Part shown: positions 1 through 64,000 of the stretch, one piece after another
Numbering within the stretch: the first letter of the stretch is position 1
How the letters are laid out: each line of letters opens with the position of its first letter
NCBI GenBank assembly: GCA_964350265.1
Contig: CAYGJZ010000002.1
Location: 41,007-105,006 of the forward strand
DNA from: an uncultured Gammaproteobacteria bacterium
GTDB taxonomy: Bacteria; Pseudomonadota; Gammaproteobacteria; Arenicellales; CAJQKF01
DNA length: 64,000 bases
Direction of reading: 5' to 3'
Made by a program: the position numbers and the translations under genes
Notes under the pieces: generated by a model
What the model was told of the DNA's origin: nothing
The model's input: only the letters and a program-made list of their open reading frames with translations
Databases searched by the model: none

Positions 1-780
1 CTTGGCGGACTCGGCTTCCGTGGCGCGCTGACGGCACTGGCGCTGTCGCTGGCGGTGGTCATGGTGATCACCATGGCGACTTTACCCCGCGGCATCGGCC
101 GGCTGTCCAGCAAGCCGAAGTTTTCCCAGGTGTTTTCCAACGTGCCTGCCATCAACCGGCTGTCGGCGGCACGCCTGTTCCTGTTCGCCGCCCGCGATGT
201 CTGGTTCGTGGTCGCCCTGCCGGTGTACCTGTACGCGGTGCTCGGCTGGTCCTTCGCCTGGGTGGGGGCATTCCTCGCCGCCTGGGTGATCGGCTACGGC
301 CTGGTGCAGGCGGCGGCGCCCGGGCTGCTGCGCGGACGGCTGGCCGCCGATGGTCGCGGCGCGGTGGTGCTGGCCCTGATGCTGGCCATGGCCACCGTGC
401 TCATGGCGCTGGCGCTGGAACGGGACCTGCCGGCGGCCACCGTGCTGGTGGTCGGCCTGGTGGCCTTCGGCGTGGTCTTCGCGCTCAACTCCGCGGTGCA
501 CTCCTACCTGGTGCTGGCCTATTCCGACGCTGATCGGGTGTCGATGAACGTTGGCTTCTACTACATGGCCAATGCCGGCGGACGACTGGCCGGCACGGTG
601 CTGTCCGGCTGGATGTACCAGCAGCACGGCCTGGTCGGCTGCCTGTGGATCTCGGCCGGCTTCGTGCTGGTGGCGGCGATGGTGTCCGTCACCCTGCCTT
701 CGCTGCCCCCAGGGAAGAAGCCGGGGAAGACGTCGGGGAAGACGTCGGGTGAGTTGCCGCGGCAGGTGCCCGGCGGGTGA
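1..780 (+). CDS. MFS transporter, ArsJ-like (C-terminal part; 5' end lies outside the window)
   Basis: Frame 1 is open from base 1 to the stop at 778-780. The product is multi-TM and hydrophobic. It carries the blocks AARLFLFAARDVWFVVALPVYLY and NVGFYYMANAGGRLAGT, which I recognise from ArsJ-type MFS permeases. The tail contains a 12-nt tandem duplication (GKTSGKTSG). Confidence 0.65.
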   Translation, partial: LGGLGFRGALTALALSLAVVMVITMATLPRGIGRLSSKPKFSQVFSNVPAINRLSAARLFLFAARDVWFVVALPVYLYAVLGWSFAWVGAFLAAWVIGYGLVQAAAPGLLRGRLAADGRGAVVLALMLAMATVLMALALERDLPAATVLVVGLVAFGVVFALNSAVHSYLVLAYSDADRVSMNVGFYYMANAGGRLAGTVLSGWMYQQHGLVGCLWISAGFVLVAAMVSVTLPSLPPGKKPGKTSGKTSGELPRQVPGG

Positions 781-852
781 TAGACTCCCCACCTGTCGTC
801 CATCCGGCCGCTTCGGCGGACCATCCCGTTCCCCCTGCCGCACAGGTGCCCC

Positions 853-1194
853 ATGCCCTCGACCCGCGTGATCCGAACGTTGCCGCCTTTTCTTGTCCTG
901 CTGCTGGCTGCCGGCCCGCTGCAGGCGGACGATGCCGTGGTCGGCATGTGCCTGGATCTCGGCAAGTCCGGCACGGTGTGCGACTGCGCCGCCGAGGCAC
1001 TGCGCGAGGAAGTGGGCGAAACGGACTATGCCCTGTACGAGTCCGTGGGCAGCGCCTATCGCCAGAACCAGCAGGCCGGCCAGGATGCCAGCGCCGCGTG
1101 GAGCGCGGCGTTGAACAGCGTCGGCGCACGCCTGCGCGACACCAATCCCCTCGGCGCCGCCCACCGCAAGGCGATCAGGTCCTGCGCGTCCTGA
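853..1194 (+). CDS. Small secreted hypothetical protein
   Basis: The N-terminus looks like a signal peptide (RTLPPFLVLLLAAGPLQADD). It is followed by a small Cys-containing soluble domain. I recognise no family. The 3' end overlaps the convergent EamA gene by 20 nt. Confidence 0.45.
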   Translation: MPSTRVIRTLPPFLVLLLAAGPLQADDAVVGMCLDLGKSGTVCDCAAEALREEVGETDYALYESVGSAYRQNQQAGQDASAAWSAALNSVGARLRDTNPLGAAHRKAIRSCAS

Positions 1195-2134
1195 GCCGGC
1201 GCAGCCTGGACAGATTGCGGGGCAGGGTGCGGGGCAGGCCGCCGCCCTGGGCCAGCACGATGCCGCCGAACACGCCGGCGGCACCCAGTGCATGCCAGGC
1301 ATGCAGCGACTCGCCGAGCAGCGCGATCCCCAGGACGGCGCCGAACAGCGGCATCAGGTGCAGGTAGACCCCGGCCCGTGCCGGGCCGATGCGGGCCACG
1401 CCCAGGTTCCAGCACCAGAACGCCGCCACCGAGGCGCCGATGCCGATGTAGACCACGGCGGCGATCACCGATGGTGACCACGCCACCACCAGGGTCGATG
1501 GCGCCAGTGCCAGGAAGGGCGTCATGGCCAGCAGCCCGGTGATCATGCTGGCGGCGAGCACGGTGCCCTGGGACAGGCTGGCGGGTCGGCGCTTGAGCAG
1601 TACCGAGTAGATGGCCCAGGTGGGCACCGCGGCCAGCATCCAGGCTTCGCCGGCGCCCAGCGTCAGGCGGGCGAGCATTGCCGGTTCCCCGCGGCAGACG
1701 AGCACGCCGGCACCGGCCAGGGACAGCGCCACGCCCAGGCGCTGGCGCCTGCCGATGGCTTCGCCAAGGGTGACGGCGGACAACAGCAGGATCAGCGCAG
1801 GCGCGGTGGACAGCAGCAACAGGGCATGGCTGGCCGGCGCATGCTGCAGGGCCTGGTAGATGAAGACGTGGAAGGCGGCGACACCGGTGATGCCCAGGGA
1901 CGCCAGGTAGGGCCAGTGGGCCAGCATCGCGCGCCACTCCCGTCGCAGTCCCGGCCAGGCCAGCGGCAGCACGATGACGGTGGCCAGCAGCCAGCGCCAG
2001 GCATTCAGCCCGAGGGGATGCACGGCGTCGCCGAGACCACGGCCGACGATGAAGTTTCCCGACCACAGCAGCGTGGCGGCGACCAGCAGCAGCGGGGCGA
2101 GATGACTCGCCGGGTTGGCGTTGGCGTCGTTCAT
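1175..2134 (-). CDS. DMT superfamily (EamA-type) transporter
   Basis: The sequence is hydrophobic throughout, with two EamA-like halves. I chose ATG 2134 (MNDANANPASHLAPLLLVAATLLWSGNF) as the start rather than the ORF-track ATG at 2182. Confidence 0.8.
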   Translation of the reverse strand: MNDANANPASHLAPLLLVAATLLWSGNFIVGRGLGDAVHPLGLNAWRWLLATVIVLPLAWPGLRREWRAMLAHWPYLASLGITGVAAFHVFIYQALQHAPASHALLLLSTAPALILLLSAVTLGEAIGRRQRLGVALSLAGAGVLVCRGEPAMLARLTLGAGEAWMLAAVPTWAIYSVLLKRRPASLSQGTVLAASMITGLLAMTPFLALAPSTLVVAWSPSVIAAVVYIGIGASVAAFWCWNLGVARIGPARAGVYLHLMPLFGAVLGIALLGESLHAWHALGAAGVFGGIVLAQGGGLPRTLPRNLSRLRRLRTRRT

Positions 2135-2278
2135 GGCCTGTGTTCCCGCGTGGTGAAGCCGGGTCACAGTGTGTGTCGCCATGCCGCGGGTGTCGTGAGG
2201 CAGGTGTCACGGTTTGGCCACGCCGTCTTGCCCGTGCTGCCGGGACGCTTGTCCCGGGTGGCCCGGCCCGTGCCGTCG

Positions 2279-3361
2279 TCAGCCCTCCGGCCGGGAGACG
2301 CCGAGGCCGGCACGACGCGCGGCGACGATGGCCTGGCCTCGGCTGCTCACGGACAACTTGTCGAACACCCGGGTCAGGTGGTTGCGCACGGTCTTTGGCG
2401 ACAGGTGCAGCCGCGCGGCGATGTCGGCGGTGTCCAGGCCGGTGGCCAGCAACTCGAGGATCTCGTGCTCACGCGGCGTCAGGTCGGCGGGCAGGGCGGT
2501 GGACGTCGGCAGCGGCGACGGTTCCGCGTTGACGAAGTCGGCCAGCTCGCGCAGGAAGGTCGGCCAGGCCTGTTCGCCTTCGAGGATGATGTGGTTGCGC
2601 CCGCCAAGCGGCACGAAGCGCGCCCCGGGAATCTCCCCGGCCAGTTCGCGGCCCTCGGCAAAGGGGATGCGCGCGTCGTCCTCGCAGTGCATCACCAGGG
2701 TCGGTACGCGCAGCGCGCGGGCCGAGGCGGTGATGGCCAGGGCATCGTTGACACCGACGATGCGCGCGGCGACCGACGGTTCCGCCGAACGCCGTTGCAG
2801 CTCGTTGAAGTGGGAGGCCAGCGCGGCGTCGGCGCCGGGCAGGAACATGGAACAGAACAGCTGTCGGTAGGCGGGATTGTCCCGTCCCCAGCCCAGCTCC
2901 ACCAGCGAGGCCAGCGCATCGGCCTCGCGTTCGGGCTGCTCCAGGCCGGGCCAGTGGCGGCGGCCCCGGGCATAGCTGCCGAACAGCACCAGGTGGCTGA
3001 CCCGGTGGGGATGGCGGGCGGCGTACTCGATGGCGATGGGGCCGCCCTGGGACATGCCGAGCAGGGCAAAGCGATCCAGGTTCGCGTTGTCGACCACGCA
3101 GGCGAGGTCGTCCACCCAGGCCGACAGGCTGATCTCGTCGACGTCGCGATCCGACAGACCGCAGCCGCGCAGGTCGTAGCGCAGCAGGCGGAAGCGCGAC
3201 GACAGATCCTGCAACTGGTGTCGCCAGATCGGGCTGTCACGGTCGTGGCCGATGTGGGTCAGCCAGTGCGCCGACTTCACCAGCGGCGGTCCGCTGCCGG
3301 ACAGCGCATAGGCGATCCGGGTACCGTCACCGGCGCGGCAGAAACGGATCTCCTGCTTCAC
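2279..3361 (-). CDS. Alpha/beta-hydrolase domain fused to a LuxR/FixJ-type HTH (one-component regulator)
   Basis: The N-terminal hydrolase fold has the nucleophile elbow GMSQG, a downstream Asp (HCEDDARIP) and a His (GGRNHII). The C-terminal HTH reads LTPREHEILELLATGLDTADIAARLHLSPKTVRNHLTRVFDKL. Confidence 0.85.
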   Translation of the reverse strand: MKQEIRFCRAGDGTRIAYALSGSGPPLVKSAHWLTHIGHDRDSPIWRHQLQDLSSRFRLLRYDLRGCGLSDRDVDEISLSAWVDDLACVVDNANLDRFALLGMSQGGPIAIEYAARHPHRVSHLVLFGSYARGRRHWPGLEQPEREADALASLVELGWGRDNPAYRQLFCSMFLPGADAALASHFNELQRRSAEPSVAARIVGVNDALAITASARALRVPTLVMHCEDDARIPFAEGRELAGEIPGARFVPLGGRNHIILEGEQAWPTFLRELADFVNAEPSPLPTSTALPADLTPREHEILELLATGLDTADIAARLHLSPKTVRNHLTRVFDKLSVSSRGQAIVAARRAGLGVSRPEG

Positions 3362-3377
3362 CGTGTCCGCCGCCGGA

Positions 3378-4076
3378 TCACGCCGTCGGCGGCGCGTTGG
3401 CCGGCGTCCGCGGTGAATCGGCGAACACGCTTTGTCGCAGCCAGTGATGAATGTTGCGGGTCAGCGCGCGGTTGCCCTGCACGGTCATCGTGCCGTCGCG
3501 CATGGCGTCGCGGTAGCTGCGCTCGCCCATCCACACGTCTGCCAGCGTGCGCACCGAGCAGTGGAAGTAGACGTCCACTTCGCGCCCGGGGTCCTTGAGG
3601 CAGACCTCGGTGCCTTCGCCGGCGACGATCAGCCACCAGTCCTGCTGGCCTGGCAGGTCGCTGAAGCGGAACTTGATGATGGTTTCGGCGCCCTTGAGCC
3701 GCGACGGGTCGACGCTGCGCTCCAGGTAGAACAGCAGGAAGTCGACATCGAAGTCCTCGTCGCCCAGGGTATGGCGCGCCCAGACCAGGCCCCACTCGCC
3801 CAGGGAGCGCAACACCGGCAGCAGGGCCTCGCAGGCATCGGTGGGGTAGTAGGCATGGCCACGCTGACCGGCTACGCGGCGGCGAATGACCATGCCCTGC
3901 TCCTCCAGGGTCTTCAGCCGCCGGGTGAGCAGGGCCGGCGAAATGTCGCCGAGGCCGCGTTGCAGGGTGTTGAACCGCCGGCCACCTGCGAGCAATTCGC
4001 GCAGGATCAACAATGTCCATCGTTCGCCGAGGATCTCGGCGGCTTTGGCGATCGGGCAGAACTGGTTGTATTGCAT
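3378..4076 (-). CDS. HxlR-type winged-helix regulator with C-terminal SCP2-like extension
   Basis: The sequence CPIAKAAEILGERWTLLILRELL...FNTLQRGLGDISPALLTRRLKTLEEQGMV is typical of HxlR. An extra ~120-aa C-terminal domain follows. The start is ATG 4076 (MQYNQF). The stop lies 16 nt upstream of the hydrolase-LuxR start. Confidence 0.8.
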   Translation of the reverse strand: MQYNQFCPIAKAAEILGERWTLLILRELLAGGRRFNTLQRGLGDISPALLTRRLKTLEEQGMVIRRRVAGQRGHAYYPTDACEALLPVLRSLGEWGLVWARHTLGDEDFDVDFLLFYLERSVDPSRLKGAETIIKFRFSDLPGQQDWWLIVAGEGTEVCLKDPGREVDVYFHCSVRTLADVWMGERSYRDAMRDGTMTVQGNRALTRNIHHWLRQSVFADSPRTPANAPPTA

Positions 4077-4147
4077 GGCTACACCGCGTCGGCTGTGATC
4101 GGGACTTCCAGCATGGTAGCGCATGGCTACCGAATCTGTAGCGGTTC

Positions 4148-4164
4148 ACTTCCGCGGCGGAAGT
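4148..4164. promoter_or_regulatory. 17-bp palindrome ACTTCCGC-g-GCGGAAGT in the HxlR/methyltransferase divergent region
   Basis: I read this directly from the sequence. A second small inverted repeat, GGTAGC-N5-GCTACC, sits at 4115-4131. The GGAAGT half-site recurs in the hairpin at 5349-5383 and again at 5391-5400. Confidence 0.35.
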
Positions 4165-4496
4165 ATTCGCCGTTCCTCCGTGGCGATAGTGTTCGCGTCG
4201 TCGCCGCACGGGCCTGTCCCGGCATCGTCGACACATCCCAGCGCACCAGACAGCAGGCAAACACCATGTCCCTACGCCTTCCAGTCCGCAGGCCACGCCA
4301 CGGCGGCCGAACCCGTGCCAGCCGGCAGGGCCTTCTTCATCCGCGTGAACTGTCGCGGCTGGATCGGCGGCTGCTGGCGGACATCGGCATAACGCCCATG
4401 GCCGCGACCTTCGGCCTGGCCGGTCCGGATGCGCGCGGAATCACCGCAACAACGCGCCCATCGGCGCATTATCGATCCGAATCGAGGAACAAGACA

Positions 4497-5339
4497 ATGA
4501 ACAACCACCAAGCCAACCTTGCCCAGGCCGTCACCACGCCGGACTACTCCGCCATCAAGGCGCGCCAGAACGCTGCCTGGGCCTCCGGCGACTATGCCGT
4601 GGTCGGCACCACGCTGCAGATCGTCGGGGAAACGCTGGCCGAGAGCATGGACCCGGTGCCAGGCTCCCGGGTGCTCGACGTGGCGGCCGGCAACGGCAAT
4701 GCCACGCTGGCCTTCGCCCGCCGCTGGCACCGGGTGACCTCCACCGACTACGTCGAGGCGTTGCTCGACAAGGGCAGGGCGCGGGCCGCCGCCGAGCAGC
4801 TCGACGTCGATTTCCGTGTCGCCGATGCCGAGGCACTGCCCTTCGACGACGGTGTCTTCGACGCGGTGGTGTCCACGTTCGGCGTGATGTTCGCCCCGCA
4901 CCAGGAGCAGGCCGCCGCCGAGATGCTGCGCGTATGTCGTTCCGGCGGCCAGCTCGGCATGGCCAACTGGACCCCGGACGGCTTCATCGGGCGGTTGTTC
5001 AAGCTCCTCGGCGGCTACCTGCCGCCGCCGGCCGGGCTGTCGTCTCCGGCACGCTGGGGCGACGGTCGCTGGCTCGACGAAACCTTCGGGCCCTCCGCCC
5101 GGGTAGTACAGTGCAGCCAGCGACAGTTCCACTTCCGCTACCGTTCGCCGGCCCATTTCATCGAAGTATTCCGCGGTCTCTACGGCCCGGTGCACAAGGC
5201 CTTCGCCGCCCTCGACGAGGACCGCGGCGCGGCGCTTGCGGCGGACATGCATGCCCTGATCGACAGCCTCAACATCGCCACCGACGGCAGCATGAACGTG
5301 CCCGGTGACTATGCCGAGGTCATTATCCTGAAGGCCTAG
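4497..5339 (+). CDS. Class I SAM-dependent methyltransferase
   Basis: Motif I is VLDVAAGNGNAT and the post-II block is FDAVVSTFGVMF. A GAGGAA Shine-Dalgarno lies 7 nt upstream of ATG 4497. The frame stays open upstream to an ATG at 4266 (see findings). Confidence 0.85.
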   Translation: MNNHQANLAQAVTTPDYSAIKARQNAAWASGDYAVVGTTLQIVGETLAESMDPVPGSRVLDVAAGNGNATLAFARRWHRVTSTDYVEALLDKGRARAAAEQLDVDFRVADAEALPFDDGVFDAVVSTFGVMFAPHQEQAAAEMLRVCRSGGQLGMANWTPDGFIGRLFKLLGGYLPPPAGLSSPARWGDGRWLDETFGPSARVVQCSQRQFHFRYRSPAHFIEVFRGLYGPVHKAFAALDEDRGAALAADMHALIDSLNIATDGSMNVPGDYAEVIILKA

Positions 5340-5348
5340 CCGTGTCGC

Positions 5349-5383
5349 ACCGCGGGAAGTCCCTCCACGGGACTTCCCGCGGT
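5349..5383 (+). terminator. 15-bp perfect GC-rich hairpin after the methyltransferase gene
   Basis: The arms are ACCGCGGGAAGTCCC and GGGACTTCCCGCGGT, with loop tccac. It starts 10 nt after the stop codon. There is no U-tract, so it could be an operator or REP-like element rather than an intrinsic terminator. Confidence 0.45.
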
Positions 5384-5403
5384 TCTGCCTCGCGGGAAGC
5401 GGG

Positions 5404-7083
5404 TTGCATGGCTTGCCTTCCGTCGTCGCCCCGGGGTCTACTCGGCGTCACGAAATCATCCGGGGAGTCAGGTTGGATCACGAGATATCCGCTGCGCGAA
5501 CAAAGGCGTGGCTCCACGACGGCGACGAGATTGCCCTGCTCGACGTGCGCGAGGCCGGGCAGTTCGGCGAAGGGCATCCCCTGTTCGCGGTGCCGTTGCC
5601 CTACAGTCGCCTGGAAGCCCGTATTGGTGCATTGGTGCCACGGCTTGATACCCGCATCGTGTTGCTGGACGACGCAGACGGGGTAGCCCGACGTGCTTCC
5701 GACTGCCTGGCCGGCGCCGGCTACAGCGACGTGTATACCGTTGCCGGTGGTGCGTCGGCCTGGGCCGATGCCGGGTATACCCTGTACCAGGGAGTGAACG
5801 TGCCCTCGAAAGCCCTCGGTGAACTGGTCGAGCATGCCTGGCGACCACCGACCGTGAATGCCGCCACCTTGTACCAGTGGCGAACGGAGGGAAGAGCGCA
5901 CCTGTTGTTCGATGCCCGACCCCCGGCGGAATACGCGAAGATGCGTATCCCCGGTGCGTTGTGCCTGCCGAACGGCGAGCTGGCGCATCGATTTCCGGCC
6001 GCGGTGTCTGATGCCGCGATTCCCGTGGTGGTGACCTGTGCCGGCCGTACCCGCTCGCTGGTCGGGGTGCTGGGTCTTCAGCTTGCCGGCATCACCTCGC
6101 CGATCCACGCGCTGGAGAACGGTACCCAGGGTTGGGTGCTTGCGGGTCATGCGCTGGAACGTGGCAACCAGGCAGCGTGTTATCCGTCGTTGAGTCCGTC
6201 GCAGGCGCGGCAAACCCGCGAGCGCGCTGACCGTGTGCTGGCCGCACAGGGCATCGACAGTGTTGATGCCAGGGATGTGCAGCGTTGGCGCGAGGAACCG
6301 GGTCGAACCACCTACCTGTTTGATCTGCGCTCGCCGGAGGAGATCGCCAACGATCCGGCACCGGCCTTCGTTCCCGCGCTGTCCGGGCAGTTGGTGCAGG
6401 CTGCCGACCAGTGGATCGGCGTGCGGCATGCCCGCCTGGTGCTGCTGGATGATCTCGGCCTGCGCGGCGCCATTGCCGCGTTCTGGCTCCGACAGCTTGG
6501 CTTCGAGGTCGCCGTGGTGCGCGTGGACGACACCGTCCGCGCGCTGGTCCCGCACCGAGCGGTTCCCGCGCCGGAGCGGATTGCCTGTATCGATGCGGCA
6601 GAAGCACTGGCTCGACATGCCCGCGGTACGGCCTTGCTGCTGGATGTTCGCGGTTCGGCAGCCTGTCGCGAGGCTCGGCTGGCCGGGGTGCCCTGGGGGG
6701 TGCGCCCGCGCCTGGATCGTCTGGCGCTCGAGCGGTCGCTTCCCGTGTACCTGGTGGGCGAGGGCGAGGTGGCGGCTCTGGCAGCGCGGGAGTGTCGACG
6801 ACTGGGGCACCCGGATGTGTCCTTGGTCGCCGGCGGAGTGGATGCCCTGGTCGATGCCGGGGCGACGCTGTCGCGGGACGGGAACGATCCAGGCGCCGAG
6901 GAATCCATCGATTTCCTCTGGTTCGTTCATGACCGGCACGATGGCAACCTGGCAGCATCCAGGCGATACCTGGCCTGGGAGCAGGGCCTGGTCGAACAAC
7001 TGGACGACGAGGAGCGGGCAGAGTTCCGCATCGCCGCTCGATCGCCGAAGAGCGCAGTCGGTCCACGGAAGGTTACGGATTGA
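5404..7083 (+). CDS. Multi-domain rhodanese-like sulfurtransferase (about four tandem rhodanese domains)
   Basis: Rhodanese-like modules repeat along the protein (LLDVREAGQFGEGH...; LFDARPPAEYAKMRIPGAL...). One active-site loop, CAGRTRS, is present. The protein is paralogous over its whole length to residues ~200-733 of the 21897-24098 product. An alternative start is TTG 5473, 5 nt after GGGGAG. Confidence 0.8.
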   Translation: MHGLPSVVAPGSTRRHEIIRGVRLDHEISAARTKAWLHDGDEIALLDVREAGQFGEGHPLFAVPLPYSRLEARIGALVPRLDTRIVLLDDADGVARRASDCLAGAGYSDVYTVAGGASAWADAGYTLYQGVNVPSKALGELVEHAWRPPTVNAATLYQWRTEGRAHLLFDARPPAEYAKMRIPGALCLPNGELAHRFPAAVSDAAIPVVVTCAGRTRSLVGVLGLQLAGITSPIHALENGTQGWVLAGHALERGNQAACYPSLSPSQARQTRERADRVLAAQGIDSVDARDVQRWREEPGRTTYLFDLRSPEEIANDPAPAFVPALSGQLVQAADQWIGVRHARLVLLDDLGLRGAIAAFWLRQLGFEVAVVRVDDTVRALVPHRAVPAPERIACIDAAEALARHARGTALLLDVRGSAACREARLAGVPWGVRPRLDRLALERSLPVYLVGEGEVAALAARECRRLGHPDVSLVAGGVDALVDAGATLSRDGNDPGAEESIDFLWFVHDRHDGNLAASRRYLAWEQGLVEQLDDEERAEFRIAARSPKSAVGPRKVTD

Positions 7084-7113
7084 ATATTGCAGGCATAGGG
7101 CAAGGAGGCGATG

Positions 7114-7141
7114 AGATGTTATCATCTGGTCTTTAACATCT
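7114..7141. promoter_or_regulatory. Inverted repeat AGATGTTA-N12-TAACATCT upstream of the GST gene
   Basis: The 8-bp arms are perfect. It lies in an AT-rich island 26 nt upstream of ATG 7167. It shares the TAACAT half-site with the TAACATGTTA palindromes. Confidence 0.45.
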
Positions 7142-7166
7142 TACAAGATCAACCAGGATCCTCGCC

Positions 7167-7775
7167 ATGAAACTGCACCAGCACCCGATGTCCGGCAATT
7201 GCTACAAGGTACGCCTGATGGCCTCACTGCTGGGCGTCGACGTTGCGTTGGTGCCCGTGGACTTGATGAACGGAGAGCAGAAGACTCCTGCCTTTCGGGC
7301 CTTGAATCCCCTCGGGCAAGTACCGGTTCTGGAAGATGATGGTGTACTGGTGCGCGACTCCCAGGCCATTCTCGTCTACCTCGCGCGCCGCTACGGTGGG
7401 GACGCCTGGCTGCCTGAAGACGCCGCTGGGCTCGCCGAAGTCATGCAGTGGCTGTCGTTTTCCGCCAGGGAGATGCTGGAGGGGCCGGCCCTGGCCCGGG
7501 CCCTCGTCCTGTTCAAGCGCACGGACGATCCGGAACCGGTGGCCAAGCGCGCACGACGGGCGCTCGCGGTGCTCGACGACCGTCTGCAGCACCATCCGTG
7601 GCTGGCGCTCGACCGGCCAACGGTGGCCGACGTCGCCTGTTATCCCTATGCCGCGCTGGCTCACCAGGGCGACCTGGACATCGGCGAACTCGATGGCCTG
7701 CTGGGTTGGTTCGCGCGGGTGCAGGGGTTGTCCGGTTACATTGCGCAGAAAGGCATCTACGAAGTTCCACTCTAA
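7167..7775 (+). CDS. Glutathione S-transferase
   Basis: The N-terminal thioredoxin-like half reads NPLGQVPVLEDDGVLVRDSQAILVYL. A C-terminal helical GST domain follows. The product is 202 aa. Confidence 0.9.
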   Translation: MKLHQHPMSGNCYKVRLMASLLGVDVALVPVDLMNGEQKTPAFRALNPLGQVPVLEDDGVLVRDSQAILVYLARRYGGDAWLPEDAAGLAEVMQWLSFSAREMLEGPALARALVLFKRTDDPEPVAKRARRALAVLDDRLQHHPWLALDRPTVADVACYPYAALAHQGDLDIGELDGLLGWFARVQGLSGYIAQKGIYEVPL

Positions 7776-7808
7776 TAACATCTTATATAGATCATATTGA
7801 CATGTTAT
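7776..7808. promoter_or_regulatory. TAACATCTTA plus TGACATGTTAT operator-like pair upstream of the PaaK-like operon
   Basis: It starts immediately after the GST stop codon. TAACATCTTA (7776-7785) duplicates 7134-7143. GACATGTTAT (7799-7808) is a one-mismatch variant of the TAACATGTTA palindrome. Confidence 0.45.
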
Positions 7809-7834
7809 AGAGTCGGCCCGTATCCTCGCCGCCT

Positions 7835-7856
7835 GGTGTCACTCGTCGGTGACACC
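7835..7856 (+). promoter_or_regulatory. Perfect inverted repeat GGTGTCAC-N6-GTGACACC in the 5' leader of the PaaK-like gene
   Basis: The arms are 8 bp. It ends 22 nt upstream of ATG 7879 and just before the GGGAGGA Shine-Dalgarno. It could be a leader hairpin or a second operator. Confidence 0.35.
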
Positions 7857-7878
7857 CTGACCGGGAGGAAAAATCTGG

Positions 7879-9294
7879 ATGACATCGCCGCAGGTACCGT
7901 ACTACTACGCCACGCTGGACTTCCAGGCACTGTGGCGGGACTATCCGCCGCCGCCGCGGGACGCCGATGTCGCGCGGGCATCGGCGGATGAAATCCGCGC
8001 CTTGCAGGAGCAACGTTTCGCCGAGCAGGTGGCCCGGGCCTGGACGATCCCTTTCTACCAGCGCCTGTGGGGCGAGGCAGGCATGCAGCCGGGGGATATC
8101 CGAGTACTCGACGATCTGTCGCGTTGCCCTTCGTTCACCGTCTCCGACCTGCGCGAAAGCATCGACCGGGCACCACCGTTCGGCGACTTCACCGGGGTCG
8201 ACCCGAAGAATGGCCCGCCCACGCCCTGGATCTTCCATACCAGCGGCGGAACCACCGGTTTGCCGCGTCCAATGCTGTACTCGCCAAAGGATCGCGAAGT
8301 CGTCAACATCCTGGGCGCCCGTCGCCTGCACATGGCGGGTATACGCGCGGGTGACATGGTGCAGGTGACTCACTCCCTGGGTCTGTCCAATGCCGGGATG
8401 TCCGCCGGGGAGTCTTTGTGGAAGTACTCCGGGGCAGTACCGGTCATGACCGGCAGTGGTTCATCGACGCCGTCACGGCGGCAGATCGAGCTTGCGAAGG
8501 CTTGGGGCAGCAACGCCTTGATCGGCTTCGCCGCCTACATGCGGCACCTGGCGCTGGTCTGTCGCGACGAGATGCGGATCGACCCGCGCGACCTTGGCAT
8601 CAAGTCCATATGTACACATCTCGGCACGGACGACCGTGCATCGCTGGAAGATCTCTGGAACGCGAAGGTGTACGACTCCTACGGTGCCAACGAGGCAGGC
8701 ATGATCGCCGCCGACTGCGAGGCGCGGAGCGGCATGCACGTGTTCGAGGATGCCCACTACGTGGAAGTGGTCGATCCGGTCTCGGGACAACCCGTACCCA
8801 CGGGTGCTGAAGGTACGGCGTTCATCACCAGCCTGTACAAGCATGCCGCACCGATGATCCGCTTCAACATCAACGACATTACCGCCATGGTTTCGGGAGA
8901 GTGTTCCTGTGGCAGCCGCCGGCGCAGGTTGCGCGGCATCCTCGGACGCAGCGACAACATGGTCAAGTTGCGCGGCGTCAATGTCTTTCCGGACGCCATC
9001 GGCGGCCTGATCCAGGACAACGACCGCATGACCGGCGACTACGTGTGCATCGTCGACACGGTGGCCGCAGGACGTGACGAGATGACCACCATGGTCGAGG
9101 CGTCTGGCAGCGAGGTCGACAGGGAAGCGCTGCGCGTGGATCTTGAGCAGCGGCTGCGCGAGGTCATCGGCGTGAAGATCGCGGTGGAAGTCGTGGACCG
9201 TGGCGCACTGGATCGCTACACCGGGTTGTCACAGACCTCCAAGGTCAAGCGCTTGATCGACAGGAGAAAGGACAAGCACCCGGGCACACACTAG
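7879..9294 (+). CDS. Phenylacetate-CoA ligase (PaaK)-family adenylate-forming enzyme
   Basis: The AMP-binding loop is HTSGGTTGLPRP. The overall layout is PaaK/F390-synthetase-like (LQEQRF..., YGANEAG, GRSDNMVKLRGVNVFP). Confidence 0.85.
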   Translation: MTSPQVPYYYATLDFQALWRDYPPPPRDADVARASADEIRALQEQRFAEQVARAWTIPFYQRLWGEAGMQPGDIRVLDDLSRCPSFTVSDLRESIDRAPPFGDFTGVDPKNGPPTPWIFHTSGGTTGLPRPMLYSPKDREVVNILGARRLHMAGIRAGDMVQVTHSLGLSNAGMSAGESLWKYSGAVPVMTGSGSSTPSRRQIELAKAWGSNALIGFAAYMRHLALVCRDEMRIDPRDLGIKSICTHLGTDDRASLEDLWNAKVYDSYGANEAGMIAADCEARSGMHVFEDAHYVEVVDPVSGQPVPTGAEGTAFITSLYKHAAPMIRFNINDITAMVSGECSCGSRRRRLRGILGRSDNMVKLRGVNVFPDAIGGLIQDNDRMTGDYVCIVDTVAAGRDEMTTMVEASGSEVDREALRVDLEQRLREVIGVKIAVEVVDRGALDRYTGLSQTSKVKRLIDRRKDKHPGTH

Positions 9295-9384
9295 CAGGTG
9301 AAGGTTTCCCGGTGCGCCGCAGGCCAGCGGTGTGAACAGGCTTGACATCGAACGCCGCATCGGCGGCAGCAACAGGAGAACGGT

Positions 9385-10176
9385 ATGGATCTGAAAATCC
9401 GGGACAAGGTGGCCATTGTCGGCGGCGCAAGCGGCGGCATCGGCTCGGCGATCGCCCACCAGTTGGGCAGCGAAGGTGCCCGTCTGGTGCTGTGGGCGCG
9501 CAAGGCAGAACCGCTGGAGCAGTCCGCCAGGGAGATTGCACAAGCCACCGGGGTCGAGGTGTTGACGGTGACCGGTGATATTCGCGAAGGCGAGGACCTT
9601 GAGCGGATCGTCGCGGCGACCATGGAGAAGTTCGGACAGGTGGATATCCTGGTCAACAACGACGGAGCACCGCGTCTTGGACCTCTGCTTACCTTTGACG
9701 ACGAGACCTGGGACAAGGCCATTCGCCAGATGCTGCTTTCCGTGGTGCGGTTGACGCGACTGTGCATTCCGTCGATGAAGGAGCGTGGGTGGGGTCGGGT
9801 GATCAACATCGGTGCGCTTGCGGGCAAGGCGCCCCAGGCGGGGTTTGGACTGTCCGCGGCCACCCTGGCGGGGATGATCGGCTACTGCAAGACGCTCTCG
9901 CGGGAGGTGGGGGCCGATGGCATTACCATCAACACGCTGTGTCCCGGCCGGGTGGATACCGCCCTGACCCGTCGTGCACTGAAGGCCCAGGCCGAGCACC
10001 GCAAGGCGTCGCTGGAGGACACCGTTGCCGAGGCAACCGCGCGCATCCCGGTGGGGCGGTTCGCACAGCCGGAGGAGATTGCCGCCGTGGTCGCCTTTCT
10101 TGCCTCTGAACAGGCTGCCTTCCTTACCGGTACCGCGTTGCAGGTTGACGGCGGCACGCTGGAAAGCATTGCCTGA
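9385..10176 (+). CDS. SDR-fold protein with intact dinucleotide-binding motif but degenerate catalytic tetrad
   Basis: GGASGGIG and NNDG are present. When aligned by eye to FabG-type SDRs, the Asn/Ser/Tyr/Lys positions read Met/Ala/Ser/Leu (IGALAGKAPQAGFGLSAATLAG). Confidence 0.85.
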   Translation: MDLKIRDKVAIVGGASGGIGSAIAHQLGSEGARLVLWARKAEPLEQSAREIAQATGVEVLTVTGDIREGEDLERIVAATMEKFGQVDILVNNDGAPRLGPLLTFDDETWDKAIRQMLLSVVRLTRLCIPSMKERGWGRVINIGALAGKAPQAGFGLSAATLAGMIGYCKTLSREVGADGITINTLCPGRVDTALTRRALKAQAEHRKASLEDTVAEATARIPVGRFAQPEEIAAVVAFLASEQAAFLTGTALQVDGGTLESIA

Positions 10177-10206
10177 ACCGTCGAACCCGACCACGGGAGA
10201 AATTCC

Positions 10207-11076
10207 ATGCCCATCTATGACCTCCATTCCCACTGGGGAACCCGGCGCGGCTACGCGCTGCGCTCGGAAAAAGAACTGGCGTTGCAGCGCAAGACCTGGA
10301 ACTCCGAGCCTGCCTATCACACCGAGGAGGAAATGGCTGCCTATTTTCGAGAAAGCGATGTGCGGGCCATTCTCGATTTCGGCTTCGACAAGTACCTGGA
10401 TCTCGAAGAAGCCGCCGAGTTGCACGACTACGGTATCGAGGTTCAACAAGCGTATCCGGATGTCATCATCGGCAACTGGATCCAGATCAATCCTCGCACG
10501 GGCAGCGCGGGTGTTCGAGAACTGCGACGGTGCAAGGACAAGGCCACCGGCTTCCTCGGCTTCGCGGCTTCTGGAAGTGGTGCGGGACCGGTCAGCGACG
10601 AAGTCTGGGCACCGTATTTCGAGTTCTGCGTCGAGGCGCAGATTCCGGTGCTCGTACTGGTGGGTACCACCGGCCTCGGTGCGGGTATGCCTGGCGGCAA
10701 CGGCATACTCATCGAGCACTGCCACCCGCGCTACCTCGACCAGGTCGCCGCCCGCTACCCGGACCTGACCATCGTTGCGGCGCGACCCGCCTGGCCCTGG
10801 CAGGCCGAGGCCATCGCGGTGATGCTGCACAAGCCGAATATCTGGTACGAGTTGCACGGGTGGTCGCCGAAGTATTTCACCCCGGACCTGAAGTACGAGA
10901 TCTCCCGCCGCCTGAAGAACCGCGTCATGTTCGGAGCCGATTACCCGTTGTTTACCTATGAACGGCTGCTGCGCGACTGGAAAGCGGAAGGATATGCCGA
11001 GGATGTCCTCGAGCGGGTGTTCACGCGCAATGCCGAGGCCTTCCTGGCCTCGATCCAGGGACGGGACCCGGCATAG
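10207..11076 (+). CDS. Amidohydrolase_2 (ACMSD-like) family metal-dependent hydrolase/decarboxylase
   Basis: An N-terminal HxH is present (IYDLHSHW), and the TIM-barrel amidohydrolase pattern continues to a C-terminal FGADYP. A GGGAGA Shine-Dalgarno lies upstream. Confidence 0.8.
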   Translation: MPIYDLHSHWGTRRGYALRSEKELALQRKTWNSEPAYHTEEEMAAYFRESDVRAILDFGFDKYLDLEEAAELHDYGIEVQQAYPDVIIGNWIQINPRTGSAGVRELRRCKDKATGFLGFAASGSGAGPVSDEVWAPYFEFCVEAQIPVLVLVGTTGLGAGMPGGNGILIEHCHPRYLDQVAARYPDLTIVAARPAWPWQAEAIAVMLHKPNIWYELHGWSPKYFTPDLKYEISRRLKNRVMFGADYPLFTYERLLRDWKAEGYAEDVLERVFTRNAEAFLASIQGRDPA

Positions 11077-11089
11077 ACCGCAGCGGTTG

Positions 11090-11120
11090 CCTCCCGATAC
11101 CGGGCCTGGGTACCGGGAGG
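11090..11120. terminator. Hairpin between convergent amidohydrolase and acuI genes
   Basis: The arms are CCTCCCGATACC and GGTACCGGGAGG (12 bp, one mismatch). A short T-run follows at 11131-11135. It is positioned to terminate both convergent genes. Confidence 0.45.
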
Positions 11121-11133
11121 TCGTCGTTCCGTT

Positions 11134-12126
11134 TTACTGCACCGCGACCACGGTACGGCCACGGATTTCCCCGGCGAGAATTCGCCGTCCCGCCTCGGGC
11201 ACGTCGGGCAGCCCGATGGTGTTCACCATGGAGTCCAGTCTAGCCATCGGCAGGTCGCTTGCCACGCGCTGCCAGGCCCGCGCCCGGGCGGCCGTCGGCT
11301 GCATCACCGAGTCGATGCCCAGCAGGTTGACGCCGCGCAGCAGGAAGGGAATGACCGTGGTGTTCAAGGAGCTGCCCCCGGCCAGTCCCACCGCCGCCAC
11401 TGAACCACCGTAGCGAATCTGGGTCAGGACGTGGGACAGCATGGTGCCGCCCACCGCATCCACGCAGCCAGCCCAGCGTTCCCGGTCCAGCGGCTTTGCA
11501 GGTGGTGAGGACAAGGCCTCGCGTTCAATGATCGTCGCGGCGCCGAGCGACCTCAGGTAGTCCGCGGTTTCCGCTCTGCCGGTGACCGCGGCAACTTGGT
11601 ACCCCAGGCTGGCGAGGATGGCGACCGCCACCGAGCCGACGCCGCCGGCCGCACCGGTAACCAGCACCTCGCCCTGGTCGGGCTCCAGACCGTGGTCTTC
11701 CAGCGCCATCACTGCCAGCATGGCAGTGAAGCCGGCCGTGCCTACCGCCATGGCCTGGCGAGCGGACAGGCCGGATGGTCGTGGCAACAGCCAGTCGCCC
11801 TTGACCCTGGCTCGCTCCGCGTAACCACCCCACCAGGTTTCTCCCACTCGCCAACCGGTCAGTAGCACCGGATCTCCAGCCTGGAACCGCTGGTCTTCCG
11901 AAACCACCACGGTGCCGGCCAGGTCAATGCCGGCAATGTGCGGATAGTTGCGTACCAGGCCACCCTTGCCGGACAAGCACAGCCCGTCCTTGTAGTTGAC
12001 GGTGGAGTATTCCACCGCAACCGTGACGCCTCCCTCCTGGGGCAGGGCGTGCTCGTTGATGGTCTCGACTGCGCTGGTGACCTTTCCCTGGTCGTTCTTC
12101 CGAGTGACGACGGCGTTGAATTCCAC
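11134..12126 (-). CDS. acuI: Acrylyl-CoA reductase / YhdH-family NADPH quinone oxidoreductase
   Basis: The product is colinear with E. coli YhdH as I remember it. Shared blocks include VNYKDGL, PHIAGIDLAGTV, LLTGWRVGETWWGGYAERARVKGDWL, GTAGFTAML, VTGAAGGVGS and GEIRGRTVV. Confidence 0.9.
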   Translation of the reverse strand: MEFNAVVTRKNDQGKVTSAVETINEHALPQEGGVTVAVEYSTVNYKDGLCLSGKGGLVRNYPHIAGIDLAGTVVVSEDQRFQAGDPVLLTGWRVGETWWGGYAERARVKGDWLLPRPSGLSARQAMAVGTAGFTAMLAVMALEDHGLEPDQGEVLVTGAAGGVGSVAVAILASLGYQVAAVTGRAETADYLRSLGAATIIEREALSSPPAKPLDRERWAGCVDAVGGTMLSHVLTQIRYGGSVAAVGLAGGSSLNTTVIPFLLRGVNLLGIDSVMQPTAARARAWQRVASDLPMARLDSMVNTIGLPDVPEAGRRILAGEIRGRTVVAVQ

Positions 12127-12259
12127 GTTGACCTCTTGCTGTGCAAATGATGGTTGATGGTGTGCCGCACCCAGTGACAGGCCATCCCAGGAGGCACGAC
12201 GTGCGGGATGCCTCGTTGAAACAGGTCACGAGGTGCTAAAGTGTCCAGAAGGTATAAAT

Positions 12260-12269
12260 TAACATGTTA
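12260..12269. promoter_or_regulatory. Exact palindrome TAACATGTTA (copy 1), upstream of acuI
   Basis: Read directly from the sequence. It lies 134 nt upstream of the acuI start on the minus strand. Confidence 0.55.
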
Positions 12270-12540
12270 GAGCATGGAGGATCGATACCCGCGATGCGGT
12301 TCGATGCCCTGGCTGCGCACTTGGCCCCACGTCCTGTCGACATTCTGCTAAGGCTTTCGGAGCCTGCGTATGGGATGCAAACCGCTGAAAAATCGTCGGT
12401 TATTGCGATATCCACGATGTAGAGCCGGCAATCCGCCGATTTTCCTGCCACAGGTCGTACGCACACGGCCAGTGGTCGATCCTGAAGACCAGGATACGTC
12501 GGGCTTGCAGATTTTCCTTGAAGTTCTAGAATAGCTTTCA

Positions 12541-12550
12541 TAACATGTTA
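12541..12550. promoter_or_regulatory. Exact palindrome TAACATGTTA (copy 2), upstream of the cupin-ABC operon
   Basis: Read directly from the sequence. It lies 43 nt upstream of ATG 12593. Confidence 0.55.
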
Positions 12551-12592
12551 ACTACATTGACCATCATCGAAACACAACGGGAAACCGCCACC

Positions 12593-13075
12593 ATGAGCAA
12601 GCCAACTGAACAGCAGACCTGGGGCGACAGGCTGGACGACGCGATCCAGGCGGCGTCGAGCGCGCGTCGGGAAGCACGCAAGGTGATTCGCTCGGAAGAG
12701 TTGCAATGGGAAGAGGACAAGATGGCCAAGAGCGCCTTGCTGGTGAGCGAGATGACCGGATTCTCGCTGCGCTCTATCCACGCATTTCTCGCCGAGATGC
12801 CACCTGCGGCATCCACCGGGAAACATCGTCACACCAGCGAAGCGCTGATGTACGCGTTGTCTGGCAGCGCCTACACCATCATCGACGGAGAGCGGATCGA
12901 CTGGAAGGCGGGAGATGCCATTGCCATCCCGGTGATGGCCTGGCATCAGCACTTCAATGCCAGCGACACCGAGCCGTTTCGCTACCTTGCCGCGAGCAAC
13001 TACCCGATGACGGTAAATCTCGGCGTGGAACTGATCGAGCACGCTGAATCGCGCAGCGATCTCGACGACAACTGA
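12593..13075 (+). CDS. Monocupin, gentisate-1,2-dioxygenase-like metal site
   Basis: The cupin motifs are GKHRHTSEALMYALSG and IPVMAWHQHFN. I chose ATG 12593 as the start. The ORF-track start at 12545 lies inside the palindrome. Confidence 0.7.
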   Translation: MSKPTEQQTWGDRLDDAIQAASSARREARKVIRSEELQWEEDKMAKSALLVSEMTGFSLRSIHAFLAEMPPAASTGKHRHTSEALMYALSGSAYTIIDGERIDWKAGDAIAIPVMAWHQHFNASDTEPFRYLAASNYPMTVNLGVELIEHAESRSDLDDN

Positions 13076-13094
13076 GCATGCGGGGAAGGCAGCG

Positions 13095-14192
13095 TTGATC
13101 ACCCTGACAAACATCAAGAAAACGTACCGTGGTACCCAGGCTCCCGCCGTGGACGGACTTTCGCTGACGGTAGAGGAGGGGCAACTGGTCACGTTGCTGG
13201 GTTCCAGTGGTTGCGGCAAGACCACCACCCTGCGTTGTCTTGCCGGGCTGGAAGAGCCTGATGCCGGAGAGATCGCCATCGACGGGGAGGTGGTGTACTC
13301 CAGCGAACGCGGCATCAACCTGCCTGCGAGCCGCAGACGACTTGGCATGGTGTTTCAAAGCTATGCCATCTGGCCGCACATGACGGTGTTCGAAAACGTC
13401 GCCTTTCCCTTGCGCTGCGAGAACAAGTCTCAAGACGAAATTGCAGAAGCCGTCGACTGGGCCCTGTCCCTGGTCAACCTGGAAGAATATGCACAACGTC
13501 GTGCGCCATTGCTTTCCGGTGGGCAGCAACAGCGGGTTGCCCTGGCCAGGGCGATCGTCAACCGTCCCCGGGTGTTGCTGCTTGACGAACCCTTGAGCAA
13601 CCTCGATGCCAAGCTGCGTGACCAGATGCGACTGGAACTGCGCCAGTTGCTCAAGGGCCTGAAGATTACCGCCGTGTACGTGACCCACGACCAGGACGAG
13701 GCCTACTCCCTGTCCGATGTGACTGCACTGATGAACGGTGGGCGCATTGTCGAGTACGGGCTGCCCATCGACATCTACAACCAGCCAAGAACAACTTTCG
13801 GCGCCGAGTTCCTCGGATTGTTCAGCCGGTTCCCGGGCACGGTTGTCGGAATGTCGTCGGAGAACCAGGCAAGGGTGCAATCCCCGCTCGGGGAAATCCT
13901 GTGCCACAGCCATGTCTCGCAGGCGGCGGGAACCGACGTCACCGTCTACCTGCGTCCGGAGGAAGTGGAAGTACTGGTGTCGTCCAGCGAACCCGGATTT
14001 GACGTGGACGTCACGGAAATCATTCGCCTTGGCAGCATCGTCGAATGGTGGGGGCAAGTCGGCGGAATCCAGGTGCGCGGAAGGATGTTGGCGGGGGCAC
14101 CAGGTGCCGCTCGCCTGCACGAGAGCGGAGTGGGGGGGCGATTGCGGGCGCACGTGTTGTCCGCACGATGCCTTCCCACGGATGCGGAATAA
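13095..14192 (+). CDS. ABC transporter ATP-binding protein (PotA/FbpC-like, with C-terminal regulatory domain)
   Basis: Walker A is GSSGCGKTT, the signature is LSGGQQQRVALA and Walker B is LLLDEP. The start is TTG, preceded by GGGGAAGG. Confidence 0.9.
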   Translation: MITLTNIKKTYRGTQAPAVDGLSLTVEEGQLVTLLGSSGCGKTTTLRCLAGLEEPDAGEIAIDGEVVYSSERGINLPASRRRLGMVFQSYAIWPHMTVFENVAFPLRCENKSQDEIAEAVDWALSLVNLEEYAQRRAPLLSGGQQQRVALARAIVNRPRVLLLDEPLSNLDAKLRDQMRLELRQLLKGLKITAVYVTHDQDEAYSLSDVTALMNGGRIVEYGLPIDIYNQPRTTFGAEFLGLFSRFPGTVVGMSSENQARVQSPLGEILCHSHVSQAAGTDVTVYLRPEEVEVLVSSSEPGFDVDVTEIIRLGSIVEWWGQVGGIQVRGRMLAGAPGAARLHESGVGGRLRAHVLSARCLPTDAE

Positions 14193-14215
14193 GCCAAACC
14201 AACGAGGAGCATGAC

Positions 14216-15322
14216 ATGACCGATCGAGGATTCTACAAGCAACGCAAGCCCCTGTGCCGGCTGGCTGGTGCCGCGTTGGCCGGTGCCATTGCGCTGGGGT
14301 TGTCCACCCCGGCTGCCGCGGAAGGCGACGTGCAGGCGACACTGGATGCCCTCGCCGGGATGGGGGGAGAAGAGCGTCTCGCCTTTCTCGAGGCCGAGGC
14401 GAACAAGGAAGGAAAGATCGTGGTGTACGCCGCGGATGATCCCAACGTGATGAAGGCCTGGGCAGATGCATTCGGCGAGAAGTACCCCGGTATCGAGGTG
14501 ATCTACCAGCGCATGAACACCCGCGACATGATCAGTCGCGTAGTGGCGGAAGTGGAGGCGGGCCGTCCTGTTGCTTCATTGCTCGGTGGTGTCACCGCGA
14601 CTGAGTTGGCGACGTTGAAGGAGAAGGGCTTGTTGGCCAGCTACCACTCTCCGGAAGCCGAGAGTTTCGATGCGCAGTTCAAGGATGAGAACGGCTACTG
14701 GACCGCACATTGGTTCGCGCCGGAGATCGTTGGCGTCAACGTCAACCAGTTGAAGAAGGAGGATGCACCGATCACCGTAGAAGACCTTGCCAACTCCGGC
14801 CTGGAGCGAAAACTGGGACGACGCAGTTCCGGGGGCCGCTGGCTGGCGGGTGTCGCCCACGTGCTCGGCGAGGAGAAGGCGCTCGAACTGGCGTCGCGTA
14901 TTGCCGATCTGAACCCGTTGCTGTTCAGCAGCACCAGCGCATTGACCAATGCGTTGACCAGCGGACAGATCTCGGTGGCCTTTGACATTCACGCAGGCAA
15001 TATCGGTATCGCCAAGGAGCGCGGCGCGCCGGTGGACTACGTGGTGCCCGAGCCGTTGTTCCTGCTTCCGGCCTACACGGTGTTCCTGAAGTCCGCGCCG
15101 CATCCCCATGCCGCGGCATTGAACTACGACTGGAGGCTGGCGAAGGATGGAGGCCAGGGAATGTACAAGGACTACCACCAGAATGGTCCGCGCCCGGATA
15201 CCGAGTATGCCTACATGGACATCATGAACGGCGCCAAGACGACGATCACCCTGAACCAGGACGTGCTCACGGAGATCCGCAAGTACGACGAGAAGTTCAA
15301 GGAAATGTTCGTCAAGGAATAA
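14216..15322 (+). CDS. Periplasmic substrate-binding protein (family-1, iron(III)/polyamine-type)
   Basis: A signal peptide is present (LAGAALAGAIALGLSTPAAAEG). An AGGAG Shine-Dalgarno lies 6 nt upstream of ATG 14216. The gene sits between the ATPase and permease genes. Confidence 0.8.
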   Translation: MTDRGFYKQRKPLCRLAGAALAGAIALGLSTPAAAEGDVQATLDALAGMGGEERLAFLEAEANKEGKIVVYAADDPNVMKAWADAFGEKYPGIEVIYQRMNTRDMISRVVAEVEAGRPVASLLGGVTATELATLKEKGLLASYHSPEAESFDAQFKDENGYWTAHWFAPEIVGVNVNQLKKEDAPITVEDLANSGLERKLGRRSSGGRWLAGVAHVLGEEKALELASRIADLNPLLFSSTSALTNALTSGQISVAFDIHAGNIGIAKERGAPVDYVVPEPLFLLPAYTVFLKSAPHPHAAALNYDWRLAKDGGQGMYKDYHQNGPRPDTEYAYMDIMNGAKTTITLNQDVLTEIRKYDEKFKEMFVKE

Positions 15323-15350
15323 CGGCAGGAACACTGGGCCAAGATCAGCA

Positions 15351-17081
15351 ATGAATACCGCACAACAGCCCTCGAGCAGTCGCGTACGTTGGTGGACGCG
15401 CATTGATCCCTGGCGTGACGGCACGACACTGTTGTGCGGTTTCCTGCTCATCTACCTGGTCGGTGTGCCGCTGGTTCTGCTGTTCTACGGCTCGGCGGCC
15501 ACCGGCGTCCCTGGTGAGGCCGGTGCGCTGAGTCTTTCCCGCTACTACGAGGTCCTGTCCGACCCGGATACCTACCGCTTGCTTGGTCGGTCGGTGGTCT
15601 ACGCCCTGGGTGTAGCCGCGGTGGCCCTGCCGCTGGGTGGCGTCACGGCCTGGTTGGTGCAGCGAACCAACCTGCCCGGCAAGGGAATTTTCGTGTTTCT
15701 TGCGCTGTGCCCGGCCTTCATGCCGCCGGTGTTGATCGCGCTGGGCTGGATACTGCTGCTGGACGGCAATATTGGACTCGTCAGTCGTTTCCTGCAGTCG
15801 ATGCTGGGTGCCGACGAACCCTTGCTGCAGGTGCACTCCCTGTACGGAATGATCTGGATCGGCGGCGTGCTCGACATGCCGCTGGCCTTTCTGTGGCTGT
15901 GGCCCGCCTTCGCGGCCATGGATCCCGCGCTCGAGGAAGCGGGAGCCATGGCCGGCGGGAGGCCCTGGCGAGTGCTGCGCAAGGTCACGCTTCCCCTGAT
16001 CTGGCCGGCCATTGCCGGTGCATTCCTGATCAGCTTTGTCCTTGCCATAGAAGACGTCACCGTACCGATCCTGGTCGGACTGCCGGGTCAGGTGCATGTC
16101 TTTGCCACGGACATCTACCTGGCCCATGCCCAGGAAACCCCGGATACCGCGCGTGCCAGTGCGCAGGGTGTCATCCTCTTGCTGGTCACCATCGGCTTCG
16201 TCTGGCTGTACCGCCACCTGACCCGCAAGTCTGAACGGTATGCCATCGTGCGTGGGCGTGGCTACCGACCGTCCGAAGTGTCTCTGGGTGTTTGGCGGTT
16301 GCCGGTGTTTGCGTTGATGTGCGCGGTCTTTGGTTTTGTCGTGTTGCTGCCACTGGTGATCCTGTTGTGGACTTCGCTCAGTCCCTATCTACAGGCGCCG
16401 ACGCTGGATGGCCTGACAAACCTCTCGCTGTACTGGTACCGCAGCCTGATTGATGACCCGATGGCCATTCGTGGATTGGTCAACAGCGCCCTGTCCGGGT
16501 TCGGCGCGGCGGTGGTGGTGATGGGCCTGTCGGTAATCGTTGGTTGGGCGGTCATTCGCTCGAAGAATCGCATCTGGGGCTTTCTCGACGTGCTCGCCTT
16601 CCTGCCGGTGGCGATTCCTGGACTGGTGGTCGGCCTTGGCCTGATCTGGCTGTACGTGCCGGTGGCGCTGCCGATCTACGGCACCCTGGTCATCATCTGG
16701 CTTGCCTACATCACCAAGTTCATTCCCTACGGTGCGCGACTGATCTACGCCGGCCTGCGCCAGTTGCACCCGGAACTGGAGGAGGCTGCGCATGTATCCG
16801 GGGCGAGCTGGGGCAAGACCTTGCGCAGAATCATCCTGCCGTTGCTCGCGCCGACGCTGGCAGCGGGCATCCTGTACTCCACCATGCGGGCGTTTCGGGA
16901 GCTGCCGGCATCGCTGTTGCTGGTGTCCTACGGCAACGAGACCTATTCGGTCATCGCCTATGAAATGTGGTCGGCCGGTGATCCCGGGCGTACCGCGGCC
17001 TACGGCATGGTGGTGATCGTAGTGATGACGACGATCGTCGCAATTACCTGGAGGACTGTGCGCAAATGGGCATTCCGATGA
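15351..17081 (+). CDS. ABC transporter permease, duplicated (two-module) FbpB/ThiP-type
   Basis: The 576-aa product is hydrophobic and contains two binding-protein-dependent transport modules. Confidence 0.85.
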   Translation: MNTAQQPSSSRVRWWTRIDPWRDGTTLLCGFLLIYLVGVPLVLLFYGSAATGVPGEAGALSLSRYYEVLSDPDTYRLLGRSVVYALGVAAVALPLGGVTAWLVQRTNLPGKGIFVFLALCPAFMPPVLIALGWILLLDGNIGLVSRFLQSMLGADEPLLQVHSLYGMIWIGGVLDMPLAFLWLWPAFAAMDPALEEAGAMAGGRPWRVLRKVTLPLIWPAIAGAFLISFVLAIEDVTVPILVGLPGQVHVFATDIYLAHAQETPDTARASAQGVILLLVTIGFVWLYRHLTRKSERYAIVRGRGYRPSEVSLGVWRLPVFALMCAVFGFVVLLPLVILLWTSLSPYLQAPTLDGLTNLSLYWYRSLIDDPMAIRGLVNSALSGFGAAVVVMGLSVIVGWAVIRSKNRIWGFLDVLAFLPVAIPGLVVGLGLIWLYVPVALPIYGTLVIIWLAYITKFIPYGARLIYAGLRQLHPELEEAAHVSGASWGKTLRRIILPLLAPTLAAGILYSTMRAFRELPASLLLVSYGNETYSVIAYEMWSAGDPGRTAAYGMVVIVVMTTIVAITWRTVRKWAFR

Positions 17082-17614
17082 GTAAAGACACCTTCAGCGA
17101 CGCCGACGCACTGCCGGATTCGCTGCCGGCGCCGGACCAGCGAGAACTGCGCAATGCCTTTGGCCGATTCGCCACCGGTGTGTGCGTGGTGACCACGCGC
17201 GACGCGGACGGTGCACCGGTTGGGGTGACCGTGAATTCGTTCAGCGCGCTGTCGCTGTCGCCGCCCCTGGTGTTGTGGTGCCTCGCCGAAACGGCGCTGT
17301 CTCGTGCCGCCTTCGAGCAGGCTGAGCGCTTCGCGGTAAACGTGCTCAGTGCCCACCAGCACGAGGTGTCGAAGAACTTCGCAACCTCGCGTGCGGACAA
17401 GTTCCGCAACCAGGTCTGGACGCCGGGCCTGGGCGATGTGCCGTTGCTGGGGGGAACCCTGGCACGGTTCGAGTGTCGTCGTTCTTCGCTGTTGGCAAAG
17501 GGGGATCACCTGTTGTTCGTTGGCCGGGTGGAGCGGTTTTCCTACGACGATGGCAATCCCTTGTTGTTCAGCGCCGGGCAGTACGGCGAGATGGCACGGG
17601 CATTGAGCGAATGA
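17066..17614 (+). CDS. Flavin reductase (HpaC/RutF-like)
   Basis: Characteristic blocks are FRNAFGRFATGVCVVTT, VNSFSALSLSPPLVLWC and GDHLLFVGRV. The gene overlaps the permease stop. A GGAGGA lies 9 nt upstream. Confidence 0.85.
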   Translation: MGIPMSKDTFSDADALPDSLPAPDQRELRNAFGRFATGVCVVTTRDADGAPVGVTVNSFSALSLSPPLVLWCLAETALSRAAFEQAERFAVNVLSAHQHEVSKNFATSRADKFRNQVWTPGLGDVPLLGGTLARFECRRSSLLAKGDHLLFVGRVERFSYDDGNPLLFSAGQYGEMARALSE

Positions 17615-17637
17615 TGTCGGTTTGCCGCGCGCGGGAA

Positions 17638-18384
17638 TCAGGTCGTCTCGAGGTGCAGGTTGCCCCCGTCCCTGGCGTCCCAGTGGAACGGGGTCGAAGA
17701 GGGCGCGCGGCACACGTGCAGACTGTACAGGTGACCGGTGGCCGGTTGGCGGTCGACTGTGCGGCCCACGGGCCGGATCTCGATCCGCGACTCGCCGAAG
17801 TCGAAGGTATGCCCGTCGTCTTTTTCCAACGTGCCGGGTTCCTGCTGCAACAAGGCCCGGTACAGCGCCGCCGTCTCTTCGATGTCGCTGCTCACCAGCC
17901 GAATGGCGGCTATTCCGTTGACCCCGTTGGGATGGCGGCAGGCTGGCGGTCGACGATGGGTGATCGGGGTGAGGTCTTCGATCAGGAAGGGCACCGTGCC
18001 CGGGGCGATGTGCGGGGGCACCGACAAGCGCCAGCGAATGGTGACACCGTCGGGCCTCGTTCGCGACATTTCCCGCGGCGGGCTCATGACGATACCGGCG
18101 GCGTCGTACCGCGCGAGGTCAGTGTCCAGGTCGTCGGAGATCGCGCAGAAGTCGGACAGTCCACCACCGCCGGCAAGGAGTGGCGCCCAACGATGCGACG
18201 GGTTCGGCTCGGCGAAGGCAAGCAACTCCAGGTAGCTGCCGTCCTCCAGTCCCACCAGGGCATTGTGGGTGCCCGTGGAATGGCGTCCTCCCGGGGTGAC
18301 GACGAAGCCCAGCCGGGCAAAACCTCGAATCGCTTGGTCAAGATTCGGGACCACGACAACGACATGATCAAGTCCAGTCAGCAT
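17638..18384 (-). CDS. VOC/glyoxalase-like domain protein
   Basis: The N-terminus reads LDHVVVVVPNLDQAIRGFARLGF...GTHNALVGLEDGSYLELLAF. The start is ATG 18384, preceded by AGGTGGA. Confidence 0.7.
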   Translation of the reverse strand: MLTGLDHVVVVVPNLDQAIRGFARLGFVVTPGGRHSTGTHNALVGLEDGSYLELLAFAEPNPSHRWAPLLAGGGGLSDFCAISDDLDTDLARYDAAGIVMSPPREMSRTRPDGVTIRWRLSVPPHIAPGTVPFLIEDLTPITHRRPPACRHPNGVNGIAAIRLVSSDIEETAALYRALLQQEPGTLEKDDGHTFDFGESRIEIRPVGRTVDRQPATGHLYSLHVCRAPSSTPFHWDARDGGNLHLETT

Positions 18385-18450
18385 TTTGGTTTTCCACCTG
18401 TCTTGCGCCCGTTGCCGAGAGCTTCCGGCGACAGGCTGTGATGAGTGCGG

Positions 18451-18492
18451 TGACATTTAAGAAAATGTCATCCAATTATAATTAACATGTTA
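18451..18492. promoter_or_regulatory. TGACATTT-N4-AAATGTCA inverted repeat plus exact TAACATGTTA (copy 3) in the VOC/LLM divergent region
   Basis: The inverted repeat is at 18451-18470. The exact 10-mer is at 18483-18492, directly abutting the AGGAG Shine-Dalgarno of the LLM gene (ATG 18507). Confidence 0.55.
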
Positions 18493-18506
18493 GGAGTGAC
18501 AATACA

Positions 18507-19532
18507 ATGGATTTCGGCGCCTTTGTCCTTTGCCAGAGACTGCACAGGGAAATCTCCTCAGCGGATGTGTTTGCCAATTCCCTGGAGCTGGTAAAACTGG
18601 CCGAGGAAGTTGGCTTCTCCAATGCCTGGTTCCCCGAACATCACCTTCTCCACTACGTTTCCTGCCCTTCGCCGTTGATGATGGCCGTGAAGGCGGCTTC
18701 CGTGACGCAGTCGATCCGCGTCGGCACCGCGATCGCGGTTGCACCGTACTACCATCCCATCCGGTTGGCCGGGGAGATCGGAATGGCCGACCATCTCACC
18801 GATGGTCGGTTGGAGATCGCGACCGGTCGGGGCGCGGTGAACTATGAGTTCTCCCGGTTCGGCATCGACGTGCCGACGGCCTCTGCGCGCTTCCAGGAGT
18901 CCGCCAAGGCGGTGCAGGATCTGCTGACCAACGAAGACTGTGTCAGCGACGGACCAACCTGGCCGTTTCCTGCGTCTACCGCGGTTCCACGGCCATTGCA
19001 GGATCCTTTTCCGCCGATGTGGGTAGCCGCGCGTTCGCCCGAAACCATCGACTGGTCGGTAAAGAACGGGTTCAACGTCATGACCAACACGCCCTGGGGC
19101 GAGCCGTTGGCGGCGATTGAGGCGGTGGGGCAGCAGTTTCAGGATGCCGTTTCCCGGGCCAATCCGACGGTGCGGCCGAAGTTCGGCGTTTCGCGCGTTG
19201 CATTCGTCGCCGAAAGCGACGCGGAGGCGCGTGCCGAGATGGACGCGGTGCAGGTCAGCAACCGGGTGTTTACCCGCCTGTTTCGAGACATGGCGGAGAT
19301 TCGTGGCGGGTTTGCCGAACCGGAGCCGGTGGAAGGCGAACCGACACCCGACGACCTGTTCAACGTGCTCATTGCCGGGTCGCCGAAGACCTGCATCGAC
19401 AAGTTGAAGATTCTCGAACGCGCAGGCGTCGATCACTTCATCATGTTCGTGTTCGGACGCGATCACGAATCGGCGATGCGATCGGTACGCATGTTTGGCG
19501 AGCAGGTCATTCCCGCGTTCCGCAAGGCATAG
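18507..19532 (+). CDS. Luciferase-like (LLM class) flavin-dependent monooxygenase
   Basis: The N-terminal block is AEEVGFSNAWFPEHHLL and the TIM-barrel LLM layout follows. A flavin reductase is encoded nearby. Confidence 0.85.
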   Translation: MDFGAFVLCQRLHREISSADVFANSLELVKLAEEVGFSNAWFPEHHLLHYVSCPSPLMMAVKAASVTQSIRVGTAIAVAPYYHPIRLAGEIGMADHLTDGRLEIATGRGAVNYEFSRFGIDVPTASARFQESAKAVQDLLTNEDCVSDGPTWPFPASTAVPRPLQDPFPPMWVAARSPETIDWSVKNGFNVMTNTPWGEPLAAIEAVGQQFQDAVSRANPTVRPKFGVSRVAFVAESDAEARAEMDAVQVSNRVFTRLFRDMAEIRGGFAEPEPVEGEPTPDDLFNVLIAGSPKTCIDKLKILERAGVDHFIMFVFGRDHESAMRSVRMFGEQVIPAFRKA

Positions 19533-19542
19533 GAGAGTAGCG

Positions 19543-20787
19543 ATGTCCATCACGGTGCTTGAGAATGCCTTTCTGCTGGACTGCACGGGGGCGGAGCCCC
19601 GGGACGGTGCCGCGGTCGTGATCGAGGACTCGATCATTCGCGAAGTCGTCGAGCCTGGTGGCAGGTTGTCCGCTTTTCCTGATGCCCGGAGAATCGACTT
19701 GCACGGGCTGACATTGATGCCAGGGCTGATCGACGCCCACGTGCATCTTTGCGCGGTGGAATCGAACCCGGCGGAGCAGCATCGACAAATCCCACCGAGC
19801 CTGGTGGCGGCAAAGGCGGTTCGACGGCTGGAGCAAACCCTGTTGCAGGGGTTCACCACGGTACGTGACGCGGGCGGTGCCGACTACGGCTTTCGCGAGA
19901 TGGTGGAACAAGGCGTGGTCGAGGGGCCACGGGTGCGGGTCAGCGGCAATCACATCTACCAGACTGGCGGGCACGGCGACAAGCGACGGCCGGCGGAACT
20001 GTGCTGCGCGATCCAGGCCACCGATGTCGGCATCGTCGGCGCGGTAGCCGATGGCTGCGACGAGGTTCGCAAGGTGGTTCGCGAGCAACTGCGCCGCCAT
20101 GCAGACCAGGTCAAGCTGATGTGTTCCGGTGGCGCGATGTCTCCTGGCGACGAACTGGAAACGTCACAGTTCACCCGAGAGGAAATTGCCGTCGCGGTCG
20201 CCGAGGCCGCCGCCGCCAACCGCTACGTCATGGCGCATGCCTACTCCGGTGCAGCGGTGCGCAACGCAGTGGCAGCAGGCGTACGTTCCATCGAGCACGG
20301 CAACCTGATGGACGAAGAAGCGGCAAGACTGATTCGCGATGCTGGTGCCTACCTGGTGCCGACGCTGGTGACCTACGAGGCCATCGCGCGCAACAGTGAG
20401 CGCATGGGCATCAGTGCCTTCATGCTCGAAAAGGTCAACGCGGCACGGGAGAAGGGGTTGCAGAGCCTGGAATACGCCTATCGTGCCGGCGTGAAGATCG
20501 GCTCCGGGTCAGACTTGCTCGGCGGCATGTTCCGATACCAGGCCCATGAACTCGAGCTGCAGGGCGAGGTGCAGCCGGCAATGGACGTCTTGCTCTCCGC
20601 GACCCGTGTCAACGCCGAAATCATGCGACTGGACGATCAGATCGGCACGGTGGAAGCCGGAAAGATTGCCGATCTCCTGGTGGTGCGCGGTAACCCGTTG
20701 AAGGATCTTTGTGTATTCCAGGATACCGACAACCTGCGCGTGATCATGAAGGAAGGCCGGGAAGTCAAGAACCTGTTGCCGGGGTAG
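19543..20787 (+). CDS. Amidohydrolase_1 family metal-dependent hydrolase
   Basis: Characteristic blocks are MPGLIDAHVHL, KLMCSGG, AHAYSG, SIEHG and GSGSDL. The C-terminal block reads GTVEAGKIADLLVV. Confidence 0.85.
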   Translation: MSITVLENAFLLDCTGAEPRDGAAVVIEDSIIREVVEPGGRLSAFPDARRIDLHGLTLMPGLIDAHVHLCAVESNPAEQHRQIPPSLVAAKAVRRLEQTLLQGFTTVRDAGGADYGFREMVEQGVVEGPRVRVSGNHIYQTGGHGDKRRPAELCCAIQATDVGIVGAVADGCDEVRKVVREQLRRHADQVKLMCSGGAMSPGDELETSQFTREEIAVAVAEAAAANRYVMAHAYSGAAVRNAVAAGVRSIEHGNLMDEEAARLIRDAGAYLVPTLVTYEAIARNSERMGISAFMLEKVNAAREKGLQSLEYAYRAGVKIGSGSDLLGGMFRYQAHELELQGEVQPAMDVLLSATRVNAEIMRLDDQIGTVEAGKIADLLVVRGNPLKDLCVFQDTDNLRVIMKEGREVKNLLPG

Positions 20788-20791
20788 GGGG

Positions 20792-21529
20792 CTAGAACCA
20801 GATCTCCTCCGCCGGCTTGTGTGCAAGGTTGATGTCAAGCAGCTCGGAACTGGAAAGCAACGCCTGGGAAACCATTTCGCGGGCGGCGCGAATCTGCTCG
20901 GCGGCAACGCCTTCGGCGACTTCTCCGTCCTGGCGCGCCAGCGCATCCACCAGCAGTCGGTGTTCGTGCTGCATTTGCGGCGTGCGGTCGCGTAGCGAAA
21001 GGCCGAAGTGGAACAGGCGCTCCATGTCCTCGAGCAGCTGACCGATCATGCGCGCGAGACGTTCGTTGCCGGAAGCCCGGGCAATGGTCACGTGGAACTC
21101 GTAGTTGGCTCGAAGGAAGACCGCGGTTCCCTGTTTGTCGTCGACGTTGTACTCGGTGCGGCAGATCTCGTCGAGGCGTCGCAGTCGCTCGGCATCGACG
21201 CCGTTCTGTGCCGCCAGGCGGGCCGCGGGCGGCTCCAGGAACAGGCGCAGCTGAAAGATGTTGTTGACGTCGCGGATGGTGATCGGCGCGATGACGTAAC
21301 CACGACGATGTACCGGTCGCACCAGGCCTTGCTGCGACAGTCGGGTCAGGGCGGCGCGAATCGGTGCCTTGCCAAGCTTGAGGCGTTCCGAGAGCTGTGA
21401 CTCGGTGACCTCGGAGCCCGGTTTCAGCAAGCAGTGGATGATTTCCTGCTTGATCTGGTCATAGGCGAGGTCGCCAAGCAGGGCGGGGGACTTTCGCTTG
21501 CTGGTCGTGGTTTTCTTCTGCGCCGCCAT
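20792..21529 (-). CDS. GntR-family regulator, FadR/FCD subfamily
   Basis: The N-terminal wHTH reads SQLSERLKLGKAPIRAALTRLSQQGLV. The C-terminal FCD-type helical domain reads FHVTIARASGNERL.... Confidence 0.9.
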   Translation of the reverse strand: MAAQKKTTTSKRKSPALLGDLAYDQIKQEIIHCLLKPGSEVTESQLSERLKLGKAPIRAALTRLSQQGLVRPVHRRGYVIAPITIRDVNNIFQLRLFLEPPAARLAAQNGVDAERLRRLDEICRTEYNVDDKQGTAVFLRANYEFHVTIARASGNERLARMIGQLLEDMERLFHFGLSLRDRTPQMQHEHRLLVDALARQDGEVAEGVAAEQIRAAREMVSQALLSSSELLDINLAHKPAEEIWF

Positions 21530-21560
21530 GGCCGGGGGACGAGCTCCTGTATATGTTTTC

Positions 21561-21594
21561 TGTCATGTCACTATACACGTTCATGTACATGTTT
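21561..21594. promoter_or_regulatory. ACATG-core sites (TGTCATGTCA; CATGTACATGTTT) just upstream of the gntR start
   Basis: Read directly from the sequence. The sites lie 32-65 nt upstream of the gntR ATG on the minus strand. This placement is consistent with autoregulation. Confidence 0.4.
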
Positions 21595-21737
21595 GGGATG
21601 CTTTGTTGATGCGGTCGTAATGGACGATTATCCGGGAAGTTACCGGCCGCTTGCCTGGATTGAGGTCAGGACTGCGAACTGCAAGATGACCGGGAATTCG
21701 TGTGGCCTGCGCAGGAATCGAAGGTTCGCATGGTCAA

Positions 21738-21770
21738 TAACATGTTATATATCATCCTTAAAAATGTTAA
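21738..21770. promoter_or_regulatory. Exact TAACATGTTA (copy 4) plus AATGTTAA half-site upstream of the cupin-rhodanese gene
   Basis: The 10-mer is at 21738-21747 and the extra half-site at 21763-21770. They lie about 150 nt upstream of ATG 21897. Confidence 0.55.
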
Positions 21771-21896
21771 ACTCGCGGACGCATTCCGCAAGTACATCGG
21801 CGAGCCTGGCTGCTGCCGTTGGCCAGGCCGCGTCGATCCCCGGAGATGCCCGTTTCGCGGGCGTGGCCGGTCGCACACCAGTGAGGGGTCCTACCC

Positions 21897-24098
21897 ATGA
21901 CGAGTACATCTGAGTCCGTTGTCGAGCAACGTACCGCCGCGGTCGCCACCACCATGGCCCGCATCGGGGACCTGGTGCAGGAGAGCGGCATCAACCGCGG
22001 TACGCTGGAGGAGATCAAGCAGGTGCTGATCGATCTCGCCATGCAGACCGGCCTGTTTCCCAAGGCCCACTACCCGGTTCCTGCCACGGGCAAGGGATTC
22101 ATCTATCGCTTGTTCGACGATCTGGACGCCGGGCTGGCGCTGTACGCATCGGCAGGCGTCCCGGGCAAGTACCAGCCGCCACACAACCACACCACCTGGG
22201 CTGCCATCGCCGCGGTCTATGGCGACGAGCACAACGTGATGTACGAGCGCACCGACAACGGTGCCACCCCCGGCCACGGCAGCCTGCGCCGAAGTGGCGA
22301 GGTGATCGTCAGCCCGGGAACCGGGGTGGCACTGATGCCGGACGACTTTCACACCATCGAGGTCACCAGTGCCGAGCCTTCCCTGCACTTGCATGTCTAT
22401 GGTCGAAGCCTGGAGCGGCTCCCGGGGCGGATCTTCTTTCAAACTCCGGACAGTACAACCTATGCCACCTTTCCGGCCAATCCGAACATTCGTACCCCGG
22501 TGGTTACCCCGGCCGCACTTCGTTCTCTGATCCTGTCCGATGCCGAACTCGCCCTGCTCGACGTGCGCGAAGAACGTGCGTATTCCGAGGAGCACCTGCT
22601 GACCGCCACGTCGACCCCCTTGTCGACCCTGGAACTGCGCATTGCGGCTCTTGTGCCAGCCAGGAAAACCACGATCGTGTTGTGCGATGGCGGTGGCGAT
22701 CTGGCCAATCGGGCAGCCACTTTGCTGGCGCGCCAGGGCTACCGCAACCTGTCCGTGCTCGATGGTGGCGTCAACGGCTGGAAGCGCGCCGGCTACGCCG
22801 TCTACGCGGGCATGCACGTGCCCAGCAAGGCCTTTGGAGAGTTCGTCGAGGACAAGGAGAAGACGCCGTCCATCCAGGCCGAAGACCTGGCCGGGCAGCT
22901 CGCCGCGGGCGAGCACTGGACGGTGATCGATTGCCGGCCGCGGGAGGAATACGCACGTGGCACGTTGCCTGGCGCTATCAACTGCCCGGGTGTCGAAGTG
23001 CTGACCGGGGTGCTGGACGCCGTGTCCTCGTCGTCGACGCGGGTGGCCGTGCACTGCGCCGGACGTACCCGTGGCATCCTTGCCGCCCAGACTCTCCTCG
23101 ATGGTGGAATTCCGAATCCGGTGCACGTACTCGAGGATGGCACCATGGGCTGGCACCTGGCCGGACACGATCTCGAGGAGGGCCGAACAAAGATCGCTTC
23201 CTTTCCGTCCACCGGCGCGCGCCGGGACGGCGGAGCGGCCTCGGCGGCCATCGGCCGCCGCGGGCAGGTGCGTTACCTGGACGAGGCCTCGTTGCTGGCC
23301 ATGCAGGAGGAGGCGTCTCGGCATACGCTGTACCTGGTGGACGTGCGATCCTCGGAGGAGTATGTCACCGGGCATCGGAGAGGCGCGCTCTCCATCCCCG
23401 GCGGCCAGTTGCTGCAAGCCACCGAGTCCTACCTGGCAGTGCGCAACGCGCGCATCGTGCTGACCGACGACGACGGCATCCGCGCCACCATCACCGCCGC
23501 GTGGCTCAACCGCATGGGCTACCCGCACGTGTACGTACTCGGTGCGCCGCGCCATGCCGACTGGCTGGAGACGGGACCAGAGCCCAGGTCGGTGCTGGGT
23601 CTTGGCCACTACCGCGTTGCCTGGGTTCGCGCCGATGCACTGGCCGAGGCGTTGGCGGATGGCGCGGATGGCATCGAGGTGATCGATCTCGCCCCGGGAC
23701 CGCAACACCTTTCCGGACACATACCCGGCGCGCGCTTCGCCGCGCGTGACGGCCTCGCGGCGGTGCTCAATGCCATGCCCAGGCGTGGATTGACGGTGCT
23801 CACCTCCGAGGACGGCGTGCTGGCCTCCATGGTGGCCGCCGAAATCGACGCCACGGTGACAGGCGATGTCCAGGTGTTGCTGGGCGGAACACGGGCCTGG
23901 CAGGCCGCGGGCCATTCCCTTGCCAGCGGCGACGAAGGCGCGTTGTCGCCGATGAACGACGTCTACCAGAAACCCTATCACCGGGCAGGCGGTCGCGAGG
24001 ACGCCATGCAAGCCTACCTGGCATGGGAAAAAGGGCTGTTGCGCGCGATTCATGACGCCGGCGACGACGAACTGCTGCCGTTCCTGCGCGAAGACTGA
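21897..24098 (+). CDS. Cysteine-dioxygenase-like cupin fused to tandem rhodanese domains
   Basis: The N-terminal ~190 aa is a cupin with PPHNHTTW...DFHTIE...HLHVYG. The remainder is paralogous to the 5404-7083 protein, including the active-site loop CAGRTRG and the YLAWE tail. Confidence 0.85.
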   Translation: MTSTSESVVEQRTAAVATTMARIGDLVQESGINRGTLEEIKQVLIDLAMQTGLFPKAHYPVPATGKGFIYRLFDDLDAGLALYASAGVPGKYQPPHNHTTWAAIAAVYGDEHNVMYERTDNGATPGHGSLRRSGEVIVSPGTGVALMPDDFHTIEVTSAEPSLHLHVYGRSLERLPGRIFFQTPDSTTYATFPANPNIRTPVVTPAALRSLILSDAELALLDVREERAYSEEHLLTATSTPLSTLELRIAALVPARKTTIVLCDGGGDLANRAATLLARQGYRNLSVLDGGVNGWKRAGYAVYAGMHVPSKAFGEFVEDKEKTPSIQAEDLAGQLAAGEHWTVIDCRPREEYARGTLPGAINCPGVEVLTGVLDAVSSSSTRVAVHCAGRTRGILAAQTLLDGGIPNPVHVLEDGTMGWHLAGHDLEEGRTKIASFPSTGARRDGGAASAAIGRRGQVRYLDEASLLAMQEEASRHTLYLVDVRSSEEYVTGHRRGALSIPGGQLLQATESYLAVRNARIVLTDDDGIRATITAAWLNRMGYPHVYVLGAPRHADWLETGPEPRSVLGLGHYRVAWVRADALAEALADGADGIEVIDLAPGPQHLSGHIPGARFAARDGLAAVLNAMPRRGLTVLTSEDGVLASMVAAEIDATVTGDVQVLLGGTRAWQAAGHSLASGDEGALSPMNDVYQKPYHRAGGREDAMQAYLAWEKGLLRAIHDAGDDELLPFLRED

Positions 24099-24105
24099 GC
24101 GGCAC

Positions 24106-24147
24106 GGGCAATACTCCGTGTCGTTGAACACGGACAGCGTGTTGCCC
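24106..24147 (+). terminator. Nested hairpin after the cupin-rhodanese gene
   Basis: The outer arms are GGGCAA and TTGCCC. The inner stem is TCCGTGT / ACACGGA with loop cgttga. There is no U-tract. Confidence 0.3.
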
Positions 24148-24335
24148 TGCGCGGCACGCGTTGGCCTGCGGGCCTAGCGCGTACAGGGCAAGCGCACGCC
24201 GCCGTTCTGCGCGCGACAGGGCAGCGCCAGCAGGGGTCGACGGTGGTCAACCCGGTCGGGTCTGCTGCACCGTGCCGGCGATCATCGTGCTAGGGTTGTC
24301 TGCCGCGGTGACTGGCACCCGGCAGCGGAGCGTGC

Positions 24336-25340
24336 GTGAACATCCTGATCGGCAACAACAGCCTGGAATACCTCGCCGGCTCGGAAACCTGGGCCGAGTC
24401 GGTGGCGCTGGCCCTGGCGGAACTGGGTTGCACGGTGCGCGGCTATGGCCGCACCCTCGGCGTCATTGCCGAGCGCCTGCAGGCGGCAGGCATTGCCTGT
24501 GTCGATGACACGAGGCGGCTCGGCGGCTTTCGCCCGTCGTTGATCGTTGCCGCGCACTGGCCGGTGGTGGAGGCGTTGGCCGCGGCCTTTCCGCGTACGC
24601 CGCTGGTATCCGTCATCCACGGAATCGAGCACCGTCGCGACGACGGCAGTCCTGCCCTGGAGCACCCGTCGCTGGGTGACCACGTGTGCGCCTACGTGGC
24701 GGTGTCCGAGGAAGTGCGTGACAAGCTTGGCCACGACCACGGCCTGCCGTCGATGGTGCTGCGCAATGCCATCTCCCTGCACCGCTATCCGGCTGCGCCG
24801 GCGGCATCGCGGCCGCGCCACCTGCTCTTCTCGGCCAACGATGTCAGCGCCGATGATCCGCGTTGCCGGGTGTTGCGGGATGTTGCCGTGCTGCTGGGCG
24901 CGCGCTTCGTCGGTATCGGCAGCCTGCTTGGAACCTGTGTCTCGCCCTGGCAGGAAATCGCTCGCGCAGACGTGGTCTTCGGCATGGGGCGAACGGTGCT
25001 GGAAGGAATGGCGATGGGGCGTCTTGGCGTGGTGCACGGTCGTTTCGGTACCGCCGGTGTCGTGTGTGCGGACAGTGCCCCGCTGCTGCGTCTTCGCAAC
25101 TACTCCGGTCGCGGCAGCGGACGATGCTGGTCGGCCGACGAACTGGTGCGGGCCATCGAGGCGGCCTACAACCCGGACAACCTGGCCTTCGGCCCTCGCT
25201 ACGTGGCCAGGCACCACGATGCCCTGGTCGTGGCGCGCACGCTTGTCGACCTCGGCGTCGCCCTGGCGGCGCGGCCGGTGGGCGCCGGGCCGGCAAGCGC
25301 GGCGGAACTGGAGCGAGTCTGCCGGAGGCGCACGCGCTAG
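24336..25340 (+). CDS. GT-B-fold glycosyltransferase-like protein (weak call)
   Basis: The N-terminus NILIGNNSLEYLAGSETWAESVALALAELGCTV and the C-terminal GMGRTVLEGMAMG resemble GT4-type enzymes. The start is GTG. There are no neighbouring polysaccharide genes. Confidence 0.5.
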   Translation: MNILIGNNSLEYLAGSETWAESVALALAELGCTVRGYGRTLGVIAERLQAAGIACVDDTRRLGGFRPSLIVAAHWPVVEALAAAFPRTPLVSVIHGIEHRRDDGSPALEHPSLGDHVCAYVAVSEEVRDKLGHDHGLPSMVLRNAISLHRYPAAPAASRPRHLLFSANDVSADDPRCRVLRDVAVLLGARFVGIGSLLGTCVSPWQEIARADVVFGMGRTVLEGMAMGRLGVVHGRFGTAGVVCADSAPLLRLRNYSGRGSGRCWSADELVRAIEAAYNPDNLAFGPRYVARHHDALVVARTLVDLGVALAARPVGAGPASAAELERVCRRRTR

Positions 25341-25408
25341 GCATTGCCCGGGAGACGTGGATGCCGGCTACAATGCGCGGCCCTTGTCTCAGATCCCAGC
25401 CAGCGAGC

Positions 25409-26665
25409 ATGACACGCGTGAACATCAACCCGGAGCGGCTGTGCGCGGCGCACCGGGAAATGGCGCAACTGGGCGCAACCGGTAACGGGGGTGTCAACCG
25501 CGCGGCCCTCACCGAAGACGACATCGAGGTGCACCGACGTCTGGCCGAGCGGGCCAGCCAGCGCGGCTTCGCGGTGGAGATCGACGACTTCGGCAACCAG
25601 TTCATGCGTCGCCCGGCCGGTTCCGGGAACCGCGCCGCGCTGGCCAGTGGCTCGCACAGCGACAGCCAGCCTACCGGTGGACGTTTCGACGGCATCTACG
25701 GCGTGCTGGCGGCCTTCGAGGTGCTCGAGGCGGTGGACGATGCCGGGCTCGTCACCCGTCACCCGCTGGAGGCGGTGATCTGGAACAACGAGGAGGGGGT
25801 GCGTTTCCTGCCCACCGCCTTCGGCTCCGCGGTGCACGTGGGCAATGCCTGTCTCGAGGAAATGCTGGCGGCGCGCGATGGCAACGGCATCACCATGGCG
25901 GCCGCGGTGGCGTCGTTGCGCGCCGCCATTCCCAAGGCCCGGCCGCGGGCACTGGCGACGCCGCTGGCCGGCTTCGTCGAAGCCCACATCGAGCAGGGTC
26001 CGAACCTCGAGGAACGCGGCTGCACCATCGGCCTGGTGACTGGCATCCAGGGCACGCGCAAGTTCTCGGTGGAGGTCATCGGCGAAGAGGCCCATGCCGG
26101 CACCACCCCGCGACGCACGCGGCGCGATGCCTTCTTCGAGGCGATTGCCGCGGTGAATGCCCTGCACCAGGCCTTCGAGGACCCTGACGACGTGGTGCGC
26201 TTCACCATTGGCCAGTTCGAGGTCTTTCCCGGTGCCCTTGCCGTGGTGCCCGGTCGTGTGTCCTTTCGTATCGACTTTCGTCATCCCGATGCCGAGGTGC
26301 TGCAGCAACTGGGCGACCGCGTAGCCGGCATCTGCCGCGCGGCCATGGACCGGTGCCGGGTAGCAGTGGTGGAAAGCGGCCGCGCTGCGCCGACCGCCTT
26401 CGAGGGGGCGGTGCCACGTGCCATTCGCCAGGCCGTGACCGAGCGGGGCCTTGCCTGGTTGTCCTTGCCGTCCGGAGCCGGTCACGATGCCCGTCACCTG
26501 GCGCGCTTCTGCCCAACCGGCATGATCTTCATTCCCTGTGCGGGCGGCATCAGTCACAACGAGCGTGAGCATGCCGCGGACGCCGACCTGGTGGCGGGAG
26601 CGCAGGTGCTGGCAGATACCCTGCTGATCCTCGACGACGACCTGGCCGGGCCGGGAAGCCCGTGA
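25409..26665 (+). CDS. M20-family amidase (N-carbamoyl-amino-acid / allantoate amidohydrolase type)
   Basis: Characteristic blocks are GGVNRAALT, GSHSDSQPTGGRFDG, WNNEEG, EAHIEQGP, GEEAHAGTTP and SGAGHDA. Confidence 0.85.
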   Translation: MTRVNINPERLCAAHREMAQLGATGNGGVNRAALTEDDIEVHRRLAERASQRGFAVEIDDFGNQFMRRPAGSGNRAALASGSHSDSQPTGGRFDGIYGVLAAFEVLEAVDDAGLVTRHPLEAVIWNNEEGVRFLPTAFGSAVHVGNACLEEMLAARDGNGITMAAAVASLRAAIPKARPRALATPLAGFVEAHIEQGPNLEERGCTIGLVTGIQGTRKFSVEVIGEEAHAGTTPRRTRRDAFFEAIAAVNALHQAFEDPDDVVRFTIGQFEVFPGALAVVPGRVSFRIDFRHPDAEVLQQLGDRVAGICRAAMDRCRVAVVESGRAAPTAFEGAVPRAIRQAVTERGLAWLSLPSGAGHDARHLARFCPTGMIFIPCAGGISHNEREHAADADLVAGAQVLADTLLILDDDLAGPGSP

Positions 26666-26712
26666 AACGGGCCCGGGCGGGCTTCGCCGGCAGCCTGGTA
26701 TTTATAATATTA

Positions 26713-26726
26713 GATTATAGATCAAC
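26713..26726 (+). repeat. AT-rich module GATTATAGATCAAC, near-identical to 61092-61106
   Basis: It matches GATTATAGAATCAAC at 61092 in 14 of 15 positions. Both lie upstream of binding-protein genes on the plus strand. The overlapping AGATCAACCA also occurs at 7146-7155. Confidence 0.4.
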
Positions 26727-26739
26727 CATCTAAATCCAA

Positions 26740-26753
26740 TTGTAATTATACAA
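26740..26753. promoter_or_regulatory. Imperfect palindrome TTGTAATTATACAA upstream of the dpp-like operon
   Basis: It has the GntR-type GT...AC architecture. It shares the TGTA/TATACA half-site flavour with the 24-bp palindrome at 34846. Confidence 0.3.
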
Positions 26754-26854
26754 ACCCCGCGCTAAGATGACCGCGCCCGCGTTGCTTCGAAGACGCTGGC
26801 AACAGGAGCATCCGCCGCAGGGAATGCTACACCGCAGCCAACTCGGGACGACCC

Positions 26855-28408
26855 ATGACAGCTACCGTTGCACGCATTCTTGCCGCCGCCACCACCGCGG
26901 TACTGGCTTCCACCGCACTCGCCAATGAACTCGTCGTCGGGGTCGCCACCGAGCCGACCTCGATGGATCCGCAGTACCAGGCACTGGGTTCCAACGAAGA
27001 GCTCTCCCTGCACCTGTTCGAGGCGCTCATCGAACGCGGCCCGGAGATGGAACTCAAGCCGGCGCTGGCGACCTCCTGGGCACCCACAGACGATCCGCTG
27101 GTCTGGGAGTTCAAGCTGCGTGACGACGTCACCTTCCACAACGGCGAGCCGTTCACCGCGCACGACGTGGTCTTCTCGCTGGAGCGTGCCCTGGACGTGC
27201 CCAATGCCCCCTCCACCTTCAAGCGACGCCTGGTCAAGGTGACCAAGTCCTGGGCGGTGGACGACCACACCCTGCACGTGCAGACCGAGACGCCGTATCC
27301 GCTGCTGCCGCGCTACCTGGCGGCGGTCTACATCGTCAGCAAGGGCATCGGCGACGGGACCGAGTCGACCACCTTCAACGACGGCACCAACACCCATGGC
27401 ACCGGCCGCTACAAGTTCACCGAGTTCGTGCCCGGCGACCACGCCACCTTCACCGCCAACGAGAACTACTACGGCGACAGGCCGCACTGGGACAAGGTCA
27501 CCTTCCGCTGGCTGGAAAGCGGTCCGTCGCGGGTTGCGGCGCTGCTCTCCGGCGATGTCGACGCCATTGCCACGGTGCCGACCACCGATGTCGACCGGCT
27601 GCGCGACAACCCGGACATCAATGTCAGCTGCGGCGTCACCAGTCGGCTGATCTACTGGTCGCTGGACGTGTCCAGCGAACAGGCCGCGCACATCACCGCG
27701 AAGGACGGCAGCGCCATCCCCAACCCGCTCGCCGACGTGCGCGTACGCAAGGCCTTCTCCATGGCCATGGATCGTTCGGCCATCGTCGACAACGTCATGG
27801 GTGGTCTTGCCGTGCCCACCGGCCAGATCGTGTTCGAGGCATTGGGTGGCTACAACCCGGACATCGCCGTGCCCGAGTTCGACGTCGCCGGGGCGAAGGC
27901 GCTGCTCGCCGAGGCCGGTTACCCGGATGGCTTCAAGCTCACCATTCATGCCACCAACGACCGCTACGTCAACGATGCCAAGCTGGCCCAGGCCGTGGCG
28001 CAGATGCTGACCCGCATCGGTGTCGACGTCACCGTGGAGACCATGCCGGTGGCGGTGTACTACGGCAAGGCACGCAAGCACGAGTTCACCATGGCCCAGA
28101 TCGGCTGGAGCACGGCATCGGGCGAGTCCTCGGCCATCCTGCACCCGGCCCTGGCATCCGGGCAGCGCAACAACTACGGTCGCTGGGAAAACGCCGAGTT
28201 CAACCAGCAACTGGAGGCGGCGTTGAGCACGGTGGATCTTGAGCAGTACGAAAAGTCCCTGCAGGCGGCCACGCGGGTCGCGGTGGAAGAAGACGTGGCC
28301 ATCATCCCCACCCACATCCAGGTGCTGTGCAGCGCCTCGCGCAAGGAACTGGCGGTGACGCCGCGCATCGACGAGCTGATGCTCGCCGAGTCGGTCCGTC
28401 GGCAGTAG
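26855..28408 (+). CDS. ABC substrate-binding protein, family 5 (DppA/OppA-like)
   Basis: A signal peptide is present (ILAAATTAVLASTALA). The product is a 517-aa family-5 binding protein and is followed by DppBCDF-like genes. Confidence 0.85.
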   Translation: MTATVARILAAATTAVLASTALANELVVGVATEPTSMDPQYQALGSNEELSLHLFEALIERGPEMELKPALATSWAPTDDPLVWEFKLRDDVTFHNGEPFTAHDVVFSLERALDVPNAPSTFKRRLVKVTKSWAVDDHTLHVQTETPYPLLPRYLAAVYIVSKGIGDGTESTTFNDGTNTHGTGRYKFTEFVPGDHATFTANENYYGDRPHWDKVTFRWLESGPSRVAALLSGDVDAIATVPTTDVDRLRDNPDINVSCGVTSRLIYWSLDVSSEQAAHITAKDGSAIPNPLADVRVRKAFSMAMDRSAIVDNVMGGLAVPTGQIVFEALGGYNPDIAVPEFDVAGAKALLAEAGYPDGFKLTIHATNDRYVNDAKLAQAVAQMLTRIGVDVTVETMPVAVYYGKARKHEFTMAQIGWSTASGESSAILHPALASGQRNNYGRWENAEFNQQLEAALSTVDLEQYEKSLQAATRVAVEEDVAIIPTHIQVLCSASRKELAVTPRIDELMLAESVRRQ

Positions 28409-28449
28409 GACCCCGATCAACGGCGGACCATCTCCCGTGGTAACACGCG

Positions 28450-28473
28450 CGGCCGGCGCCATGGCGCCGGCCG
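28450..28473 (+). other. 24-bp perfect GC palindrome (hairpin) after the binding-protein gene
   Basis: The sequence is CGGCCGGCGCCATGGCGCCGGCCG. It starts 42 nt after the stop, and a CTTTTCC tract lies about 20 nt downstream. It could be an intercistronic attenuator or stabiliser. Confidence 0.45.
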
Positions 28474-28512
28474 ACGCCCACTGTTGCGCACTTTTCCCGG
28501 CGGCGTAGCGCG

Positions 28513-29496
28513 ATGAGCCTGTACATCATTCACCGGATGGCACAAAGCGTGTTGGTGCTGCTGGTCACCATCGCCTTGATGTTCATCGGCATCTACGTCA
28601 TCGGCAACCCGGTGGACGTGCTGGTTTCCCAGGAAGCCGACCAGGCCGAGTTCGAGCGCATGGTGGCCATGCTCGGTCTCGACCGGCCCTTGTGGGAACA
28701 GTTCCTGGCCTACCTGTCCAACCTCGTCACCGGCAACCTCGGTCGATCCTTCGCCTTCAGCGAGCCGGCGCTGCAACTGGTGGTGCAACGACTGCCGGCG
28801 ACCCTGGAACTGGTCTTCGTCGCCATGTCGCTGGCGCTGGTCATCGGCATTCCCCTTGGCCTGTATACCGGCCTGCATCCGAATCGTCGCAGCGCGCGGC
28901 TGATCATGGGCACCTCCATCGTCGGGGTGAGCATTCCCAACTTCTGGCAGGGCCTGGTGCTGATTTTCATCATGGCGGTGAGCCTGCAGGCATTGCCGGC
29001 CGGTGGACGTGGCGACACCGCCACCGTGCTGGGCATCACCTCCAGCCTGTGGACACTGGACGGCTGGAGCCACGTGCTGCTGCCGGCGGTGAACCTGGCG
29101 CTGTTCCAGTGCACGCTGGTGATCAGGCTGGTGCGCGCCAGCGTCCGCGAGATCAGCGCACTGGACTTCGTCAAGTTCGCCCGCGCCAAGGGGCTTCGCG
29201 CCGGTCGCATCGTCTGGGTGCATATTTTCAAGAACACCCTGGTAGTGCTGATCACCGTGGTCGGCATGCAGCTCGGTTCGCTGATTGCCTACTCGGTGGT
29301 CACCGAGACCATCTTCGCCTGGCCGGGCATCGGCAAGCTGATCATCGACAGCGTCTACATCCTCGACCGGCCGGTGATCCTGGCCTACATGCTGGTGATG
29401 GTCCTGATGTTCATCACCATCAACCTGGTGGTGGATATCCTGTACTCGTTCATCGATCCGCGCATCCGGCTCGGCGGGGGTGAATCGTGGCGCTAG
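28513..29496 (+). CDS. ABC permease, DppB-like
   Basis: The product is hydrophobic and 327 aa long. It carries an EAA-type loop (ARAKGLRAGRIVWVHIFKN). Confidence 0.9.
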   Translation: MSLYIIHRMAQSVLVLLVTIALMFIGIYVIGNPVDVLVSQEADQAEFERMVAMLGLDRPLWEQFLAYLSNLVTGNLGRSFAFSEPALQLVVQRLPATLELVFVAMSLALVIGIPLGLYTGLHPNRRSARLIMGTSIVGVSIPNFWQGLVLIFIMAVSLQALPAGGRGDTATVLGITSSLWTLDGWSHVLLPAVNLALFQCTLVIRLVRASVREISALDFVKFARAKGLRAGRIVWVHIFKNTLVVLITVVGMQLGSLIAYSVVTETIFAWPGIGKLIIDSVYILDRPVILAYMLVMVLMFITINLVVDILYSFIDPRIRLGGGESWR

Positions 29497-30788
29497 GGGA
29501 GGGCGGCGTGCCGGCGGTTGCCGCCAACGGCGCCATTGCCGCCGAGGACGAGTCGCCGGTGCGGCGCACCGTGCGCCAGTTCCGCGAGAACCGCGTGGCG
29601 GTGGCTTCGCTGGTCATCCTGGTGCTGATCGTGGTGCTGTCGGTGCTGGCACCGTGGATCGCCCCACAGGACCCCTACGACCTCGGCGAGATCGACATCG
29701 CCGACAGCCGGCTGCCGCCGGGTACGGCGAAGATGTCGCCGCCAGCGGAGCTCGGGTTGTATGCGACCATCGCCGCGGACGGCTCGGTCAGCACCCGGCG
29801 GGTGGATCGCGCCGACTACGAATCCCTCGACCAGTTGCGCGTCGAGGTCGCCGCGCAGGCCGAGGGCGGCGGTTATCGCCTGGCCCTGGTGCCGACGGCG
29901 GATGGCCCGCTGGATCCGTTGCGCGGCGTCCAGGTCAAGGAACTGCCCGGCGGTGCGACGCTGTCGGCTGGGGAGAAGGACCCGTTCCGCAACCTGTGGC
30001 GCGTTCCGGGCAGTGCCGCCGACGCGCTGGTGCTTACGCTTCCCGCAGCCACCGCCAGGGACGAGGTCACCTTCCGCATCGAGGTCACCGGCGAACGGAC
30101 CACCGCCTTGCAGACCTTCTGGCTGGGCACCGACGACCAGGGGCGCGACATGCTCAGCGCCATCCTCTACGGCCTGCGCATCAGCATCGCCATCGCCCTT
30201 GGCAGCGTGCTCATCGCGCTGACCATCGGCACGTTGGTCGGGTTGTGCGCTGCCTACTACGGTGGCCGCGTGGATGCCGTGATCATGCGCGTGGTGGACC
30301 TGCAGTTGAGCTTTCCCACCATCCTGGTGGCGTTGATCCTGCTCGCCGCCATGGGCCAGGGCCTGGTCAACGTGCTGGTGGCCCTGGTCGTCGTGCAGTG
30401 GGCCCTGTACGCGCGCACCGCACGCGGCGTGGCGCTGGCGGAACGGGAGCGGGAATACGTCGAGGCCGCCCGCGGGCTCGGCCTGCGCACGCCGCGCATC
30501 CTGCTCGTGCACATCCTGCCCAACTGCCTGCCGTCGCTGATCGTCATTGCCACGCTGGAGGTCGGCAATGCCATCTCGCTGGAAGCAACGCTGAGCTTTC
30601 TTGGCCTCGGCCTGCCGGTCACCGAGCCCTCCCTGGGCCTGCTGGTCTCGGCCGGCTTCGAGTACCTGCTGTCCGGCTATCCCTGGATCAGCATCCTGCC
30701 CGGGGTGGCCTTGCTGGTGACCGTGGTCTGCATCAACCTGGTCGGCGACGAGTTGCGCGACATCATGAATCCACGCCTGCAGAAATGA
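29487..30788 (+). CDS. ABC permease, DppC-like, with ~130-aa periplasmic insertion
   Basis: The conserved blocks APWIAPQDPY and FWLGTDDQGRD are separated by about 130 non-hydrophobic residues rather than the usual ~15. The start is GTG and overlaps the dppB-like stop. Confidence 0.85.
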   Translation: MALGEGGVPAVAANGAIAAEDESPVRRTVRQFRENRVAVASLVILVLIVVLSVLAPWIAPQDPYDLGEIDIADSRLPPGTAKMSPPAELGLYATIAADGSVSTRRVDRADYESLDQLRVEVAAQAEGGGYRLALVPTADGPLDPLRGVQVKELPGGATLSAGEKDPFRNLWRVPGSAADALVLTLPAATARDEVTFRIEVTGERTTALQTFWLGTDDQGRDMLSAILYGLRISIAIALGSVLIALTIGTLVGLCAAYYGGRVDAVIMRVVDLQLSFPTILVALILLAAMGQGLVNVLVALVVVQWALYARTARGVALAEREREYVEAARGLGLRTPRILLVHILPNCLPSLIVIATLEVGNAISLEATLSFLGLGLPVTEPSLGLLVSAGFEYLLSGYPWISILPGVALLVTVVCINLVGDELRDIMNPRLQK

Positions 30789-31780
30789 ACCAGGCCGAGC
30801 ACGGACATCCCACGGCACTGCTCGCGGTGGAGGGGCTGCGTACCAGCTTCTTCACCCGTGGCGGCGAACTGCGCGCGGTGGACGATGTCAGCTTCCACGT
30901 TGATCGTGGCGAGATCGTCGGCCTGGTCGGTGAATCCGGTTCGGGCAAGACGGTCACCGGGCAGTCCATCCTTGGCCTGGTGGACGAGCCGGGTCGCATT
31001 ACCGGTGGCCGCGTACTGTTCCATGGCGAAGACCTCGTTCACGCCAGTGCCGAGCGCCTGCGTGAACTGCGCGGACATCGCATTGCCATGATCTTCCAGG
31101 ACCCGGCGACCACGCTGAACCCGGTGCTGCGGGTCGGTACGCAGATGGTCGAGGCCATTCGCACCCACCAGCGCGTTTCCGCCGCCGAGGCGCGGCAGCG
31201 TGCCCGCGATGCACTGGGCATGATGGGCATTCCGTCGCCGGAGGAACGACTGGACGGCTACCCCCACCAGTTCTCCGGCGGCATGCGCCAGCGCGTGGCC
31301 ATCGCCATCGCGGTGCTGCACGAGCCGGACCTGGTGATCGCCGATGAGCCCACCACCGCGCTGGACGTCACCATCCAGGCGCAGATCCTGCACGAGGTGC
31401 AGCGACTGCGGCGGGATCGTGGCATGGCGGTGATCTGGATCAGCCACGACCTGTCGGTGGTTGCCGGCCTGGTGGACCGGGTCTGCGTCATGTACGCGGG
31501 CAGCATCATCGAGCAGGGCAGTGTCGACGATGTGCTTGACCGGCCGCTGCATCCCTACAGCCGCGGGCTGATCGATTCGGTGCCCAGTCGCAACCGGCCG
31601 GGGCAGCCGCTGGCGCAGATTCCCGGCGCCATGCCGTCGCTGCTCGATCTCGCCCCGGGCTGCCGCTTCCAGCCCCGCTGTCCACGCGCCGACGACTCCT
31701 GTACGCCGCTGCCGGCACTGCGCGACCATGGCCGGCGACAGGTGCGCTGCGTGCACCCGCTGGCGGAGGGGGAACGTTGA
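30785..31780 (+). CDS. ABC ATP-binding protein, DppD-like
   Basis: Walker A is GESGSGKT and the signature is [12 protein letters not shown]. The C-terminal oligopeptide-type extension reads [10 protein letters not shown]...CRFQPRCP. An ATGA overlap joins it to the upstream gene. Confidence 0.9.
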
Positions 31781-32775
31781 CCACGCCGATCATGGAACTG
31801 TCCGCCGTGTCGCGCCGCTTCAGCCGCGGTCTCGACCCGGTGGCGCGCATGCTCAACCGGCTCGGCGCGCGCTACCGCGAGCAGGTGGTGCACGCGGTGG
31901 AGCAGGTGGATCTCGCGGTGATGCCCGGGGAAGTGATGGGCCTGGTCGGCGAATCCGGCTGTGGCAAGTCCACCCTTGGTCGCGTGGTTGCCGGCCTGCT
32001 CAAGCCCAGCGCGGGCGAGATCCGCTACCGCGGCGAGTCCTTGTCATCGTTGTCCGCGGTTGACGCCCATCGCTACCGCATGGACGTGCAGGTCATCTTC
32101 CAGGATCCGTTCACGTCGCTGAATCCGCGTCGCCGGGTGCGCGACATCATCGGCGAGGCGCCCCGCATCCACGGCCAGTGGCCGGCGGCGGAGGTCGACC
32201 AGCGGCTGGTCGACGTGATGCAGCGGGTCGGTCTCGACCCGAAGGTGCGCGGACGCTACCCGCACCAGTTCTCCGGCGGCCAGCGCCAGCGTATCGGCAT
32301 TGCCCGCGCCATCGCCGTGAACCCCGCCTTCCTGGTCTGCGACGAGGCGGTGGCGGCGCTGGACGTTTCCATCCAGGCGCAGATCCTCAACCTGTTCATG
32401 CAACTGCGCGAGGATCTCGGTCTGACCTACCTGTTCATCAGCCACGATCTCGGCGTCATCCGGCACCTGTCGGACCGCGTCACGGTGATGTATCTCGGCC
32501 GGGTGGTGGAAAGCGGGCCGACCGCCGAACTGCTGGGCGAGCCCAACCACCCCTATACCCGGGCACTGCTCGACGAGGTGCCGCGCATCGAGGACCGCCA
32601 GCGCAGCTTTCCCGCGGTGCGCGGCGAGATTCCCTCGCCGCTGAACCCGCCTGGTGGCTGCGCCTACCACCCGCGCTGCCCGCATGCCATGGCCCGTTGC
32701 CGGGTGGAGACGCCGCTGCCGCGGGAGATTGCCCCGGGGCGGCGCAGCGCCTGCCACCTGAACGACGTCGCCTGA
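31777..32775 (+). CDS. ABC ATP-binding protein, DppF-like
   Basis: Walker A is GESGCGKST and the signature is [12 protein letters not shown]. The C-terminal blocks are HPYTRALL and CAYHPRCP. Confidence 0.9.
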
Positions 32776-32783
32776 GGCGACGT
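32765..32783. terminator. Short hairpin between convergent dppF-like and peptidase-like genes
   Basis: The arms are ACGTCGCC and GGCGACGT, with the stop codon TGA forming the loop. The 3-nt loop is tight, so this call is weak. Confidence 0.3.
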
Positions 32784-32790
32784 TGCCGCG

Positions 32791-33882
32791 CTAGGTGGCG
32801 ATGCGCGACAACGCGGTTCGGGTCACCTCCAGGCCGCGCTCCCAGACCTGCTGCTTCCAGGCGGTTTCGTCGGGGTAGGAGGCGTCCTTGACCTCGCGCT
32901 TGATGCGCCGGCCCAGATCGCTGTCCAGTTCGCCCCGTGCATGCAGCCAGGTGTTGGCAAGCATGCAGCGACGCATGTGTTCGCGCTCGCGGGTGCCGAA
33001 CTCCAGGCCGATGGCGGCCCACGCCAGGTGTTCCAGCGGTGGCTTGAAGCCGGCCAGGATGCTGCCCTTGGAGCCGGCATAGGCGGAGCTGCCGGCAGTG
33101 GTGCTGTGCACCTGGTCGCCGTACCAGTCATGGAAGAGGTCGTAGACCGGCTCGCCCGGCTTGCTCGGCGTCATCAGCTCGCCGTAGCCATAGGGGCCAA
33201 GGCCGGTGTGCACGTCGATCAGCACCGCCCGCCGCGCATGTTCCAGGTAGCGCGTGCAGATCTTCGACAGCGTCCGACTCGACCAGCTGGCGCGGTCGCC
33301 GCCGTAGTGCACGCTGTCCGGGTGGCGGTACTGTCCCTTGTGCATGGCCTTGCGTACGGGTACCTCGCCGTAGCGTTGGTTGAGGCGCTCCAGGGTGGCC
33401 TTGTAGCGCTCCCAGGCATCGTCGTTCCACTGTGCCGGCACCAGGTGTTCCACCAGTTCCTCGAACAGGTCGTTCTCGGGGTAGTTGCCGCCCTCGTGGT
33501 CGACGAAGTTGCGGTTGAGGTCGACGCCGTCCTCGTTCTCCCGCCGCAGCCAGGCCATGCCCCAGGGGTTGATGGCATGCACCAGCAGCAGCGCGGTGCC
33601 CACCGCAGGCTTTGGTGCGGAGTGGTCCAGCAGCAGGCCGACCTGGATGGCCGAGCCGGCGAAGCCCTCGACGCCGTGGGTCGCCGAGGTGATGGCGACC
33701 ACCTGTTCCGCGTCGGGGTCGCCGACCAGCGCCACGTCGGTGAACAGGGACTCTCCCTCGGGTCCTTTCAGCGGGTTGCGGTAGCTGTCGACGTTGACCC
33801 CGGCACGCAGGCAGGCGGCCAGGAAGGTGGCGCGGGCATCGGTGTAGGTGGCTGCGTAGTAGTCTTCGGTCGACCGGGTCAT
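32791..33882 (-). CDS. M14-like zinc carboxypeptidase-fold protein (DUF2817-type)
   Basis: Characteristic blocks are SATHGVEGFAGSAIQ, VDLNRNF and IDVHTGLGPYGYGE. I chose ATG 33882 (MTRSTEDYY) as the start. Confidence 0.6.
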   Translation of the reverse strand: MTRSTEDYYAATYTDARATFLAACLRAGVNVDSYRNPLKGPEGESLFTDVALVGDPDAEQVVAITSATHGVEGFAGSAIQVGLLLDHSAPKPAVGTALLLVHAINPWGMAWLRRENEDGVDLNRNFVDHEGGNYPENDLFEELVEHLVPAQWNDDAWERYKATLERLNQRYGEVPVRKAMHKGQYRHPDSVHYGGDRASWSSRTLSKICTRYLEHARRAVLIDVHTGLGPYGYGELMTPSKPGEPVYDLFHDWYGDQVHSTTAGSSAYAGSKGSILAGFKPPLEHLAWAAIGLEFGTREREHMRRCMLANTWLHARGELDSDLGRRIKREVKDASYPDETAWKQQVWERGLEVTRTALSRIAT

Positions 33883-34016
33883 GGGCGTGGATTCCTTGCG
33901 GTGGAGTCTGTCGGGCAGAGCGGACATGCTATCAGAATCCGATGCCGGTCACGGTTGGCGGGCATGCGTTCCGGCACCTGCCAACGCGTCCGTCGCCGCG
34001 TGCGCGACACCGGCCG

Positions 34017-34796
34017 CTAGCGCGGCCGCATCAATACCCGTGGCTGGTTGCCGTCACCATCAAGATCGAGGTCGAAGCCGTAGCGGACCATGTCCGCGCG
34101 GTGCACGGTGCGGCCGGCGAGGACCCTTCGGCCGCGGATGTCGCGGTAGGTCATGCGCCGCTCCAGCACCGCGTCGCTTGGCGACAGCAGCAGGATGGCG
34201 GCAAGGGTGTCGCCGGCGACGCCTGCGCCGATGGTCCACTGGATCCGGCCGAGCGAGGTGGCGGCGCGCAGACGGCCGGCGATGGCGTCGCGCGCATTGT
34301 CCTCGCAAAACCCCGCCTCGCGGGCCAGCGGCCCGGCCAGCAAGCGTTCGTCCACTGCCACCGGCGAGGACCCCACCGAGCGGCTGCGAATGATCCACAG
34401 CACGTCGTCGCCCTCGTCGAGATCCAACTGGGTGGTTTCCGCGCGGCTGGGAGGGCGGAACTCGAAACTCAGTACCCGCACCTCCTGGGCCACGCCGACG
34501 TCGGCGTACTGGCCGGCGATGTCGAGGTCTTTGTCCAGTCGCTCGATGAAGACGCGTTCGGTGACGAAGGTGCCCTGGCCGGAGCGGCGCCGCAGCAGTC
34601 CCTCGTCGACCAGGCCGGCGATGGCCTGGCGCACGGTCATGCGGCTGACGCCGTAGCGTTCGGCCAGTTCGTTGTCGCCGTGAAAGCGCTCGGCCGGGTC
34701 CGGCCAGCGCAGGATCTCGGCGAGCAGGTCGAGGCGGATCTGCATGAACAGCGGGATCGGCGAGTCGTGGTCCAGGGTGTGGAAATGTCCACGCAT
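34017..34796 (-). CDS. GntR-family regulator, HutC/UTRA subfamily
   Basis: The wHTH reads GDNELAERYGVSRMTVRQAIAGLVDEGLLRRRSGQGTFV. A C-terminal UTRA-like effector domain follows. Confidence 0.85.
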   Translation of the reverse strand: MRGHFHTLDHDSPIPLFMQIRLDLLAEILRWPDPAERFHGDNELAERYGVSRMTVRQAIAGLVDEGLLRRRSGQGTFVTERVFIERLDKDLDIAGQYADVGVAQEVRVLSFEFRPPSRAETTQLDLDEGDDVLWIIRSRSVGSSPVAVDERLLAGPLAREAGFCEDNARDAIAGRLRAATSLGRIQWTIGAGVAGDTLAAILLLSPSDAVLERRMTYRDIRGRRVLAGRTVHRADMVRYGFDLDLDGDGNQPRVLMRPR

Positions 34797-34845
34797 GGCG
34801 GTGTTTCCGGTGTGCGGGGCAGGGCGCTTGCGGCCGCATGGGTCA

Positions 34846-34869
34846 AAATGTATAGTCGACTATACATTT
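34846..34869. promoter_or_regulatory. 24-bp perfect palindrome AAATGTATAGTCGACTATACATTT (candidate HutC-type operator)
   Basis: I checked it base by base and found 12 of 12 pairs. It lies between the divergent gntR (start 34796) and diiron-protein (start 34943) genes. Confidence 0.6.
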
Positions 34870-34942
34870 AAATGGTGACGGATTTCCAACCGCCGCCGAC
34901 GCCGAACCGAAACACCGCGAACACGACACGAGGAGCATCTCA

Positions 34943-35881
34943 ATGGACGCATCCATGCTGGAGGAGACCATCCAGAATCCCAACCCCTATCCCATCGTCG
35001 CCGAGCCGCACTACGACGATGTCTGGCACCTGTGCCAGCAGTCCCGCGACCTGGCCTGGGATCCGGTGCGCGACATCGACTGGGACAAGCTGCGTGGCGA
35101 AGTGGCCGACCTGCCCGAGGAAGTCCGCTCGGCCGGCGCCGAGTGGTGGTCGTTGCGCGCGTGGATGGAGCATGGCGCCACGCCCTACGGTGCCGAGCGC
35201 TTCCGCCAGGCGGTGTTCGAGCACCTGCCGTTCGAGATCAAGCAGCACGTGGCCAACTTCATCATGGAAGAGCTGCGTCACCACGAGGCTTCCTTCCGCA
35301 TCGCCGACGTGCTCGGCGGTTACCAGCCGCAGCCGCGCAGCGACTACTTCAAGCTGGTGATCCCGAAGTTCCATGACGAGAAGGACGAGCGCCAGATGAC
35401 CTTCTATGCCGGCATGGCGGTGAACACCCTGTTCGAGCAGCTGTCCGGCGAACTGCTGACCGCGCGGTACCGCAATGCCCGCTTCGAGGGCATCCGCGAG
35501 GCCTGCAAGCTGATCCTGCGCGACGAGGCCCGGCACATCCAGTTCGGCCGCGTGCTGATGCGCCGCTTCTTCCAGAGCCTGTCGCTGGAAGACAAGGAAA
35601 TGCTCGGCGCGAAGTTTGCCAAGAAGCTGCGTGGCAGCCTGCTCAACGGCGTCTACTCGGTGGTCAACCTGACCGCCGACGAGCGCAAGCGTTCCGGGCG
35701 TGCCCGGGCACTGGCGGCGGAATACGGTCTCGGCGCCACCCACCCCGACGAAGAGGTGGAGATCATTGCCGGCGCGCTGGCCCAGATCCGCGAGGACGTG
35801 GCCCCCTACGATGTGCCGATTCCGCGCATCCCGGAAGTGGAAGGGGAGAGTGATCCGCCGGCGAAGCGCGCCATCGGCTAG
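34943..35881 (+). CDS. Ferritin-like diiron-carboxylate protein (putative oxygenase; family not resolved)
   Basis: Two E...ExxH pairs are present (WMEHG...MEELRHHE and FEQLSGE...RDEARHIQF), spaced as in four-helix-bundle diiron enzymes. A GAGGAG Shine-Dalgarno lies upstream. Confidence 0.7.
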   Translation: MDASMLEETIQNPNPYPIVAEPHYDDVWHLCQQSRDLAWDPVRDIDWDKLRGEVADLPEEVRSAGAEWWSLRAWMEHGATPYGAERFRQAVFEHLPFEIKQHVANFIMEELRHHEASFRIADVLGGYQPQPRSDYFKLVIPKFHDEKDERQMTFYAGMAVNTLFEQLSGELLTARYRNARFEGIREACKLILRDEARHIQFGRVLMRRFFQSLSLEDKEMLGAKFAKKLRGSLLNGVYSVVNLTADERKRSGRARALAAEYGLGATHPDEEVEIIAGALAQIREDVAPYDVPIPRIPEVEGESDPPAKRAIG

Positions 35882-35893
35882 AACGATGGCAGG

Positions 35894-35917
35894 CACGTGC
35901 CCGGAGACGGGCACGTG
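35894..35917 (+). terminator. Hairpin after the diiron-protein gene
   Basis: The arms are CACGTGCCCG and CGGGCACGTG (10 bp, perfect) with loop gaga. TGTTG follows. More GC-rich inverted repeats lie at 35925-35975, before the convergent RidA gene. Confidence 0.5.
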
Positions 35918-35986
35918 TTGCGGGCAGCGGGCGGTGAGATTCAGCCGCCAGGCACTGCCCGCCAGGGCGGGAAGTCGAAGCCGGCG

Positions 35987-36373
35987 CTAGTCGGCCCGGG
36001 CCGCCTGCACCTCCACCTCGACCTTCATCTCCGGCTTCACCAGTCCCGACACGTACACCAGCGTGGAAGCCGGACGGTGTGCGCCCAGCACCTCGGTGCG
36101 CGCGGCGCCGTAGGCGGCCAGGTCACTGGCATCGACCAGGTAGGCCGTCATCTTCACGATGTCTTCCACGCCCATGCCCGCGCCTTCGAGAATGCGCTGG
36201 ATGTTGCGCCAGATGATGGCCGACTGGGTAGCGGCATCGGCCGGCAGGTTGCCGTCGACATCGATGCCGACCTGGCCGGACAGGGTCAGCCAGCGGGCAC
36301 CCGCGGGCACCTCGACGCCGTGGCTGTAGGCGGATACGGGCGCCGACACGCCCTCGGGGTTGTGAAACTTCAT
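35987..36373 (-). CDS. RidA/YjgF-family protein
   Basis: The sequence SAYSHGVEVPAGARWLTLSGQVGID...VKMTAYL...ASTLVYVSGL is typical of RidA. The start is ATG 36373, preceded by GAAGGAGG. Confidence 0.85.
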   Translation of the reverse strand: MKFHNPEGVSAPVSAYSHGVEVPAGARWLTLSGQVGIDVDGNLPADAATQSAIIWRNIQRILEGAGMGVEDIVKMTAYLVDASDLAAYGAARTEVLGAHRPASTLVYVSGLVKPEMKVEVEVQAARAD

Positions 36374-36393
36374 GTCGCCTCCTTCGGCTCGGT

Positions 36394-37566
36394 TCAGGAA
36401 TCCAGGTCCAGCTGCGGCTGGCCGCCGCCGGTGGGGGTGCGCATGGCCTCGACGATGACGCGCATCTCCCGCTCCTCGGGCAGTCGCGGGTTGACCCGGA
36501 TCTGTCCGCTCTTCATGGCGCCGGCGGCGACCGCGTCGCGTTCGGCATCGTCCTTGACCCACTCGTCCAGGCTGAGATCGAGACCGATCTCGTGACGCAG
36601 GCGGGACAGGCCCTCGGCAGCGGTGCTGCCACCGAAGATGCGCGCGATCTCGTCGCCCTTGTCACCCAGGTTGGGCTGGTTGAAGGTCATCGTCCAGGGC
36701 AGGGCGAGGGCATTGGCGAGGCCGTGCGGCACGTGGTTCAGCGCGCCCAGGGCACCGGCAACGGCATGGGCCAGCCCGAGATGCGCGGTGTTGAAGGCGA
36801 TGCCGGCCTGCATGGAACCGACCAGGCAGGCGGCGCGTGCATCGACGTTGTCGCCCTCGCGACAGGCCACCGGCAGGGCCTCGGCAAGCAGTTGCATGGC
36901 CGAGCGGGCGAAGGGATCGGTCATCGGTCCGGAGACCTTCGAGGTGAAGGCTTCCACCGCGTGGGTCACCGCATCGTAGCCGGAGGCGGCGGTCACGCTG
37001 GCCGGTGCCGTCACCGACAGTTCCGGGTCGAGCAGGGCCACCGCCGCGCTCATCGCCGGCGAGCGCAGTACCATCTTGTAGTCGGTTCCGGTCTTGGCCA
37101 CGATGGCGGACTCGGAGACCTCGCTGCCGGTGCCCGCGGTGGTCGGCACGCAGACGAACAGCGAGGTGTGCGGCAGCATGTAGACACCCATCGGGCCGAC
37201 GATGTCGTCGATGGGACCGGGATTGCTGGCCGCCATGCGCGCCGCCTTGGCGGTGTCCATGGCCGAGCCGCCGCCGATGGCGATGACCAGGTCGGCCTCG
37301 CTGTCGACCAGCGCGGCACGGGCTGCTTCCACCGAGTCGGTGTCGGGTTCATGACGCGGGATGCCGTGGAAGACCGGTGCGAACTCGGCCAGCAGCTTGT
37401 CCAGCCGCTGGTGCAGTTCGCCGCCGAGAAAGAACTCGTCCAGCATCACCAGCGCCTTGCGGCGCTTCTCGTGACGGGCCATGGCGGGCAGCTCGTCCAG
37501 GCTGCCGTTGGCGAAGACCACGCGGTGGGTGGCATGGGAGAAGGAAAAGGGAGCAGGTACGTTCAT
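36394..37566 (-). CDS. Iron-containing (group III) alcohol dehydrogenase family
   Basis: Characteristic blocks are AIGGGSAMDTAKA, VPTTAGTGSE, GYDAVTHAVEA and the HLGLAHAVAG...HG metal ligands. The start is ATG 37566. The long ORF-track extension upstream is Arg/Pro-rich and I rejected it. Confidence 0.85.
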   Translation of the reverse strand: MNVPAPFSFSHATHRVVFANGSLDELPAMARHEKRRKALVMLDEFFLGGELHQRLDKLLAEFAPVFHGIPRHEPDTDSVEAARAALVDSEADLVIAIGGGSAMDTAKAARMAASNPGPIDDIVGPMGVYMLPHTSLFVCVPTTAGTGSEVSESAIVAKTGTDYKMVLRSPAMSAAVALLDPELSVTAPASVTAASGYDAVTHAVEAFTSKVSGPMTDPFARSAMQLLAEALPVACREGDNVDARAACLVGSMQAGIAFNTAHLGLAHAVAGALGALNHVPHGLANALALPWTMTFNQPNLGDKGDEIARIFGGSTAAEGLSRLRHEIGLDLSLDEWVKDDAERDAVAAGAMKSGQIRVNPRLPEEREMRVIVEAMRTPTGGGQPQLDLDS

Positions 37567-37589
37567 GGGTGCAACAGCCGGAAAGGGAA

Positions 37590-39053
37590 TCAGGAAAGGT
37601 CGACGATGACGGACTTGGACTGCAGGTAGCCGTCCAGCCCCTCGCTGCCCAGTTCGCGGCCGTAGCCACTTTGCTTGTAGCCGCCGAAGGGCGTTTCCAG
37701 GCCGACCACGGCCGGCGTGTTGACGCTGACGGTGCCGGCCTCGATGGCGGCGGCAACCCGGTGGGCACGGCCGATGTCCCGGGTCCAGACGGTGGCGGCA
37801 AGGCCGTAGTCGCTGTCGTTGGCGACGGCCACCGCCTCTTCCTCGTCGGCCACGCGGATCACCGCCAGCACCGGGCCGAATATCTCCTCGCGGGCAAAGG
37901 ACATGTCGTTGCTGGCGCGGTCGAACACGGTGGCCTCGACGTAGGGCCCGGCGAAGTCGGCGGCGCGGCCGCCGCAGATGCGCTCGGCACCTTCGGCGAC
38001 GGCGCTGTCGCAGTACTCGACGATGCGGCGCTGGGCGTTGTGGTCGATGACCGGGCCAAGCTGGGTCTGCGGGTCGAGCACGTCGCCGATCTTCAGCGCG
38101 GTGGCGGCCCTGGCCAGCTTCTCCACCAGTTCGTCGGCCACCGACTCGGTGACGATGCAACGGGTGCGGGCGGCACATTTCTGGCCGGCATGGCCGAACA
38201 CGCCGGCCGCGGTGCCGGCGGCGGCACGGTCGATGTCGGCGTCGTCGAAGACCAGGTTGGGGGACTTGCCGCCCAGTTCCAGGGTGACCCGCTTGACGCC
38301 CTCGGCGGCGGCGGCGGCCACTTGGCAGCCGATCTCGGTGGAGCCGGTGAAGCTGACCTTGGCCACCTTTGGATGACGCACCAGGTGCATGCCGATCTCG
38401 CTGCCGGCGCCGGGCACCACGTTGAGCACGCCGGCGGGCAGGCCGGCGGCGCAGGCCAGTTCGGCGAACAGCAGCGCGGTCAGCGGCGTGGCGCTGGCCG
38501 GCTTGACCACGATGACGTTGCCGGTGGCCAGTGCCGGGGCGACCTTCCACAGCATCAGCAGCAGGGGAAAGTTCCACGGCACGATGGCGGCGCAGACGCC
38601 GATGGGTTCGCGTCGCACGTAGCGGTGCTGGCTGTCAGCGGAGGCCACCAGCCGGCCGTCGATGCGGTCGGCATAGCCGGCATACCAGCGCAGCACGCCC
38701 ACCGAGGCGAGGATGTCGATGCGGGCATCGGACATCGGCTTGCCCGCGTGCACCGCCTCCAGGGCGATCCAGCGGTCGGCGTCCGCCTCCAGCGCATTGG
38801 CGATGTCGTGCAGGATGCGGGCGCGCTGCGCAGGCGGCGTCGCCCGCCAGCGCGGCCAGGCCTGGCTGGCGCTGTCCACCGCGGCATCGATGGTGGCGGT
38901 GTCGGCGGCGCCGACGTCGGCGAGGGTGTCCCCGGATACCTTGCCGAGTACCGCCAGGGTGCCTGGCGCGGCCTGCTGCTTGCCGTCGAGGAATACCGAG
39001 CCGGTGTTGTAGCGGTCAATCAGCGGCGAGAACAGGGATGCATCAATGGTCAT
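37590..39053 (-). CDS. NAD(P)-dependent aldehyde dehydrogenase
   Basis: Characteristic blocks are VPWNFPLL, FTGSTEIG, ELGGKSP, the catalytic-Cys motif GQKCAA and EEIFGPV. Confidence 0.9.
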   Translation of the reverse strand: MTIDASLFSPLIDRYNTGSVFLDGKQQAAPGTLAVLGKVSGDTLADVGAADTATIDAAVDSASQAWPRWRATPPAQRARILHDIANALEADADRWIALEAVHAGKPMSDARIDILASVGVLRWYAGYADRIDGRLVASADSQHRYVRREPIGVCAAIVPWNFPLLLMLWKVAPALATGNVIVVKPASATPLTALLFAELACAAGLPAGVLNVVPGAGSEIGMHLVRHPKVAKVSFTGSTEIGCQVAAAAAEGVKRVTLELGGKSPNLVFDDADIDRAAAGTAAGVFGHAGQKCAARTRCIVTESVADELVEKLARAATALKIGDVLDPQTQLGPVIDHNAQRRIVEYCDSAVAEGAERICGGRAADFAGPYVEATVFDRASNDMSFAREEIFGPVLAVIRVADEEEAVAVANDSDYGLAATVWTRDIGRAHRVAAAIEAGTVSVNTPAVVGLETPFGGYKQSGYGRELGSEGLDGYLQSKSVIVDLS

Positions 39054-39075
39054 ACGGTGCGTTTCGTGTCGTGGG

Positions 39076-39336
39076 TTACAGTCGGTGCCTGCGAATCTTG
39101 TCGATCAGTGCGCGAACCACGGGCAGCGGACGGCAGTCGCCGAGCATGTCCAGGGCGGCTTCGCGGTGATCGTTGTTGCTGGCGAGCGAAGCCCGGTCCA
39201 GGTCCGGGTAGCCCTGCTGGTTCAGCGCTTCGATGACGATGCGCAGGATCTCGTCTTCCATCGAACCGTCGAAGGACAGTTCGACTTCGGGGAAGTTGCC
39301 TCCCAGGTCGGGGGGCGGTTGGCGGCTGTCGGTCAT
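39076..39336 (-). CDS. Small hypothetical protein (~86 aa)
   Basis: It occupies the gap between the TRAP and ALDH genes. I placed the start at ATG 39336 or 39348 because the ORF-track GTG at 39390 falls inside the 39371-39403 hairpin. There is no clear Shine-Dalgarno and I recognise no family. Confidence 0.4.
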   Translation of the reverse strand: MTDSRQPPPDLGGNFPEVELSFDGSMEDEILRIVIEALNQQGYPDLDRASLASNNDHREAALDMLGDCRPLPVVRALIDKIRRHRL

Positions 39337-39370
39337 GGGCGGGAACATCGCTGCGGGCGGGAATGGGAGC

Positions 39371-39403
39371 CTGGCTGGCGATCGCGGCACGATCGCCAGC
39401 CAG
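39371..39403 (-). other. 13-bp perfect hairpin directly after the TRAP binding-protein gene
   Basis: The arms are CTGGCTGGCGATC and GATCGCCAGCCAG with a 7-nt loop. On the transcribed strand it starts 11 nt after the stop codon. There is no U-tract. Confidence 0.5.
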
Positions 39404-39413
39404 GAAGCGGGGG

Positions 39414-40406
39414 TTACTCGATCTCGACGATGGCCTCGATGCGCTCCATGCCGCCGACCTTGTCGGCGTAGCTCTGCCAGAAGGAGGCCATGGCTTCCTG
39501 CCAGGCGGCGATGTCAGGCTGCACGACTTCCGCGCCGGCTTCCACCGTCTTCGCCAGGGAGGCGTCCTGTTCCGCCGAGGCCAGCTCGTTGAAGTAGGGG
39601 ATGGCCTCGTCCGCGGCTGCCTGCATCACTGCCTGCTGTTCGGCGGAGAGTCCTTCCCAGAAAGACTTGCTGAGGTACATCGCGCCCAGCGACCAGATGT
39701 GGTTGGTCTCGGTGAGGTAGGGCACCACCTCGAACAGCTTCAGCGCATGGTAGCCGGACTTGGTCATGTCCATGTAGTCGACCACGCCGGTCTGCAGCGC
39801 ATTGTAGGCCTCGGTGATCGGCACCGGGGTCGGGTTGGCACCCAGGGAACTCCACAGGTCGATGTGCAGCGGGCTTTGCAGCACGCGCATCTTCTTGCCG
39901 TCGACATCGGCCGGGACGCGGATCGGCTCCTTGCTGATCACGTGGCGTGAGCCGTAGACGATGAAGCCGAGCACCTTGAAGCCCTGGGCATCGTACAGCG
40001 CCTTGAACTCGTCACCGATGGGGCCGGTCATGGCCTTGTTGATGTGCTCCAGGTCGCGGAACATGAAGGGCATGTCGAACAGCGCGCCTTCCGGCACCCA
40101 GGTGGTCAGGTTGGCCAGCGTCGACAGGGCGCCCTGGATGGAGCCCAGGCGAATGCCCTCGGTGGTTTCCTTCTCGCCGCCGAGGGCGCCGTCGGTGACC
40201 ACCTTGACATCGAACTGCCCGGGCATCTTCTCGTTGACGATGTCGCTGAACTTGTACCAGATCTTCGACTGCGGCTTGTCCGGTCCGTAGATCACGGACA
40301 CGGTCAGCGTCTTCGGTGCCTGCGCCGCGGCGTGACCCGCCGCGGCCAGCCCGAGGGCGGCCACCGTGGCCAGTGCCACGGGCTTGAACCAGTTGGATTG
40401 CTTCAT
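39414..40406 (-). CDS. TRAP transporter substrate-binding protein (DctP family)
   Basis: A signal peptide is present (VALATVAALGLAAAGHAAA). The DctP-like blocks are GALGGEKE, FDMPFMFRD and LQTGVVD. Confidence 0.9.
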   Translation of the reverse strand: MKQSNWFKPVALATVAALGLAAAGHAAAQAPKTLTVSVIYGPDKPQSKIWYKFSDIVNEKMPGQFDVKVVTDGALGGEKETTEGIRLGSIQGALSTLANLTTWVPEGALFDMPFMFRDLEHINKAMTGPIGDEFKALYDAQGFKVLGFIVYGSRHVISKEPIRVPADVDGKKMRVLQSPLHIDLWSSLGANPTPVPITEAYNALQTGVVDYMDMTKSGYHALKLFEVVPYLTETNHIWSLGAMYLSKSFWEGLSAEQQAVMQAAADEAIPYFNELASAEQDASLAKTVEAGAEVVQPDIAAWQEAMASFWQSYADKVGGMERIEAIVEIE

Positions 40407-40473
40407 TTTCACGGTCAGTTCCTCTCTTGTCTTTTGATGGGTGTACAACGAAATCGAACTCGAATGAAACCGG

Positions 40474-42375
40474 TCAGCGGCCACCGATCAGCCAGCCGAG
40501 TCCCAGGGAAATAGCCGGTACGTAGGTGATGACCAGCAGGGCGGCAAACAAGGCCGCCAGCAACGGCAGCATGGCGCGAAACACGTCGTGCACCGGGGTG
40601 CGGGAAATCGACCCGGTGATGAATGCCAGCATGCCCACCGGCGGTGTCAGTCCGCCGAGCATCAGGTTGACCACCACCACGATGCCGAAGTGCACCGGGT
40701 CGATGCCGAGGCTGGTGACCAGCGGCATCAGCAGCGGGGTCAGGATCAGGATGGCGGCGCCGATGTCCAGGAACATGCCGAACAGCAGCATCAACATGTT
40801 GACCAGCAGCAGCACCACGTAGGGATTCTCCGACAGGGTGGCCACGCTGACGGTGAGCAACTGCGGGATCTGTTCGGTCACCAGCACGAAGGCGAAGGGG
40901 GCCGCGGCACCGATCAACAGCCCGACCATGGCGGCTTCCACCGCCGCGCCGCGCAGGGTCTGCCACAGGTCGCGGACACCGTAGCTGCGGTAGACGAACA
41001 TGCCCAGCACCCAGCCGTAGACCACTGCCAGCACGCCGGCCTCGGTGGGCGTGACCACGCCGAAACGGATGCCGCCGAGGATCAGCACGGCCAGCCCGAG
41101 CACCGGCAGCGCCTGGCCGAAGGCACGCCAGCGCTCGCCGCTGCCGGCCTTCTCGTTGGCGGTGCCAAAGCCCTTGATGCGGGCAATGATGTACACGCAG
41201 ATCATCAGCGAGAAGATCATGAACAGTCCCGGCACCACCCCGGCCAGCCACAGGCTGCCCACCGACAGGTTGGCGGCGGCGGCAAGGATGAGCAGGGCGA
41301 TGGACGGCGGGATCACGTTCGGCACCGTGGCCGAAGCCGCGGTCACCGCGCAGGAGAAGGCAGGCGAGTAGCCGTGGCGGACCATCTGCGGCACCAGCAG
41401 CTTGGTGCCCAGCGCGGCCTCGGAGTAGCTCGAGCCGGAGATGCCCGCGTACAGGCCGCTGGAAACCACGTTGACCTGGGCGAAGCCGCCGCGCATGTGT
41501 CCCACCAGCTTGAAGGCGAAGTCCATCAGGCGCCGGGTCAGGCCGCCGGCATTCATCAGCGCGCCGGCAGTGATGAAGAAGGGGATGGCCAGCAACAGGA
41601 ACTTGGTGGCGCCGTTGACCATGTTCTGTACCACCGCCGCTGGTGGCATCAGGCCGCCGGCCAGGTTGGCGACGAAGGCGGCGAAGATCATGGCGAAGGC
41701 CACCGGCGAGCCGAGCGCCATGGCGACCACGAAGGACAGCGCCATGACCAGGCCCGGGTCGCTGCCGGCAATGGACAGCGTGCCGGTGACGTTGACCACG
41801 TAGTACAGGGCCGCGCCGACGATGATGGCCAGCGGGCCGCGCCAGGGTTCACGACCTTCGTCGACGCCGCGCAGGGCGAGGTAGACCAGGCCGAGGACAC
41901 AGGCCACCGGGATCAGCGAGAACTTCACCCAGGTGGGCAGGCCGAGGGCGTAGTTGACGCCGCCGACCATCTCGATGATGGTCATGCCGCCGAACAGCAG
42001 CATGATGGTGGTGTAGGCGATGATGACGTCGCTGGCGAGTTCGGCCACGGTGCGGGCGCGCGCTGGCAGCCGGTCCACGAACAGGCCGATGGACAGGTGC
42101 ATGCGGGTGCGGTGGGCGAGGGGAACGGCGAGGAAGATCACCGCCACGAACAGCCACTGTGCCGCATCCGCGGCCCAGGTGATGGAATTGTTGAAGCCGT
42201 AGCGACCAATGACGTTGGCGAAGATGATGGCGATCAGCGCGATCAATGCCAGCGTGACCGCGGCACCGATGACATGGTCGAGCAGGCCAAGAAAGCGCTG
42301 CGCAAGGCCGCGCACGCCGTCGGCGCGGGGCGCCTCGGGGGATACGCCAAGACGGGGTTCAGCGACCGACGGCAT
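40474..42375 (-). CDS. TRAP transporter fused small/large permease (DctQ-DctM)
   Basis: The N-terminal ~170 aa is a DctQ-like 4-TM module fused to a DctM-like 12-TM module. The start is ATG 42375, 7 nt after GAGGAGGA. It overlaps the stop of the GGT-like gene. Confidence 0.9.
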   Translation of the reverse strand: MPSVAEPRLGVSPEAPRADGVRGLAQRFLGLLDHVIGAAVTLALIALIAIIFANVIGRYGFNNSITWAADAAQWLFVAVIFLAVPLAHRTRMHLSIGLFVDRLPARARTVAELASDVIIAYTTIMLLFGGMTIIEMVGGVNYALGLPTWVKFSLIPVACVLGLVYLALRGVDEGREPWRGPLAIIVGAALYYVVNVTGTLSIAGSDPGLVMALSFVVAMALGSPVAFAMIFAAFVANLAGGLMPPAAVVQNMVNGATKFLLLAIPFFITAGALMNAGGLTRRLMDFAFKLVGHMRGGFAQVNVVSSGLYAGISGSSYSEAALGTKLLVPQMVRHGYSPAFSCAVTAASATVPNVIPPSIALLILAAAANLSVGSLWLAGVVPGLFMIFSLMICVYIIARIKGFGTANEKAGSGERWRAFGQALPVLGLAVLILGGIRFGVVTPTEAGVLAVVYGWVLGMFVYRSYGVRDLWQTLRGAAVEAAMVGLLIGAAAPFAFVLVTEQIPQLLTVSVATLSENPYVVLLLVNMLMLLFGMFLDIGAAILILTPLLMPLVTSLGIDPVHFGIVVVVNLMLGGLTPPVGMLAFITGSISRTPVHDVFRAMLPLLAALFAALLVITYVPAISLGLGWLIGGR

Positions 42376-44203
42376 AACCGATTCCTCCTCGGGGGTTGGC
42401 AGCGGCGCGAATGCGACCGTCGCGTTCACGCGCAATGGCCGTCAGGCGGCCCTCGGACCATGGTCCGTTCTCGTTGACCTCGTGGCCACGCCGTTTCAGC
42501 TCGTCGATGACCTCCGCGCCGAAGCGGCTTTCCACCACCAGCTTGCCCGGCGAAGCATGCCGGGGATAGAAGGAGTTCGGCCAGTGCTCGGAATGAAAGG
42601 CCGGTGCCTCGATGGCCTCCTGCAGGCCGGTGCCATGCAGCAGGTGGCGCAACAGGAAGCTGGTCTGCCACTGGTCCTGCTGGTCGCCACCGGGGGTGCC
42701 GCAGGCGAGGTAGCCACGGCCGTCGCGGAGCACCAGTGTCGGCGTCAGGGTGGTGCGCGGACGGGTGCCGGGCACCAGGCTGGACGGCAGTTCACCGTCC
42801 AGCCAGGTCATCTGTGCGCGGGTGCCGAGGGGAAAGCCGAGGGCGGCGATCACCGGCGAGGACTGCAGCCAGCCACCGGACGGGGTCGCCGAGACCATGT
42901 GCCCGGCCTCGTCGACCACGTCGATGTGGCAGGTGTCGCCGGCCACGCTGGCCAGGTAGCCAGGCGCGGCCACCTCGCCCACGGTGGGCTCGCCGCCGCC
43001 GTAGGCGGACAGCAGGCCACCCTCGCGCACGCGGGCGGTGGCGGCGGCGTAGTCGAAGGCCGGCGCCGGCCCGTCGGCGTCGCCCGGACGCCAGCGGTTG
43101 TCGGCGGTATCGCCGATCAGCGCCCGGCGGACCTCGTTGTACTCCCGCGACAGCAGTCGGTCCATCGGCACCGTGCCGTGCAGCGGGTCGCCGTACCAGG
43201 TCTCGCGGTCGGCGAAGGCGAGTTTCATTGCCTCGGTCACCCGGTGCACGAACTCGGCGCCGTTGGGGTCCAGTGCGGACATTTCCTCGGCATCGAGCAG
43301 GGCCAGGGTCTGCAGCAGGGCCGGTCCCTGGCTCCAGGCCGGGCACTTGGCCACCTGCCAGCCGGCATAGTCGAGGCTGACCGGGGACTCCACCGAGGCC
43401 GACCAGTTGGCCAGGTCATCGCCGCGCAGCAGGGCCGGGTGCTCCTGGCCGGTCACGTCCATGGCCACCGCGTGCTGGCAGAAGCGGTCGATTTCCTCGG
43501 CGACGAAGCCGTTGGACCAGGCCCTGCGGGCGGCGTCGATGCGTGCTTCGCGGTTGCCGCCGGCTTCGCGGGAAACCTGGACCAGGCGTCGGAAGGTGTT
43601 GGCCAGCGGCGTGTTGACCAGCAACGAGTCAACGGCGGGGACGCAGCCGCCAGGCAGGAACAGCGCCGCGGAGTCCGGCCAGTACTTGCGGAACAGGCCT
43701 TCCGCCGCCGCCAGCGTGTCGTGCAGGCGCGGGCTGACCGGCACGCCGTGCTCGGCGTAGTGGATGGCGCACTCGAGCACGTCGCCGAGTTCCAGCGTGC
43801 CGTGGTCGCGCAGTACGCGCACCCAGCCATCGAAGGCCCCCGGCACCACCGCGGGAAGCAGTCCGGTGCCGGGCACCATGTCCAGGCCCAGGGCGTGGAA
43901 GCGTTCGCGGGTGGCGGCGGCGGGCACCGGGCCCTGGCCACACACCGACAGCGTCTCGCCGTTGTCGGCGCGGTGCAGCAGGATGGCCACGTCGCCGGCG
44001 GGGCCGTTCAGGTGCGGCGCCACCACCTGCAGCACGAAGCCCCCGGCCACTGCCGCGTCGAAGGCATTGCCGCCGCGTTCCAGGATGCGCATGGCGCAGG
44101 AACTGGCGATCCAGTGCGACGACGATACCGCGCCAAAGGTGCCGACGATTTCCGGCCTCGTAAGCTGCATCTGAACCTGTCCCATCCCGAAAAGCGGTTG
44201 CAT
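42359..44203 (-). CDS. Gamma-glutamyltransferase-family Ntn hydrolase, no signal peptide
   Basis: Characteristic blocks are GGNAFDAAVA, the autoprocessing region GDTCHIDVVD and GTPGGDQQ. The start is uncertain; in-frame ATGs lie at 44203, 44185 and 44170. Confidence 0.8.
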   Translation of the reverse strand: MQPLFGMGQVQMQLTRPEIVGTFGAVSSSHWIASSCAMRILERGGNAFDAAVAGGFVLQVVAPHLNGPAGDVAILLHRADNGETLSVCGQGPVPAAATRERFHALGLDMVPGTGLLPAVVPGAFDGWVRVLRDHGTLELGDVLECAIHYAEHGVPVSPRLHDTLAAAEGLFRKYWPDSAALFLPGGCVPAVDSLLVNTPLANTFRRLVQVSREAGGNREARIDAARRAWSNGFVAEEIDRFCQHAVAMDVTGQEHPALLRGDDLANWSASVESPVSLDYAGWQVAKCPAWSQGPALLQTLALLDAEEMSALDPNGAEFVHRVTEAMKLAFADRETWYGDPLHGTVPMDRLLSREYNEVRRALIGDTADNRWRPGDADGPAPAFDYAAATARVREGGLLSAYGGGEPTVGEVAAPGYLASVAGDTCHIDVVDEAGHMVSATPSGGWLQSSPVIAALGFPLGTRAQMTWLDGELPSSLVPGTRPRTTLTPTLVLRDGRGYLACGTPGGDQQDQWQTSFLLRHLLHGTGLQEAIEAPAFHSEHWPNSFYPRHASPGKLVVESRFGAEVIDELKRRGHEVNENGPWSEGRLTAIARERDGRIRAAANPRGGIGYAVGR

Positions 44204-44205
44204 GA

Positions 44206-44249
44206 GAACCAATCAACTATAATGGTTCGCAATTATGGAACCATTATAG
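44206..44249. promoter_or_regulatory. GAACCAAT plus 12-bp-arm inverted repeat CTATAATGGTTC-N9-GAACCATTATAG
   Basis: The perfect inverted repeat is at 44217-44249 and an extra GAACCAAT half-site at 44206-44213. It lies immediately upstream of the GGT-like gene. The half-sites are FadR-type TGGT/ACCA. Confidence 0.6.
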
Positions 44250-44305
44250 GCACAGCCTCGAAGACGAGTCAAAGCGTTCGCGGAGGTGTCCGGAGCGGCC
44301 TGCCG

Positions 44306-44965
44306 TCAGTCGACCAGCAGGTTGCCCTTGACCCGGGACAGGTGGTGCACGATGGCTTGTCTTGCCTGCTCCGCATCGCGTGCACAGAAGGCTTCGACGA
44401 TGCGCTCGTGGTCGGCCTGGTAGGCGCGGCGACGGTCGTCGGTGAGCCCGCGGCGACGCAGTGCGCCCCATTCGTCGGAGCGGCGGATGCGATGCATGCC
44501 CTCGACGATGCCGATCAGGTACTGGTTCTTGCTGGCGCGGGCAATGGCACGGTGAAAGCGGTTGTCCCACTGTTCGAACTCGGCCATGGAACGGGCCTCG
44601 CCACCGCGCATTACCAGCGTGCGTATGGCATCGAGCTCGGCGATGGAGGCGCGTGCGACGACCAGCCGAGCCAGCAGCGGTTCGATCAGCAGGCGGGCTT
44701 CCATCATCTCCTCCGGGTTGACCACGCTGACGTCGACGCCGGTGCGGGCATCGGCGGTGAGGTTGTCGGCGACGAAGGTGCCGCGGCCGACATGACGCAC
44801 GATCAGCCCGCGGCTCTCCAGGTTCCCGAGCACCCGCCGCACGGTGTTTCGACCGACGCCGTAGCGTTGCGCGAGCTCTCGTTCGGTGGGCAGCCGGGCG
44901 CCGGATTGCCAGTCCCCGGAGTCCAGTTTCTCCTGCAGTGCGTGTAGTAGTAGCTCTGCGCTCAT
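44306..44965 (-). CDS. GntR-family regulator, FadR/FCD subfamily
   Basis: The wHTH reads LPTERELAQRYGVGRNTVRRVLGNLESRGLI. The FCD domain reads FHRAIARASKNQYL. The start is ATG 44965 (MSAELLL). Confidence 0.85.
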   Translation of the reverse strand: MSAELLLHALQEKLDSGDWQSGARLPTERELAQRYGVGRNTVRRVLGNLESRGLIVRHVGRGTFVADNLTADARTGVDVSVVNPEEMMEARLLIEPLLARLVVARASIAELDAIRTLVMRGGEARSMAEFEQWDNRFHRAIARASKNQYLIGIVEGMHRIRRSDEWGALRRRGLTDDRRRAYQADHERIVEAFCARDAEQARQAIVHHLSRVKGNLLVD

Positions 44966-45001
44966 GGTATCTTCGTGGTCCCCTGTGGAATGAATTGAGC
45001 A

Positions 45002-45020
45002 GAACCAATGCGGAACCAAT
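45002..45020. promoter_or_regulatory. Direct repeat GAACCAAT-N3-GAACCAAT in the gntR / acyl-CoA synthetase divergent region
   Basis: Two exact 8-mers are spaced 11 bp start to start. The half-site is the same as at 44206-44249. Confidence 0.5.
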
Positions 45021-45039
45021 ATACCAAAGCTGCGCGACC

Positions 45040-46752
45040 ATGGGTAGGGTCAGTTCATCGCCTTGCGGACGCCACGGGTGGACGCCGGTGAGCGGGCCCG
45101 TGGATCCGTCCGCGTCGCAGCGCGTGGCCCTGTTCGAAACCGACCTGCCGCGCCGCGCCGCCAACCACGCCGCGCTGACGCCGCTGTCCTTTCTTCGTCG
45201 CTCGGCCGCGGTCTACCCGGACAAGGTCGCGGTCATCCACGGCCCGTTGCAGTACCGCTACGACGAACTGTACCGCCGCTGCCGCGCACTGGCCTCGGCG
45301 CTGTCTCGCGCCGGCGTACGTCCGGGGGAGGCGGTGTCGGTGCTGGCCCCCAACGTGCCGCCGTTGCTGGAAGCCCACTACGGCGTGGCCATGGCCGGCG
45401 CCATTCTCAACGCCATCAACACCCGGCTCGACGCGGCCTCCATCGGCTTCATCCTGGAACATGCGAAGACCCGGGTGTTGATCGTCGACGCCGCGTGGTC
45501 GCAGGTGGCTGCCGAGGCGATCACGGCAAGCGGCGCCTCGCCGACGGTGGTGGTCTACCACGATCCCACCGCGGCGGACGAGGCCGGGCAGCCCGGCGCG
45601 CTCGATGGCGAGGACTACGAGGCGTTTCTTGCCGGCGGCGATCCGGACTGTGCCTGGCAGGGGCCGGACGACGAGTGGCAGGCGATCAGCCTGAACTACA
45701 CCTCCGGCACCACCGGCAATCCCAAGGGCGTGGTCTACAGCCACCGCGGCGCCTGCCTGAACGCCCTGGGCAACGTGATGACCTTCGGCCTGGATGCGCG
45801 CTCGGTCTACCTGTGGACGCTGCCCATGTTCCACTGCAACGGCTGGACCTACACCTGGGCGGTGACCGCCGCCGGTGGTACCCACGTCTGCCTGCGCCGG
45901 GTGGAGCGCGACGCGGTGCTGGACAGCATCCGCGCCCACCGGGTGTCGCACATGTGCGGCGCGCCGATCATTCTCAACATGCTGGCCCGCGGCGAAGGTG
46001 ACAGCGAACCGTTGCCGCACACGGTGGAAGTCGCCACCGGCGGGGCGGCGCCGCCGACCACGGTGATCCGCGCCCTCGAGCAGCAGGGCTTTCGCGTCAC
46101 CCACCTCTACGGCCTGACCGAGAGCTACGGTCCGGCCACGGTCTGCGTGTGGCAGCCGGCCTGGGACGACCTCGACCTGGCCGAGCGCGGCGTGCACATG
46201 GCGCGGCAGGGCGTCAGCCATGTCACCGCCGACGAGGCCATCGTCGCCGATCCGCAAAGCGGTGTCGCGGTGCCCCGGGACGGAGTCACCATGGGCGAGA
46301 TCCTGCTGCGTGGCAATACCGTGATGAAGGGCTACCTGAAGAATCCCGAGGCCACCGACGAGGCCCTGCGCGACGGCTGGTTCCGTACCGGCGACCTGGC
46401 GGTGTGGCACGCCGACGGCTACATCGAGATCAAGGACCGTTCCAAGGACATCATCATTTCCGGCGGTGAGAACATCTCCAGCCTGGAGGTGGAGGAAGTG
46501 CTCTACGCCCACCCCGCGGTGCTGGAGGCGGCGGTGGTGGCACGGCCGGACGAGAAGTGGGGGGAGACACCCTGTGCCTTCGTCACCCTGCGCGCGGGGG
46601 CCGAGGTCGACGACGCCGGCATCATCGCCTGGTGCCGCGAACGCATGGCCCACTTCAAGGCACCGAAGACGGTGATCTTCGGTGAGCTGCCGAAGACCTC
46701 CACGGGCAAGATCCAGAAACACGTGCTGCGGGAACGGGCGGCGGCATGCTGA
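45040..46752 (+). CDS. AMP-dependent acyl-CoA synthetase (LvaE-like position)
   Basis: Characteristic blocks are YTSGTTGNPKGV, LPMFHCNGW, YGLTESYG, GWFRTGD and KTSTGKIQK. The start is uncertain (ATG 45040 or GTG 45124). Confidence 0.9.
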   Translation: MGRVSSSPCGRHGWTPVSGPVDPSASQRVALFETDLPRRAANHAALTPLSFLRRSAAVYPDKVAVIHGPLQYRYDELYRRCRALASALSRAGVRPGEAVSVLAPNVPPLLEAHYGVAMAGAILNAINTRLDAASIGFILEHAKTRVLIVDAAWSQVAAEAITASGASPTVVVYHDPTAADEAGQPGALDGEDYEAFLAGGDPDCAWQGPDDEWQAISLNYTSGTTGNPKGVVYSHRGACLNALGNVMTFGLDARSVYLWTLPMFHCNGWTYTWAVTAAGGTHVCLRRVERDAVLDSIRAHRVSHMCGAPIILNMLARGEGDSEPLPHTVEVATGGAAPPTTVIRALEQQGFRVTHLYGLTESYGPATVCVWQPAWDDLDLAERGVHMARQGVSHVTADEAIVADPQSGVAVPRDGVTMGEILLRGNTVMKGYLKNPEATDEALRDGWFRTGDLAVWHADGYIEIKDRSKDIIISGGENISSLEVEEVLYAHPAVLEAAVVARPDEKWGETPCAFVTLRAGAEVDDAGIIAWCRERMAHFKAPKTVIFGELPKTSTGKIQKHVLRERAAAC

Positions 46753-46772
46753 GCAGCGGCGGGAGCACGCAG

Positions 46773-47540
46773 ATGGCCAACGGCTTCGACATCCACGGCC
46801 GGCACGTGCTGGTCACCGGCGCCTCCAGCGGTCTTGGCCGCTACTTCGCGCGCATGCTGGCCGCCGACGGTGCCCTGGTGACCCTGGCGGCGCGGCGCGA
46901 AGCCGCCTTGCAGGCGGTGGTGGACGAGATCGTCGCCGATGGTGGCGAGGCACGCTCGGTGGTCATGGACGTGACCAGCGAGGCGTCGGTGCAGGCAGCC
47001 TTCGCCGCCGCCGAGGTCGATGGTCGACCGCCGTCCATCGTCATCAACAACGCCGGCGTGGCGCGGACCAACCGGGCGCTGGAGACCAGCGCCGAGGAGT
47101 TCGACGGCGTGCTCGACACCAACCTGCGCGGTGCCTTCCTGGTGGCGCGCGAGGCGGCCGCGCGGATGGTCGCGGCGGACATCGGCGGCAGCATCGTCAA
47201 CATCGCATCCATTCTCGGTCTCGGCGTGGCCGGCGCGGTGATGCCCTACGCGGTGTCCAAGGCGGGCCTGGTGCACATGACCCGTTCGCTGGCGCTGGAA
47301 TGGGCCCGGCACGGCATCCGCGTCAATGCCCTGGCGCCGGGCTACGTCGAGACCGACCTGAACGCGGACTTCCTCGCCTCCGAGGCCGGAGGCGCGCTGC
47401 GCAAGCGCATACCCATGCGACGCTTCGGCCGGCTCGAGGAGCTGGCCGGGCCGTTGCGACTGCTGGTTTCCGACGCCGGCGCCTACATGACCGGCAGCGT
47501 GGTGACCGTGGATGGCGGTCACCTGGTCGCCTCGCTGTAG
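46773..47540 (+). CDS. Classical SDR oxidoreductase (LvaD-like position)
   Basis: Characteristic blocks are VTGASSGLG, NNAG, NIASILG and the canonical dyad YAVSK. The start is ATG 46773, 7 nt after GGGAG. The ORF-track start is 46746. Confidence 0.85.
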   Translation: MANGFDIHGRHVLVTGASSGLGRYFARMLAADGALVTLAARREAALQAVVDEIVADGGEARSVVMDVTSEASVQAAFAAAEVDGRPPSIVINNAGVARTNRALETSAEEFDGVLDTNLRGAFLVAREAAARMVAADIGGSIVNIASILGLGVAGAVMPYAVSKAGLVHMTRSLALEWARHGIRVNALAPGYVETDLNADFLASEAGGALRKRIPMRRFGRLEELAGPLRLLVSDAGAYMTGSVVTVDGGHLVASL

Positions 47541-47572
47541 ACGGCGTCGCCCACCCTTCACGGAGTACCCCG

Positions 47573-48772
47573 ATGGATTTTTCACTGCCCCCCCGGCTGG
47601 AATCGTTGCGCGGCGATGTTCGCGCCTTTGTCGACCAGCACATCCTGCCGCTGGAAGCCGACCCGGGCAATTACGACGAACACGAGAACATTGCCGCCGA
47701 CGTGCTCGATCGCGTGCGTGGCGAGGTCAAGGCAGCCGGCCTGTGGGCGCCGCAGTTGCCGCGGGAAGACGGCGGTCTCGGCCTCGACACCTTGTCCATG
47801 GCCGTGCTGTACGAGGAGATGGGGCGTTCCATCTTCGGCCCGGTGTGCTTCAACTGCGCGGCGCCGGACGACGGCAACATGATCCTGCTCTCGCGGGTGG
47901 CGAGCGAGGCGCAGAAGGCGCGCTGGCTGGCACCCATTGCCGACGGCCGGGTGCGCTCCGCCTTCGCCATGACCGAGCCCATGCCCGGTTCCGGCTCCGA
48001 CCCCTCGGCGATGCTGACCCGGGCCACCCGGGTTGGTGACGGCTGGCGCATCGACGGCCACAAGTGGTTCATCACCGGGGCCGGGGTGGCCAGCCACTTC
48101 ATCCTTCTTGCGCGCACCTCGGATGATCCACGCAAGGGACTGACTGCCTTCCTGTTCGACCGCGAACAGCCGGGCTGGGAAGTGGTGCGGCGCATTCCGA
48201 TCATGGGGCCGGAAGAACATGGCGGGCACTGCGAGCTGCGTTTCGACGGTCTGGAAGTATCGGACGAGAACGTGCTGATGAACGTCGGCGATGGCCTCAA
48301 GGTCACCCAGATCCGTCTCGGCACCGCGCGCCTGACCCACTGCATGCGCTGGCTGGGCATGGCCAAGCGGGCGCTGGAAATCGCCGGCGACTACGTGCGT
48401 GAACGACGCAGTTTCGGCATGACGCTGGCCGAGCACGAGGGCGTGCAGTGGATGCTGGGCGAGGCGGCGATGGAGATCGAGACCGGACGGCTGCTTACCG
48501 CCAAGGCCGCCTGCATGCTGGATCGCGGCGACTTCGCCAAGCGCGAGGTGTCGATGGCCAAGGTGCAGGTGTCCGAAACCCTGCACAAGGCCATCGATAC
48601 CGCCATCCAGCTGTGCGGTGCGCGTGGCTATTCCCGTGACACGCCGCTGGAATGGATGTACCGCTATGCCCGCCAGGCCCGCCTGGTGGATGGCGCCTCG
48701 GAGGTGCACAAGATGGTGCTGGCGCAGACCTTCCTCGCCGAGGGCAACGACTTCTGGAGGTGGACCCCTTGA
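47573..48772 (+). CDS. Acyl-CoA dehydrogenase family protein (LvaC-like position)
   Basis: The ACAD N/M/C domain pattern is present (SAFAMTEP, GHKWFITGA, RSFG, ARGYSRDTPLEWMYRYAR...DGASEVH). Confidence 0.9.
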   Translation: MDFSLPPRLESLRGDVRAFVDQHILPLEADPGNYDEHENIAADVLDRVRGEVKAAGLWAPQLPREDGGLGLDTLSMAVLYEEMGRSIFGPVCFNCAAPDDGNMILLSRVASEAQKARWLAPIADGRVRSAFAMTEPMPGSGSDPSAMLTRATRVGDGWRIDGHKWFITGAGVASHFILLARTSDDPRKGLTAFLFDREQPGWEVVRRIPIMGPEEHGGHCELRFDGLEVSDENVLMNVGDGLKVTQIRLGTARLTHCMRWLGMAKRALEIAGDYVRERRSFGMTLAEHEGVQWMLGEAAMEIETGRLLTAKAACMLDRGDFAKREVSMAKVQVSETLHKAIDTAIQLCGARGYSRDTPLEWMYRYARQARLVDGASEVHKMVLAQTFLAEGNDFWRWTP

Positions 48773-49785
48773 GCGAAGCGCAGTACGACGCCCTGGCCGA
48801 CTGGCTGCGCGGTGCCAGCGGGGCACGCGCGGCGACGGTGCATGAAGGTCGCCGCCTCGGTGGCGGTGCCATCCAGGACAACCGCGCGCTCACCGTCGAG
48901 TTCGACGGTGGCGACCTGCCGGGGCGCCAGTCGCTGGTGCTGCGGCGTTCCAATCCCGGCACCGTGGAAGCCAGCCATGACCGCGCCACCGAGTTCGCCC
49001 TGCTGACCGCGGCCCATGCCGCCGGGGTCAGCGTGCCCGAGCCGCTGTACCTGTGCGAGGACGAGTCGGTGTTCGACGGCGCCTTCTTCGTCATGCGCCA
49101 GGTGCCCGGCACCGGTCTCGGGCCGAAGGTGGTCAAGGACACCTCCCTCGGCGGCGACCGCGATCGCCTGGCCGTGGTGCTGGCAGAAGAATTGGCGCGC
49201 ATCCACGGCATCACCCCGGCGGACGGCACGCTGTCGATGCTGGCGCCACCCCCCGACGACCCGGCGCTGGCCCTGGTGGGCTGCTACCGCCGCTGGCTGG
49301 ACGAGCTGCAGGCCCGGCGGCCGGTGCTGGAGTGGGCCATTGACTGGCTGACCCGCCATGCACCGTCGCCAACGGACGTGGTGCTGTGCCACCGCGACTT
49401 CCGCACCGGCAACTACATGGTGGACGAGTCGGGCCTGACGGCGGTGCTGGACTGGGAGTTCGCCGGCTGGGGTGATCCGATGGAGGACCTCGGCTGGTTC
49501 ATGAGTCGCTTCTGGCGCTTCGGCGCCGACCATCTCGCCGCCGGCGGCATTGCCGACGGCAAGGTCTTCATCGATGCCTATGCCCGTGCCGCGAAGCGCA
49601 CGGTGGACCCCGAACGGCTGCGCTACTACGAGGTCATGGCCAACCTGCGCTGGGCGGTGATCGCGTTGCAGCAATGCCATCGCTTCGTGTCCGGCGCCGA
49701 GGCCGGCCTGGAACTGGCACTGATCGGTCGACGGGTACCGGAGATGGAAATGGAAATACTGGAGCTGACGGAGGCAAGGCCATGA
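48769..49785 (+). CDS. APH-type phosphotransferase (LvaA-like position)
   Basis: The kinase catalytic loop is LCHRDFRTGNYMV and the DxE block is VLDWEFAGWGDP. The start is TTG and overlaps the ACAD stop by 4 nt. Confidence 0.85.
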   Translation: MSEAQYDALADWLRGASGARAATVHEGRRLGGGAIQDNRALTVEFDGGDLPGRQSLVLRRSNPGTVEASHDRATEFALLTAAHAAGVSVPEPLYLCEDESVFDGAFFVMRQVPGTGLGPKVVKDTSLGGDRDRLAVVLAEELARIHGITPADGTLSMLAPPPDDPALALVGCYRRWLDELQARRPVLEWAIDWLTRHAPSPTDVVLCHRDFRTGNYMVDESGLTAVLDWEFAGWGDPMEDLGWFMSRFWRFGADHLAAGGIADGKVFIDAYARAAKRTVDPERLRYYEVMANLRWAVIALQQCHRFVSGAEAGLELALIGRRVPEMEMEILELTEARP

Positions 49786-50156
49786 AGCTTGCGCCGGACA
49801 TTCTTGCCCTGCTGGAAGCCACCCGCACCACGCTGGTGGAGCGGGTTGCCCCGGCCCTGCGTGGCGGTGAACGCTACGAGGCGCTGCTGGCCGCCAACGC
49901 CCTGGCCACCGCGGTGCGCGAGCTGGCGGTGGATGCCGAAGACGACGAGCGGGAGCGCGACAACATTCTCTCATTGCTCGGCGGGAGCACCGGGGAGGGC
50001 AGTCTCGACGATGCCAGCCGCGCACTGGCCGAAGCCATCCGTGCCGGTGCCTTCGCCGAGCCGGCCCGGGCCAGGGCGCTGCACGCCTTGCTGCGCGCAT
50101 CCACCGCCCGCCTGCTGGCGCAGACCAACCCGGTGGTGGCCGCCAAGTACCGCTGA
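49782..50156 (+). CDS. Small helical protein (~124 aa) in the LvaB-like position
   Basis: An ATGA overlap joins it to the phosphotransferase stop. The composition is Ala/Leu/Arg-rich and helical. I cannot name a family with confidence. Confidence 0.55.
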   Translation: MKLAPDILALLEATRTTLVERVAPALRGGERYEALLAANALATAVRELAVDAEDDERERDNILSLLGGSTGEGSLDDASRALAEAIRAGAFAEPARARALHALLRASTARLLAQTNPVVAAKYR

Positions 50157-50177
50157 CCGGCAATCGCCGGCCAGCGG
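50150..50177. terminator. Hairpin between convergent lva-like operon and dienelactone hydrolase gene
   Basis: The arms are CCGCTGACCGGC and GCCGGCCAGCGG (12 bp, one mismatch) with loop aatc. The left arm includes the stop codon. Confidence 0.4.
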
Positions 50178-50184
50178 CGCCGGC

Positions 50185-51072
50185 TCAGGCGAGCTTCTCG
50201 CCGAAGAAGGCCACGGTGCGTTCCCACGCCAGCTTCGCCGCGTCCTCGTTGTAGCGCGGCGTGGAGTTGTTGTGGAAGCCGTGGCGGGTGCCCGGGTAGA
50301 GGTGGTGCTGGTATTCCTTGCCGTGTTCCTTGAGTGCGGCCTCGAAGTCCGGCCACATGGCATTGATGCGCGGATCGTCCTCGGCGGCCTGGATCATCAG
50401 CGGGGCCTGGATCTTCGCCACCTGGTCGGCGGCCGGCGCGGCGCCGTAGAAGGGCACGCCCGCGGCCAGGTCCCCGCCCATCTCCACCGCCAGGAAGTTG
50501 GTGGTGCCGCCGCCCCAGCAGAATCCCACCGAGCCGAGCTTGCCGCTGGACAGGGCATGGGACTGGACCAGCCGGGCGCTGTTCAGCATGTCCTGCTTCA
50601 GCTTGTCCTGGTCGAGGCCTTTCTGCAGCTCGCGACCATCGTCGTCGTTGCCCGGGTAGCCACCCACCGGGGCGAGGCCGTCCGGTGCCAGTGCCAGGAA
50701 GCCCTCCACAGCGAAGCGGCGGGCGACGTCCTCGATGTAGGGGTTCAGGCCGCGATTCTCGTGGATGACGATCACCGCGGGGAACGGGCCGTCGCCGCTG
50801 GGCTGCACCAGGTAGCCACGCATTTCGCCGCTGCTGCCGCCGGGAGAGTCGTAGTCGATGTAGGTGGCCTTGATGCGCTCGTCGGTGAACGAGACCATCT
50901 GCGCCTCGGCATAGCGTGGCAGCATGGCCTGGGCAAGGGCCAGCCCGGTGGCACCGGCCACCGACAGCGCGCTGGCGCGGGAGAGGAACATGCGTCGGTC
51001 GATGAAACCGTGGCAGTACTCGTCGTACAACTCGTAGACCTTGCGTTCGAGGTCCTGGTGGGTCGTCGTCAT
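50185..51072 (-). CDS. Dienelactone hydrolase family protein with Tat-like signal
   Basis: The twin-arginine region reads IDRRMFLSRASALSVAGATGLALAQA. The DLH blocks are VIVIHENRGL and GSVGFCWGG. Confidence 0.85.
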   Translation of the reverse strand: MTTTHQDLERKVYELYDEYCHGFIDRRMFLSRASALSVAGATGLALAQAMLPRYAEAQMVSFTDERIKATYIDYDSPGGSSGEMRGYLVQPSGDGPFPAVIVIHENRGLNPYIEDVARRFAVEGFLALAPDGLAPVGGYPGNDDDGRELQKGLDQDKLKQDMLNSARLVQSHALSSGKLGSVGFCWGGGTTNFLAVEMGGDLAAGVPFYGAAPAADQVAKIQAPLMIQAAEDDPRINAMWPDFEAALKEHGKEYQHHLYPGTRHGFHNNSTPRYNEDAAKLAWERTVAFFGEKLA

Positions 51073-51171
51073 CGGGTCTCCTCCTCGTCGTCGTGTGCGG
51101 AAAAGGGAAGGGGCACTATAGCGAGAAACCGCGGTCGACTCGTTGCGCCGCGGCCAAGTCTCACCAAACTT

Positions 51172-51963
51172 TCATGAAGCCGCGCCACTGCCCCGGTAGA
51201 CCGGCGCGCACAGGGCCTGGCCGTCGGCCAGCGTCTCGATGCGCACCGAAACCCCGTAGACCTCGCGCAGCAGGGCCGGCGTCAGGGTGGAGCGCGGTTC
51301 GCCGTCGGCCACCAGCCGGCCGTCATGCATCACCAGCACGCGGCTGGCACAGGCCAGTGCATGACCCGGGTCATGGGTGGACAGGAGCAGGCCGGGGCCG
51401 CGCCTGGCCAAGGCCACGACCTGTTCCAGTACCTGTACCTGGTTGCCGAAGTCCAGGCTGGCAGTGGGTTCATCCATGACGATCAGCGACGTGTCCTGGG
51501 CCAGCGCCCGTGCCACCAGTGCCAGTTGCCGCTGCCCGCCGCTGATGCGGGTATAGTCCCGCGCGGCCAGCGAGGCGATACCGAGCTGGGCCAGCGCCTC
51601 GCGGGCACGCCGGAGGTCCTCGTTGGCCGGGGCGCGGAACAGTCCGCGATGGGCGGTACGTCCCATCAGCACCATCTCCTCGACGCTGTAGGGAAACACC
51701 GCGTCGTGTGCCTGCGGCACGTAGGCGATGCGCCGCGCAATCGCGCGGCGGGACAGGCGGGCCAGCGGCTGGCCGTCCAGGCTCACCGAGCCGCGCCGTG
51801 CCGGCAGCAGGCCGAGCAGGGTCTTGAACAAGGTGGTCTTGCCGCAGCCGTTGGCGCCGAGCAGGGCGACCACTTCCCCCGGACCCACCGCGAGCGTCAC
51901 CGCGCTGCCCACCGCCCGGCCACGGTAGCCGTAGGCGAGGTCGTCGGCGCGCAGTATGCTCAC
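51172..51963 (-). CDS. ABC ATP-binding protein, FecE/BtuD/HmuV-type
   Basis: Walker A is GANGCGKTT, the signature is ISGGQRQLALVA and Walker B is IVMDEP. Confidence 0.9.
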   Translation of the reverse strand: MSILRADDLAYGYRGRAVGSAVTLAVGPGEVVALLGANGCGKTTLFKTLLGLLPARRGSVSLDGQPLARLSRRAIARRIAYVPQAHDAVFPYSVEEMVLMGRTAHRGLFRAPANEDLRRAREALAQLGIASLAARDYTRISGGQRQLALVARALAQDTSLIVMDEPTASLDFGNQVQVLEQVVALARRGPGLLLSTHDPGHALACASRVLVMHDGRLVADGEPRSTLTPALLREVYGVSVRIETLADGQALCAPVYRGSGAAS

Positions 51964-52982
51964 CAGCTTCGCTGGCGGGTGGCCAGCAGGTAGAGAAAGA
52001 CCGGCGCGCCGAGAAAGGCGGTGAGCACGCCCAAGGGCGTTTCGGTGGCAGCCAGGCTGCGCGCCAGCGTGTCCACCGCCACCAGGTAGGTGGCGCCAAG
52101 CAGCATGGCGGTCGGCAACAGGCGGTTGAAGTCGGGGCCGACCAGCAGCCGCGCGATGTGCGGGATGACCAGGCCCACCCAGCCGATCACCCCGGCGATG
52201 GCCACCACGCTGGCGGTCATCAGGGTGGCCGCGGCCACCAGCACCAGCCGAAGGCGGCGCGGGTCGACGCCCAGCGCGGCGGCCTCCTCGTCCCCCAGCG
52301 ACAGCAGGTTGACCCGCCAGCGCAGCAGCACCAGCGGCACCAGGCCGACAAGCACCGCCGGTGCGGTGGCGACGATGTCCTCCGCGCGGATGGCGGCGAG
52401 GCTGCCGAGCAGCCAGAAGGTCATGGCCGGAAGCTGGTCATAGGGGTCGGCGAGGATCTTCAGCAGCGAGATACAGGCACCGGCCAACGCACCGACCACC
52501 ACCCCGGCCAGTACCAGCACCAGCGTGGGTTCATGGTGCCGCACCGCGCTGGCCACCAGGTAGACCAGGCCCACCGTGGCCAGGCCGCCGGCGAAGGCGA
52601 GTCCCTGGATCAGCACCACCGGCAGGGCGAGGAAGATGCCGAGCACGGCGCCGAGGCCGGCGCCGGCGGAAACACCGAGGATGTCCGGGGAGACCAGCGG
52701 GTTGCGGAACAGGCCCTGGAAGACGGCACCGGCGGCGGCCAGCGCGGCGCCGCTCAACAGTGCCGCGGCGACCCGTGGCAGGCGCACCGAGAGCAGCACC
52801 GTGTCCGCGGCGCCCTGGCCGGCTTCGCCGCGCAGCCAGCGACCCAGCACCGCGGCCAGTTGCTCGAGGCCGAGGGGGAAGGGACCGCTCAGCAGCGCGT
52901 GGCCGAGCGTTGCCACCAATGCCAGCGCCAGCAGCGCCGGCGCCGTCCGGGGACCTACTCGCCGGGTTGCCGGTTCGCCCAC
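51960..52982 (-). CDS. ABC permease, FecCD/BtuC family
   Basis: Characteristic blocks are RLPRVAAALLSGAALAAAGAVFQGLFRNPLVSPDILGVSAGA and GVIGWVGLVIPHIARLL. I chose GTG 52982 as the start. It overlaps the upstream gene by 28 nt. Confidence 0.8.
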   Translation of the reverse strand: MGEPATRRVGPRTAPALLALALVATLGHALLSGPFPLGLEQLAAVLGRWLRGEAGQGAADTVLLSVRLPRVAAALLSGAALAAAGAVFQGLFRNPLVSPDILGVSAGAGLGAVLGIFLALPVVLIQGLAFAGGLATVGLVYLVASAVRHHEPTLVLVLAGVVVGALAGACISLLKILADPYDQLPAMTFWLLGSLAAIRAEDIVATAPAVLVGLVPLVLLRWRVNLLSLGDEEAAALGVDPRRLRLVLVAAATLMTASVVAIAGVIGWVGLVIPHIARLLVGPDFNRLLPTAMLLGATYLVAVDTLARSLAATETPLGVLTAFLGAPVFLYLLATRQRSW

Positions 52983-54094
52983 TGGATCAGCGCATCGCGC
53001 TCGGTCGCGCTCAGCTCGACGTGGTAGAAGGTGCGGTAGAAATCCTCGGTGGCGGCGGCGAGATCGAGGGGAAAGTGGGCCGGGTAGAACAGGTTGGCCA
53101 GCCAGCGCAGGCCGATCACGCGGTTGATCGAGGGTGGCCGGTCGATCCAGCCGAAGGGTGCCACGGGTGCGAGGTAGACGCGCCCACGACGCACCGCCTC
53201 GATGTCCTGCCACAGCGGGTCGTGCGACACCGCGTCGAAGAAGTGCTCGTCCCAGGTGATGATGGTGTCCGGGTTGGCGAGGATGATGTTCTCGATGGAA
53301 GAGCGCACCAGGCCCCGGCGGATGGTTTCCCCGCCCGGGTCGGCAACGTTGCGCCCGCCGGCACGCTCGATGATCTCGGTGTTGATGGAACCTGCCAGGC
53401 CGGTCTCGAGACCGTCCGGTCCCCGCGCCAGGTAGACCCGTGGCCTGGCCTCCGGCGGAATCCCGGCGAGCACCCGGTCGAGATCCTGAAACAGCTGCTC
53501 GACTTCCCGCGCCAGTCGCTCGCCGCGTTGCCGGACGCCGAGCACCTCGCCGAGCAGGCGCAGCGCCGCCGGCGTGTGCTCGAAGCGACCATCGATGAGC
53601 AGGTAGGGAATGCCGGTCTGCTGCTGCACCCGGTCGGCCAGGGAGACGTAGGTGTCGGCGGTGGAGCCGAAGTCCAGCACCAGGTCGGGCCGTTCCTGGA
53701 CCAGTCGCTCGAGACTGGCGGTGCCGCCACGGCCGGTCAGCCGGCCAGTGGCGGGCAGGTCCCGCCAGGGAGCGGCGAGGTAGGCGCGTTCGTCGGCACG
53801 GGGCTCCCTGGGCCAGCCCGCGAGGGTGTCGGGGGCCAGCACGTAGAGGGCGATGGCCGCCGGCGGACCGGCGGCGAACACCCGGTCGACGTGCTCGGGC
53901 ACGTTGACCGCGCGGCCGGCGGAGTCGGTGACGACGCGCGCGTCGGCCGCGGTGGCGAAGGCCGCCGCCAGCGCCAGCAGCACCGTCGGCAGGCGCCGGG
54001 CGCGGGCGGGGGGCTTCGGACCCACCCCCCGGGCACGCCGCGACCGGGTGTCGGGTCGCGCTGCCCGGTGCCCCGTTGCCTGGCGGTCAGTCAA
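52955..54094 (-). CDS. Periplasmic binding protein, class III (FecB/BtuF-like)
   Basis: The signal-like segment reads RRLPTVLLALAAAFATAADA. The family pattern is PDLVLDFG...YLARGPDGLETG...NPDTIITW. The start is TTG and overlaps the ModA-like stop by 8 nt. Confidence 0.75.
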   Translation of the reverse strand: MTDRQATGHRAARPDTRSRRARGVGPKPPARARRLPTVLLALAAAFATAADARVVTDSAGRAVNVPEHVDRVFAAGPPAAIALYVLAPDTLAGWPREPRADERAYLAAPWRDLPATGRLTGRGGTASLERLVQERPDLVLDFGSTADTYVSLADRVQQQTGIPYLLIDGRFEHTPAALRLLGEVLGVRQRGERLAREVEQLFQDLDRVLAGIPPEARPRVYLARGPDGLETGLAGSINTEIIERAGGRNVADPGGETIRRGLVRSSIENIILANPDTIITWDEHFFDAVSHDPLWQDIEAVRRGRVYLAPVAPFGWIDRPPSINRVIGLRWLANLFYPAHFPLDLAAATEDFYRTFYHVELSATERDALIQWANRQPGE

Positions 54095-54944
54095 GCGCGC
54101 CGGCGGCGTCGAAGCCGTAGCCGGCGAGAATCTCCTGGCCGGCCGGGGAGAGAATGAACCAGGCCAGGTGCCAGGCGTCGCGCTGGTCCTCGTCGAGGAC
54201 CAGCAGGCCGTAGTCGGCGCCGACCCCGAGTGCTGGCGGGATGGCCACCACCTGCAGGGAGGTTTCCTCGCGACTGGCCAGCACCGCGTTGGTGCAGTAG
54301 GTCAGGAAGACGTCGGCCTTGCCTTCGCTCATCACCCAGGCATAGGGATTGCGTCCCTCCGGGGGCGGCGCTGAATCCGGCCCGCCGGTGAGTTGCAGCG
54401 CCTTCTCCTTGAGGATGACGTCAGCGCCTTGCCGCAGTCCGCCAGCCTTGTCGAACAGCTGCCAGGCATAGTCGCCGGACGGGTCGGCCTTCGGTGTCGA
54501 CGTGCCCACGCGCACCTGCGGGTCGAGCAGCACGTCGAGCATGCCGTCAGTGTCGATGGCCAGCGACGGCGAGGCCAGCGCGCACAGGCGGTTGCGGGCG
54601 AAACGCACCACTGGCCCGATGTCCCGCGCCGAGGCCAGGGTCTCGGGGTGCTTCATGTTGGCCGAGGCAAAGACCTGCGCCGCCTCGCCCTGCTCGATGC
54701 GACCGCGCAGCAGGCCGGAGGGACCGAACGTGGTCGCTACCTCGGTCTCATAGCGTTCGGCATACCGCCGGGCGACATCGCCAAGGGCGGCCTTGAGGCT
54801 GCCGGCCGCGTACAGGGAAACGGGTTCATCGGCATGGGCCATGGTCACGCTCCCGCCGGCGCCGGCCAGCAGCAGGCAGAGAAGGAGCAGCCCGCGACGG
54901 GGCCGGCGGAAGGGTTTCGGGGACGCAGAAAGGTCGTGAGACAA
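54087..54944 (-). CDS. ModA-like (molybdate/tungstate-type, class II) periplasmic binding protein
   Basis: The core reads LYAAGSLKAALGDVARRY...TFGPSGLL...ASANMKHP...DVFLTYCTNA. The signal segment reads GLLLLCLLLAGAGG. The start is TTG 54944, after AGGAAA. Confidence 0.7.
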   Translation of the reverse strand: MSHDLSASPKPFRRPRRGLLLLCLLLAGAGGSVTMAHADEPVSLYAAGSLKAALGDVARRYAERYETEVATTFGPSGLLRGRIEQGEAAQVFASANMKHPETLASARDIGPVVRFARNRLCALASPSLAIDTDGMLDVLLDPQVRVGTSTPKADPSGDYAWQLFDKAGGLRQGADVILKEKALQLTGGPDSAPPPEGRNPYAWVMSEGKADVFLTYCTNAVLASREETSLQVVAIPPALGVGADYGLLVLDEDQRDAWHLAWFILSPAGQEILAGYGFDAAGALD

Positions 54945-55025
54945 TGTTTTTTCCTGTGTAATGAACGCAATATGGGAAATAATGCGTAAAAACGACAGCA
55001 AAAACAAGCGCTCTCCTTCGGATTG

Positions 55026-55724
55026 CTAGCGCAGGCGAACCTCGTCGTCCCCCAGCCCGGCCGCCCAGCTCGCCGCCCGTCGCAGCAGGCGGCCGTGGAC
55101 GGGATGATCGAGGGAGGCGGCGTCGTGACCGAGGGCATCGAATACCACCCGTCCCTGGCCGAAGCGATGGGTCCACAGCACGGGCTCTTCGCCGTTCCCG
55201 ACAGCGGCGGTGAGCAGCGGCTGGATGCCCGGTGCCAGGTCGAGGGCGCTGTAGACCTCGTCGACGATGTCGAACGGGGGCAGGTCGTCGACCAGCACGT
55301 GCTCCGCCACGGCACGTACGCGCACCATGGCCGGCGGTGGATGGTGGGAGCGGCCCCACTGCCAGCGGCCGCCGAGCAGGTCGCGCCAGCCCGGCCAGTC
55401 GTCGAAGCACAGGCAGGCGGTATGAATGCCCAGCAGTCCGCCGCCGGCGTGCACGTGGCTGGACAGGGTCCGCTGGCAGTCGGCGGGCATGCTGAAGGCA
55501 TGCTGCTCGCGGTAGGGGGCGTACTTCGGGTGATTGTCCATCGGCCAGCGCAAGGCCATCACCGCGACCAGTTCAACGGGTTCGCGTGCAAGTTGACGGA
55601 TGCCGGCGGCAAGGTCGGTGGTGACCTGTACCTGGAAGCCCGCCGCCGCCAACTGTGCTTCCACCCGTGGCGTATTGCCCGCGAAGTCATGCCGGATACC
55701 GCCGCTGAGCAACAGTGCGCGCAT
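55026..55724 (-). CDS. ThuA-domain (class I glutamine-amidotransferase-like fold) protein
   Basis: The ThuA-type pattern reads MRALLLSGGIRHDF...GGGLLGIHTA...W...FGQGRVVFDALGHD. Confidence 0.7.
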   Translation of the reverse strand: MRALLLSGGIRHDFAGNTPRVEAQLAAAGFQVQVTTDLAAGIRQLAREPVELVAVMALRWPMDNHPKYAPYREQHAFSMPADCQRTLSSHVHAGGGLLGIHTACLCFDDWPGWRDLLGGRWQWGRSHHPPPAMVRVRAVAEHVLVDDLPPFDIVDEVYSALDLAPGIQPLLTAAVGNGEEPVLWTHRFGQGRVVFDALGHDAASLDHPVHGRLLRRAASWAAGLGDDEVRLR

Positions 55725-55773
55725 CGCTAGTGTCCCGTGCCGGGGTGCTGTTCGCCGTCCGCGACGGGTGACA

Positions 55774-56586
55774 TCAGCGTTCGGCCTCGCTGGGTGCCTT
55801 GCGCGGCATCTGCTTCTTCAGGCTGCAGAACACACCGCCGTCCACCACCAGGTGCTGGCCATGAATGTAGCCGGCTTCCTCGGAGACCAGGAACGAGACG
55901 GCGGCGGCAACGTCCTCGGCGTTGCCGATGCGCCCGGCGGGAACGCTGGCCTCGCGCTGGGCAAGGGCGTCGCCCTCGGCGTAGATGGGCGCGGACATTC
56001 CGGCGTTGATGAAGCCCGGTGCCACTGCGTTCACGCGGATGCCCCGTGGTGCCAGCGACAACACCATCTGCTCGGTGAGCTTGGCCAGCGCCGCCTTGGT
56101 CGCCGGGTAGGCGCCGGCGTCTGCGCTGGGTGCGAGCGCGTTCAGCGACGTGATGTTGACGATGGCGCCGTCGCCACGCGCCGCCATGCGTCGAGCCACC
56201 GCACGGGAGACGATGAAGGCGCCGACCAGGTTCACTTCCACCACGGCGCGGAAGTCGGCGACTTCGTGATCCAGCAGGTCGCCGAAGCGCACCAGGCCGG
56301 CATTGTTGACCAGCACGGAGGGCGCCTGTCCGAGTTCGTCGACGATCCGTTCAAGCGCTTCGTCCACCGACGCCTCGTCGGTGATGTCGCAGGCATAGCC
56401 ATGGGCATGATCGACAGCGGATGCCGCTTCGGCCACCCGCGCGGCATCGATATCGAGCAGGGCCACGCAGTAGCCGTCCCCGGCAAGGCGACGACCGATG
56501 GCCAGGCCGAGTCCGCCGGCCGCGCCGGTTACCAGTGCAACCGGTCGTTCCGGGTTCGCGTTGCGGCGGTGTCGCGGGGCGTTCAA
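55774..56586 (-). CDS. Classical SDR oxidoreductase
   Basis: Characteristic blocks are VTGAAGGLG, NNAG, NITSLNA and YPATK. The start is TTG and overlaps the cupin stop (TTGA). Confidence 0.9.
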   Translation of the reverse strand: MNAPRHRRNANPERPVALVTGAAGGLGLAIGRRLAGDGYCVALLDIDAARVAEAASAVDHAHGYACDITDEASVDEALERIVDELGQAPSVLVNNAGLVRFGDLLDHEVADFRAVVEVNLVGAFIVSRAVARRMAARGDGAIVNITSLNALAPSADAGAYPATKAALAKLTEQMVLSLAPRGIRVNAVAPGFINAGMSAPIYAEGDALAQREASVPAGRIGNAEDVAAAVSFLVSEEAGYIHGQHLVVDGGVFCSLKKQMPRKAPSEAER

Positions 56587-57137
56587 TGTCGATTCGCCGG
56601 GCGACGGGAAACGCAGGTGCCGGCCTGTGGATCGTAGTAGAGGCGCTCTTCCTTGTAGGCACCGTTGACGATGGTGATGCCGAGGCTTCCCGGCTCCAGC
56701 GATGCGAAGCCGTGGATGTCCATGGGTGGTGCCACGATGGCCATGTCCCCGGCCTGCAGTTCTTCATCCGACACCGTGTGCAGGGCTGCACGGCCAGGCA
56801 GTTCGCCGTCGTCCGTGCGCTGCCAGACACGGTGGCGGACCCGTCCACGGTAGACGCAGAAGGCTTCCCAGACACCGTGGTCATGGGGGGGGATGGGTGC
56901 GTCGTCGGGTACCTCGAACAACAGGATCGACAGCTGACCGTCGAAGTAGAGGAACCAGGAATTGGCCACGTTGTTGCCCTGGCGCGGGACGCCGAGCATT
57001 GCCAGGTCGTCCCGTTGCAGCAGGCGCCCGACCGGTTGGTGCACGGCGCTGCGAAAGTGTTCAGGATCGCTTGCCGCCATTGCCGAGGCGTCGATGATGG
57101 CCTGTGCGCAGTCGCGCACGGTGATCGGGTTGGTCAT
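56583..57137 (-). CDS. Cysteine-dioxygenase-like cupin (stand-alone)
   Basis: The motifs PPHDHGVW...DIHGF match the cupin half of the 21897-24098 protein (PPHNHTTW...DFHTI). The start is ATG 57137, with no Shine-Dalgarno of its own. Confidence 0.75.
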   Translation of the reverse strand: MTNPITVRDCAQAIIDASAMAASDPEHFRSAVHQPVGRLLQRDDLAMLGVPRQGNNVANSWFLYFDGQLSILLFEVPDDAPIPPHDHGVWEAFCVYRGRVRHRVWQRTDDGELPGRAALHTVSDEELQAGDMAIVAPPMDIHGFASLEPGSLGITIVNGAYKEERLYYDPQAGTCVSRRPANRH

Positions 57138-57241
57138 GGTCGTGGCCCGGGAATTCGTGTGAGGCGCATCGGCCGGCAGATCGTTGCCTGGCAGCCGAAG
57201 TCGGGGGTGCAGGTGTCTTTGACGCATGCGATGCGAATCAT
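57134..57241 (-). CDS. Candidate 35-codon Cys-rich mini-ORF (speculative)
   Basis: The product is MIRIACVKDTCTPDFGCQATICRPMRLTRIPGPRP. AAGGAGG lies 10 nt upstream of the ATG. The stop overlaps the cupin start as ATGA. The first 27 codons have high GC3. The same AT-rich patch could instead simply be -10 boxes of divergent promoters. Confidence 0.25.
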   Translation of the reverse strand: MIRIACVKDTCTPDFGCQATICRPMRLTRIPGPRP

Positions 57242-57280
57242 AATAATGTCGCCTCCTTGAACGGGCAACCAGGTAACGAG

Positions 57281-58294
57281 ATGACGGGAAATGGAACGGG
57301 TATCGGCGCGGCCGGTGTCATCGACGTGCATGCGCACGTGCGATTGAATTCGACTACCGGCGCCGCCGGGCGCTACGGGCCGGAGTTCGGTGAGGATGAA
57401 GATGGCACGCCCTGGTACCGCGTGGGCAACTTCAAGCTGGTCGGTGTCCGGCACAAGGCCAGCCCGTTCACCGACCCGGAACTTCGCACCCAGCGCATGG
57501 ATCTCGACGGTACCGATTTCCAGGTGTTGTCGCCGAGCCCGTTGACCTACTTTCATCACATCGATGTCAACGAGGCGGTGGCCTTCTGTCGACGCCACAA
57601 CGATGCCTGCGCTGAGCTCGTGGCACGCTATCCCCACCGGCTCGGTGGACTGGCGGCGTTGCCGATGCAGGACGTGCAGGCGGCGCGCGAGGAACTGCAT
57701 CGAGCGGTCACCGAGCTTGGCCTGTGGGGTGCTGCATTCGGCACCGAGTTCGGCGAGCCCCTGCACAGCGAGCGACTGGATCCCCTGTACGAGTCCTTCG
57801 TCGAGCTCGACGTGCCGATGTTCCTGCACCCGGCGCCGTCCGGCATCGATGGACCGCCGGGTGATCCCAACCTGAAGCGGTTCGACCTCGACGTCATCAT
57901 CGGCTTCGCGGCACAGGAATCCATCGCGGTGGCGACGTTGATCTTCGGCGGCGTGCTGGACCGGCACCCGGATCTCGACATCTGGATCAGTCATGGCGGT
58001 GGTGGCATCCCGATGCTGGCCGGGCGACTGGCGCAGGCAGCGCAGAAGAGACCCTGGGCCAGCGAGTCGATCCGCAAGGATGGCGCGTTCGAGGAGGCGC
58101 TGACCCGCTTGTGGTACGACGCCCATGTCACCGATGACTCGGCACTGTCGCTGCTGCGCCGCTGGGTCGGCAACGACCGCATCGTCTACGGGACCAACTT
58201 TGCTGGCTGGGATGCCCCGGAAGAGGGCGGTCACGGCGCGATCGACCCGGCCTGGGCGGACAACGCGCGGCGCCTGCTGCGCCGGGTAGGCTAG
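57281..58294 (+). CDS. Amidohydrolase_2 (ACMSD-like) family decarboxylase/hydrolase
   Basis: Characteristic blocks are VIDVHAHV, PMFLHP, ISHGGG and YGTNFAGWD. I chose ATG 57281 as the start. The ORF-track TTG is at 57257. Confidence 0.8.
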   Translation: MTGNGTGIGAAGVIDVHAHVRLNSTTGAAGRYGPEFGEDEDGTPWYRVGNFKLVGVRHKASPFTDPELRTQRMDLDGTDFQVLSPSPLTYFHHIDVNEAVAFCRRHNDACAELVARYPHRLGGLAALPMQDVQAAREELHRAVTELGLWGAAFGTEFGEPLHSERLDPLYESFVELDVPMFLHPAPSGIDGPPGDPNLKRFDLDVIIGFAAQESIAVATLIFGGVLDRHPDLDIWISHGGGGIPMLAGRLAQAAQKRPWASESIRKDGAFEEALTRLWYDAHVTDDSALSLLRRWVGNDRIVYGTNFAGWDAPEEGGHGAIDPAWADNARRLLRRVG

Positions 58295-58338
58295 GCGGCG
58301 CCGGGATGTCGTTGGCCATGCGCCGAGAGCCGGCGTCG

Positions 58339-59145
58339 TCAATCGTCGTCGGGCGCAGCCCGCGATGCGGGCACGCCACCGAACTGGCTCCAGGTGGAGG
58401 CCACCTGCCAGCCGGCGTCCACCACCAGGTTGACACCGGTAATGGCGGATGCGCGGGCGGAGGCGAGGAACTCGATGGCCTCGGCCACTTCGTTCGGCTG
58501 GACAATGCGACCCAGCGCGGTGAAATCCCCGGGGTGTGCCGCGTATCGACCCGAGGCAAGCCGCTGTTCCACCCGGGGGACCAGCGTGGACCCGGGAGAC
58601 ACCACGTTCACCCGCACACCGGATCGACCCCATTCCCCGGCAAGGTTGCGACTCAACGAGACGACACCGGTCTTCGCGGTGGCATAGCCCTGCGCCGGCA
58701 TCGAGCCGAGCGCGGCAATGGACGCGACATTGACGATGCTGCCCCGGCCACGCCGCACCATGGCGCCGCCGAAAACCCGGTTGGCGAGAAAGGTGCCGGT
58801 CAGGTTGACGCGCACGATGTGCTCCCACGCGGACAGTGGCAGGTTCTCCGCGGGCGCCAGGTCCTGGAACACGGCGGCGGCGACCACCAGCGCATCGGGG
58901 CATCCCGCGGTATCGAAGACCTGGCGTGCGCCTGCTTCGACATCGGCCTCGTCGGCGATGTCCATGGCCAGCGCCATGCCGTCGACGTCGCGGGCGACCC
59001 GGGTCGCGGCCTGGCCGTCGATATCCGCCACCGCGAGTCGCCAACCCCGTTCCCGCATCAGTCGACAGCTCGCTTCGCCGATCCCGTTGCCGCCGCCGAT
59101 CACCACGCACAGCGGCGTTGCACGGCCGTTCGCCTGGTCCGTCAC
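58339..59145 (-). CDS. Classical SDR oxidoreductase
   Basis: Characteristic blocks are VIGGGNGIG, NVASIAA and GYATAK. The start is GTG 59145. The rest of the 544-aa ORF-track frame is Arg/Pro-rich shadow. Confidence 0.85.
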   Translation of the reverse strand: MTDQANGRATPLCVVIGGGNGIGEASCRLMRERGWRLAVADIDGQAATRVARDVDGMALAMDIADEADVEAGARQVFDTAGCPDALVVAAAVFQDLAPAENLPLSAWEHIVRVNLTGTFLANRVFGGAMVRRGRGSIVNVASIAALGSMPAQGYATAKTGVVSLSRNLAGEWGRSGVRVNVVSPGSTLVPRVEQRLASGRYAAHPGDFTALGRIVQPNEVAEAIEFLASARASAITGVNLVVDAGWQVASTWSQFGGVPASRAAPDDD

Positions 59146-59204
59146 GGCGATGCTCGTCGGCCAGGGTGCGCGCGCGCGGCGTCGGCCGCGGATCGATTCC
59201 GGAG

Positions 59205-60044
59205 ATGCCGATGATGCCTCCCCGCCCGCTGTCGCTGTCCTACTACACGGTGCCCGAACTCGACGCCCTGGAATGCGTTTCCGTTGCCGCCGGCGCCGGC
59301 TTTCGATTCGTCGGCCTGCGCCTGCTCGGCGGTGCGCCGGGCGGCAGCGAATTGCCGTTGATGACCGATGCCGGGCTGCGCAGGAGAATGCGCGACACGC
59401 TCCGGGAACACGGCGTCGAAGCCCTGGACGCGAACACCATTCGACTGGTTGCCGACTCCCACCCGGCGGATTTCCTGCCGATGCTCGATGTTGCCGCGGA
59501 ACTCGGCGCACGCCACGTGCTGACGACCTGCGACGATGCGGACAACGCGCGTCGCGTGGAACGGCTCGCACTGCTGGCCGGCCATGCCGGGGAACGAGGA
59601 CTGACACTGGATATCGAGTTCGTGCCCTGGCAGGCCACCCGAGACCTTGCCGCCGCCGCGGCGCTGGTGCGCGAGGTGGATCACCCCGCGCTCGGGATCG
59701 CGGTGGACGCCCTGCACCTGTACCGGTCCGGCAGCGATCCTGCGCTGCTTGCCGAATTGCCCGGTGCCTGGTTCCGCTACCTGCAACTGTGCGACGCCCC
59801 GGCGCGGGCTGCGGCGCCGACCCGGGAGGAACTCGTCGAGGAAGCGGTGCGCGAACGTCTCGCTCCCGGGGACGGGGACATCGATCTTGCAGCCATCCTC
59901 GCCGCGCTGCCGACCGATCTGCCCATTGCGCTGGAGGTGCCGCAGGCGATGCTGGCACGACGGGTGGCGGCACCGGAGCGGGTCGCCCGGCTGGGCCGGG
60001 CCATGCGCGCGCTCCTCTCGAACGGGCAAGCGGGGCATGCCTGA
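59205..60044 (+). CDS. Xylose-isomerase-like TIM-barrel protein (sugar phosphate isomerase/epimerase family)
   Basis: The family pattern reads GFRFVGLRL...HGVEALDAN...LDIEFVPW...HLYRSG...LQLCD. The start is among ATG 59205, 59211 and 59214. Confidence 0.7.
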   Translation: MPMMPPRPLSLSYYTVPELDALECVSVAAGAGFRFVGLRLLGGAPGGSELPLMTDAGLRRRMRDTLREHGVEALDANTIRLVADSHPADFLPMLDVAAELGARHVLTTCDDADNARRVERLALLAGHAGERGLTLDIEFVPWQATRDLAAAAALVREVDHPALGIAVDALHLYRSGSDPALLAELPGAWFRYLQLCDAPARAAAPTREELVEEAVRERLAPGDGDIDLAAILAALPTDLPIALEVPQAMLARRVAAPERVARLGRAMRALLSNGQAGHA

Positions 60045-60058
60045 CGGGCCTCGCGCCA

Positions 60059-60952
60059 CTAGCCCTGCTCGACGCCTTCGCGTCCCTGGATGCAGACCCG
60101 TTTCATGACCCTTCGCTCGTTGCCCATGTCGTAGTTGCTGACCCCGCGGTGCATCAGGCAGCGATTGTCCCAGATCAGCACGTCGCCCATGCGCCAGTGA
60201 TGGGTATAGACGAACGGCGGCTGGGTGGATTGTTCCTGCAGCCGCGCCAGGCGGGTGCGCCCGTCCTCGACCGGCAGGCCCTCGATGTGCGAGGCATACA
60301 TGCCGATGTACAGGCAACTCCGACCGGTTTCCGGATGCCGCCGGACAATGGGATGCGACACCGGGGGTGCAGCCCTGCGCTGCGACTCGGTGGGCGGCGG
60401 GTTGTCGAGGCTGTCGCGCATGAATGCCAGGCTGTGGACGGCGCGCAGTCCGTCGATGCGGCTGCGGGTGATCTCCGGCAACGCGTCCAGGGCCAGGCCC
60501 ATGTGGGCAAGCTCGGTATCGCCGCCCCCGGCAGGCAGCTCGGCGGGATAGAGCAAGGTGGCCAGTGACGGCTTGGCGAGGTAGGACTTGTCCGAATGCC
60601 AGAAGTAGTTGGTGTTGATGTACGGGCGGGTCGACGGGGCACCGGATGCGTCAAAATTGTTGATCGTGTGCACCTTGGTCATGATGCGTCCGTCGTTGTT
60701 CTCGATGAGGTTTTCCTCGAGCGTGCCGAACAGTTCGCCCAGCGTGACCAGGTGATCGTCCTGCAACTGCTGGTCGCGGAACACCAGTGCGCCGTAGCGG
60801 AGAAAGGCGGCGCGGATCGTGTCGGCGGTGTGTGCATCGATCGGCCGCGCAAGATCGATCCTGTCCGTTTCCGCGCCGAATGCACGGTGCAAGGGTGAAA
60901 ACAGTTCGTCGAGGGCGGGAGCGGGGTCGCTGCCGGGAGCAGATTGATTCAT
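60059..60952 (-). CDS. TauD/TfdA-family Fe(II)/2-oxoglutarate dioxygenase
   Basis: The HxD motif is WHSDKSY. Other blocks are TELAHM, HPIVRRHPETG and WDNRCLMHR. Confidence 0.9.
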   Translation of the reverse strand: MNQSAPGSDPAPALDELFSPLHRAFGAETDRIDLARPIDAHTADTIRAAFLRYGALVFRDQQLQDDHLVTLGELFGTLEENLIENNDGRIMTKVHTINNFDASGAPSTRPYINTNYFWHSDKSYLAKPSLATLLYPAELPAGGGDTELAHMGLALDALPEITRSRIDGLRAVHSLAFMRDSLDNPPPTESQRRAAPPVSHPIVRRHPETGRSCLYIGMYASHIEGLPVEDGRTRLARLQEQSTQPPFVYTHHWRMGDVLIWDNRCLMHRGVSNYDMGNERRVMKRVCIQGREGVEQG

Positions 60953-60956
60953 CAGA

Positions 60957-60986
60957 AGTTATGCTCGCCTAAAAAATAGTTATGCT
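60957..60986. repeat. Direct repeat AGTTATGCT x2, 21 bp apart, abutting the TauD-family start codon
   Basis: The copies are at 60957-60965 and 60978-60986 and are separated by an A-tract. They lie 5-35 nt upstream of the minus-strand ATG. Confidence 0.35.
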
Positions 60987-61022
60987 GAGGCGTGTCGCAA
61001 GCAAGTGACTGACCCAACTATT

Positions 61023-61072
61023 GTCATGTTTATCAACGAATCCCGGCATAACATGACGAGTGTTGACATGAA
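61023..61072. promoter_or_regulatory. ACATG-core sites: GTCATGTT-N19-AACATGAC inverted repeat plus TTGACATGAA
   Basis: The 8-bp arms are at 61023-61030 and 61050-61057. A third related site is at 61063-61072. The core resembles the TAACATGTTA family at 7-22 kb. Confidence 0.35.
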
Positions 61073-61091
61073 TCTAGTTTGCATCATAATC

Positions 61092-61106
61092 GATTATAGA
61101 ATCAAC
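61092..61106 (+). repeat. AT-rich module GATTATAGAATCAAC, near-identical to 26713-26726
   Basis: See 26713-26726. It is preceded by the 12-bp perfect palindrome ATAATCGATTAT (61086-61097). Confidence 0.4.
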
Positions 61107-61298
61107 GAACGGTCAACTGGAGTCGGTCGGAACCTTTGACCCGTTTGCAAAGCGGTACCGGAACGAGTTCCTAATCTTCCCTTCGTGGTTCGCGCGTCGT
61201 CGCCTTGAACGAAGCGCGCAATGACTCTGCAACGTGCTTACATTCATCGTTGCCAGGTCGCATACAAAGTCATAACCAAAGTAACCAGGAGTGAAGGC

Positions 61299-62276
61299 AT
61301 GAAAATCCTGCCCCGCATGTTGGGCGCAGCATCGGCGCTCGCCCTGTCCGCCAGCCTGACGATGACCCCGGCGCAAGCCGACACCATCGTTGCATCGCAC
61401 TACGGCTTCCTGCTCAACACCGCGCCGATCGCGGTGGCCATTGAACGTGGCGAGTTCTCCAAGCGCGGCATCGAGATCACCGAGGTCATTTCGTCCTCCG
61501 GTGGCGGCACCACCATGCGCAACCAGATCGCCTCCGGCGCCGGCTACGGTGTGGTCGGTACCGCGGCCGCCCTGGCGGCCTACCGGGAAGGTCACGACAT
61601 CCTGATCGTCAGTGCCAACGTGATGTCCCTGGCCGACCTGTTCTGGGTCTCGATGCCGGGCAAGGGCATCAGCTCGATCCAGGATCTTCGCGGCAAGAAG
61701 ATCGCCTACACCAAGCCGCGTTCGACCAGTGAAACCCTGGCCAAGATGGCGGTTGCCGCAGCCGGAATCGACGAGAGCGAAGTGGAACTGATTTCCCTCG
61801 GCAAGGTCGGTGCCGGTCTCGCCGCGCTGGAGCGAGGCGACGTCGACGCGGCGCTGATTCTCGAGCCGTTGTGGAGTGGTCGACAGGGCAAGTACGAGAT
61901 TGCCTTCGACCTGAAGAACCTGCCGCGCATGACGCAGACGGTGGGCGTGACCACCAAGGAATTCACCAAGTCCAACCCGGACAAGCTGCGCGCCATCCTC
62001 GAAGCTCGCCGCGCCGCGGTGGACTACCTCTACGAGCAGCCCGAGGAAGCCGCGAAGCTGGTGGCCAAGGCCTATGGCGAGAAGCTCACCGAGGAAGTGG
62101 CGATCAGCGCGGTGAAGAACATGGTGGCCATCGACTACTGGGGCCGTGGCGGCTTCGACATGCCCGGTCTCGAGGCCATGCTCCAGGGCCTGCGTGACCA
62201 GGGTGCCTGGGAAGGCCCCATTGACTGGGATGACGTCCTTGACCGGTCGTTCCTGCCGGAAGACCTGCGCGGCTGA
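61299..62276 (+). CDS. ABC substrate-binding protein, NMT1/TauA/SsuA-like
   Basis: A signal peptide is present (LGAASALALSASLTMTPAQA). An AGGAG Shine-Dalgarno lies upstream. NitT/TauT-type ATPase and permease genes follow. Confidence 0.8.
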   Translation: MKILPRMLGAASALALSASLTMTPAQADTIVASHYGFLLNTAPIAVAIERGEFSKRGIEITEVISSSGGGTTMRNQIASGAGYGVVGTAAALAAYREGHDILIVSANVMSLADLFWVSMPGKGISSIQDLRGKKIAYTKPRSTSETLAKMAVAAAGIDESEVELISLGKVGAGLAALERGDVDAALILEPLWSGRQGKYEIAFDLKNLPRMTQTVGVTTKEFTKSNPDKLRAILEARRAAVDYLYEQPEEAAKLVAKAYGEKLTEEVAISAVKNMVAIDYWGRGGFDMPGLEAMLQGLRDQGAWEGPIDWDDVLDRSFLPEDLRG

Positions 62277-62300
62277 TTCGGCCCGGGGATAGACCGTCAT

Positions 62301-62340
62301 CGTCGACGGCGCGCAGGGTCCAACCCTCGCGCCGTCGTCG
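62301..62340 (+). other. GC-rich hairpin between binding-protein and ATPase genes
   Basis: The arms are CGACGGCGCGcAGGG and CCCTCGCGCCGTCG (14 bp, one bulge) with loop tccaa. There is no U-tract. Confidence 0.45.
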
Positions 62341-62414
62341 TATCCGTCTGCGCACAACCGCGGTTCGCGGCCCACGACGAGGCCGCGACTCGACATCGAA
62401 AGGGAACATCACCC

Positions 62415-63233
62415 ATGCCAGAATTCGCAACCGCAGCCAATGCGGACGATCGACCGGTCGCCGTGTCGGTACAGAACGTGGAGCATGTGTACGGCGACAC
62501 CGTGCACGCGCTTGGACCCGTAGACCTTGAACTGAAGCAGGGGGAATTCTTTTCCACCATCGGTCCGTCCGGCTGTGGCAAGACCACGTTGCTGGAGGTG
62601 GTGGCCGGGCTGACACAACCCACCGGCGGACAGGTTACCTTCGAAGGATCGGTGGTGTCCGGGGAGGTGCCGGAGGGCGTCGGCATCGTGTTCCAGGACG
62701 ACGCATCTTTTCCCTGGCTGTCGGTCTGGGACAACATCGCCTTTGGCCTGCGCCGTGCAGGCACCGATGGCGCCGAGGTGAAACGACGAGTCGACTATGC
62801 CATCGAGTTCATGGGCCTGAAGGGCTTTGCCGATGCCCGGCCGTCGCAACTCTCCGGCGGCATGCGCCAACGGGTGTGCATTGCGCGCACCTTCGTCCTG
62901 CAGCCACGCCTGATCCTGCTCGACGAGCCCTTCGGGGCCCTCGATCAGCAGACCCGCTTCCTGATGGGTGACGAGCTGCTGAGACTGTGGCGGGAAACCG
63001 GTGCCACGGTGCTGCTGATCACGCACTCCCTCGACGAGGCGGCGCTTTTATCGGACCGCATCGGCATCATGTCCTCCCGTCCGGGTCGCTTCATCGACAT
63101 CTTCACCACCGACTGGCCGGCCGACCGTGACAGCCGGATCGCGTCGAGAGAGGACTTCGGCAAGGTCACCTCGCACCTTTGGCAGCGTCTGCGCGAGGAG
63201 TCGATGAAGGCCATGGGGGAGGGGGCACGTTGA
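62415..63233 (+). CDS. ABC ATP-binding protein, NitT/TauT (TauB/SsuB-like)
   Basis: Walker A is GPSGCGKTT, the signature is [12 protein letters not shown] and Walker B is ILLDEP. Confidence 0.9.
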   Translation: MPEFATAANADDRPVAVSVQNVEHVYGDTVHALGPVDLELKQGEFFSTIGPSGCGKTTLLEVVAGLTQPTGGQVTFEGSVVSGEVPEGVGIVFQDDASFPWLSVWDNIAFGLRRAGTDGAEVKRRVDYAIEFMGLKGFADARPSQLSGGMRQRVCIARTFVLQPRLILLDEPFGALDQQTRFLMGDELLRLWRETGATVLLITHSLDEAALLSDRIGIMSSRPGRFIDIFTTDWPADRDSRIASREDFGKVTSHLWQRLREESMKAMGEGAR

Positions 63234-64000
63234 ACGCCAATGCCACCACCATACGCATCACCCTGCTGGTCTCGGCAGTGTTGCTGCTCGAGCTGCTGTG
63301 CCGGATCGGCACCATCAGTCCCCTGCAGCTGACCGCGCCGTCGGTGATGGTGACCACCCTGTTCGGATTGATGGGAGAGGCAGAGTTCTGGGGGCATGCG
63401 TTCAAGACCATCCGCAACATCATCATCGCCATCGCGCTGGCGACCAGCCTGGGCTTCCTGATCGGACTGACCCTGTACCGGTGGCCGCGTCTGCGTCGAG
63501 CCACCGAACCGGTGATTGCCAGCTACTATGCGCTGCCGTTCTTCGTGCTGTATCCGCTGGCCATCGTGATCATCGGCATGAACGACGCGTCGATCATCCT
63601 GATGGGCTTCGCCTATGCCCTGGTCGCGATGATCACCAATACGCTCAGCGGTCTTGACCGGATACCGCCGGTATTGGCGAAGACCGGCCGCACCTACCGC
63701 ATGGGACGCGTGGAAACCGCGCTCAAGCTGCAGTTGCCGGCGGCAGCACCCTACATCTTCACTGGCATCAAGTTGGTGCTCGGCTATGGCATGGCCGGTG
63801 TTATCGGCTCGGAGTTCATCCTCTCGACATCGGGGGTCGGCTACTCCATCGCATTCGCCTACGAGGGCTTCGAAAGCGAACGCATGTACGCGTTGCTGCT
63901 GTTCGTGATCCTGCTGGTGACGCTGTTCCTGACCGCGGTGAACCGGCTGGAGAAGCGTTCCCAGTTCACCGCCGGCGCGGCCTGGACGGTGTCGACCGCG
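63230..64000 (+). CDS. ABC permease, TauC/SsuC-like (3' end outside window)
   Basis: This ORF is not in the ORF track because no stop is reached. I translated by hand from TTG 63230, which overlaps the ATPase stop. The product is hydrophobic and carries the EAA-type loop LDRIPPVLAKTGRTYRMGRVETALKLQLPAAAPYIFTG. Confidence 0.8.
   Translation, partial: MNANATTIRITLLVSAVLLLELLCRIGTISPLQLTAPSVMVTTLFGLMGEAEFWGHAFKTIRNIIIAIALATSLGFLIGLTLYRWPRLRRATEPVIASYYALPFFVLYPLAIVIIGMNDASIILMGFAYALVAMITNTLSGLDRIPPVLAKTGRTYRMGRVETALKLQLPAAAPYIFTGIKLVLGYGMAGVIGSEFILSTSGVGYSIAFAYEGFESERMYALLLFVILLVTLFLTAVNRLEKRSQFTAGAAWTVSTA

What the first reader, a model, noticed from the sequence alone, without database searches (positions are those of the whole stretch)
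7114..21770. Exact palindrome TAACATGTTA sits in every promoter region of a 17-kb block: candidate undescribed multi-operon regulon
TAACATGTTA occurs as an exact copy at 12260, 12541, 18483 and 21738, always in intergenic DNA. The motif has 8 A/T positions. Assuming about 0.17 per A or T and 0.33 per G or C, my arithmetic gives an expectation well below 0.01 copies in 64 kb, so four copies is not chance. Variants with the same ACATG core lie at four more places. These are 7114-7141 (AGATGTTA-N12-TAACATCT), 7776-7808, 18451-18470 (TGACATTT-N4-AAATGTCA) and 21561-21594. Together they cover every inferred transcription-unit start from the GST gene to the cupin-rhodanese gene. The only regulator encoded inside the block is the FCD-type GntR at 20792-21529. 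Its own upstream region carries variant sites. The motif is not the TGGT/ACCA type seen for the other FadR-like GntR in this window, so assigning it to this regulator is inference.
Basis: partly seen in the sequence, partly recalled or inferred. Interest (0 to 1): 0.7.

Follow-up and report, generated by a model that had tools for sequence, protein, structure and literature searches.

The report
Operator sites of a local GntR repressor
A 10-base palindrome repeated in front of nearly every operon of a 17-kb gene island is very probably the DNA-binding site of the GntR-type regulator encoded in that island, an ordinary kind of gene switch whose recognition sequence has not been described before.

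Summary
TAACATGTTA occurs exactly four times (12260, 12541, 18483, 21738). None occurred in 100 shuffles. All nine hits with at most 1 mismatch to TRACATGTYA lie in intergenic DNA between 7.1 and 21.8 kb. None lies elsewhere in the window or in 9 kb further right.

Sites tend to come in pairs 22 bp apart and overlap the only sigma-70-like promoter matches in the block.

- Orthologues at 89, 79 and 68% identity keep TAACATGTTA-type sites beside the regulator, although the neighbouring gene differs.
- In 80 species-level genomes with 49-59% homologues, an exact TGACATGTCA lies within 300 bp upstream of the regulator gene in 71. About 0.26 copies are expected in 815 kb.
- Aquamicrobium soli has the same cupin-ABC and amidohydrolase/glyoxalase operons, with the same sites.

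This is therefore a local, probably autoregulated repressor regulon. It resembles Atu1419 of Agrobacterium, a GntR/FCD protein that binds a 10-bp palindrome at several promoters.

The recognition sequence (AC-N2-GT core) and the recognition helix (GKAPIR) are not canonical for the family. The effector and the pathway substrate are unknown. Binding itself is untested. I rate it a new member of a known kind, of moderate interest.

The parts
7112..7143 (.). Paired sites TGAGATGTTA (7112) and TAACATCTTA (7134), 22 bp apart, 24 bp upstream of the GST start codon
   Evidence: Each site has 1 mismatch to TRACATGTYA.
7776..7807 (.). Paired sites TAACATCTTA (7776) and TGACATGTTA (7798), 22 bp apart, upstream of the PaaK-like ligase gene. 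The second site overlaps a -35-like TTGACA.
   Evidence: The promoter scan gives TTGACA-18-TATCCT at 7797.
12260..12269 (.). Exact TAACATGTTA, 134 bp upstream of the acrylyl-CoA-reductase-like gene (minus strand), preceded by TATAAA
12541..12550 (.). Exact TAACATGTTA, 43 bp before the ATG of the cupin-ABC-flavin reductase operon and 281 bp from the 12260 site, in one 466-bp spacer
   Evidence: Aquamicrobium has two sites 200 bp apart upstream of the orthologous cupin gene.
18451..18492 (.). Inverted repeat TGACATTT-N4-AAATGTCA (18451-18470) plus exact TAACATGTTA (18483). They lie between the divergent glyoxalase-like and luciferase-like monooxygenase (LLM) genes. The palindrome lies in the spacer of a minus-strand TTGTCA-16-TATAAT promoter and abuts the LLM ribosome-binding site.
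   Evidence: The whole stretch of about 70 bp is conserved in L011. The equivalent paired sites are in L016 and L088.
21561..21570 (.). TGTCATGTCA (1 mismatch), 32 bp upstream of the GntR start codon; candidate autoregulatory site
   Evidence: The ATGTCA half and the adjacent 21 bp are conserved in L011.
21738..21769 (.). Exact TAACATGTTA (21738) plus AAAAATGTTA (21760), 22 bp apart, upstream of the cupin-rhodanese gene
   Evidence: Both are conserved in L011 while the surrounding intergenic DNA is not.
20792..21529 (-). FCD-type GntR regulator, 245 aa, the proposed binder. Its recognition helix is LGKAPIRAAL and its wing is RRGY.
   Evidence: Pfam GntR and FCD domains. Clade alignment A3. A canonical paralogue at 44306-45019 has GVGRNTVRRVL.
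7167..11076 (+). Proposed target genes: GST (7167-7775), PaaK-like CoA ligase (7879-9294), SDR (9385-10176) and Amidohydro_2 (10207-11076)
   Evidence: Pfam and NCBIfam
11134..12126 (-). Proposed target: acrylyl-CoA reductase family (YhdH/AcuI-like) gene
   Evidence: TIGR02823 scores 446.9 bits against a cut-off of 297
12593..17614 (+). Proposed target operon: 160-aa cupin, ABC ATPase, solute-binding protein, fused permease and flavin reductase
   Evidence: Pfam. Orthologous operon in L080 and L088.
17638..18384 (-). Proposed target: Glyoxalase_3-family gene, divergent from the LLM gene
   Evidence: Pfam. The same divergent pair is in L011, L016 and L088.
18507..20787 (+). Proposed target operon: luciferase-like monooxygenase and Amidohydro_1 amidohydrolase
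   Evidence: Pfam and NCBIfam
21897..24098 (+). Proposed target: cupin (CDO-like) fused to three rhodanese domains, divergent from the GntR gene
   Evidence: Pfam rhodanese x3. The N-terminal domain resembles the CDO_I-like cupin encoded next to GntR homologues (BLASTP E 3e-07) and the cupin fused to them (E 1e-04).

Best explanation
The TRACATGTYA palindromes (mostly TAACATGTTA here) are operators of the FCD-type GntR regulator encoded at 20792-21529.

Proposed mechanism:
- A dimer binds each 10-bp palindrome. Pairs 22 bp apart, and the two copies 281 bp apart in the 12127-12592 spacer, would allow cooperative or looped binding by a higher oligomer.
- The sites overlap the -35 box, the spacer or the start region of the promoters. 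Bound protein would therefore block RNA polymerase and repress seven promoter regions.
- The repressed genes are GST, the CoA ligase (with the SDR and Amidohydro_2 genes), the AcuI-like reductase, the cupin-ABC-flavin reductase operon, the glyoxalase-like gene, the monooxygenase-amidohydrolase operon, the cupin-rhodanese gene, and the regulator's own gene.
- A small-molecule effector binding the FCD domain would release the protein.

Basis of each step:
- Shown: the sites, their confinement to the block, their conservation, and their co-occurrence with this regulator clade across many species.
- Inferred: physical binding, repression rather than activation, oligomeric state, and the effector.

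The pathway substrate is unknown. The gene content hints at an organosulfur or acrylate-related compound: two multi-rhodanese proteins, a CDO-like cupin, GST and an acrylyl-CoA reductase.
For: 1. Significance and confinement. There are 4 exact copies against 0 in 100 shuffles. All 9 hits with at most 1 mismatch to TRACATGTYA are intergenic within 7.1-21.8 kb. None is in the 9 kb beyond the right end.

2. Phylogenetic footprints. In L011 (GntR 89% identical) the palindromes upstream of the LLM and rhodanese genes are islands of identity in otherwise diverged spacers.

3. The motif follows the regulator, not the neighbouring gene:
- L016 (68%) has TAACATGTTA between the GntR gene and an unrelated ABC binding-protein gene.
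- L014 (79%) has TAACATGTTT and TAACATTTTA between the GntR gene and a flavin reductase gene.

4. Wider clade. In 80 species-representative genomes with 49-59% homologues, an exact TGACATGTCA lies within 300 bp upstream of the homologue in 71. There are 74 copies in 815,551 bp against 0.26 expected. All 71 flanks differ, and there is no flank conservation apart from promoter hexamers.

5. Shared targets:
- L088 (Aquamicrobium soli) and L080 carry orthologous cupin-ABC and amidohydrolase/glyoxalase units. Their sites are in the corresponding spacers, including a 22-bp pair.
- L107 (50%) has TGACATATCA upstream of a GntR-LLM-CDO-like-glyoxalase operon.

6. Position. The only four sigma-70-like matches in 7-22 kb all overlap the sites.

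7. Recognition helix. The clade-specific helix GKAP[IV]R differs from the canonical G(V)xRxT(V)R of the window's other FCD GntR. This fits a non-canonical operator.

8. Precedent. Atu1419, an FCD GntR, binds identical 10-bp palindromes at three promoters of one catabolic island, with two copies 190 bp apart forming a loop (PMC7797058).
Against: - No binding or expression data exist for any member of the clade.
- The core reads AC-N2-GT. The family's usual core is GT-Nx-AC, so the binding geometry is unproven.
- In the betaproteobacterial homologues half of the palindrome coincides with a -35 TTGACA, so part of that conservation is promoter constraint.
- The 80 genomes are mostly related Burkholderiales MAGs, so the 71 cases are not 71 independent events.
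- Nine of the 80 homologues lack the exact palindrome near the gene. They are mainly alphaproteobacterial loci where the regulator follows another gene. Two of them, L080 and L088, carry a one-mismatch TAACATGTTT there instead.
- The locus with a GntR-cupin fusion (L106) has sites only downstream of the regulator gene.
- The source genome could not be scanned as a whole.
Confidence: 0.8

Rival explanations
1. The palindromes are operators of a different transcription factor encoded elsewhere, for example a global sulfur-limitation or stress regulator, or the HxlR-type protein at 3378-4124. On this reading the GntR gene is merely one member of that regulon.
For: - The gene content looks like sulfur scavenging or detoxification: rhodaneses, GST, an LLM with a flavin reductase, and TauD/SsuA-like genes at 60-63 kb with weak half-sites at 61022-61073.
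- The motif is not of the canonical GntR GT-Nx-AC type.
Against: - The motif tracks the GntR clade across very different gene contexts. These include MFS/TauE exporters, acyl-CoA ligase, and a TonB receptor with Trp-dioxygenase.
- In most loci the single copy present lies directly at the regulator's own promoter.
- No site lies near the HxlR gene.
Confidence: 0.1
2. The sequence is a promoter element rather than an operator. TTGACA/TTAACA would act as -35 hexamers and TAACAT as a -10 hexamer. The 22-23-bp pairing would then simply reflect -35/-10 spacing, perhaps for a dedicated sigma factor.
For: - The promoter scan reads TTAACA-17-TAACAT at 21770-21742 and TTGACA at 7797.
- In the betaproteobacterial loci the palindrome includes the -35 TTGACA.
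Against: - The five bases after the -35 hexamer (TGTCA) are invariant in 71 loci although the rest of the spacer is not conserved. Promoter function does not explain this.
- In the window the palindrome takes different positions relative to promoter hexamers. It overlaps a -35 at 7798, lies inside a spacer at 18483 on the minus strand, and follows a TATAAT on the plus strand.
- Perfect dyad symmetry over 10 bp is a feature of dimeric binding sites, not of sigma-70 hexamers.
Confidence: 0.06
3. The copies are remnants of a repeated or mobile element (REP or MITE type), or sites for a generic nucleoid protein or a restriction-modification system that recognises an ACATGT-containing sequence.
For: - The block has lower GC3 than its flanks (0.73-0.81 against 0.87-0.91), which suggests acquired DNA.
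- One pair of sites shares a longer 34-nt stretch at 71% identity, 7133 and 7797.
Against: - No extended repeat surrounds the other sites, and there is no Rfam match.
- There are no copies outside the block in about 59 kb of the same genome.
- Copies sit at orthologous promoter positions in distant genomes, with unique flanks.
Confidence: 0.03

Closest known systems
Atu1419 of Agrobacterium fabrum (GntR superfamily, FCD/VanR subgroup; PDB 6z74 and related entries)
   Same: - Domain architecture is the same. The PDB sequence match to the window protein has E 1.2e-14.
- The operator is an identical 10-bp palindrome repeated at several promoters of one catabolic island.
- It overlaps -10 or -35 elements.
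- Two copies lie in one divergent spacer: 190 bp apart there, 281 bp here (PMC7797058).
   Different: - The operator sequence differs: ATGTATACAT (GT-N2-AC core) against TAACATGTTA (AC-N2-GT core).
- The two proteins are distant homologues, not orthologues.
- Tetramer formation, looping and the effector are demonstrated for Atu1419 and untested here.
- The close 22-bp tandem pairs seen here are not reported for Atu1419.
FadR/PdhR/LldR-type FCD GntR repressors with TGGT-Nx-ACCA operators
   Same: Winged-helix GntR domain plus FCD domain, and a local repressor logic with compact palindromic operators. This rests on established knowledge of the family.
   Different: - The recognition helix here is GKAPIR. 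The canonical form is G(V)xRxT(V)R, as seen in the window's other FCD GntR at 44306-45019.
- No TGGT/ACCA is present.
- NCBIfam scores for the named equivalogs (PhnR, NanR, CsiR, GlcC, LldR) are all far below their cut-offs.
E. coli GntR (LacI family) operator ATGTTA-N4-TAACAT
   Same: It uses the same hexamer half-sites, ATGTTA and TAACAT. This is recalled from my own knowledge and was not checked here.
   Different: - The protein family is unrelated (LacI type).
- The half-sites have the opposite order and spacing.
- No LacI-type regulator is encoded in the block.
- The resemblance is probably coincidental.

Membership tests
GntR family, FCD (FadR/VanR-like) subfamily | N-terminal GntR-type winged helix-turn-helix domain | tested here: met
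   PF00392 matches residues 22-80 at E 6.7e-12 and 45.3 bits, above the cut-off of 27
GntR family, FCD (FadR/VanR-like) subfamily | C-terminal all-helical FCD effector domain | tested here: met
   PF07729 matches residues 91-211 at E 3.4e-23 and 82.8 bits, above the cut-off of 24.3. PDB sequence matches are all FCD-type GntR proteins.
GntR family, FCD (FadR/VanR-like) subfamily | Operator with the family's usual GT-Nx-AC palindromic core | tested here: not met
   The conserved palindrome is TRACATGTYA, in which AC precedes GT. This feature is typical of the family rather than strictly defining. It bears on binding mode, not on protein homology.
GntR family, FCD (FadR/VanR-like) subfamily | Conserved metal and effector ligands of the FCD domain (histidines) | tested here: inconclusive
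   H146 is invariant across 25 clade members. H146 and H190 are invariant in the 4-protein alignment. I made no structural model, so the assignment of these residues to the metal site is inference.
Atu1419-like tetrameric, looping FCD repressors | Identical 10-bp palindromes at several promoters, with two copies in one spacer | tested here: met
   Four exact copies at four promoter regions. Sites 12260 and 12541 share one 466-bp spacer. The comparison is with PMC7797058.
Atu1419-like tetrameric, looping FCD repressors | Tetrameric quaternary structure and DNA looping | not testable with these tools
   This needs SEC-MALS, crystallography or electron microscopy of the purified protein
Named FCD regulators (PhnR, NanR, CsiR, GlcC, LldR) | Score above the curated NCBIfam equivalog cut-off | tested here: not met
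   The best hit is phnR_burk at 100.1 bits against a cut-off of 271.5. All others score lower.
REP/MITE-type intergenic repeat | Extended conserved flanks and dispersal over many unrelated intergenic regions | tested here: not met
   No extended repeat family surrounds the sites. No strong site lies outside the block in the window or in 9 kb beyond it.

The most novel reading that the evidence does not exclude
A widespread and so far uncharacterised clade of FCD-type GntR regulators reads a palindrome whose core is permuted relative to the family rule. The clade signature is a GKAP[IV]R recognition helix. The palindrome is TRACATGTYA, with AC-N2-GT in place of GT-Nx-AC. This would imply a different docking of the winged helix on DNA. 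The clade would control a conserved, undescribed pathway built around a luciferase-like monooxygenase, a Glyoxalase_3 protein, a CDO-like cupin and an amidohydrolase, possibly for an organosulfur compound.
Probability: 0.3. Interest if true: 0.5.

Novelty: new member of a known kind. Interest (0 to 1): 0.35.

Why it matters
- It gives a concrete, testable operator for a clade of GntR/FCD regulators found in at least 80 species-level genomes, mostly uncultured Burkholderiales and Alphaproteobacteria. No binding site or function for the clade appears in the literature I could search.
- It ties about 15 genes of unknown pathway into one regulon. That helps anyone trying to assign the substrate of the monooxygenase / glyoxalase-like / CDO-like cupin / amidohydrolase set.
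- The permuted core and the unusual recognition helix make it a useful case for how GntR proteins change DNA specificity.
- Mechanistically it is a conventional local repressor system.

Tried and rejected
- RNA element: Rfam found nothing in 7-22 kb at E up to 1.
- Repeat family around the sites: the repeat search found only one weak 34-nt pair, 7133/7797.
- HxlR-type regulator at 3378-4124 as the binder: no site lies near its gene, and it does not recur in the related loci.
- The 160-aa cupin (12593-13075) as an XRE-cupin regulator: no HTH domain was found.
- A known global-regulator box (FNR/CRP, Fur, PhoB, NsrR, LexA): compared from memory only, and none fits a TRACATGTYA dyad.
- Whole-genome distribution in the source organism: not possible. 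The species is not among the genome representatives (best homologue 59%). The left end of the window could not be extended because no exact protein is on record. Only 9 kb to the right was added.
- Literature search for the motif strings, alone and with 'GntR', returned only unrelated papers. A search for a GntR regulator of 3-mercaptopropionate dioxygenase returned nothing relevant.
- Substrate assignment from NCBIfam: only the AcuI/YhdH family hit passes its cut-off. The LLM, amidohydrolase, cupin and ligase hits are all below cut-off. I therefore name no pathway.


Full report
**1. The observation**

TAACATGTTA occurs exactly four times in the 64-kb window, at 12260, 12541, 18483 and 21738. 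It did not occur in any of 100 dinucleotide-preserving shuffles. Allowing one mismatch adds 7134, 7776 and 7798, giving 7 hits against 0.14 expected.

The hexamer TAACAT/ATGTTA occurs 14 times in the window. Thirteen of those lie in the block's intergenic DNA.

Scoring against the degenerate dyad TRACATGTYA gives nine hits with at most 1 mismatch: 7112, 7134, 7776, 7798, 12260, 12541, 18483, 21561 and 21738. All are intergenic within 7.1-21.8 kb, and none lies elsewhere in the window. There is also none in the 9 kb beyond the right end, recovered from an overlapping public contig.

**2. Gene map of the block**

I used GC3-filtered ORFs, Pfam, NCBIfam and gene calls on identical public contigs.

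| Coordinates | Strand | Product |
|---|---|---|
| 5404-7083 | + | Multi-rhodanese protein |
| 7167-7775 | + | GST |
| 7879-9294 | + | PaaK-like CoA ligase |
| 9385-10176 | + | SDR |
| 10207-11076 | + | Amidohydro_2 |
| 11134-12126 | - | YhdH/AcuI-family acrylyl-CoA reductase (the only NCBIfam hit above its cut-off) |
| 12127-12592 | . | 466-bp gene-free spacer |
| 12593-17614 | + | 160-aa cupin, ABC ATPase, binding protein, fused permease, flavin reductase |
| 17638-18384 | - | Glyoxalase_3 protein |
| 18507-20787 | + | Luciferase-like monooxygenase (LLM) and Amidohydro_1 amidohydrolase |
| 20792-21529 | - | GntR/FCD regulator |
| 21897-24098 | + | Cupin fused to three rhodanese domains |

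The block's genes have GC3 of 0.73-0.81. Most flanking genes have 0.87-0.91, which suggests acquired DNA.

Every promoter-bearing gap carries at least one strong site, with one exception. The 90-bp gap before the SDR gene has only a TGACAT half-site.

**3. Anatomy of the sites**

Sites are frequently paired 22 bp start-to-start: 7112/7134, 7776/7798, 18461/18483 and 21738/21760. The same spacing recurs in related loci:
- L011: 6060/6082 and 2735/2757
- L016: 6493/6515
- L088: 8040/8062
- A subgroup of betaproteobacterial loci: AGACATGCCA-N12-TGACATGTCA

A consensus promoter scan of 7-22 kb found only four sigma-70-like matches, and all four overlap the sites:
- TTGACA-18-TATCCT at 7797. The palindrome overlaps the -35 hexamer.
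- TTGTCA-16-TATAAT on the minus strand at 18502-18475. The palindrome lies in the spacer.
- GTGACA-18-AATTAT at 18450.
- TTAACA-17-TAACAT at 21770-21742.

At the LLM gene the palindrome lies between a TATAAT and the GGAG ribosome-binding site. These positions are those expected of a repressor that occludes RNA polymerase.

No Rfam family matches the region. No extended repeat surrounds the sites.

**4. Which protein binds: close orthologues**

The GntR protein has close orthologues in metagenomic contigs.

- L011 (89% identity) is syntenic. Exact TAACATGTTA copies upstream of the LLM and rhodanese genes stand out as conserved islands in diverged spacers. The 18451-18470 inverted repeat and a 21-bp stretch next to the GntR start are also conserved.
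- L016 (68%) has an unrelated ABC binding-protein gene as the divergent neighbour. An exact TAACATGTTA still lies in that spacer, and a degenerate 22-bp pair lies between the LLM and glyoxalase genes.
- L014 (79%) has a flavin reductase gene as neighbour. TAACATGTTT and TAACATTTTA lie in the spacer.

The motif therefore follows the regulator gene rather than any particular neighbour.

**5. Which protein binds: the wider clade**

I scanned species-representative genomes with an alignment of the clade. The peptide signature used was [LF]GKAP[IV]R[AMS]AL. The scan returned 80 loci with homologues at 49-59% identity. Most are Burkholderiales MAGs and some are Alphaproteobacteria.

An exact TGACATGTCA lies within 300 bp upstream of the homologue in 71 of the 80 loci. 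This is the same dyad with G/C in place of A/T at positions 2 and 9. In all there are 74 copies in 815,551 bp, against 0.26 expected from base composition. All 71 flanks are different.

Aligned on the site, the upstream flank shows no conservation. The palindrome is followed by a variable 12-13-bp spacer and a TAnnAT -10 box. The first half of the site therefore coincides with a -35 TTGACA. The second half (TGTCA) is invariant for no promoter-related reason. This is the expected signature of an autoregulatory operator.

The hybrid forms in the window suggest that R/Y at positions 2 and 9 is tolerated: TGACATGTTA at 7798, TGTCATGTCA at 21561, and TGACAT...ATGTCA at 18451-18470.

**6. Shared targets**

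tblastn of the block's proteins against all fetched loci shows that L088 (Aquamicrobium soli KCTC 52165, a cultured strain) and L080 (a Mesorhizobium MAG) carry orthologues. These are the cupin-ABC operon (cupin 75-76% identical) and the amidohydrolase/glyoxalase divergent pair, flanking a 50-51% GntR homologue.

Their sites lie in the corresponding spacers:
- TGACATGTCA and TAAAATGTCA, 200 bp apart, upstream of the cupin gene
- TAACATGTTT upstream of the GntR gene
- A 22-bp pair, TGACATTTTA and TGACATTTTC, between the amidohydrolase and glyoxalase genes

L107 (50%) has TGACATATCA 35 bp upstream of a GntR-LLM-CDO-like cupin-Glyoxalase_3-LLM operon.

Other homologues are followed by a CDO_I-like cupin gene or are fused to a cupin domain (alignment). 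Both cupins weakly resemble the N-terminal domain of the window's rhodanese protein (E 3e-07 and 1e-04).

The recurring core is therefore the regulator plus an LLM, a Glyoxalase_3 protein, a CDO-like cupin and an amidohydrolase.

**7. Mechanism and comparison with known systems**

The protein is an FCD-type GntR by Pfam. Its PDB relatives are all FCD GntR proteins. It reaches no curated equivalog cut-off.

The closest functional precedent is Atu1419 of Agrobacterium fabrum. That FCD/VanR-type tetramer binds identical 10-bp palindromes (ATGTATACAT) at three promoters of one catabolic island. Two of its palindromes lie 190 bp apart in a divergent spacer and are bridged by a loop (PMC7797058). 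The window shows the same layout: identical 10-bp palindromes at several promoters, with two copies 281 bp apart in one spacer.

The differences are these:
- The core here is AC-N2-GT rather than GT-Nx-AC.
- The recognition helix is LGKAPIRAAL. The canonical form is GVGRNTVRRVL, as found in the window's other FCD GntR at 44306-45019.
- Close 22-bp tandem pairs are common here.

I therefore file the protein as a member of the GntR/FCD family, because its domain criteria are met. I describe it as working like Atu1419, without claiming orthology or a tetramer.

**8. Rival explanations**

- A different transcription factor. This is unlikely because the motif tracks the GntR clade through unrelated gene contexts and usually sits at the regulator's own promoter.
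- A pure promoter element. This is contradicted by the invariant non-promoter half of the dyad and by the varied positions relative to the promoter hexamers.
- A REP/MITE element or a modification site. This is contradicted by the lack of flank conservation and by the confinement to this gene set.

**9. What remains open**

- Physical binding, the sign of regulation, the oligomeric state, the effector and the substrate are all untested.
- The 71 genomes are phylogenetically related, so the count overstates independence. The unique flanks still argue for selection on the decamer.
- I could not scan the whole source genome.

**10. Verdict**

This is a new member of a known kind: a local GntR/FCD repressor with its regulon. 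Its operator has not been described before and is non-canonical. Interest is moderate (0.35).

Noticed in passing
window 3400-26700 and 60000-64000: Genes in these stretches have GC3 of about 0.73-0.83. Most genes in the rest of the window have 0.87-0.91. The G+C profile also dips to 0.59-0.65 there. This suggests the regulon block, and the TauD/SsuA-like cluster, were acquired horizontally.
   Followed up: partly
window 61022-61073: The spacer between a TauD-family dioxygenase gene (60059-60952, minus strand) and an NMT1/SsuA-like binding-protein gene holds three weak half-site-bearing sequences: TGTCATGTTT, TAACATGACG and TGACATGAAT. It also holds the only TAACAT hexamer outside the block. 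These could be low-affinity sites of the same regulator, or chance.
   Followed up: partly
window 12127-12592: A 466-bp gene-free spacer is bounded by the two exact palindromes, with G+C well below the surroundings. A 101-aa ORF (12236-12541, minus strand) spans exactly from one palindrome to the other. It has no Pfam match and was not called as a gene on public contigs. There is no Rfam match.
   Followed up: partly
window 3378-4124 (minus strand): An HxlR-type winged-helix regulator fused to an SCP2 sterol-carrier-like domain lies next to a methyltransferase gene, just left of the block. This is an unusual domain combination.
   Followed up: no
P0103, P0104, P0111, P0113, P0114, P0118, P0120; L106 6001-7269: Members of the same GntR clade are fused at the C-terminus to a cupin (double-stranded beta-helix) domain of about 170 aa. 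In L106 the fusion gene is followed by a Trp-dioxygenase-family gene and a TonB-dependent receptor gene. TGACATTTTA and TGACATGCTA lie before the receptor gene.
   Followed up: partly
L020 4630-4790 and L019 9230-9300: The betaproteobacterial homologue loci contain intergenic arrays of short repeats. One spacer has TGGTAAC/TGGTAAT on one side and TTACCA/ATTACC on the other. Another has CAATCA(T/C)C(A/G)AA repeats. They look like multiple binding sites of some other factor.
   Followed up: no
L019-L070 (contexts): In many betaproteobacterial loci the -10 box of the GntR promoter ends only about 9 nt before the ATG. The regulator mRNA would then be nearly leaderless. A conserved TTTCA follows the -10 box.
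   Followed up: no
window 5404-7083 and 21897-24098: Two large multi-rhodanese proteins (559 and 733 aa) bracket the block. They are about 34% identical to each other by tblastn against the L011 orthologue. Only the second has the CDO-like cupin domain at its N-terminus.
   Followed up: no

Follow-up and report, generated by a model that had tools for sequence, protein, structure and literature searches.

We found that about 17 genes in the 64-kb window (the whole stretch of DNA analysed) probably form one repressor-controlled set for the import and breakdown of an organic acid, probably one containing sulfur. The set matches no described pathway, and its enzymes come largely from uncharacterised subfamilies. 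Our best reading is the catabolism of an organosulfur carboxylic acid via CoA thioesters: we give a probability of roughly 0.45 to the block being a single repressor-controlled catabolic regulon that imports and degrades a carboxylic acid most likely containing sulfur. The best-fitting substrate classes are acids of the 3-thio- or 3-sulfino-propionate type and carboxylates of sulfur heterocycles. The block looks like a low-GC3 island, and the regulon is probably carried on an acquired island.

A palindrome marks the promoters of the block

With up to one mismatch allowed, the strict palindrome TAACATGTTA has seven matches in the 64 kb against 0.14 expected, a number attained in none of 100 shuffles. 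The relaxed form T[AG]ACATGT[CT]A, at the same stringency, has nine, all of them intergenic and all in promoter regions of the block. These 10-bp dyads are mostly paired, with a spacing of 21-22 bp, and lie at the promoters of roughly eight transcription units. Of the four sigma-70-like promoter matches between positions 7000 and 22000, three overlap a dyad; the ligase gene has a promoter-like TTGACA-18-TATCCT at 7797-7826, and a minus-strand promoter-like TTGTCA-16-TATAAT overlaps the dyad pair that separates the VOC gene from the LLM gene. The original prediction described seven marked units between 7879 and 21529. The marking was confirmed, but the count and the extent were too small, as there are about eight units and marked sites also lie 5' of the GST gene and between the regulator gene and that of the four-domain rhodanese. 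The block also takes in the GST and two multi-domain rhodaneses (Table 1).

The last gene within 7879-21529 encodes a GntR/FCD regulator (GntR wHTH PF00392, E 6.7e-12; FCD PF07729, E 3.4e-23), which, like the GST, the rhodaneses and the two-module build described below, was absent from the original prediction. Orthologues of the regulator lie inside the cluster at three other loci (L004, L005 and L002). Variants of the motif stand before the ligase, cupin, GntR and Amh1/VOC genes in L004 and L005, before the ligase gene in L086 and before the cupin gene in L003. With a GntR/FCD regulator encoded in the block and the motif found again ahead of orthologous genes elsewhere, the palindrome is a likely operator, and we presume from these sequence patterns that the regulator binds it. 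A point against this is that the dyad departs from the GT-N-AC core that is classical for operators of FadR-type GntR proteins.

Table 1. Genes and putative operators of the block
Feature	Position	Strand	Basis or location
Multi-domain rhodanese rhod1, ~536 aa	5473..7083	+	Rhodanese matches, gene call
Putative operator dyad pair (7112, 7134; 22 bp apart)	7112..7143		Upstream of GST
Glutathione S-transferase (GST)	7167..7775	+	GST_N and GST_C domains
Putative operator dyad pair (7776, 7798)	7776..7807		Overlaps -35 of ligase promoter
PaaK-family acyl-CoA/AMP ligase, not PaaK equivalog	7879..9294	+	Pfam/NCBIfam
SDR-fold protein without canonical Ser-Tyr-Lys	9385..10176	+	Pfam, alignment
Amidohydro_2 (Amh2) TIM-barrel metalloenzyme, uncharacterised subfamily	10207..11076	+	Pfam
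AcuI/YhdH-family enoyl(acrylyl)-CoA reductase	11134..12126	-	TIGR02823
Putative operator dyad	12260..12269		Upstream of AcuI
Putative operator dyad	12541..12550		43 nt upstream of cupin start
160-aa monocupin like gentisate/salicylate dioxygenases	12593..13075	+	Gene call, alignment, profile and fold searches
ABC transporter ATPase, PotA/PhnT2/UgpC-like	13095..14192	+	Pfam/NCBIfam
Periplasmic binding protein, Fe3+/AEP/PLP-binding cluster (SBP_bac_6/8)	14216..15322	+	Pfam/NCBIfam
Fused two-domain ABC permease	15351..17081	+	Pfam/NCBIfam
NAD(P)H:flavin reductase	17066..17614	+	Pfam/NCBIfam
Glyoxalase_3 (VOC-fold) protein	17638..18384	-	Pfam, gene call
Putative operator dyad pair	18461..18492		Between VOC and LLM genes
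Luciferase-like flavin monooxygenase (LLM), LuxA-like, unclassified	18507..19532	+	Pfam/NCBIfam
Amidohydro_1 (peptidase M38) N-acyl-imino/amino-acid amidohydrolase (Amh1)	19543..20787	+	Pfam, structure relatives
GntR/FCD transcription regulator	20792..21529	-	Pfam; presumed binder of palindrome
Putative operator sites (21561; pair 21738/21760)	21561..21769		Between regulator and rhod4
Four-domain rhodanese rhod4, 733 aa	21897..24098	+	Pfam/NCBIfam

The gene set recurs elsewhere as two modules

A synteny check bore out the grouping of these genes: orthologues are syntenic in distant genomes, and about 15 gene families recur together, rearranged, in Alphaproteobacteria. The whole set is conserved in another gene order in Aquamicrobium soli (L005) and a Mesorhizobium MAG (L004). 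The LLM, AcuI, flavin reductase, rhodanese, ligase, SDR, Amh2, cupin, three ABC components, GntR, Amh1 and VOC families are common to the window, L005, L004 and L096 (identities 42-78%), L096 being 91-96% identical to L005. The A. soli locus has a GST too, which the tblastn comparison missed because of its divergence. Five genes of the alphaproteobacterial version, LLM-AcuI-flavin reductase-rhodanese-ligase, run head to tail on one strand. L096 also contains a gene of the MmgE/PrpD family, to which yxeQ of the yxe operon presumably belongs. In L086 the cupin-ABC genes are followed by a divergent rhodanese-ligase-SDR-Amh2 group, and in L002 an XDH-family gene adjoins LLM-Amh1-GntR-cupin-ABC. 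The set has two modules, a rare cupin-ABC-LLM-amidohydrolase group and a widespread ligase-SDR-Amidohydro_2 cassette, and these are distributed independently: the cassette is widespread on its own, and cupin-ABC-LLM-Amh1 is found without it.

Enzyme families and pathway membership

All ten enzyme and transporter family names proposed originally were recovered with Pfam and NCBIfam. The earlier statement that the set fits no nameable pathway also held, since none of the operons, judged by equivalog models, is a clean fit to a characterised pathway. Those for PaaK, RutF, gentisate dioxygenase, AcuI and the Caulobacter-type Xaa-Pro dipeptidase scored below their own cut-offs, and the sole model passed was the broad YhdH/acrylyl-CoA reductase subfamily model. 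The proposed mismatch with the paa, rut, gentisate and DMSP gene sets was upheld as well. Neither the block genes nor the sampled flanks contain the Pfam families of the paaABCDE epoxidase, PaaG, PaaZ or beta-oxidation enzymes. The RutF model scored 62.4 against 254.75, no RutA model was among the LLM matches, and isochorismatase, RidA and alpha/beta hydrolase (RutB, RutC, RutD) are missing from the block. For the gentisate pathway there is no FAA_hydrolase protein in the block, and the GST, whose best NCBIfam match is maleylacetoacetate isomerase (maiA), stays below that cut-off (63.5 against 171). By Pfam the block lacks the DmdA-D families (GcvT-type demethylase, MMPA-CoA ligase, acyl-CoA dehydrogenase, crotonase) and the families expected for DddD/P/X; the cupin lyases tested were DddQ and DddK. 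Rieske, HpaB-type and PHBH-type aromatic hydroxylases, FAH and meta-cleavage hydrolases were likewise not found among its Pfam matches.

The cupin had been predicted to resemble ring-cleavage enzymes and not DMSP lyases, and both sequence and fold agree. A profile of 19 family members matched gentisate dioxygenase (3bu7) at E 7e-37 and 5-nitrosalicylate dioxygenase at E 8.8e-9, whereas the solved Ddd cupins DddQ (5cu1, E 0.75) and DddK (6a55, E 2.1) were not significant; in the fold search DddK appeared at rank 41 and below, with only generic cupin fold similarity. The Pfam call is Cupin_2 only, with gentisate-dioxygenase-like matches and no CDO_I match, and mercaptosuccinate dioxygenase reached E 0.74. 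The protein shares the HRH...WH.H motif and the cupin fold with gentisate, salicylate and 5-nitrosalicylate 1,2-dioxygenases, its best sequence and fold matches. However, gentisate-type dioxygenases are bicupins of about 350 aa, whereas the window protein is a monocupin with invariant Glu83 and Gln119 and without the rest of the gentisate pathway beside it. It scored 42.6 bits with the gentisate dioxygenase equivalog TIGR02272 (cut-off 442.1), and NaaB, also a monocupin, matched at E 8.8e-9 only. Most top matches in an exhaustive search were two-domain proteins of bicupin length, and distant relatives adjoin molybdenum hydroxylases (XDH-type), bicupins and P450s. The start first proposed, an ATG inside the palindrome (12545), was replaced by the most likely one at 12593 on the basis of gene call and alignment.

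The ligase scored far below the PaaK equivalogs (NF041878, 220.8 bits, cut-off 700; TIGR02155, 197.8, cut-off 646.3). Its closest solved structures in the PDB are PaaK and 2-hydroxyisobutyryl-CoA synthetase, ligases of the same adenylate-forming subfamily; in place of paaABCDE or a mutase, however, it and its widespread orthologues (56-66% identity) have Amidohydro_2 as a constant partner and the degenerate SDR as a usual one. The description of that SDR as catalytically degenerate proved apt: Ser-Tyr-Lys is replaced in the window protein and in every cassette orthologue aligned. The family shares GLS[AV]AT[LW]AG and a shifted GY[AC]K, and retains the Rossmann GxxxGxG. The Amidohydro_2 enzyme has H7, H9, H173 and D245 as invariant residues; its sole significant solved relative is the uncharacterised BB4693, and its fold matches are non-discriminating. 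The cassette as a whole is widespread and uncharacterised.

The AcuI-family protein resembles the DMSP/acrylate AcuI/YhdH reductases in its full-length match above the TIGR02823 family cut-off (446.9 bits against 297.25, residues 5-329 of 330). It differs from them in falling just under the AcuI equivalog cut-off (NF051456, 428.5 against 440) and in its genomic partners; a 48% identical orthologue lies within the operon of the alphaproteobacterial version. The LLM is 64% identical to its L096 orthologue and 55% to that of L002. A sequence search found no solved relative of the VOC protein. Amh1 is strongly similar over its full length to the prolidases Sgx9260b/c and related M38 aminoacylases (3mkv, E 6e-101; 3feq/3n2c, E 2e-95), and the solved proteins act on Xaa-Pro and N-acyl-Pro (PMC11511702). 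Unlike them it is embedded in a catabolic regulon, and a corresponding function is predicted from this similarity.

Rhodaneses suggest a link between the cassette and sulfur

The original prediction proposed that an aromatic, heterocyclic or organosulfur acid is taken up, activated with CoA and broken down by oxidation or hydrolysis. In this breadth it stands; the class is now narrowed toward organosulfur, without being settled. We favour the organosulfur option because of the conserved rhodaneses, an extra SufS-like cysteine desulfurase homologue in the alphaproteobacterial version and a CDO-type thiol dioxygenase beside the cassette elsewhere. Each of the eight rhodaneses aligned has one domain with an invariant six-residue active-site loop, CAGRTR[SG] (CX4R). 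A rhod1-family rhodanese lies directly upstream of the ligase gene in L005/L096 and L086, and rhod4, preceded by a dyad pair, shares 49% identity with the 724-aa rhodanese that precedes the ligase gene in L086. The cassette stands beside the same rhodanese family in three lineages and separate arrangements, one of them also with the CDO-type enzyme. In this last arrangement (L137, L140, L146 and L148) the rhodanese and a CDO_I thiol dioxygenase form a pair that diverges from Amh2-SDR-ligase, and it is these separate cassette-adjacent dioxygenases that have the CDO-family features, a CDO_I domain with a 3-His site and a Ser-His-Tyr triad.

Several observations speak against sulfur. The block enzymes include no equivalog of any characterised enzyme of sulfur metabolism, the nearest relatives of the cupin cleave aromatic rings, and the neighbours of its distant relatives point to heteroaromatic, not thiol, chemistry. 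Among more than 40 loci with the ligase-(SDR)-Amh2 cassette, most have no rhodanese or CDO nearby and carry TctC receptors and IclR regulators instead.

A possible route and competing explanations

Both the order and the chemistry of the following steps are only what we infer. The substrate or an early intermediate would bind the FCD domain and release the operators, and the binding-protein-dependent ABC system would import the compound. The M38-type amidohydrolase may then remove or open an N-acyl (proline-like or amino-acid) linkage. The LLM, with reduced flavin from the flavin reductase, and the monocupin would carry out oxygen-dependent steps, either C-S or thiol oxidation or ring cleavage. 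The PaaK-like ligase would convert the resulting acid to its CoA thioester, to be processed by the degenerate SDR-fold protein and the Amidohydro_2 enzyme, perhaps by beta-elimination or hydrolysis expelling the sulfur group. AcuI could reduce the 2-enoyl (acrylyl-type) CoA to a saturated acyl-CoA, and the rhodaneses and GST would dispose of released sulfane sulfur, sulfite or thiol. A bolder version, which we regard as a long shot, is an undescribed CoA-dependent sulfur-stripping route for beta-thio or beta-sulfino carboxylic acids. The monocupin would then represent a class of thiol or organosulfur dioxygenase that is new and outside the CDO family, functionally replacing the CDO-type enzyme found beside the same cassette elsewhere, and the ligase-SDR-Amidohydro_2 trio a new activation-plus-elimination system that frees the sulfur group and passes an acrylyl-type CoA ester to AcuI.

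The relatives of the cupin could also suit a regulon for a sulfur-free hydroxy-aromatic or N-heteroaromatic carboxylate. Ring cleavage would then fall to the cupin, in the manner of gentisate, salicylate or 5-nitrosalicylate dioxygenases, isomerisation of the ring-fission product to the GST and opening of an amide or lactam to the amidohydrolases, with the rhodaneses as bystanders. The bicupin-length matches, the molybdenum hydroxylases and P450s near distant relatives, the XDH-family gene in L002, the sub-threshold maiA match and the best models of the flavin reductase, which are reductases of aromatic hydroxylases, all favour it. We nevertheless consider it doubtful: the block has none of the aromatic hydroxylases, FAH or meta-cleavage hydrolases listed above, and AcuI, the repeated operator-linked rhodaneses, the CDO partner and the SufS-like gene are left unexplained. 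Less a pathway than a collection, the block might instead be a stress or detoxification regulon, one repressor over independent modules against reactive electrophiles or thiols (AcuI for acrylyl-CoA, the GST, the glyoxalase-fold protein, the rhodaneses), with the transport and ligase modules unrelated. Several members do come from families typical of detoxification, and the modules are independently distributed. Yet the full set recurs in two distant lineages despite rearrangement, five of its genes are co-oriented head to tail in the alphaproteobacterial version, and the presence of a dedicated importer and a CoA ligase under one putative operator speaks for nutrient use, which makes this improbable.

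Two narrower proposals fare worse. In the first, the cupin-ABC-flavin reductase operon would be an iron uptake system, in which an FbpABC-like importer of ferric iron works with a flavin-dependent ferric reductase; the best solved relatives of the binding protein are iron-binding (E 1e-17), and the flavin reductase matches the FerA model below cut-off. Against this very improbable proposal, these are weak similarities, binders of PLP, sugar phosphates and aminoethylphosphonate belong to the same binding-protein cluster, and the operon would share its control by a metabolite-type GntR/FCD regulator with catabolic enzymes. That an AcuI-family reductase is divergent from a cupin recalls DMSP cleavage with acrylate detoxification. 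With DddQ and DddK so far behind gentisate dioxygenase in the profile search, and no Ddd or Dmd family of those expected, we find this hardly credible.

Comparison with known systems

Returning to the organosulfur reading, we compared the block with two kinds of sulfur-related gene cluster. The Bacillus subtilis yxe/ytm operons for S-alkylcysteine salvage likewise combine an LLM, a flavin reductase, an N-acyl-amino-acid amidohydrolase and an ABC importer (PMC9706529). The LLM of the block is, however, short and LuxA-like, with the yxeK product absent among its solved relatives; its amidohydrolase is M38, not M20; and it has no N-acetyltransferase and a CoA ligase branch.

The other comparison is with thiol-acid clusters with CDO-family dioxygenases, namely mercaptosuccinate dioxygenase (Variovorax paradoxus B4, Advenella mimigardefordensis) and 3-mercaptopropionate dioxygenase. 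In mercaptosuccinate clusters a cupin dioxygenase occurs together with a rhodanese, a PLP C-S lyase and an ABC transporter, and in Advenella SucCD activates 3-sulfinopropionate, which an acyl-CoA-dehydrogenase-like enzyme desulfinates (PMC5373536). The block lacks such a desulfinating enzyme, its cupin is gentisate-dioxygenase-like and not of the CDO family, its regulator is GntR and not LysR, and it adds the CoA ligase, AcuI, LLM and two amidohydrolases. What it shares with these clusters is a small cupin dioxygenase, a rhodanese and an ABC importer under one regulator (PMC5373536). A PLP sulfur-lyase-type gene is also present in the alphaproteobacterial version, and at four loci a CDO-family gene and the same rhodanese family adjoin the same ligase cassette.

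Gene content of the block

The original prediction described seven co-marked transcription units that encode a catabolic enzyme set, and ORF lists and domain searches bore out its gene map for 7.9-21.5 kb. The searches also identified a GntR/FCD regulator as the closing gene, and a GST and two rhodaneses just beyond the interval. The marking stood, and the number of units was revised to about eight. An identical metagenome contig carries gene calls that move the cupin start, giving a 160-aa product, and shorten three further genes (binding protein, VOC and Amidohydro_1). The divergent AcuI-cupin intergenic region is unusually long (466 bp) and carries two putative operator dyads 281 bp apart. 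This region had no Rfam match, and the 101-aa ORF inside it had no Pfam match.

Features of the block and its surroundings (window coordinates)
Feature	Position	Strand or arrangement	Basis or remark
Methyltransferase-domain ORF	3432-5339		in low-GC3 stretch
Hairpin GCACCGCGGGAAGTCCC...GGGACTTCCCGCGGT	5345-5390	directly after ORF 3432-5339, before rhodanese rhod1	near-perfect, GC-rich
Multi-domain rhodaneses (n=2)	5473-7083; 21897-24098		domain searches
GST	7167-7775		domain search
PaaK-family ligase, SDR, Amidohydro_2		single operon	ORF list, domain searches
AcuI/YhdH reductase		convergent to ligase operon	domain searches
AcuI-cupin intergenic region	12127-12592	divergent	
101-aa ORF	12236-12541	minus	
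Cupin, ABC ATPase, binding protein, fused permease, flavin reductase	cupin start 12593	in this order	domain searches
Glyoxalase_3 protein		opposite strand	domain searches
LLM (luciferase-like monooxygenase), Amidohydro_1		in this order	domain searches
GntR/FCD regulator	20792-21529	minus	domain searches
Paired dyads	7112/7134; 7776/7798; 18461/18483; 21738/21760	21-22 bp spacing	
M20 peptidase	24863-26665		in low-GC3 stretch
DUF2817 protein, AurF-like ORF	32791-35881	downstream of Opp/Dpp-type ABC transporter	AurF-like: sub-threshold diiron N-oxygenase-like match

The block is marked by a palindrome and conserved elsewhere

With at most one mismatch, TAACATGTTA occurs seven times against 0.14 expected. 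Its degenerate form, T[AG]ACATGT[CT]A, is present in nine copies, all intergenic and all within the block; the copies are mostly paired, and of four sigma-70-like promoter matches there, three overlap a dyad. Motif variants lie upstream of the ligase, cupin, regulator and Amidohydro_1/VOC genes in Aquamicrobium soli and a Mesorhizobium MAG, upstream of the ligase in the metagenome contig L086, and upstream of the cupin in the MAG contig L003. Because the motif recurs ahead of orthologous genes and the regulator is encoded in the cluster, the dyad is probably the operator of the block's GntR/FCD protein.

Close cupin orthologues are rare, occurring in 3 of 185,579 species representatives. A word-indexed search of 5.8 billion proteins returned 19 cupin relatives (13 of them 54-100% identical to the query), and when 1.84 billion cluster representatives were searched exhaustively, 17 came up at E 1e-30 or better. 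The top match of the exhaustive search, P0267 (341 aa), aligned to the monocupin over two segments (277 bits, 41% identity) and resembles a tandem (bicupin) version of the family.

Two of the three cupin-bearing species representatives, A. soli KCTC 52165 and the Mesorhizobium MAG, possess almost all of the set, though rearranged: AcuI, flavin reductase, rhodanese, ligase, SDR, Amidohydro_2, GST, cupin, ABC genes, GntR, Amidohydro_1 and VOC. Identities to the window are 42-78% for all families but GST, which was detected in A. soli by Pfam only. The contig L096 matches the A. soli locus at 91-96% identity and continues it upstream, where it encodes an LLM (64% identity to the window's), an MmgE/PrpD-family protein and an IclR regulator. 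Two further genes of the alphaproteobacterial version specify a SufS-like cysteine desulfurase homologue and an oxidase of the DAO family. In L086, too, cupin-ABC is found, divergent from rhodanese-ligase-SDR-Amidohydro_2. Given this conservation, the objection that these genes might not be syntenic elsewhere fails.

The block is a conserved catabolic regulon marked by a predicted operator. Many catabolic gene clusters are under repressor control; this one is a defined unit comprising a regulator, a putative operator, an importer and roughly a dozen enzymes. It is shared by different bacterial classes, and its core enzymes come from subfamilies that have no characterised member. A. soli KCTC 52165, as a cultured carrier, makes it directly testable.

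Two modules and an abundant ligase cassette

The cupin-ABC, LLM, Amidohydro_1 and GntR genes occur without the ligase cassette (PaaK-like ligase, degenerate SDR and Amidohydro_2) in the locus L002, where the cupin-ABC unit adjoins an XDH-family molybdenum hydroxylase, and in a JGI contig. L002 also encodes three paralogous binding proteins within 9 kb (11738-20495), 46-51% identical to the window's, with genes for an OYE/pyridine-nucleotide-disulfide oxidoreductase fusion, an isochorismatase and a DUF1028 protein in between. Chloroflexota and Actinomycetota have monocupins with 43-50% identity across the barrel (L007-L083; e.g., L007 1411-4347 and L033 58-2741), whose recurrent neighbours comprise an XDH-family molybdenum hydroxylase (23 loci) and its FAD subunit, and also a GDO-like bicupin, a P450 and an aldehyde dehydrogenase.

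Homologues of the ligase number in the thousands (the best 120 at 56-66% identity), and those of Amidohydro_2 more than 1,300 at E 1e-20 or better (the best 120 at 68-78%). Among 54 ligase-carrying loci of at least 6 kb, clustering assigned a window-type Amidohydro_2 to 29 and the degenerate SDR to 25; in many of the remaining loci a more divergent Amidohydro_2 (44-51% identical) adjoins the ligase. Metagenomes from soil and freshwater contain the cassette in abundance, and its most frequent neighbours are TctC receptors and IclR regulators.

No cassette member has a characterised close relative. The closest structures to the ligase are PaaK and 2-hydroxyisobutyryl-CoA synthetase. The SDR had been called catalytically degenerate, and the Ser-Tyr-Lys residues are indeed absent across its whole family. 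Amidohydro_2 retains an ACMSD-type metal site, and its sole significant match among solved structures in a profile search is an uncharacterised protein. The Foldseek neighbours of its AlphaFold model (pLDDT 85.4) are hydratases, decarboxylases, lactonases and diiron oxygenases, fold matches that are undifferentiated and single out no class. A function for the cassette would annotate a large body of environmental sequence.

The block lies in a compositionally distinct stretch

GC3 is 0.72-0.81 between 3432 and 26665, against 0.86-0.93 in most flanking genes on both sides, and total GC falls from about 0.68 to about 0.62 at the block. This lower composition suggests that the stretch is a horizontally acquired island. 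No integrase, transposase or tRNA was seen at its edges, a tRNA search found none, and an Rfam search of 3000-27000 returned no RNA elements. A plasmid origin was rejected, as PLSDB gave no nucleotide match and no close cupin. The hairpin preceding rhod1 looks like a terminator or REP-like element, and the genes at 32791-35881 appear unrelated to the regulon.

The substrate and comparison with known pathways

The set had been said to fit no nameable pathway, and this held: in the tests made it does not qualify as a paa, rut, gentisate or cupin DMSP lyase system, and only the broad AcuI/YhdH family and the GntR/FCD architecture were recognised. Pfam searches of the block revealed no family corresponding to DmdA-D. 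Together with the conserved synteny, this supports the interpretation as a catabolic set outside known pathways. The reading of the cupin as a DMSP lyase was rejected on a profile search, and the resemblance to the S-(2-succino)cysteine pathway is architectural only. The literature search for the gene combination found no matching cluster, nor did a search of a Variovorax thiodipropionate proteome paper.

We place an organosulfur acid as substrate at about even odds. One rhodanese family, with a single invariant CAGRTR[SG] loop, is found next to the cassette in three arrangements: that of the window and L086, that of the alphaproteobacterial version, and that of a third lineage (L137, L140, L146 and L148). 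The rhodanese rhod4 of the window is preceded by a dyad pair. The third lineage pairs the rhodanese with a CDO_I thiol dioxygenase, divergent from Amidohydro_2-SDR-ligase. This protein retains the 3-His site and the Ser-His-Tyr triad and, compared with a reference sequence, appears to be of the Gln type linked to 3-mercaptopropionate dioxygenases. Against sulfur, the window cupin falls outside the CDO family, being related to gentisate, salicylate and 5-nitrosalicylate dioxygenases. The residues invariant in it are H78, R79, H80, E83, W117, H118, Q119 and H120. No sulfur genes were seen near most cassette copies. More distant members of the cupin family adjoin molybdenum hydroxylases, bicupins and P450s, which favours heteroaromatic ring chemistry. 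The two lines of evidence would fit together if the substrate were a heterocyclic or aromatic acid containing sulfur.

The original description of Aquamicrobium was of a degrader of thiophene-2-carboxylate, which raised this compound as a possible substrate. The literature searched had nothing on the genetics, and no Aquamicrobium besides A. soli has a close cupin orthologue among the 185,579 species representatives. AcuI also counts towards the organosulfur reading: in the stepwise mechanism that we infer for the block, a 3-substituted propionyl-CoA would lose its substituent to give acrylyl-CoA, a scheme into which AcuI would fit. So does the Amidohydro_1 enzyme, which is close to prolidases cleaving Xaa-Pro and N-acyl-prolines; this suggests an amide-linked or ring-closed precursor.

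In the third lineage (for example L140, 5598-11386) the CDO-family dioxygenase and a 550-aa rhodanese are divergent from (TctC)-Amidohydro_2-SDR-ligase, and genes for two alpha/beta hydrolases, a GDSL lipase and an RND efflux pump lie on the flanks.

Published mercaptosuccinate clusters combine a cupin dioxygenase, a rhodanese, a PLP C-S lyase and an ABC transporter, an architecture that we count as the same as that of the sulfur-linked set here (PMC5373536). If the organosulfur reading is true, the block would represent a route of organosulfur acid turnover distinct from the known CDO/desulfinase and DMSP routes.

Follow-up and report, generated by a model that had tools for sequence, protein, structure and literature searches.

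The gene at positions 21897-24098 of the window, that is, of the whole 64,000-nucleotide stretch of DNA from an uncultured gammaproteobacterium that was analysed, encodes a fusion of a cupin and an array of four rhodanese modules, and this fusion is genuine and widespread. The corresponding dioxygenase and four-rhodanese genes are translationally coupled neighbours in many Proteobacteria, among them Pseudomonas and Variovorax; the window gene therefore very probably arose by fusion of a conserved gene pair and truly joins a thiol dioxygenase to a sulfurtransferase. The cupin is predicted to be, most likely, a thiol dioxygenase of the mercaptosuccinate dioxygenase (MSDO) lineage that depends on Fe(II) and O2, and its substrate is probably a mercapto-acid other than mercaptosuccinate. 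The best explanation of the whole, which we hold with slightly more than even confidence, is a bifunctional enzyme made of the fused pair, in which the product of the MSDO-lineage cupin would be passed to a persulfide on C387 of the rhodanese array. Literature searches found no published description of a cupin/CDO-rhodanese fusion.

Architecture of the fusion protein

The reading frame can be recognized as coding by the GC content of its codon positions (GC3 0.80 vs GC2 0.50), and AlphaFold (AF2) predicts the 733-aa product with a pLDDT of 92 and a pTM of 0.91. At least 120 full-length homologues with identities of 47-53% were found, and 120 of them form the denominator of all residue counts given here. 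The architecture proposed in the initial annotation, a three-histidine cupin followed by four rhodanese modules, was confirmed by the open reading frame, the translated motifs, Pfam and superposition on PDB 1YT8. The following features were assigned:

21897..24098 (stop codon included), + strand: fusion gene, predicted thiol dioxygenase/four-rhodanese protein of 733 aa (open reading frame list, GC3)
21897..22469, + strand: N-terminal thiol-dioxygenase cupin (predicted), residues 1-191, two helices and then a beta-barrel (8VNI match, MAFFT, Foldseek)
22107..22109, + strand: R71, the Arg of the clade, shifted by two strand positions relative to MSDO Arg66 (R in 119/120)
22182..22190, + strand: H96-N-H98, two of the three Fe ligands, MSDO His93/His95 (translation, 120/120)
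22350..22352, + strand: H152, third Fe ligand, MSDO His149 (alignment with MSDO, 120/120)
22386..22400, + strand: H164-L-H166-V-Y168, MSDO-type second-sphere H-x-H-x-Y motif (translation, 120/120)
22428..22430, + strand: R178, counterpart of MSDO Arg175 (120/120)
22470..22508, + strand: junction, residues 192-204, F-P-A-N-P-N-I..., in place of the MSDO C-terminal lid and leading straight into module 1
22509..22796, + strand: rhodanese module 1, residues ~205-300, inactive, Asp264 at the catalytic position (best Pfam stretch 206-297)
22860..23180, + strand: rhodanese module 2, residues ~322-428, the sole catalytic module (Pfam, conservation, 1YT8 alignment)
23055..23075, + strand: active-site loop C387-A-G-R-T-R-G (translation; CAGRTR in 120/120)
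23268..23552, + strand: rhodanese module 3, residues ~458-552, inactive, Asp524 (Pfam, conservation, AF2)
23619..23921, + strand: rhodanese module 4, residues ~575-675, inactive, Ser637 (Pfam, conservation, AF2)
23958..24095, + strand: C-terminal tail P-Y...M..YL.WE..L, DVYQKPYHRAGGREDAMQAYLAWEKGLL..., with two predicted helices, 700-712 and 714-720 (translation, conservation)

Identity and active site of the cupin

When the cupin was searched alone, Pfam called no family, CDO_I (PF05995) included, even at E<=10; the assignment was therefore taken from sequence and fold comparison with PDB structures. The domain assignments suggested in the initial annotation could thus be completed, with four rhodanese stretches detected by Pfam (E 8e-49) and the cupin found solely by the PDB comparison. 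The cupin matches MSDO (PDB 8VNI) with an E-value of 4e-40, an identity of 41% (MAFFT) and a Foldseek TMt of 0.89 (rmsd 2.0); the TMt was 0.75-0.78 for structures of 3-mercaptopropionate dioxygenase (3MDO; ~21% identity) and 0.65-0.74 for those of cysteine dioxygenase (CDO). With CDO and 3MDO, the fusion cupin shares the superfamily, the fold, the three-His Fe centre and a conserved His-Tyr pair, and with 3MDO also the Arg that binds the Fe-chelating carboxylate. The original description as cysteine-dioxygenase-like is nevertheless too loose, as MSDO is the closest relative and the identity to CDO structures is only 14-16%.

The MSDO structure paper describes His93, His95 and His149 as Fe ligands and H-x-H-x-Y as a second-sphere motif, in which MSDO carries His where CDO and MDO carry Ser. 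The HLHVYG segment of the fusion, which had been counted as part of the metal site, contains this second-sphere motif and is not a metal ligand. According to the MSDO structure papers, CDO possesses a Cys93-Tyr157 crosslink, a Ser153-His155-Tyr157 triad and Arg60 at the position of MSDO Arg66. CDO proper was considered as an identity of the cupin and rejected, since the crosslink Cys is replaced by A102 (Ala in 119 of the 120 homologues), the Ser by H164 (invariant) and the Arg60 equivalent by I69. The lack of the Cys-Tyr crosslink and the His in place of Ser also set the fusion apart from 3MDO. Like MSDO of Variovorax paradoxus B4 (PDB 8VNI/9NYV/9NYW) and Advenella (MIM_c37420), the fusion combines the cupin fold and the three-His Fe site with a His that replaces the CDO/MDO Ser, an Ala where CDO has the crosslink Cys and an equivalent of Arg175, which in MSDO binds the substrate C1 carboxylate that chelates Fe (MSDO structure papers). 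The proteins differ in that MSDO (~196 aa) stands alone and its C-terminal lid is free, whereas the lid segment of the fusion is joined to rhodanese module 1.

Rhodanese array, junction and tail

The C-terminal segment of MSDO forms a lid over the active site (MSDO structure papers). In the fusion, Y189 and L218 are separated by exactly 29 residues, with no indels, in all 120 homologues, and the tail block is predicted with a pLDDT of 94-96 (residues 701-730, AF2). Alignment and model indicate that the array of four rhodanese folds is rigid and that the indel-free junction is rigid as well. As had been noted from the translation, only one module retains a catalytic loop: C387 of module 2 is present in 120/120 homologues, and D264, D524 and S637 are invariant at the catalytic position of the other modules. 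C263, which lies beside D264, is not conserved.

The rhodanese part is closely similar to 1YT8, the P. aeruginosa protein PA2603, which is annotated as a "thiosulfate sulfurtransferase" (phmmer E 2.8e-106, residues 9-519 of the query part, tail included; Foldseek TMt 0.95, rmsd 1.8 A, 522 columns). Both are colinear over ~510 residues with 41% identity and share CAGRTR in module 2 and a helical YLxWE tail; however, PA2603 is a separate polypeptide, and its module 4 carries a Cys where the fusion has Ser637 (from the alignment). The CAGRTR loop is also common to the rhodanese partner of Variovorax MSDO and to a paralogue in the window. The conservation of the YLAWE tail claimed earlier was borne out by the homologues, by 1YT8 (YLDWEFGL), by the Variovorax partner (YLAWETGL) and by the paralogue. 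The name of PA2603 is an annotation; no published sulfurtransferase assay for any PA2603/1YT8-type protein was found, nor was a paper on PDB 1YT8, which was solved in 2005.

Two further genes of the window resemble one half of the fusion:

5404..7083, + strand: cupin-less paralogue, standalone four-rhodanese protein with CAGRTRS and a YLAWEQGL tail (alignment to the fusion)
56583..57227, - strand: distant three-His cupin lacking the H-x-H-x-Y motif, in an unrelated operon and outside the system

The first of these had been described as colinear with the rhodanese part and devoid of a cupin, which is correct: its product aligns with fusion residues 217-720 (36% identity, E 5e-71). It is even closer to the rhodanese protein beside Variovorax MSDO (43% identity, E 2e-121) and is an orphan copy of the rhodanese partner. 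The second is indeed a three-His cupin with an H-x-H...H pattern, but the span given for it initially, 56583-57137, starts at an inner ATG, and with 26% identity to the fusion cupin (E 7e-9) and no H-x-H-x-Y motif, the term rhodanese-less cupin paralogue overstates the relationship. A split-off copy of the fusion cupin was therefore rejected as an interpretation of this distant relative.

Conservation of the dioxygenase/four-rhodanese gene pair

In P. aeruginosa, the 3MDO gene (3USS/4TLF, E 8.5e-134; PA2602) adjoins that of the 1YT8 protein, and both overlap by 4 nt in the form of ATGA. PA2603, like the rhodanese part of the fusion, is thus partnered with a thiol dioxygenase of the CDO family; its partner, however, is a 3MDO that is 21% identical to the fusion cupin and not MSDO-like. 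MSDO is genetically tied to a four-rhodanese protein as well: Variovorax msdo is followed by a gene whose 548-aa rhodanese product is colinear with the fusion part (37% identity, E 1e-90). Furthermore, seven split loci carry a cupin gene directly followed by a gene for a CAGRTR/YLxWE protein of 531-534 aa. Clustering of the dioxygenase and rhodanese genes has been published (PMC5373536, PMC12947264); no mention of the accompanying rhodanese gene was found in the structural papers on MSDO and 3MDO that were consulted, and no literature link of PA2602 to sulfur starvation was found.

The adjacency and translational coupling of the pair in Pseudomonas, its presence beside MSDO in Variovorax and the seven split loci provide strong comparative support for a coupling of thiol oxidation and sulfur transfer. 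Each of the two active-site subtypes includes fused as well as unfused proteins, and a rough tree shows at least eight switches between the fused and the standalone state; fusion and fission have recurred. Together with its rigid, indel-free junction, the wide distribution of the fusion is strong comparative evidence that the two proteins act together.

Proposed reaction and the role of the rhodanese array

The cupin would bind a small mercapto-carboxylate via its thiolate and a neighbouring carboxylate held by R178 and oxidise it to the sulfinate, which, depending on the substrate, may release sulfite. The MSDO-type lid segment would run at fixed length into the PA2603/1YT8-type four-rhodanese array, whose C387 persulfide may pass its sulfane sulfur to the S-oxyanion product of the dioxygenase, thereby converting sulfite to thiosulfate or sulfinate to thiosulfonate. 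Such a reaction would probably serve organosulfur scavenging or detoxification. The analysis establishes what the two halves are, that both are intact, that their genes are repeatedly coupled and that the junction is rigid; which substrate is used, in which direction sulfur moves and whether there is channelling are what we infer. This specific mechanism of product trapping seems to us slightly less than evenly probable. One point against it is that it is not apparent where the persulfide on C387 would come from; another is the one published knockout of the partner gene (delta-tst in P. protegens), which had no significant effect on extracellular 3-MPA. Moreover, spontaneous release of sulfite is not reported for the 3MDO product (3MDO literature); as 3MDO shares this partner, trapping of sulfite cannot be a general role, although a transfer from sulfinate to thiosulfonate still could be.

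A functional precedent is found among the persulfide dioxygenase-rhodanese fusions (CstB and PRF proteins): CstB of S. aureus, a non-haem Fe dioxygenase coupled through a pseudo-rhodanese to an active rhodanese, which makes thiosulfate (PMC12934615). In the proposed scheme, the window protein would be the equivalent of such enzymes with a cupin as its dioxygenase. CstB combines S-oxygenation and sulfane transfer to yield thiosulfate and no free sulfite. Like CstB and PRF, the fusion joins a predicted non-haem Fe(II) dioxygenase acting on sulfur to dead rhodanese-like and active rhodanese modules, and its arrangement of a dead followed by an active module would be analogous. In contrast to the fusion, the dioxygenase of CstB/PRF has a metallo-beta-lactamase (ETHE1) fold that is not homologous to the cupin, its substrate is a persulfide, and CstB possesses two rhodanese-type modules rather than four; accordingly, the MBL-rhodanese structure 3TP9 matches the fusion via the rhodanese part only.

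The true substrate of CstB is a protein-bound persulfide on a mobile loop, and this precedent also favours a different order of events, in which the array acts before the dioxygenase and supplies or prepares its substrate, e.g., by stripping sulfane sulfur from a persulfidated mercapto-acid. In variants of this idea, the Fe centre would oxidise the Cys387 persulfide, the cupin being a persulfide dioxygenase with a protein-bound substrate, or the array would gate access to the active site via the lid. The attachment of the array, at fixed length, to the segment that forms the lid in MSDO is consistent with such a role, as are the delta-tst strain, whose 3-MPA turnover shows no clear change and which would fit a role different from product handling, and the three catalytically dead modules, which suggest binding or scaffolding. 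However, MSDO and 3MDO, when isolated, need no partner to convert free small thiols efficiently, the invariant carboxylate-binding R178 points to a small carboxylate rather than to a protein cysteine as the substrate, and the Arg-rich CAGRTR loop appears to be of the kind suited to sulfur oxyanions. Action of the array before the dioxygenase is thus considered improbable.

Substrate of the cupin

In MSDO, Gln64, Arg66 and Asn82 hold the distal C4 carboxylate of mercaptosuccinate (MSDO structure paper). The corresponding positions of the fusion are G67, I69 (I/V/L across the clade) and S85, accompanied by the shifted invariant R71; the register of this alignment (R66 vs R71) was the same by HMMER and by MAFFT, although a structure might lead to its revision. 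As the distal-carboxylate residues are absent, the substrate is probably not mercaptosuccinate itself. Nevertheless, MSDO is the closest characterised relative, and some fused proteins (P0374, P0392) carry the full MSDO signature, as would be expected if the fusion was strictly an MSDO that shares its substrate and pathway with the Variovorax and Advenella enzymes. Mercaptosuccinate would then be converted via sulfinosuccinate to succinate and sulfite, and the rhodanese part would merely detoxify the sulfite. This is even less probable than an array that acts first: besides the replaced pocket residues of the fusion clade, the identity to MSDO is only 41%, the activity of MSDO is greatly diminished on loss of Arg66, as cited in the MSDO structure paper, and the TctC and Cys/Met-PLP genes that accompany msdo are absent from the window.

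Genomic context and integrity of the fusion

Two features upstream of the fusion gene may be related to its expression:

20792..21529, - strand: divergent GntR/FCD-family gene, candidate regulator of the fusion gene (Pfam GntR and FCD; regulatory role putative)
21738..21747, no strand: TAACATGTTA palindrome between the divergent GntR and fusion genes, in their promoter region (window count)

The palindrome reported initially upstream of the fusion gene was recovered at this position, 159 nt upstream of the ATG, and seven copies with one mismatch allowed are present in the window vs 0.14 expected. It is absent from all 80 foreign loci and therefore represents a species-specific candidate operator that is not part of the fusion system. 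A promoter and terminator scan around the fusion gene gave nothing above the shuffle background.

Genes for a luciferase-like monooxygenase, a flavin reductase and an ABC importer are located upstream of the fusion, and the Pseudomonas pair has Bac_luciferase and NMT1 genes as neighbours. NCBIfam gave no substrate clue for the window neighbours; its sole match above the cutoff was a hydantoinase/carbamoylase-family amidase. Clustering of ~960 neighbouring ORFs from the 80 loci revealed variable neighbourhoods and no universally conserved third partner; the commonest neighbours were an ABC ATPase (23), Zn-ADH (16), GNAT (12), TauD (12), GST (8) and OYE (8). The neighbourhoods suggest organosulfur scavenging but are not diagnostic.

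Genes for Moco synthesis or sulfite oxidase do not recur near the 80 loci, which bears on a proposal from the Variovorax work, as summarised in PMC5373536, that the rhodanese part serves a cofactor pathway, e.g., the supply of Moco sulfur for a sulfite-oxidising molybdoenzyme; the fusion would then reflect co-expression only. The best NCBIfam match of the rhodanese modules is indeed the rhodanese domain of a MoeB-type protein, but with 142 bits it is far below the cutoff of 449, and such matches reflect the generic rhodanese fold only. As the indel-free junction, the high pTM and the repeated independent fusion and fission are also hard to explain by co-expression alone, this proposal is very improbable.

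At least 573 loci were found in species-representative genomes, with a best match of only 61% identity to the fusion, and ~58 of the 80 loci kept are complete fusions. Other genomes carry split versions with overlapping stop and start codons, so that a single-base error could mimic a fusion; however, three independent assemblies yield exactly the same 733-aa product, and together with the at least 120 full-length homologues, the complete fused ORFs and a junction kept in sequence and length, this refutes the early suspicion of an assembly or frameshift artefact joining two neighbouring genes, the probability of which is negligible.

Implications for bacterial thiol dioxygenases

CDO, 3MDO and MSDO have been studied intensively, but as isolated enzymes, and the only knockout of the partner gene was dropped after a single non-significant readout. 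The fusion provides a single-polypeptide model in which the function of the four-rhodanese partner can be probed. It is conceivable, though unlikely, that the bacterial cupin thiol dioxygenases (3MDO, MSDO and the fused clade) form, together with the four-rhodanese protein, a fixed two-site machine in which the sulfinate or sulfite formed at the Fe centre passes straight to the Cys387 persulfide and leaves as thiosulfonate or thiosulfate and not as free sulfite. If this was true, the enzymology of the isolated dioxygenases would have described only half of the physiological reaction, and the pair would have evolved independently as the cupin-based equivalent of CstB. Likewise, channelling of the product to thiosulfate or thiosulfonate in the fusion would represent a second, independently evolved answer to the problem solved by CstB-type enzymes. 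Finally, the altered distal pocket points to some other mercapto-acid substrate, which may be used by hundreds of soil and freshwater Proteobacteria.

Domain architecture of the fusion protein

The gene at positions 21897 to 24098 (forward strand) contains an open reading frame of 733 amino acids, the coding frame of which is marked by the codon-position GC content (GC3 0.80). The motifs quoted for the product in the initial annotation were all found at their positions:

Motifs in the fusion gene, positions checked
22182-22190, forward strand: HNH
22386-22400, forward strand: HLHVY
23055-23075, forward strand: CAGRTRG
within 23958-24095, forward strand: YLAWEKGL tail

The product was also said to carry about four rhodanese modules, one of them with a catalytic loop; indeed, Pfam recognizes four rhodanese stretches (E 8e-49), and only module 2 keeps the catalytic cysteine, C387. 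In this domain assignment by HMM, which the initial annotation had proposed, the cupin has no Pfam match.

The cupin had been described as cysteine dioxygenase-like. A search against solved structures revealed that residues 8-192 match the mercaptosuccinate dioxygenase MSDO (8VNI, E 4e-40), whereas the matches to 3-mercaptopropionate dioxygenases and a putative Ralstonia cysteine dioxygenase are far weaker (E 1e-5 to 1e-4). The cupin shares 41% identity with MSDO in a MAFFT alignment, and the AlphaFold2 model of the fusion superimposes on 8VNI with a TM score of 0.89. Residue roles were taken from the MSDO structure paper (bioRxiv 10.64898/2026.05.19.726356), and conservation was read from an alignment of 120 full-length homologues:

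MSDO residues, their counterparts in the fusion protein and conservation
His93, His95, His149 (Fe ligands): H96, H98, H152; 120/120
His161, His163, Tyr165 (second-sphere H-x-H-x-Y motif): H164, H166, Y168; 120/120
Arg175 (binds the Fe-chelating carboxylate): R178; 120/120
Ala99 (position of the crosslink cysteine of cysteine dioxygenase): A102; 119/120
Gln64, Arg66, Asn82 (bind the distal carboxylate of mercaptosuccinate): G67, I69 (V, I or L across the family), S85; none of the MSDO residues kept
Leu68 (no role reported): R71; 119/120

The MSDO match and the conserved MSDO-type residues rule out a cysteine dioxygenase proper and identify the cupin as a predicted thiol dioxygenase of the MSDO lineage. 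As the distal pocket is changed in comparison to MSDO, the most likely substrate would be a mercapto-carboxylate other than mercaptosuccinate, which argues against the rival reading that the fusion has a strict MSDO function.

Residues 200-733 match PDB 1YT8, a "thiosulfate sulfurtransferase" of P. aeruginosa, and are colinear with it through the tail (E 2.8e-106). The AlphaFold2 model of the whole fusion, for which 60 homologues served as input, has a mean pLDDT of 92 and a pTM of 0.91, superimposes on 1YT8 with a TM score of 0.95 and an rmsd of 1.8 Å over 522 columns, and confidently predicts two helices in the C-terminal tail. The catalytic positions were located by their spacing to the conserved G-[YI] behind each rhodanese loop. 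Among the 120 homologues, these positions are invariably occupied by D264, D524 and S637 in modules 1, 3 and 4, which are consequently predicted to be catalytically dead, and C387 of module 2 lies within an invariant CAGRTR loop. C263, the neighbour of D264, is not conserved. C363 (nt 22983-22985), located in module 2 and 24 residues N-terminal of C387, is invariant in all 120 homologues of the fusion clade; it is replaced by Val in 1YT8, is one position off in the cupin-less paralogue encoded at 5404-7083, and could act as a resolving or relay thiol. In module 4, the catalytic position of 1YT8 is apparently a Cys (LTCGSS), whereas the fusion clade has the invariant Ser637 (LTSxDG; residues 636-637, nt 23802-23807). 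This may mean that two modules are active in the split Pseudomonas partner, compared to one in the fusion.

Split gene pairs and distribution of the fusion

The fusion mirrors a conserved pair of genes for a dioxygenase and a four-rhodanese protein. True orthologues of MSDO are not fused and have a length of about 196 amino acids. The Variovorax locus encodes, in this order, LysR, MSDO, a rhodanese protein of 548 amino acids, TctC and a Cys/Met-PLP enzyme; the 548-amino-acid protein is colinear with residues 200-715 of the fusion (37% identity, E 1e-90). The 1YT8 protein (527 amino acids) occurs widely in Pseudomonas and Azotobacter. Its gene in P. aeruginosa shares an ATGA overlap with a gene for a protein of 201 amino acids, and this protein is the 3-mercaptopropionate dioxygenase of known crystal structure (3USS/4TLF, E 8.5e-134). 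The clustering of dioxygenase and partner genes is on record for both cases (PMC5373536, PMC12947264); the structural papers on MSDO and 3-mercaptopropionate dioxygenase are silent about the partner.

The fusion is genuine, and it is both widespread and recurrent. The initial annotation had considered a sequencing or assembly artefact that is absent from related genomes; this is refuted by an identical protein called in three independent assemblies and by at least 120 full-length homologues, which cover 98-99% of the query with 47-53% identity. A locus scan with one genome per species yielded at least 573 loci in Alphaproteobacteria (many Stellaceae), Burkholderiales, Gammaproteobacteria and SAR324. 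About 58 of the 80 loci kept encode complete fusions and nine encode standalone cupins, seven of which are directly followed by a 531-534-amino-acid CAGRTR/YLxWE protein. An exhaustive search at 50% clustering gave 377 cupin representatives (E<=1e-10). There are two active-site subtypes, QARYL...N (MSDO type) and x-x-[IVL]-Y-R...S (the type of the protein studied here), each of which is found both fused and unfused; a rough NJ tree implies at least eight changes between the fused and the standalone state.

Aminotransferase-fold PLP domains are among the other fusion partners of the cupin. They echo the Cys/Met-PLP gene of the Variovorax and Advenella msdo clusters, which hints that the thiol substrates may derive from cysteine S-conjugate cleavage. 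Four proteins of the same cupin family (P0296, P0389, P0281 and P0376) carry an N-terminal class I/II aminotransferase-fold PLP domain (C-S lyase fold), a Polyketide_cyc2/SRPBCC domain or a C-terminal M28 peptidase.

Paralogues and gene surroundings

The cupin-less rhodanese paralogue noticed earlier was confirmed: the protein encoded at 5404-7083 can be aligned colinearly with fusion residues 217-720 (36% identity, E 5e-71) and has a CAGRTRS loop and the same tail. It is closer to the Variovorax partner of a genuine MSDO (43% identity, E 2e-121) than to the fusion of its own genome, and no dioxygenase gene is located beside it. The rhodanese-less cupin of the initial annotation (given there as 56583-57137, here 56583-57227, reverse strand) does possess an H-x-H...H pattern; however, close kinship could not be upheld, as it shares only 26% identity with the cupin of the fusion, lacks the H-x-H-x-Y motif and is encoded by the first gene of an unrelated operon (cupin, SDR, ThuA, binding proteins, FecCD, ABC ATPase).

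Genes in the surroundings
3378-4124: HxlR-family regulator, divergent from the methyltransferase-paralogue-GST group
4482-5339: SAM-dependent methyltransferase, flanking the paralogue on the same strand
7167-7775: GST, flanking the paralogue on the other side, same strand
20792-21529: GntR/FCD regulator, divergent from the fusion gene
26855-32775, forward strand: peptide- or glutathione-type ABC importer
39414-42435, reverse strand: TRAP transporter
42359-44212, reverse strand: gamma-glutamyltranspeptidase
60059-60952, reverse strand: TauD-family dioxygenase

Genes for a luciferase-like monooxygenase, a flavin reductase, amidohydrolases and an ABC importer are located upstream of the fusion gene, and a carbamoylase-family amidase and a peptide-type ABC importer are encoded downstream. 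The gamma-glutamyltranspeptidase, the transporters and the TauD-family dioxygenase, together with the GST and the amidases, give the region a putative character of thiol, peptide and organosulfur scavenging.

The palindromic site reported upstream of the fusion gene, TAACATGTTA, is indeed present 159 nt before the ATG. Four exact and three one-mismatch copies of this 10-bp palindrome occur in the window, compared to 0.14 expected, all of which are intergenic:

Copies of TAACATGTTA
7134-7143
7776-7785
7798-7807
12260-12269
12541-12550
18483-18492
21738-21747

The palindrome precedes the GST gene beside the paralogue, a PaaK-like ligase gene, a Cupin_2 and ABC importer operon, the luciferase-like monooxygenase gene and the fusion gene. 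Its absence from all 80 foreign loci makes it look like a putative local operator, which is not part of the fusion system, and the GntR/FCD protein is the obvious candidate for the regulator of this regulon. The first gene of the importer operon (12545-13075, forward strand) encodes a third, unrelated cupin (Pfam Cupin_2) with weak gentisate-dioxygenase-like matches. Since its annotated ATG (12545) coincides with part of the palindrome copy found at the start of this gene, translation probably begins at the internal ATG at 12593, in agreement with a 160-amino-acid gene call.

Proposed mechanism

The C-terminal loop of MSDO (residues 188-194) forms a lid over the active site, which is ordered by substrate-bound Arg66 and Arg175 (bioRxiv 10.64898/2026.05.19.726356). 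At this position, the fusion has a conserved F-P-A-N-P-N-I segment, which is directly followed by rhodanese module 1. The spacing from Y189 to L218 is exactly 29 residues in 120 of 120 homologues and indicates, together with the pTM of 0.91, that the rhodanese array would be fixed at the mouth of the dioxygenase.

In the best-supported reading, thiol oxidation at the cupin is followed by sulfane transfer from C387 to the product. The cupin would oxidize a small mercapto-carboxylate to the sulfinate; C387, which lies in an Arg-rich loop that fits sulfur oxyanions and would be charged as a persulfide, would then give its sulfane sulfur to sulfite or the sulfinate, thereby forming thiosulfate or a thiosulfonate. 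Basic loop residues of rhodaneses favour thiosulfate-type substrates, and sulfinates and sulfite are acceptors of sulfane sulfur. A precedent is CstB (PMC12934615), in which a non-haem Fe persulfide dioxygenase is combined with one pseudo-rhodanese and one active rhodanese, and which generates thiosulfate but no free sulfite. There are three caveats to this mechanism: spontaneous sulfite release has not been reported for the product of 3-mercaptopropionate dioxygenase, deletion of the partner gene in P. protegens (delta-tst) did not significantly change 3-MPA levels, and no persulfide donor for C387 is evident. Alternatively, the array could act upstream of the dioxygenase or, from its position at the lid, gate the active site, or the rhodanese part could have a role in a cofactor pathway.

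Both halves have solved relatives and the gene clustering is already known, as are dioxygenase-rhodanese fusions and the pair of a thiol dioxygenase with a four-rhodanese protein; a literature search found no paper describing a fusion of a cupin thiol dioxygenase with rhodaneses. With the fusion, the role of the partner becomes accessible in a single protein.
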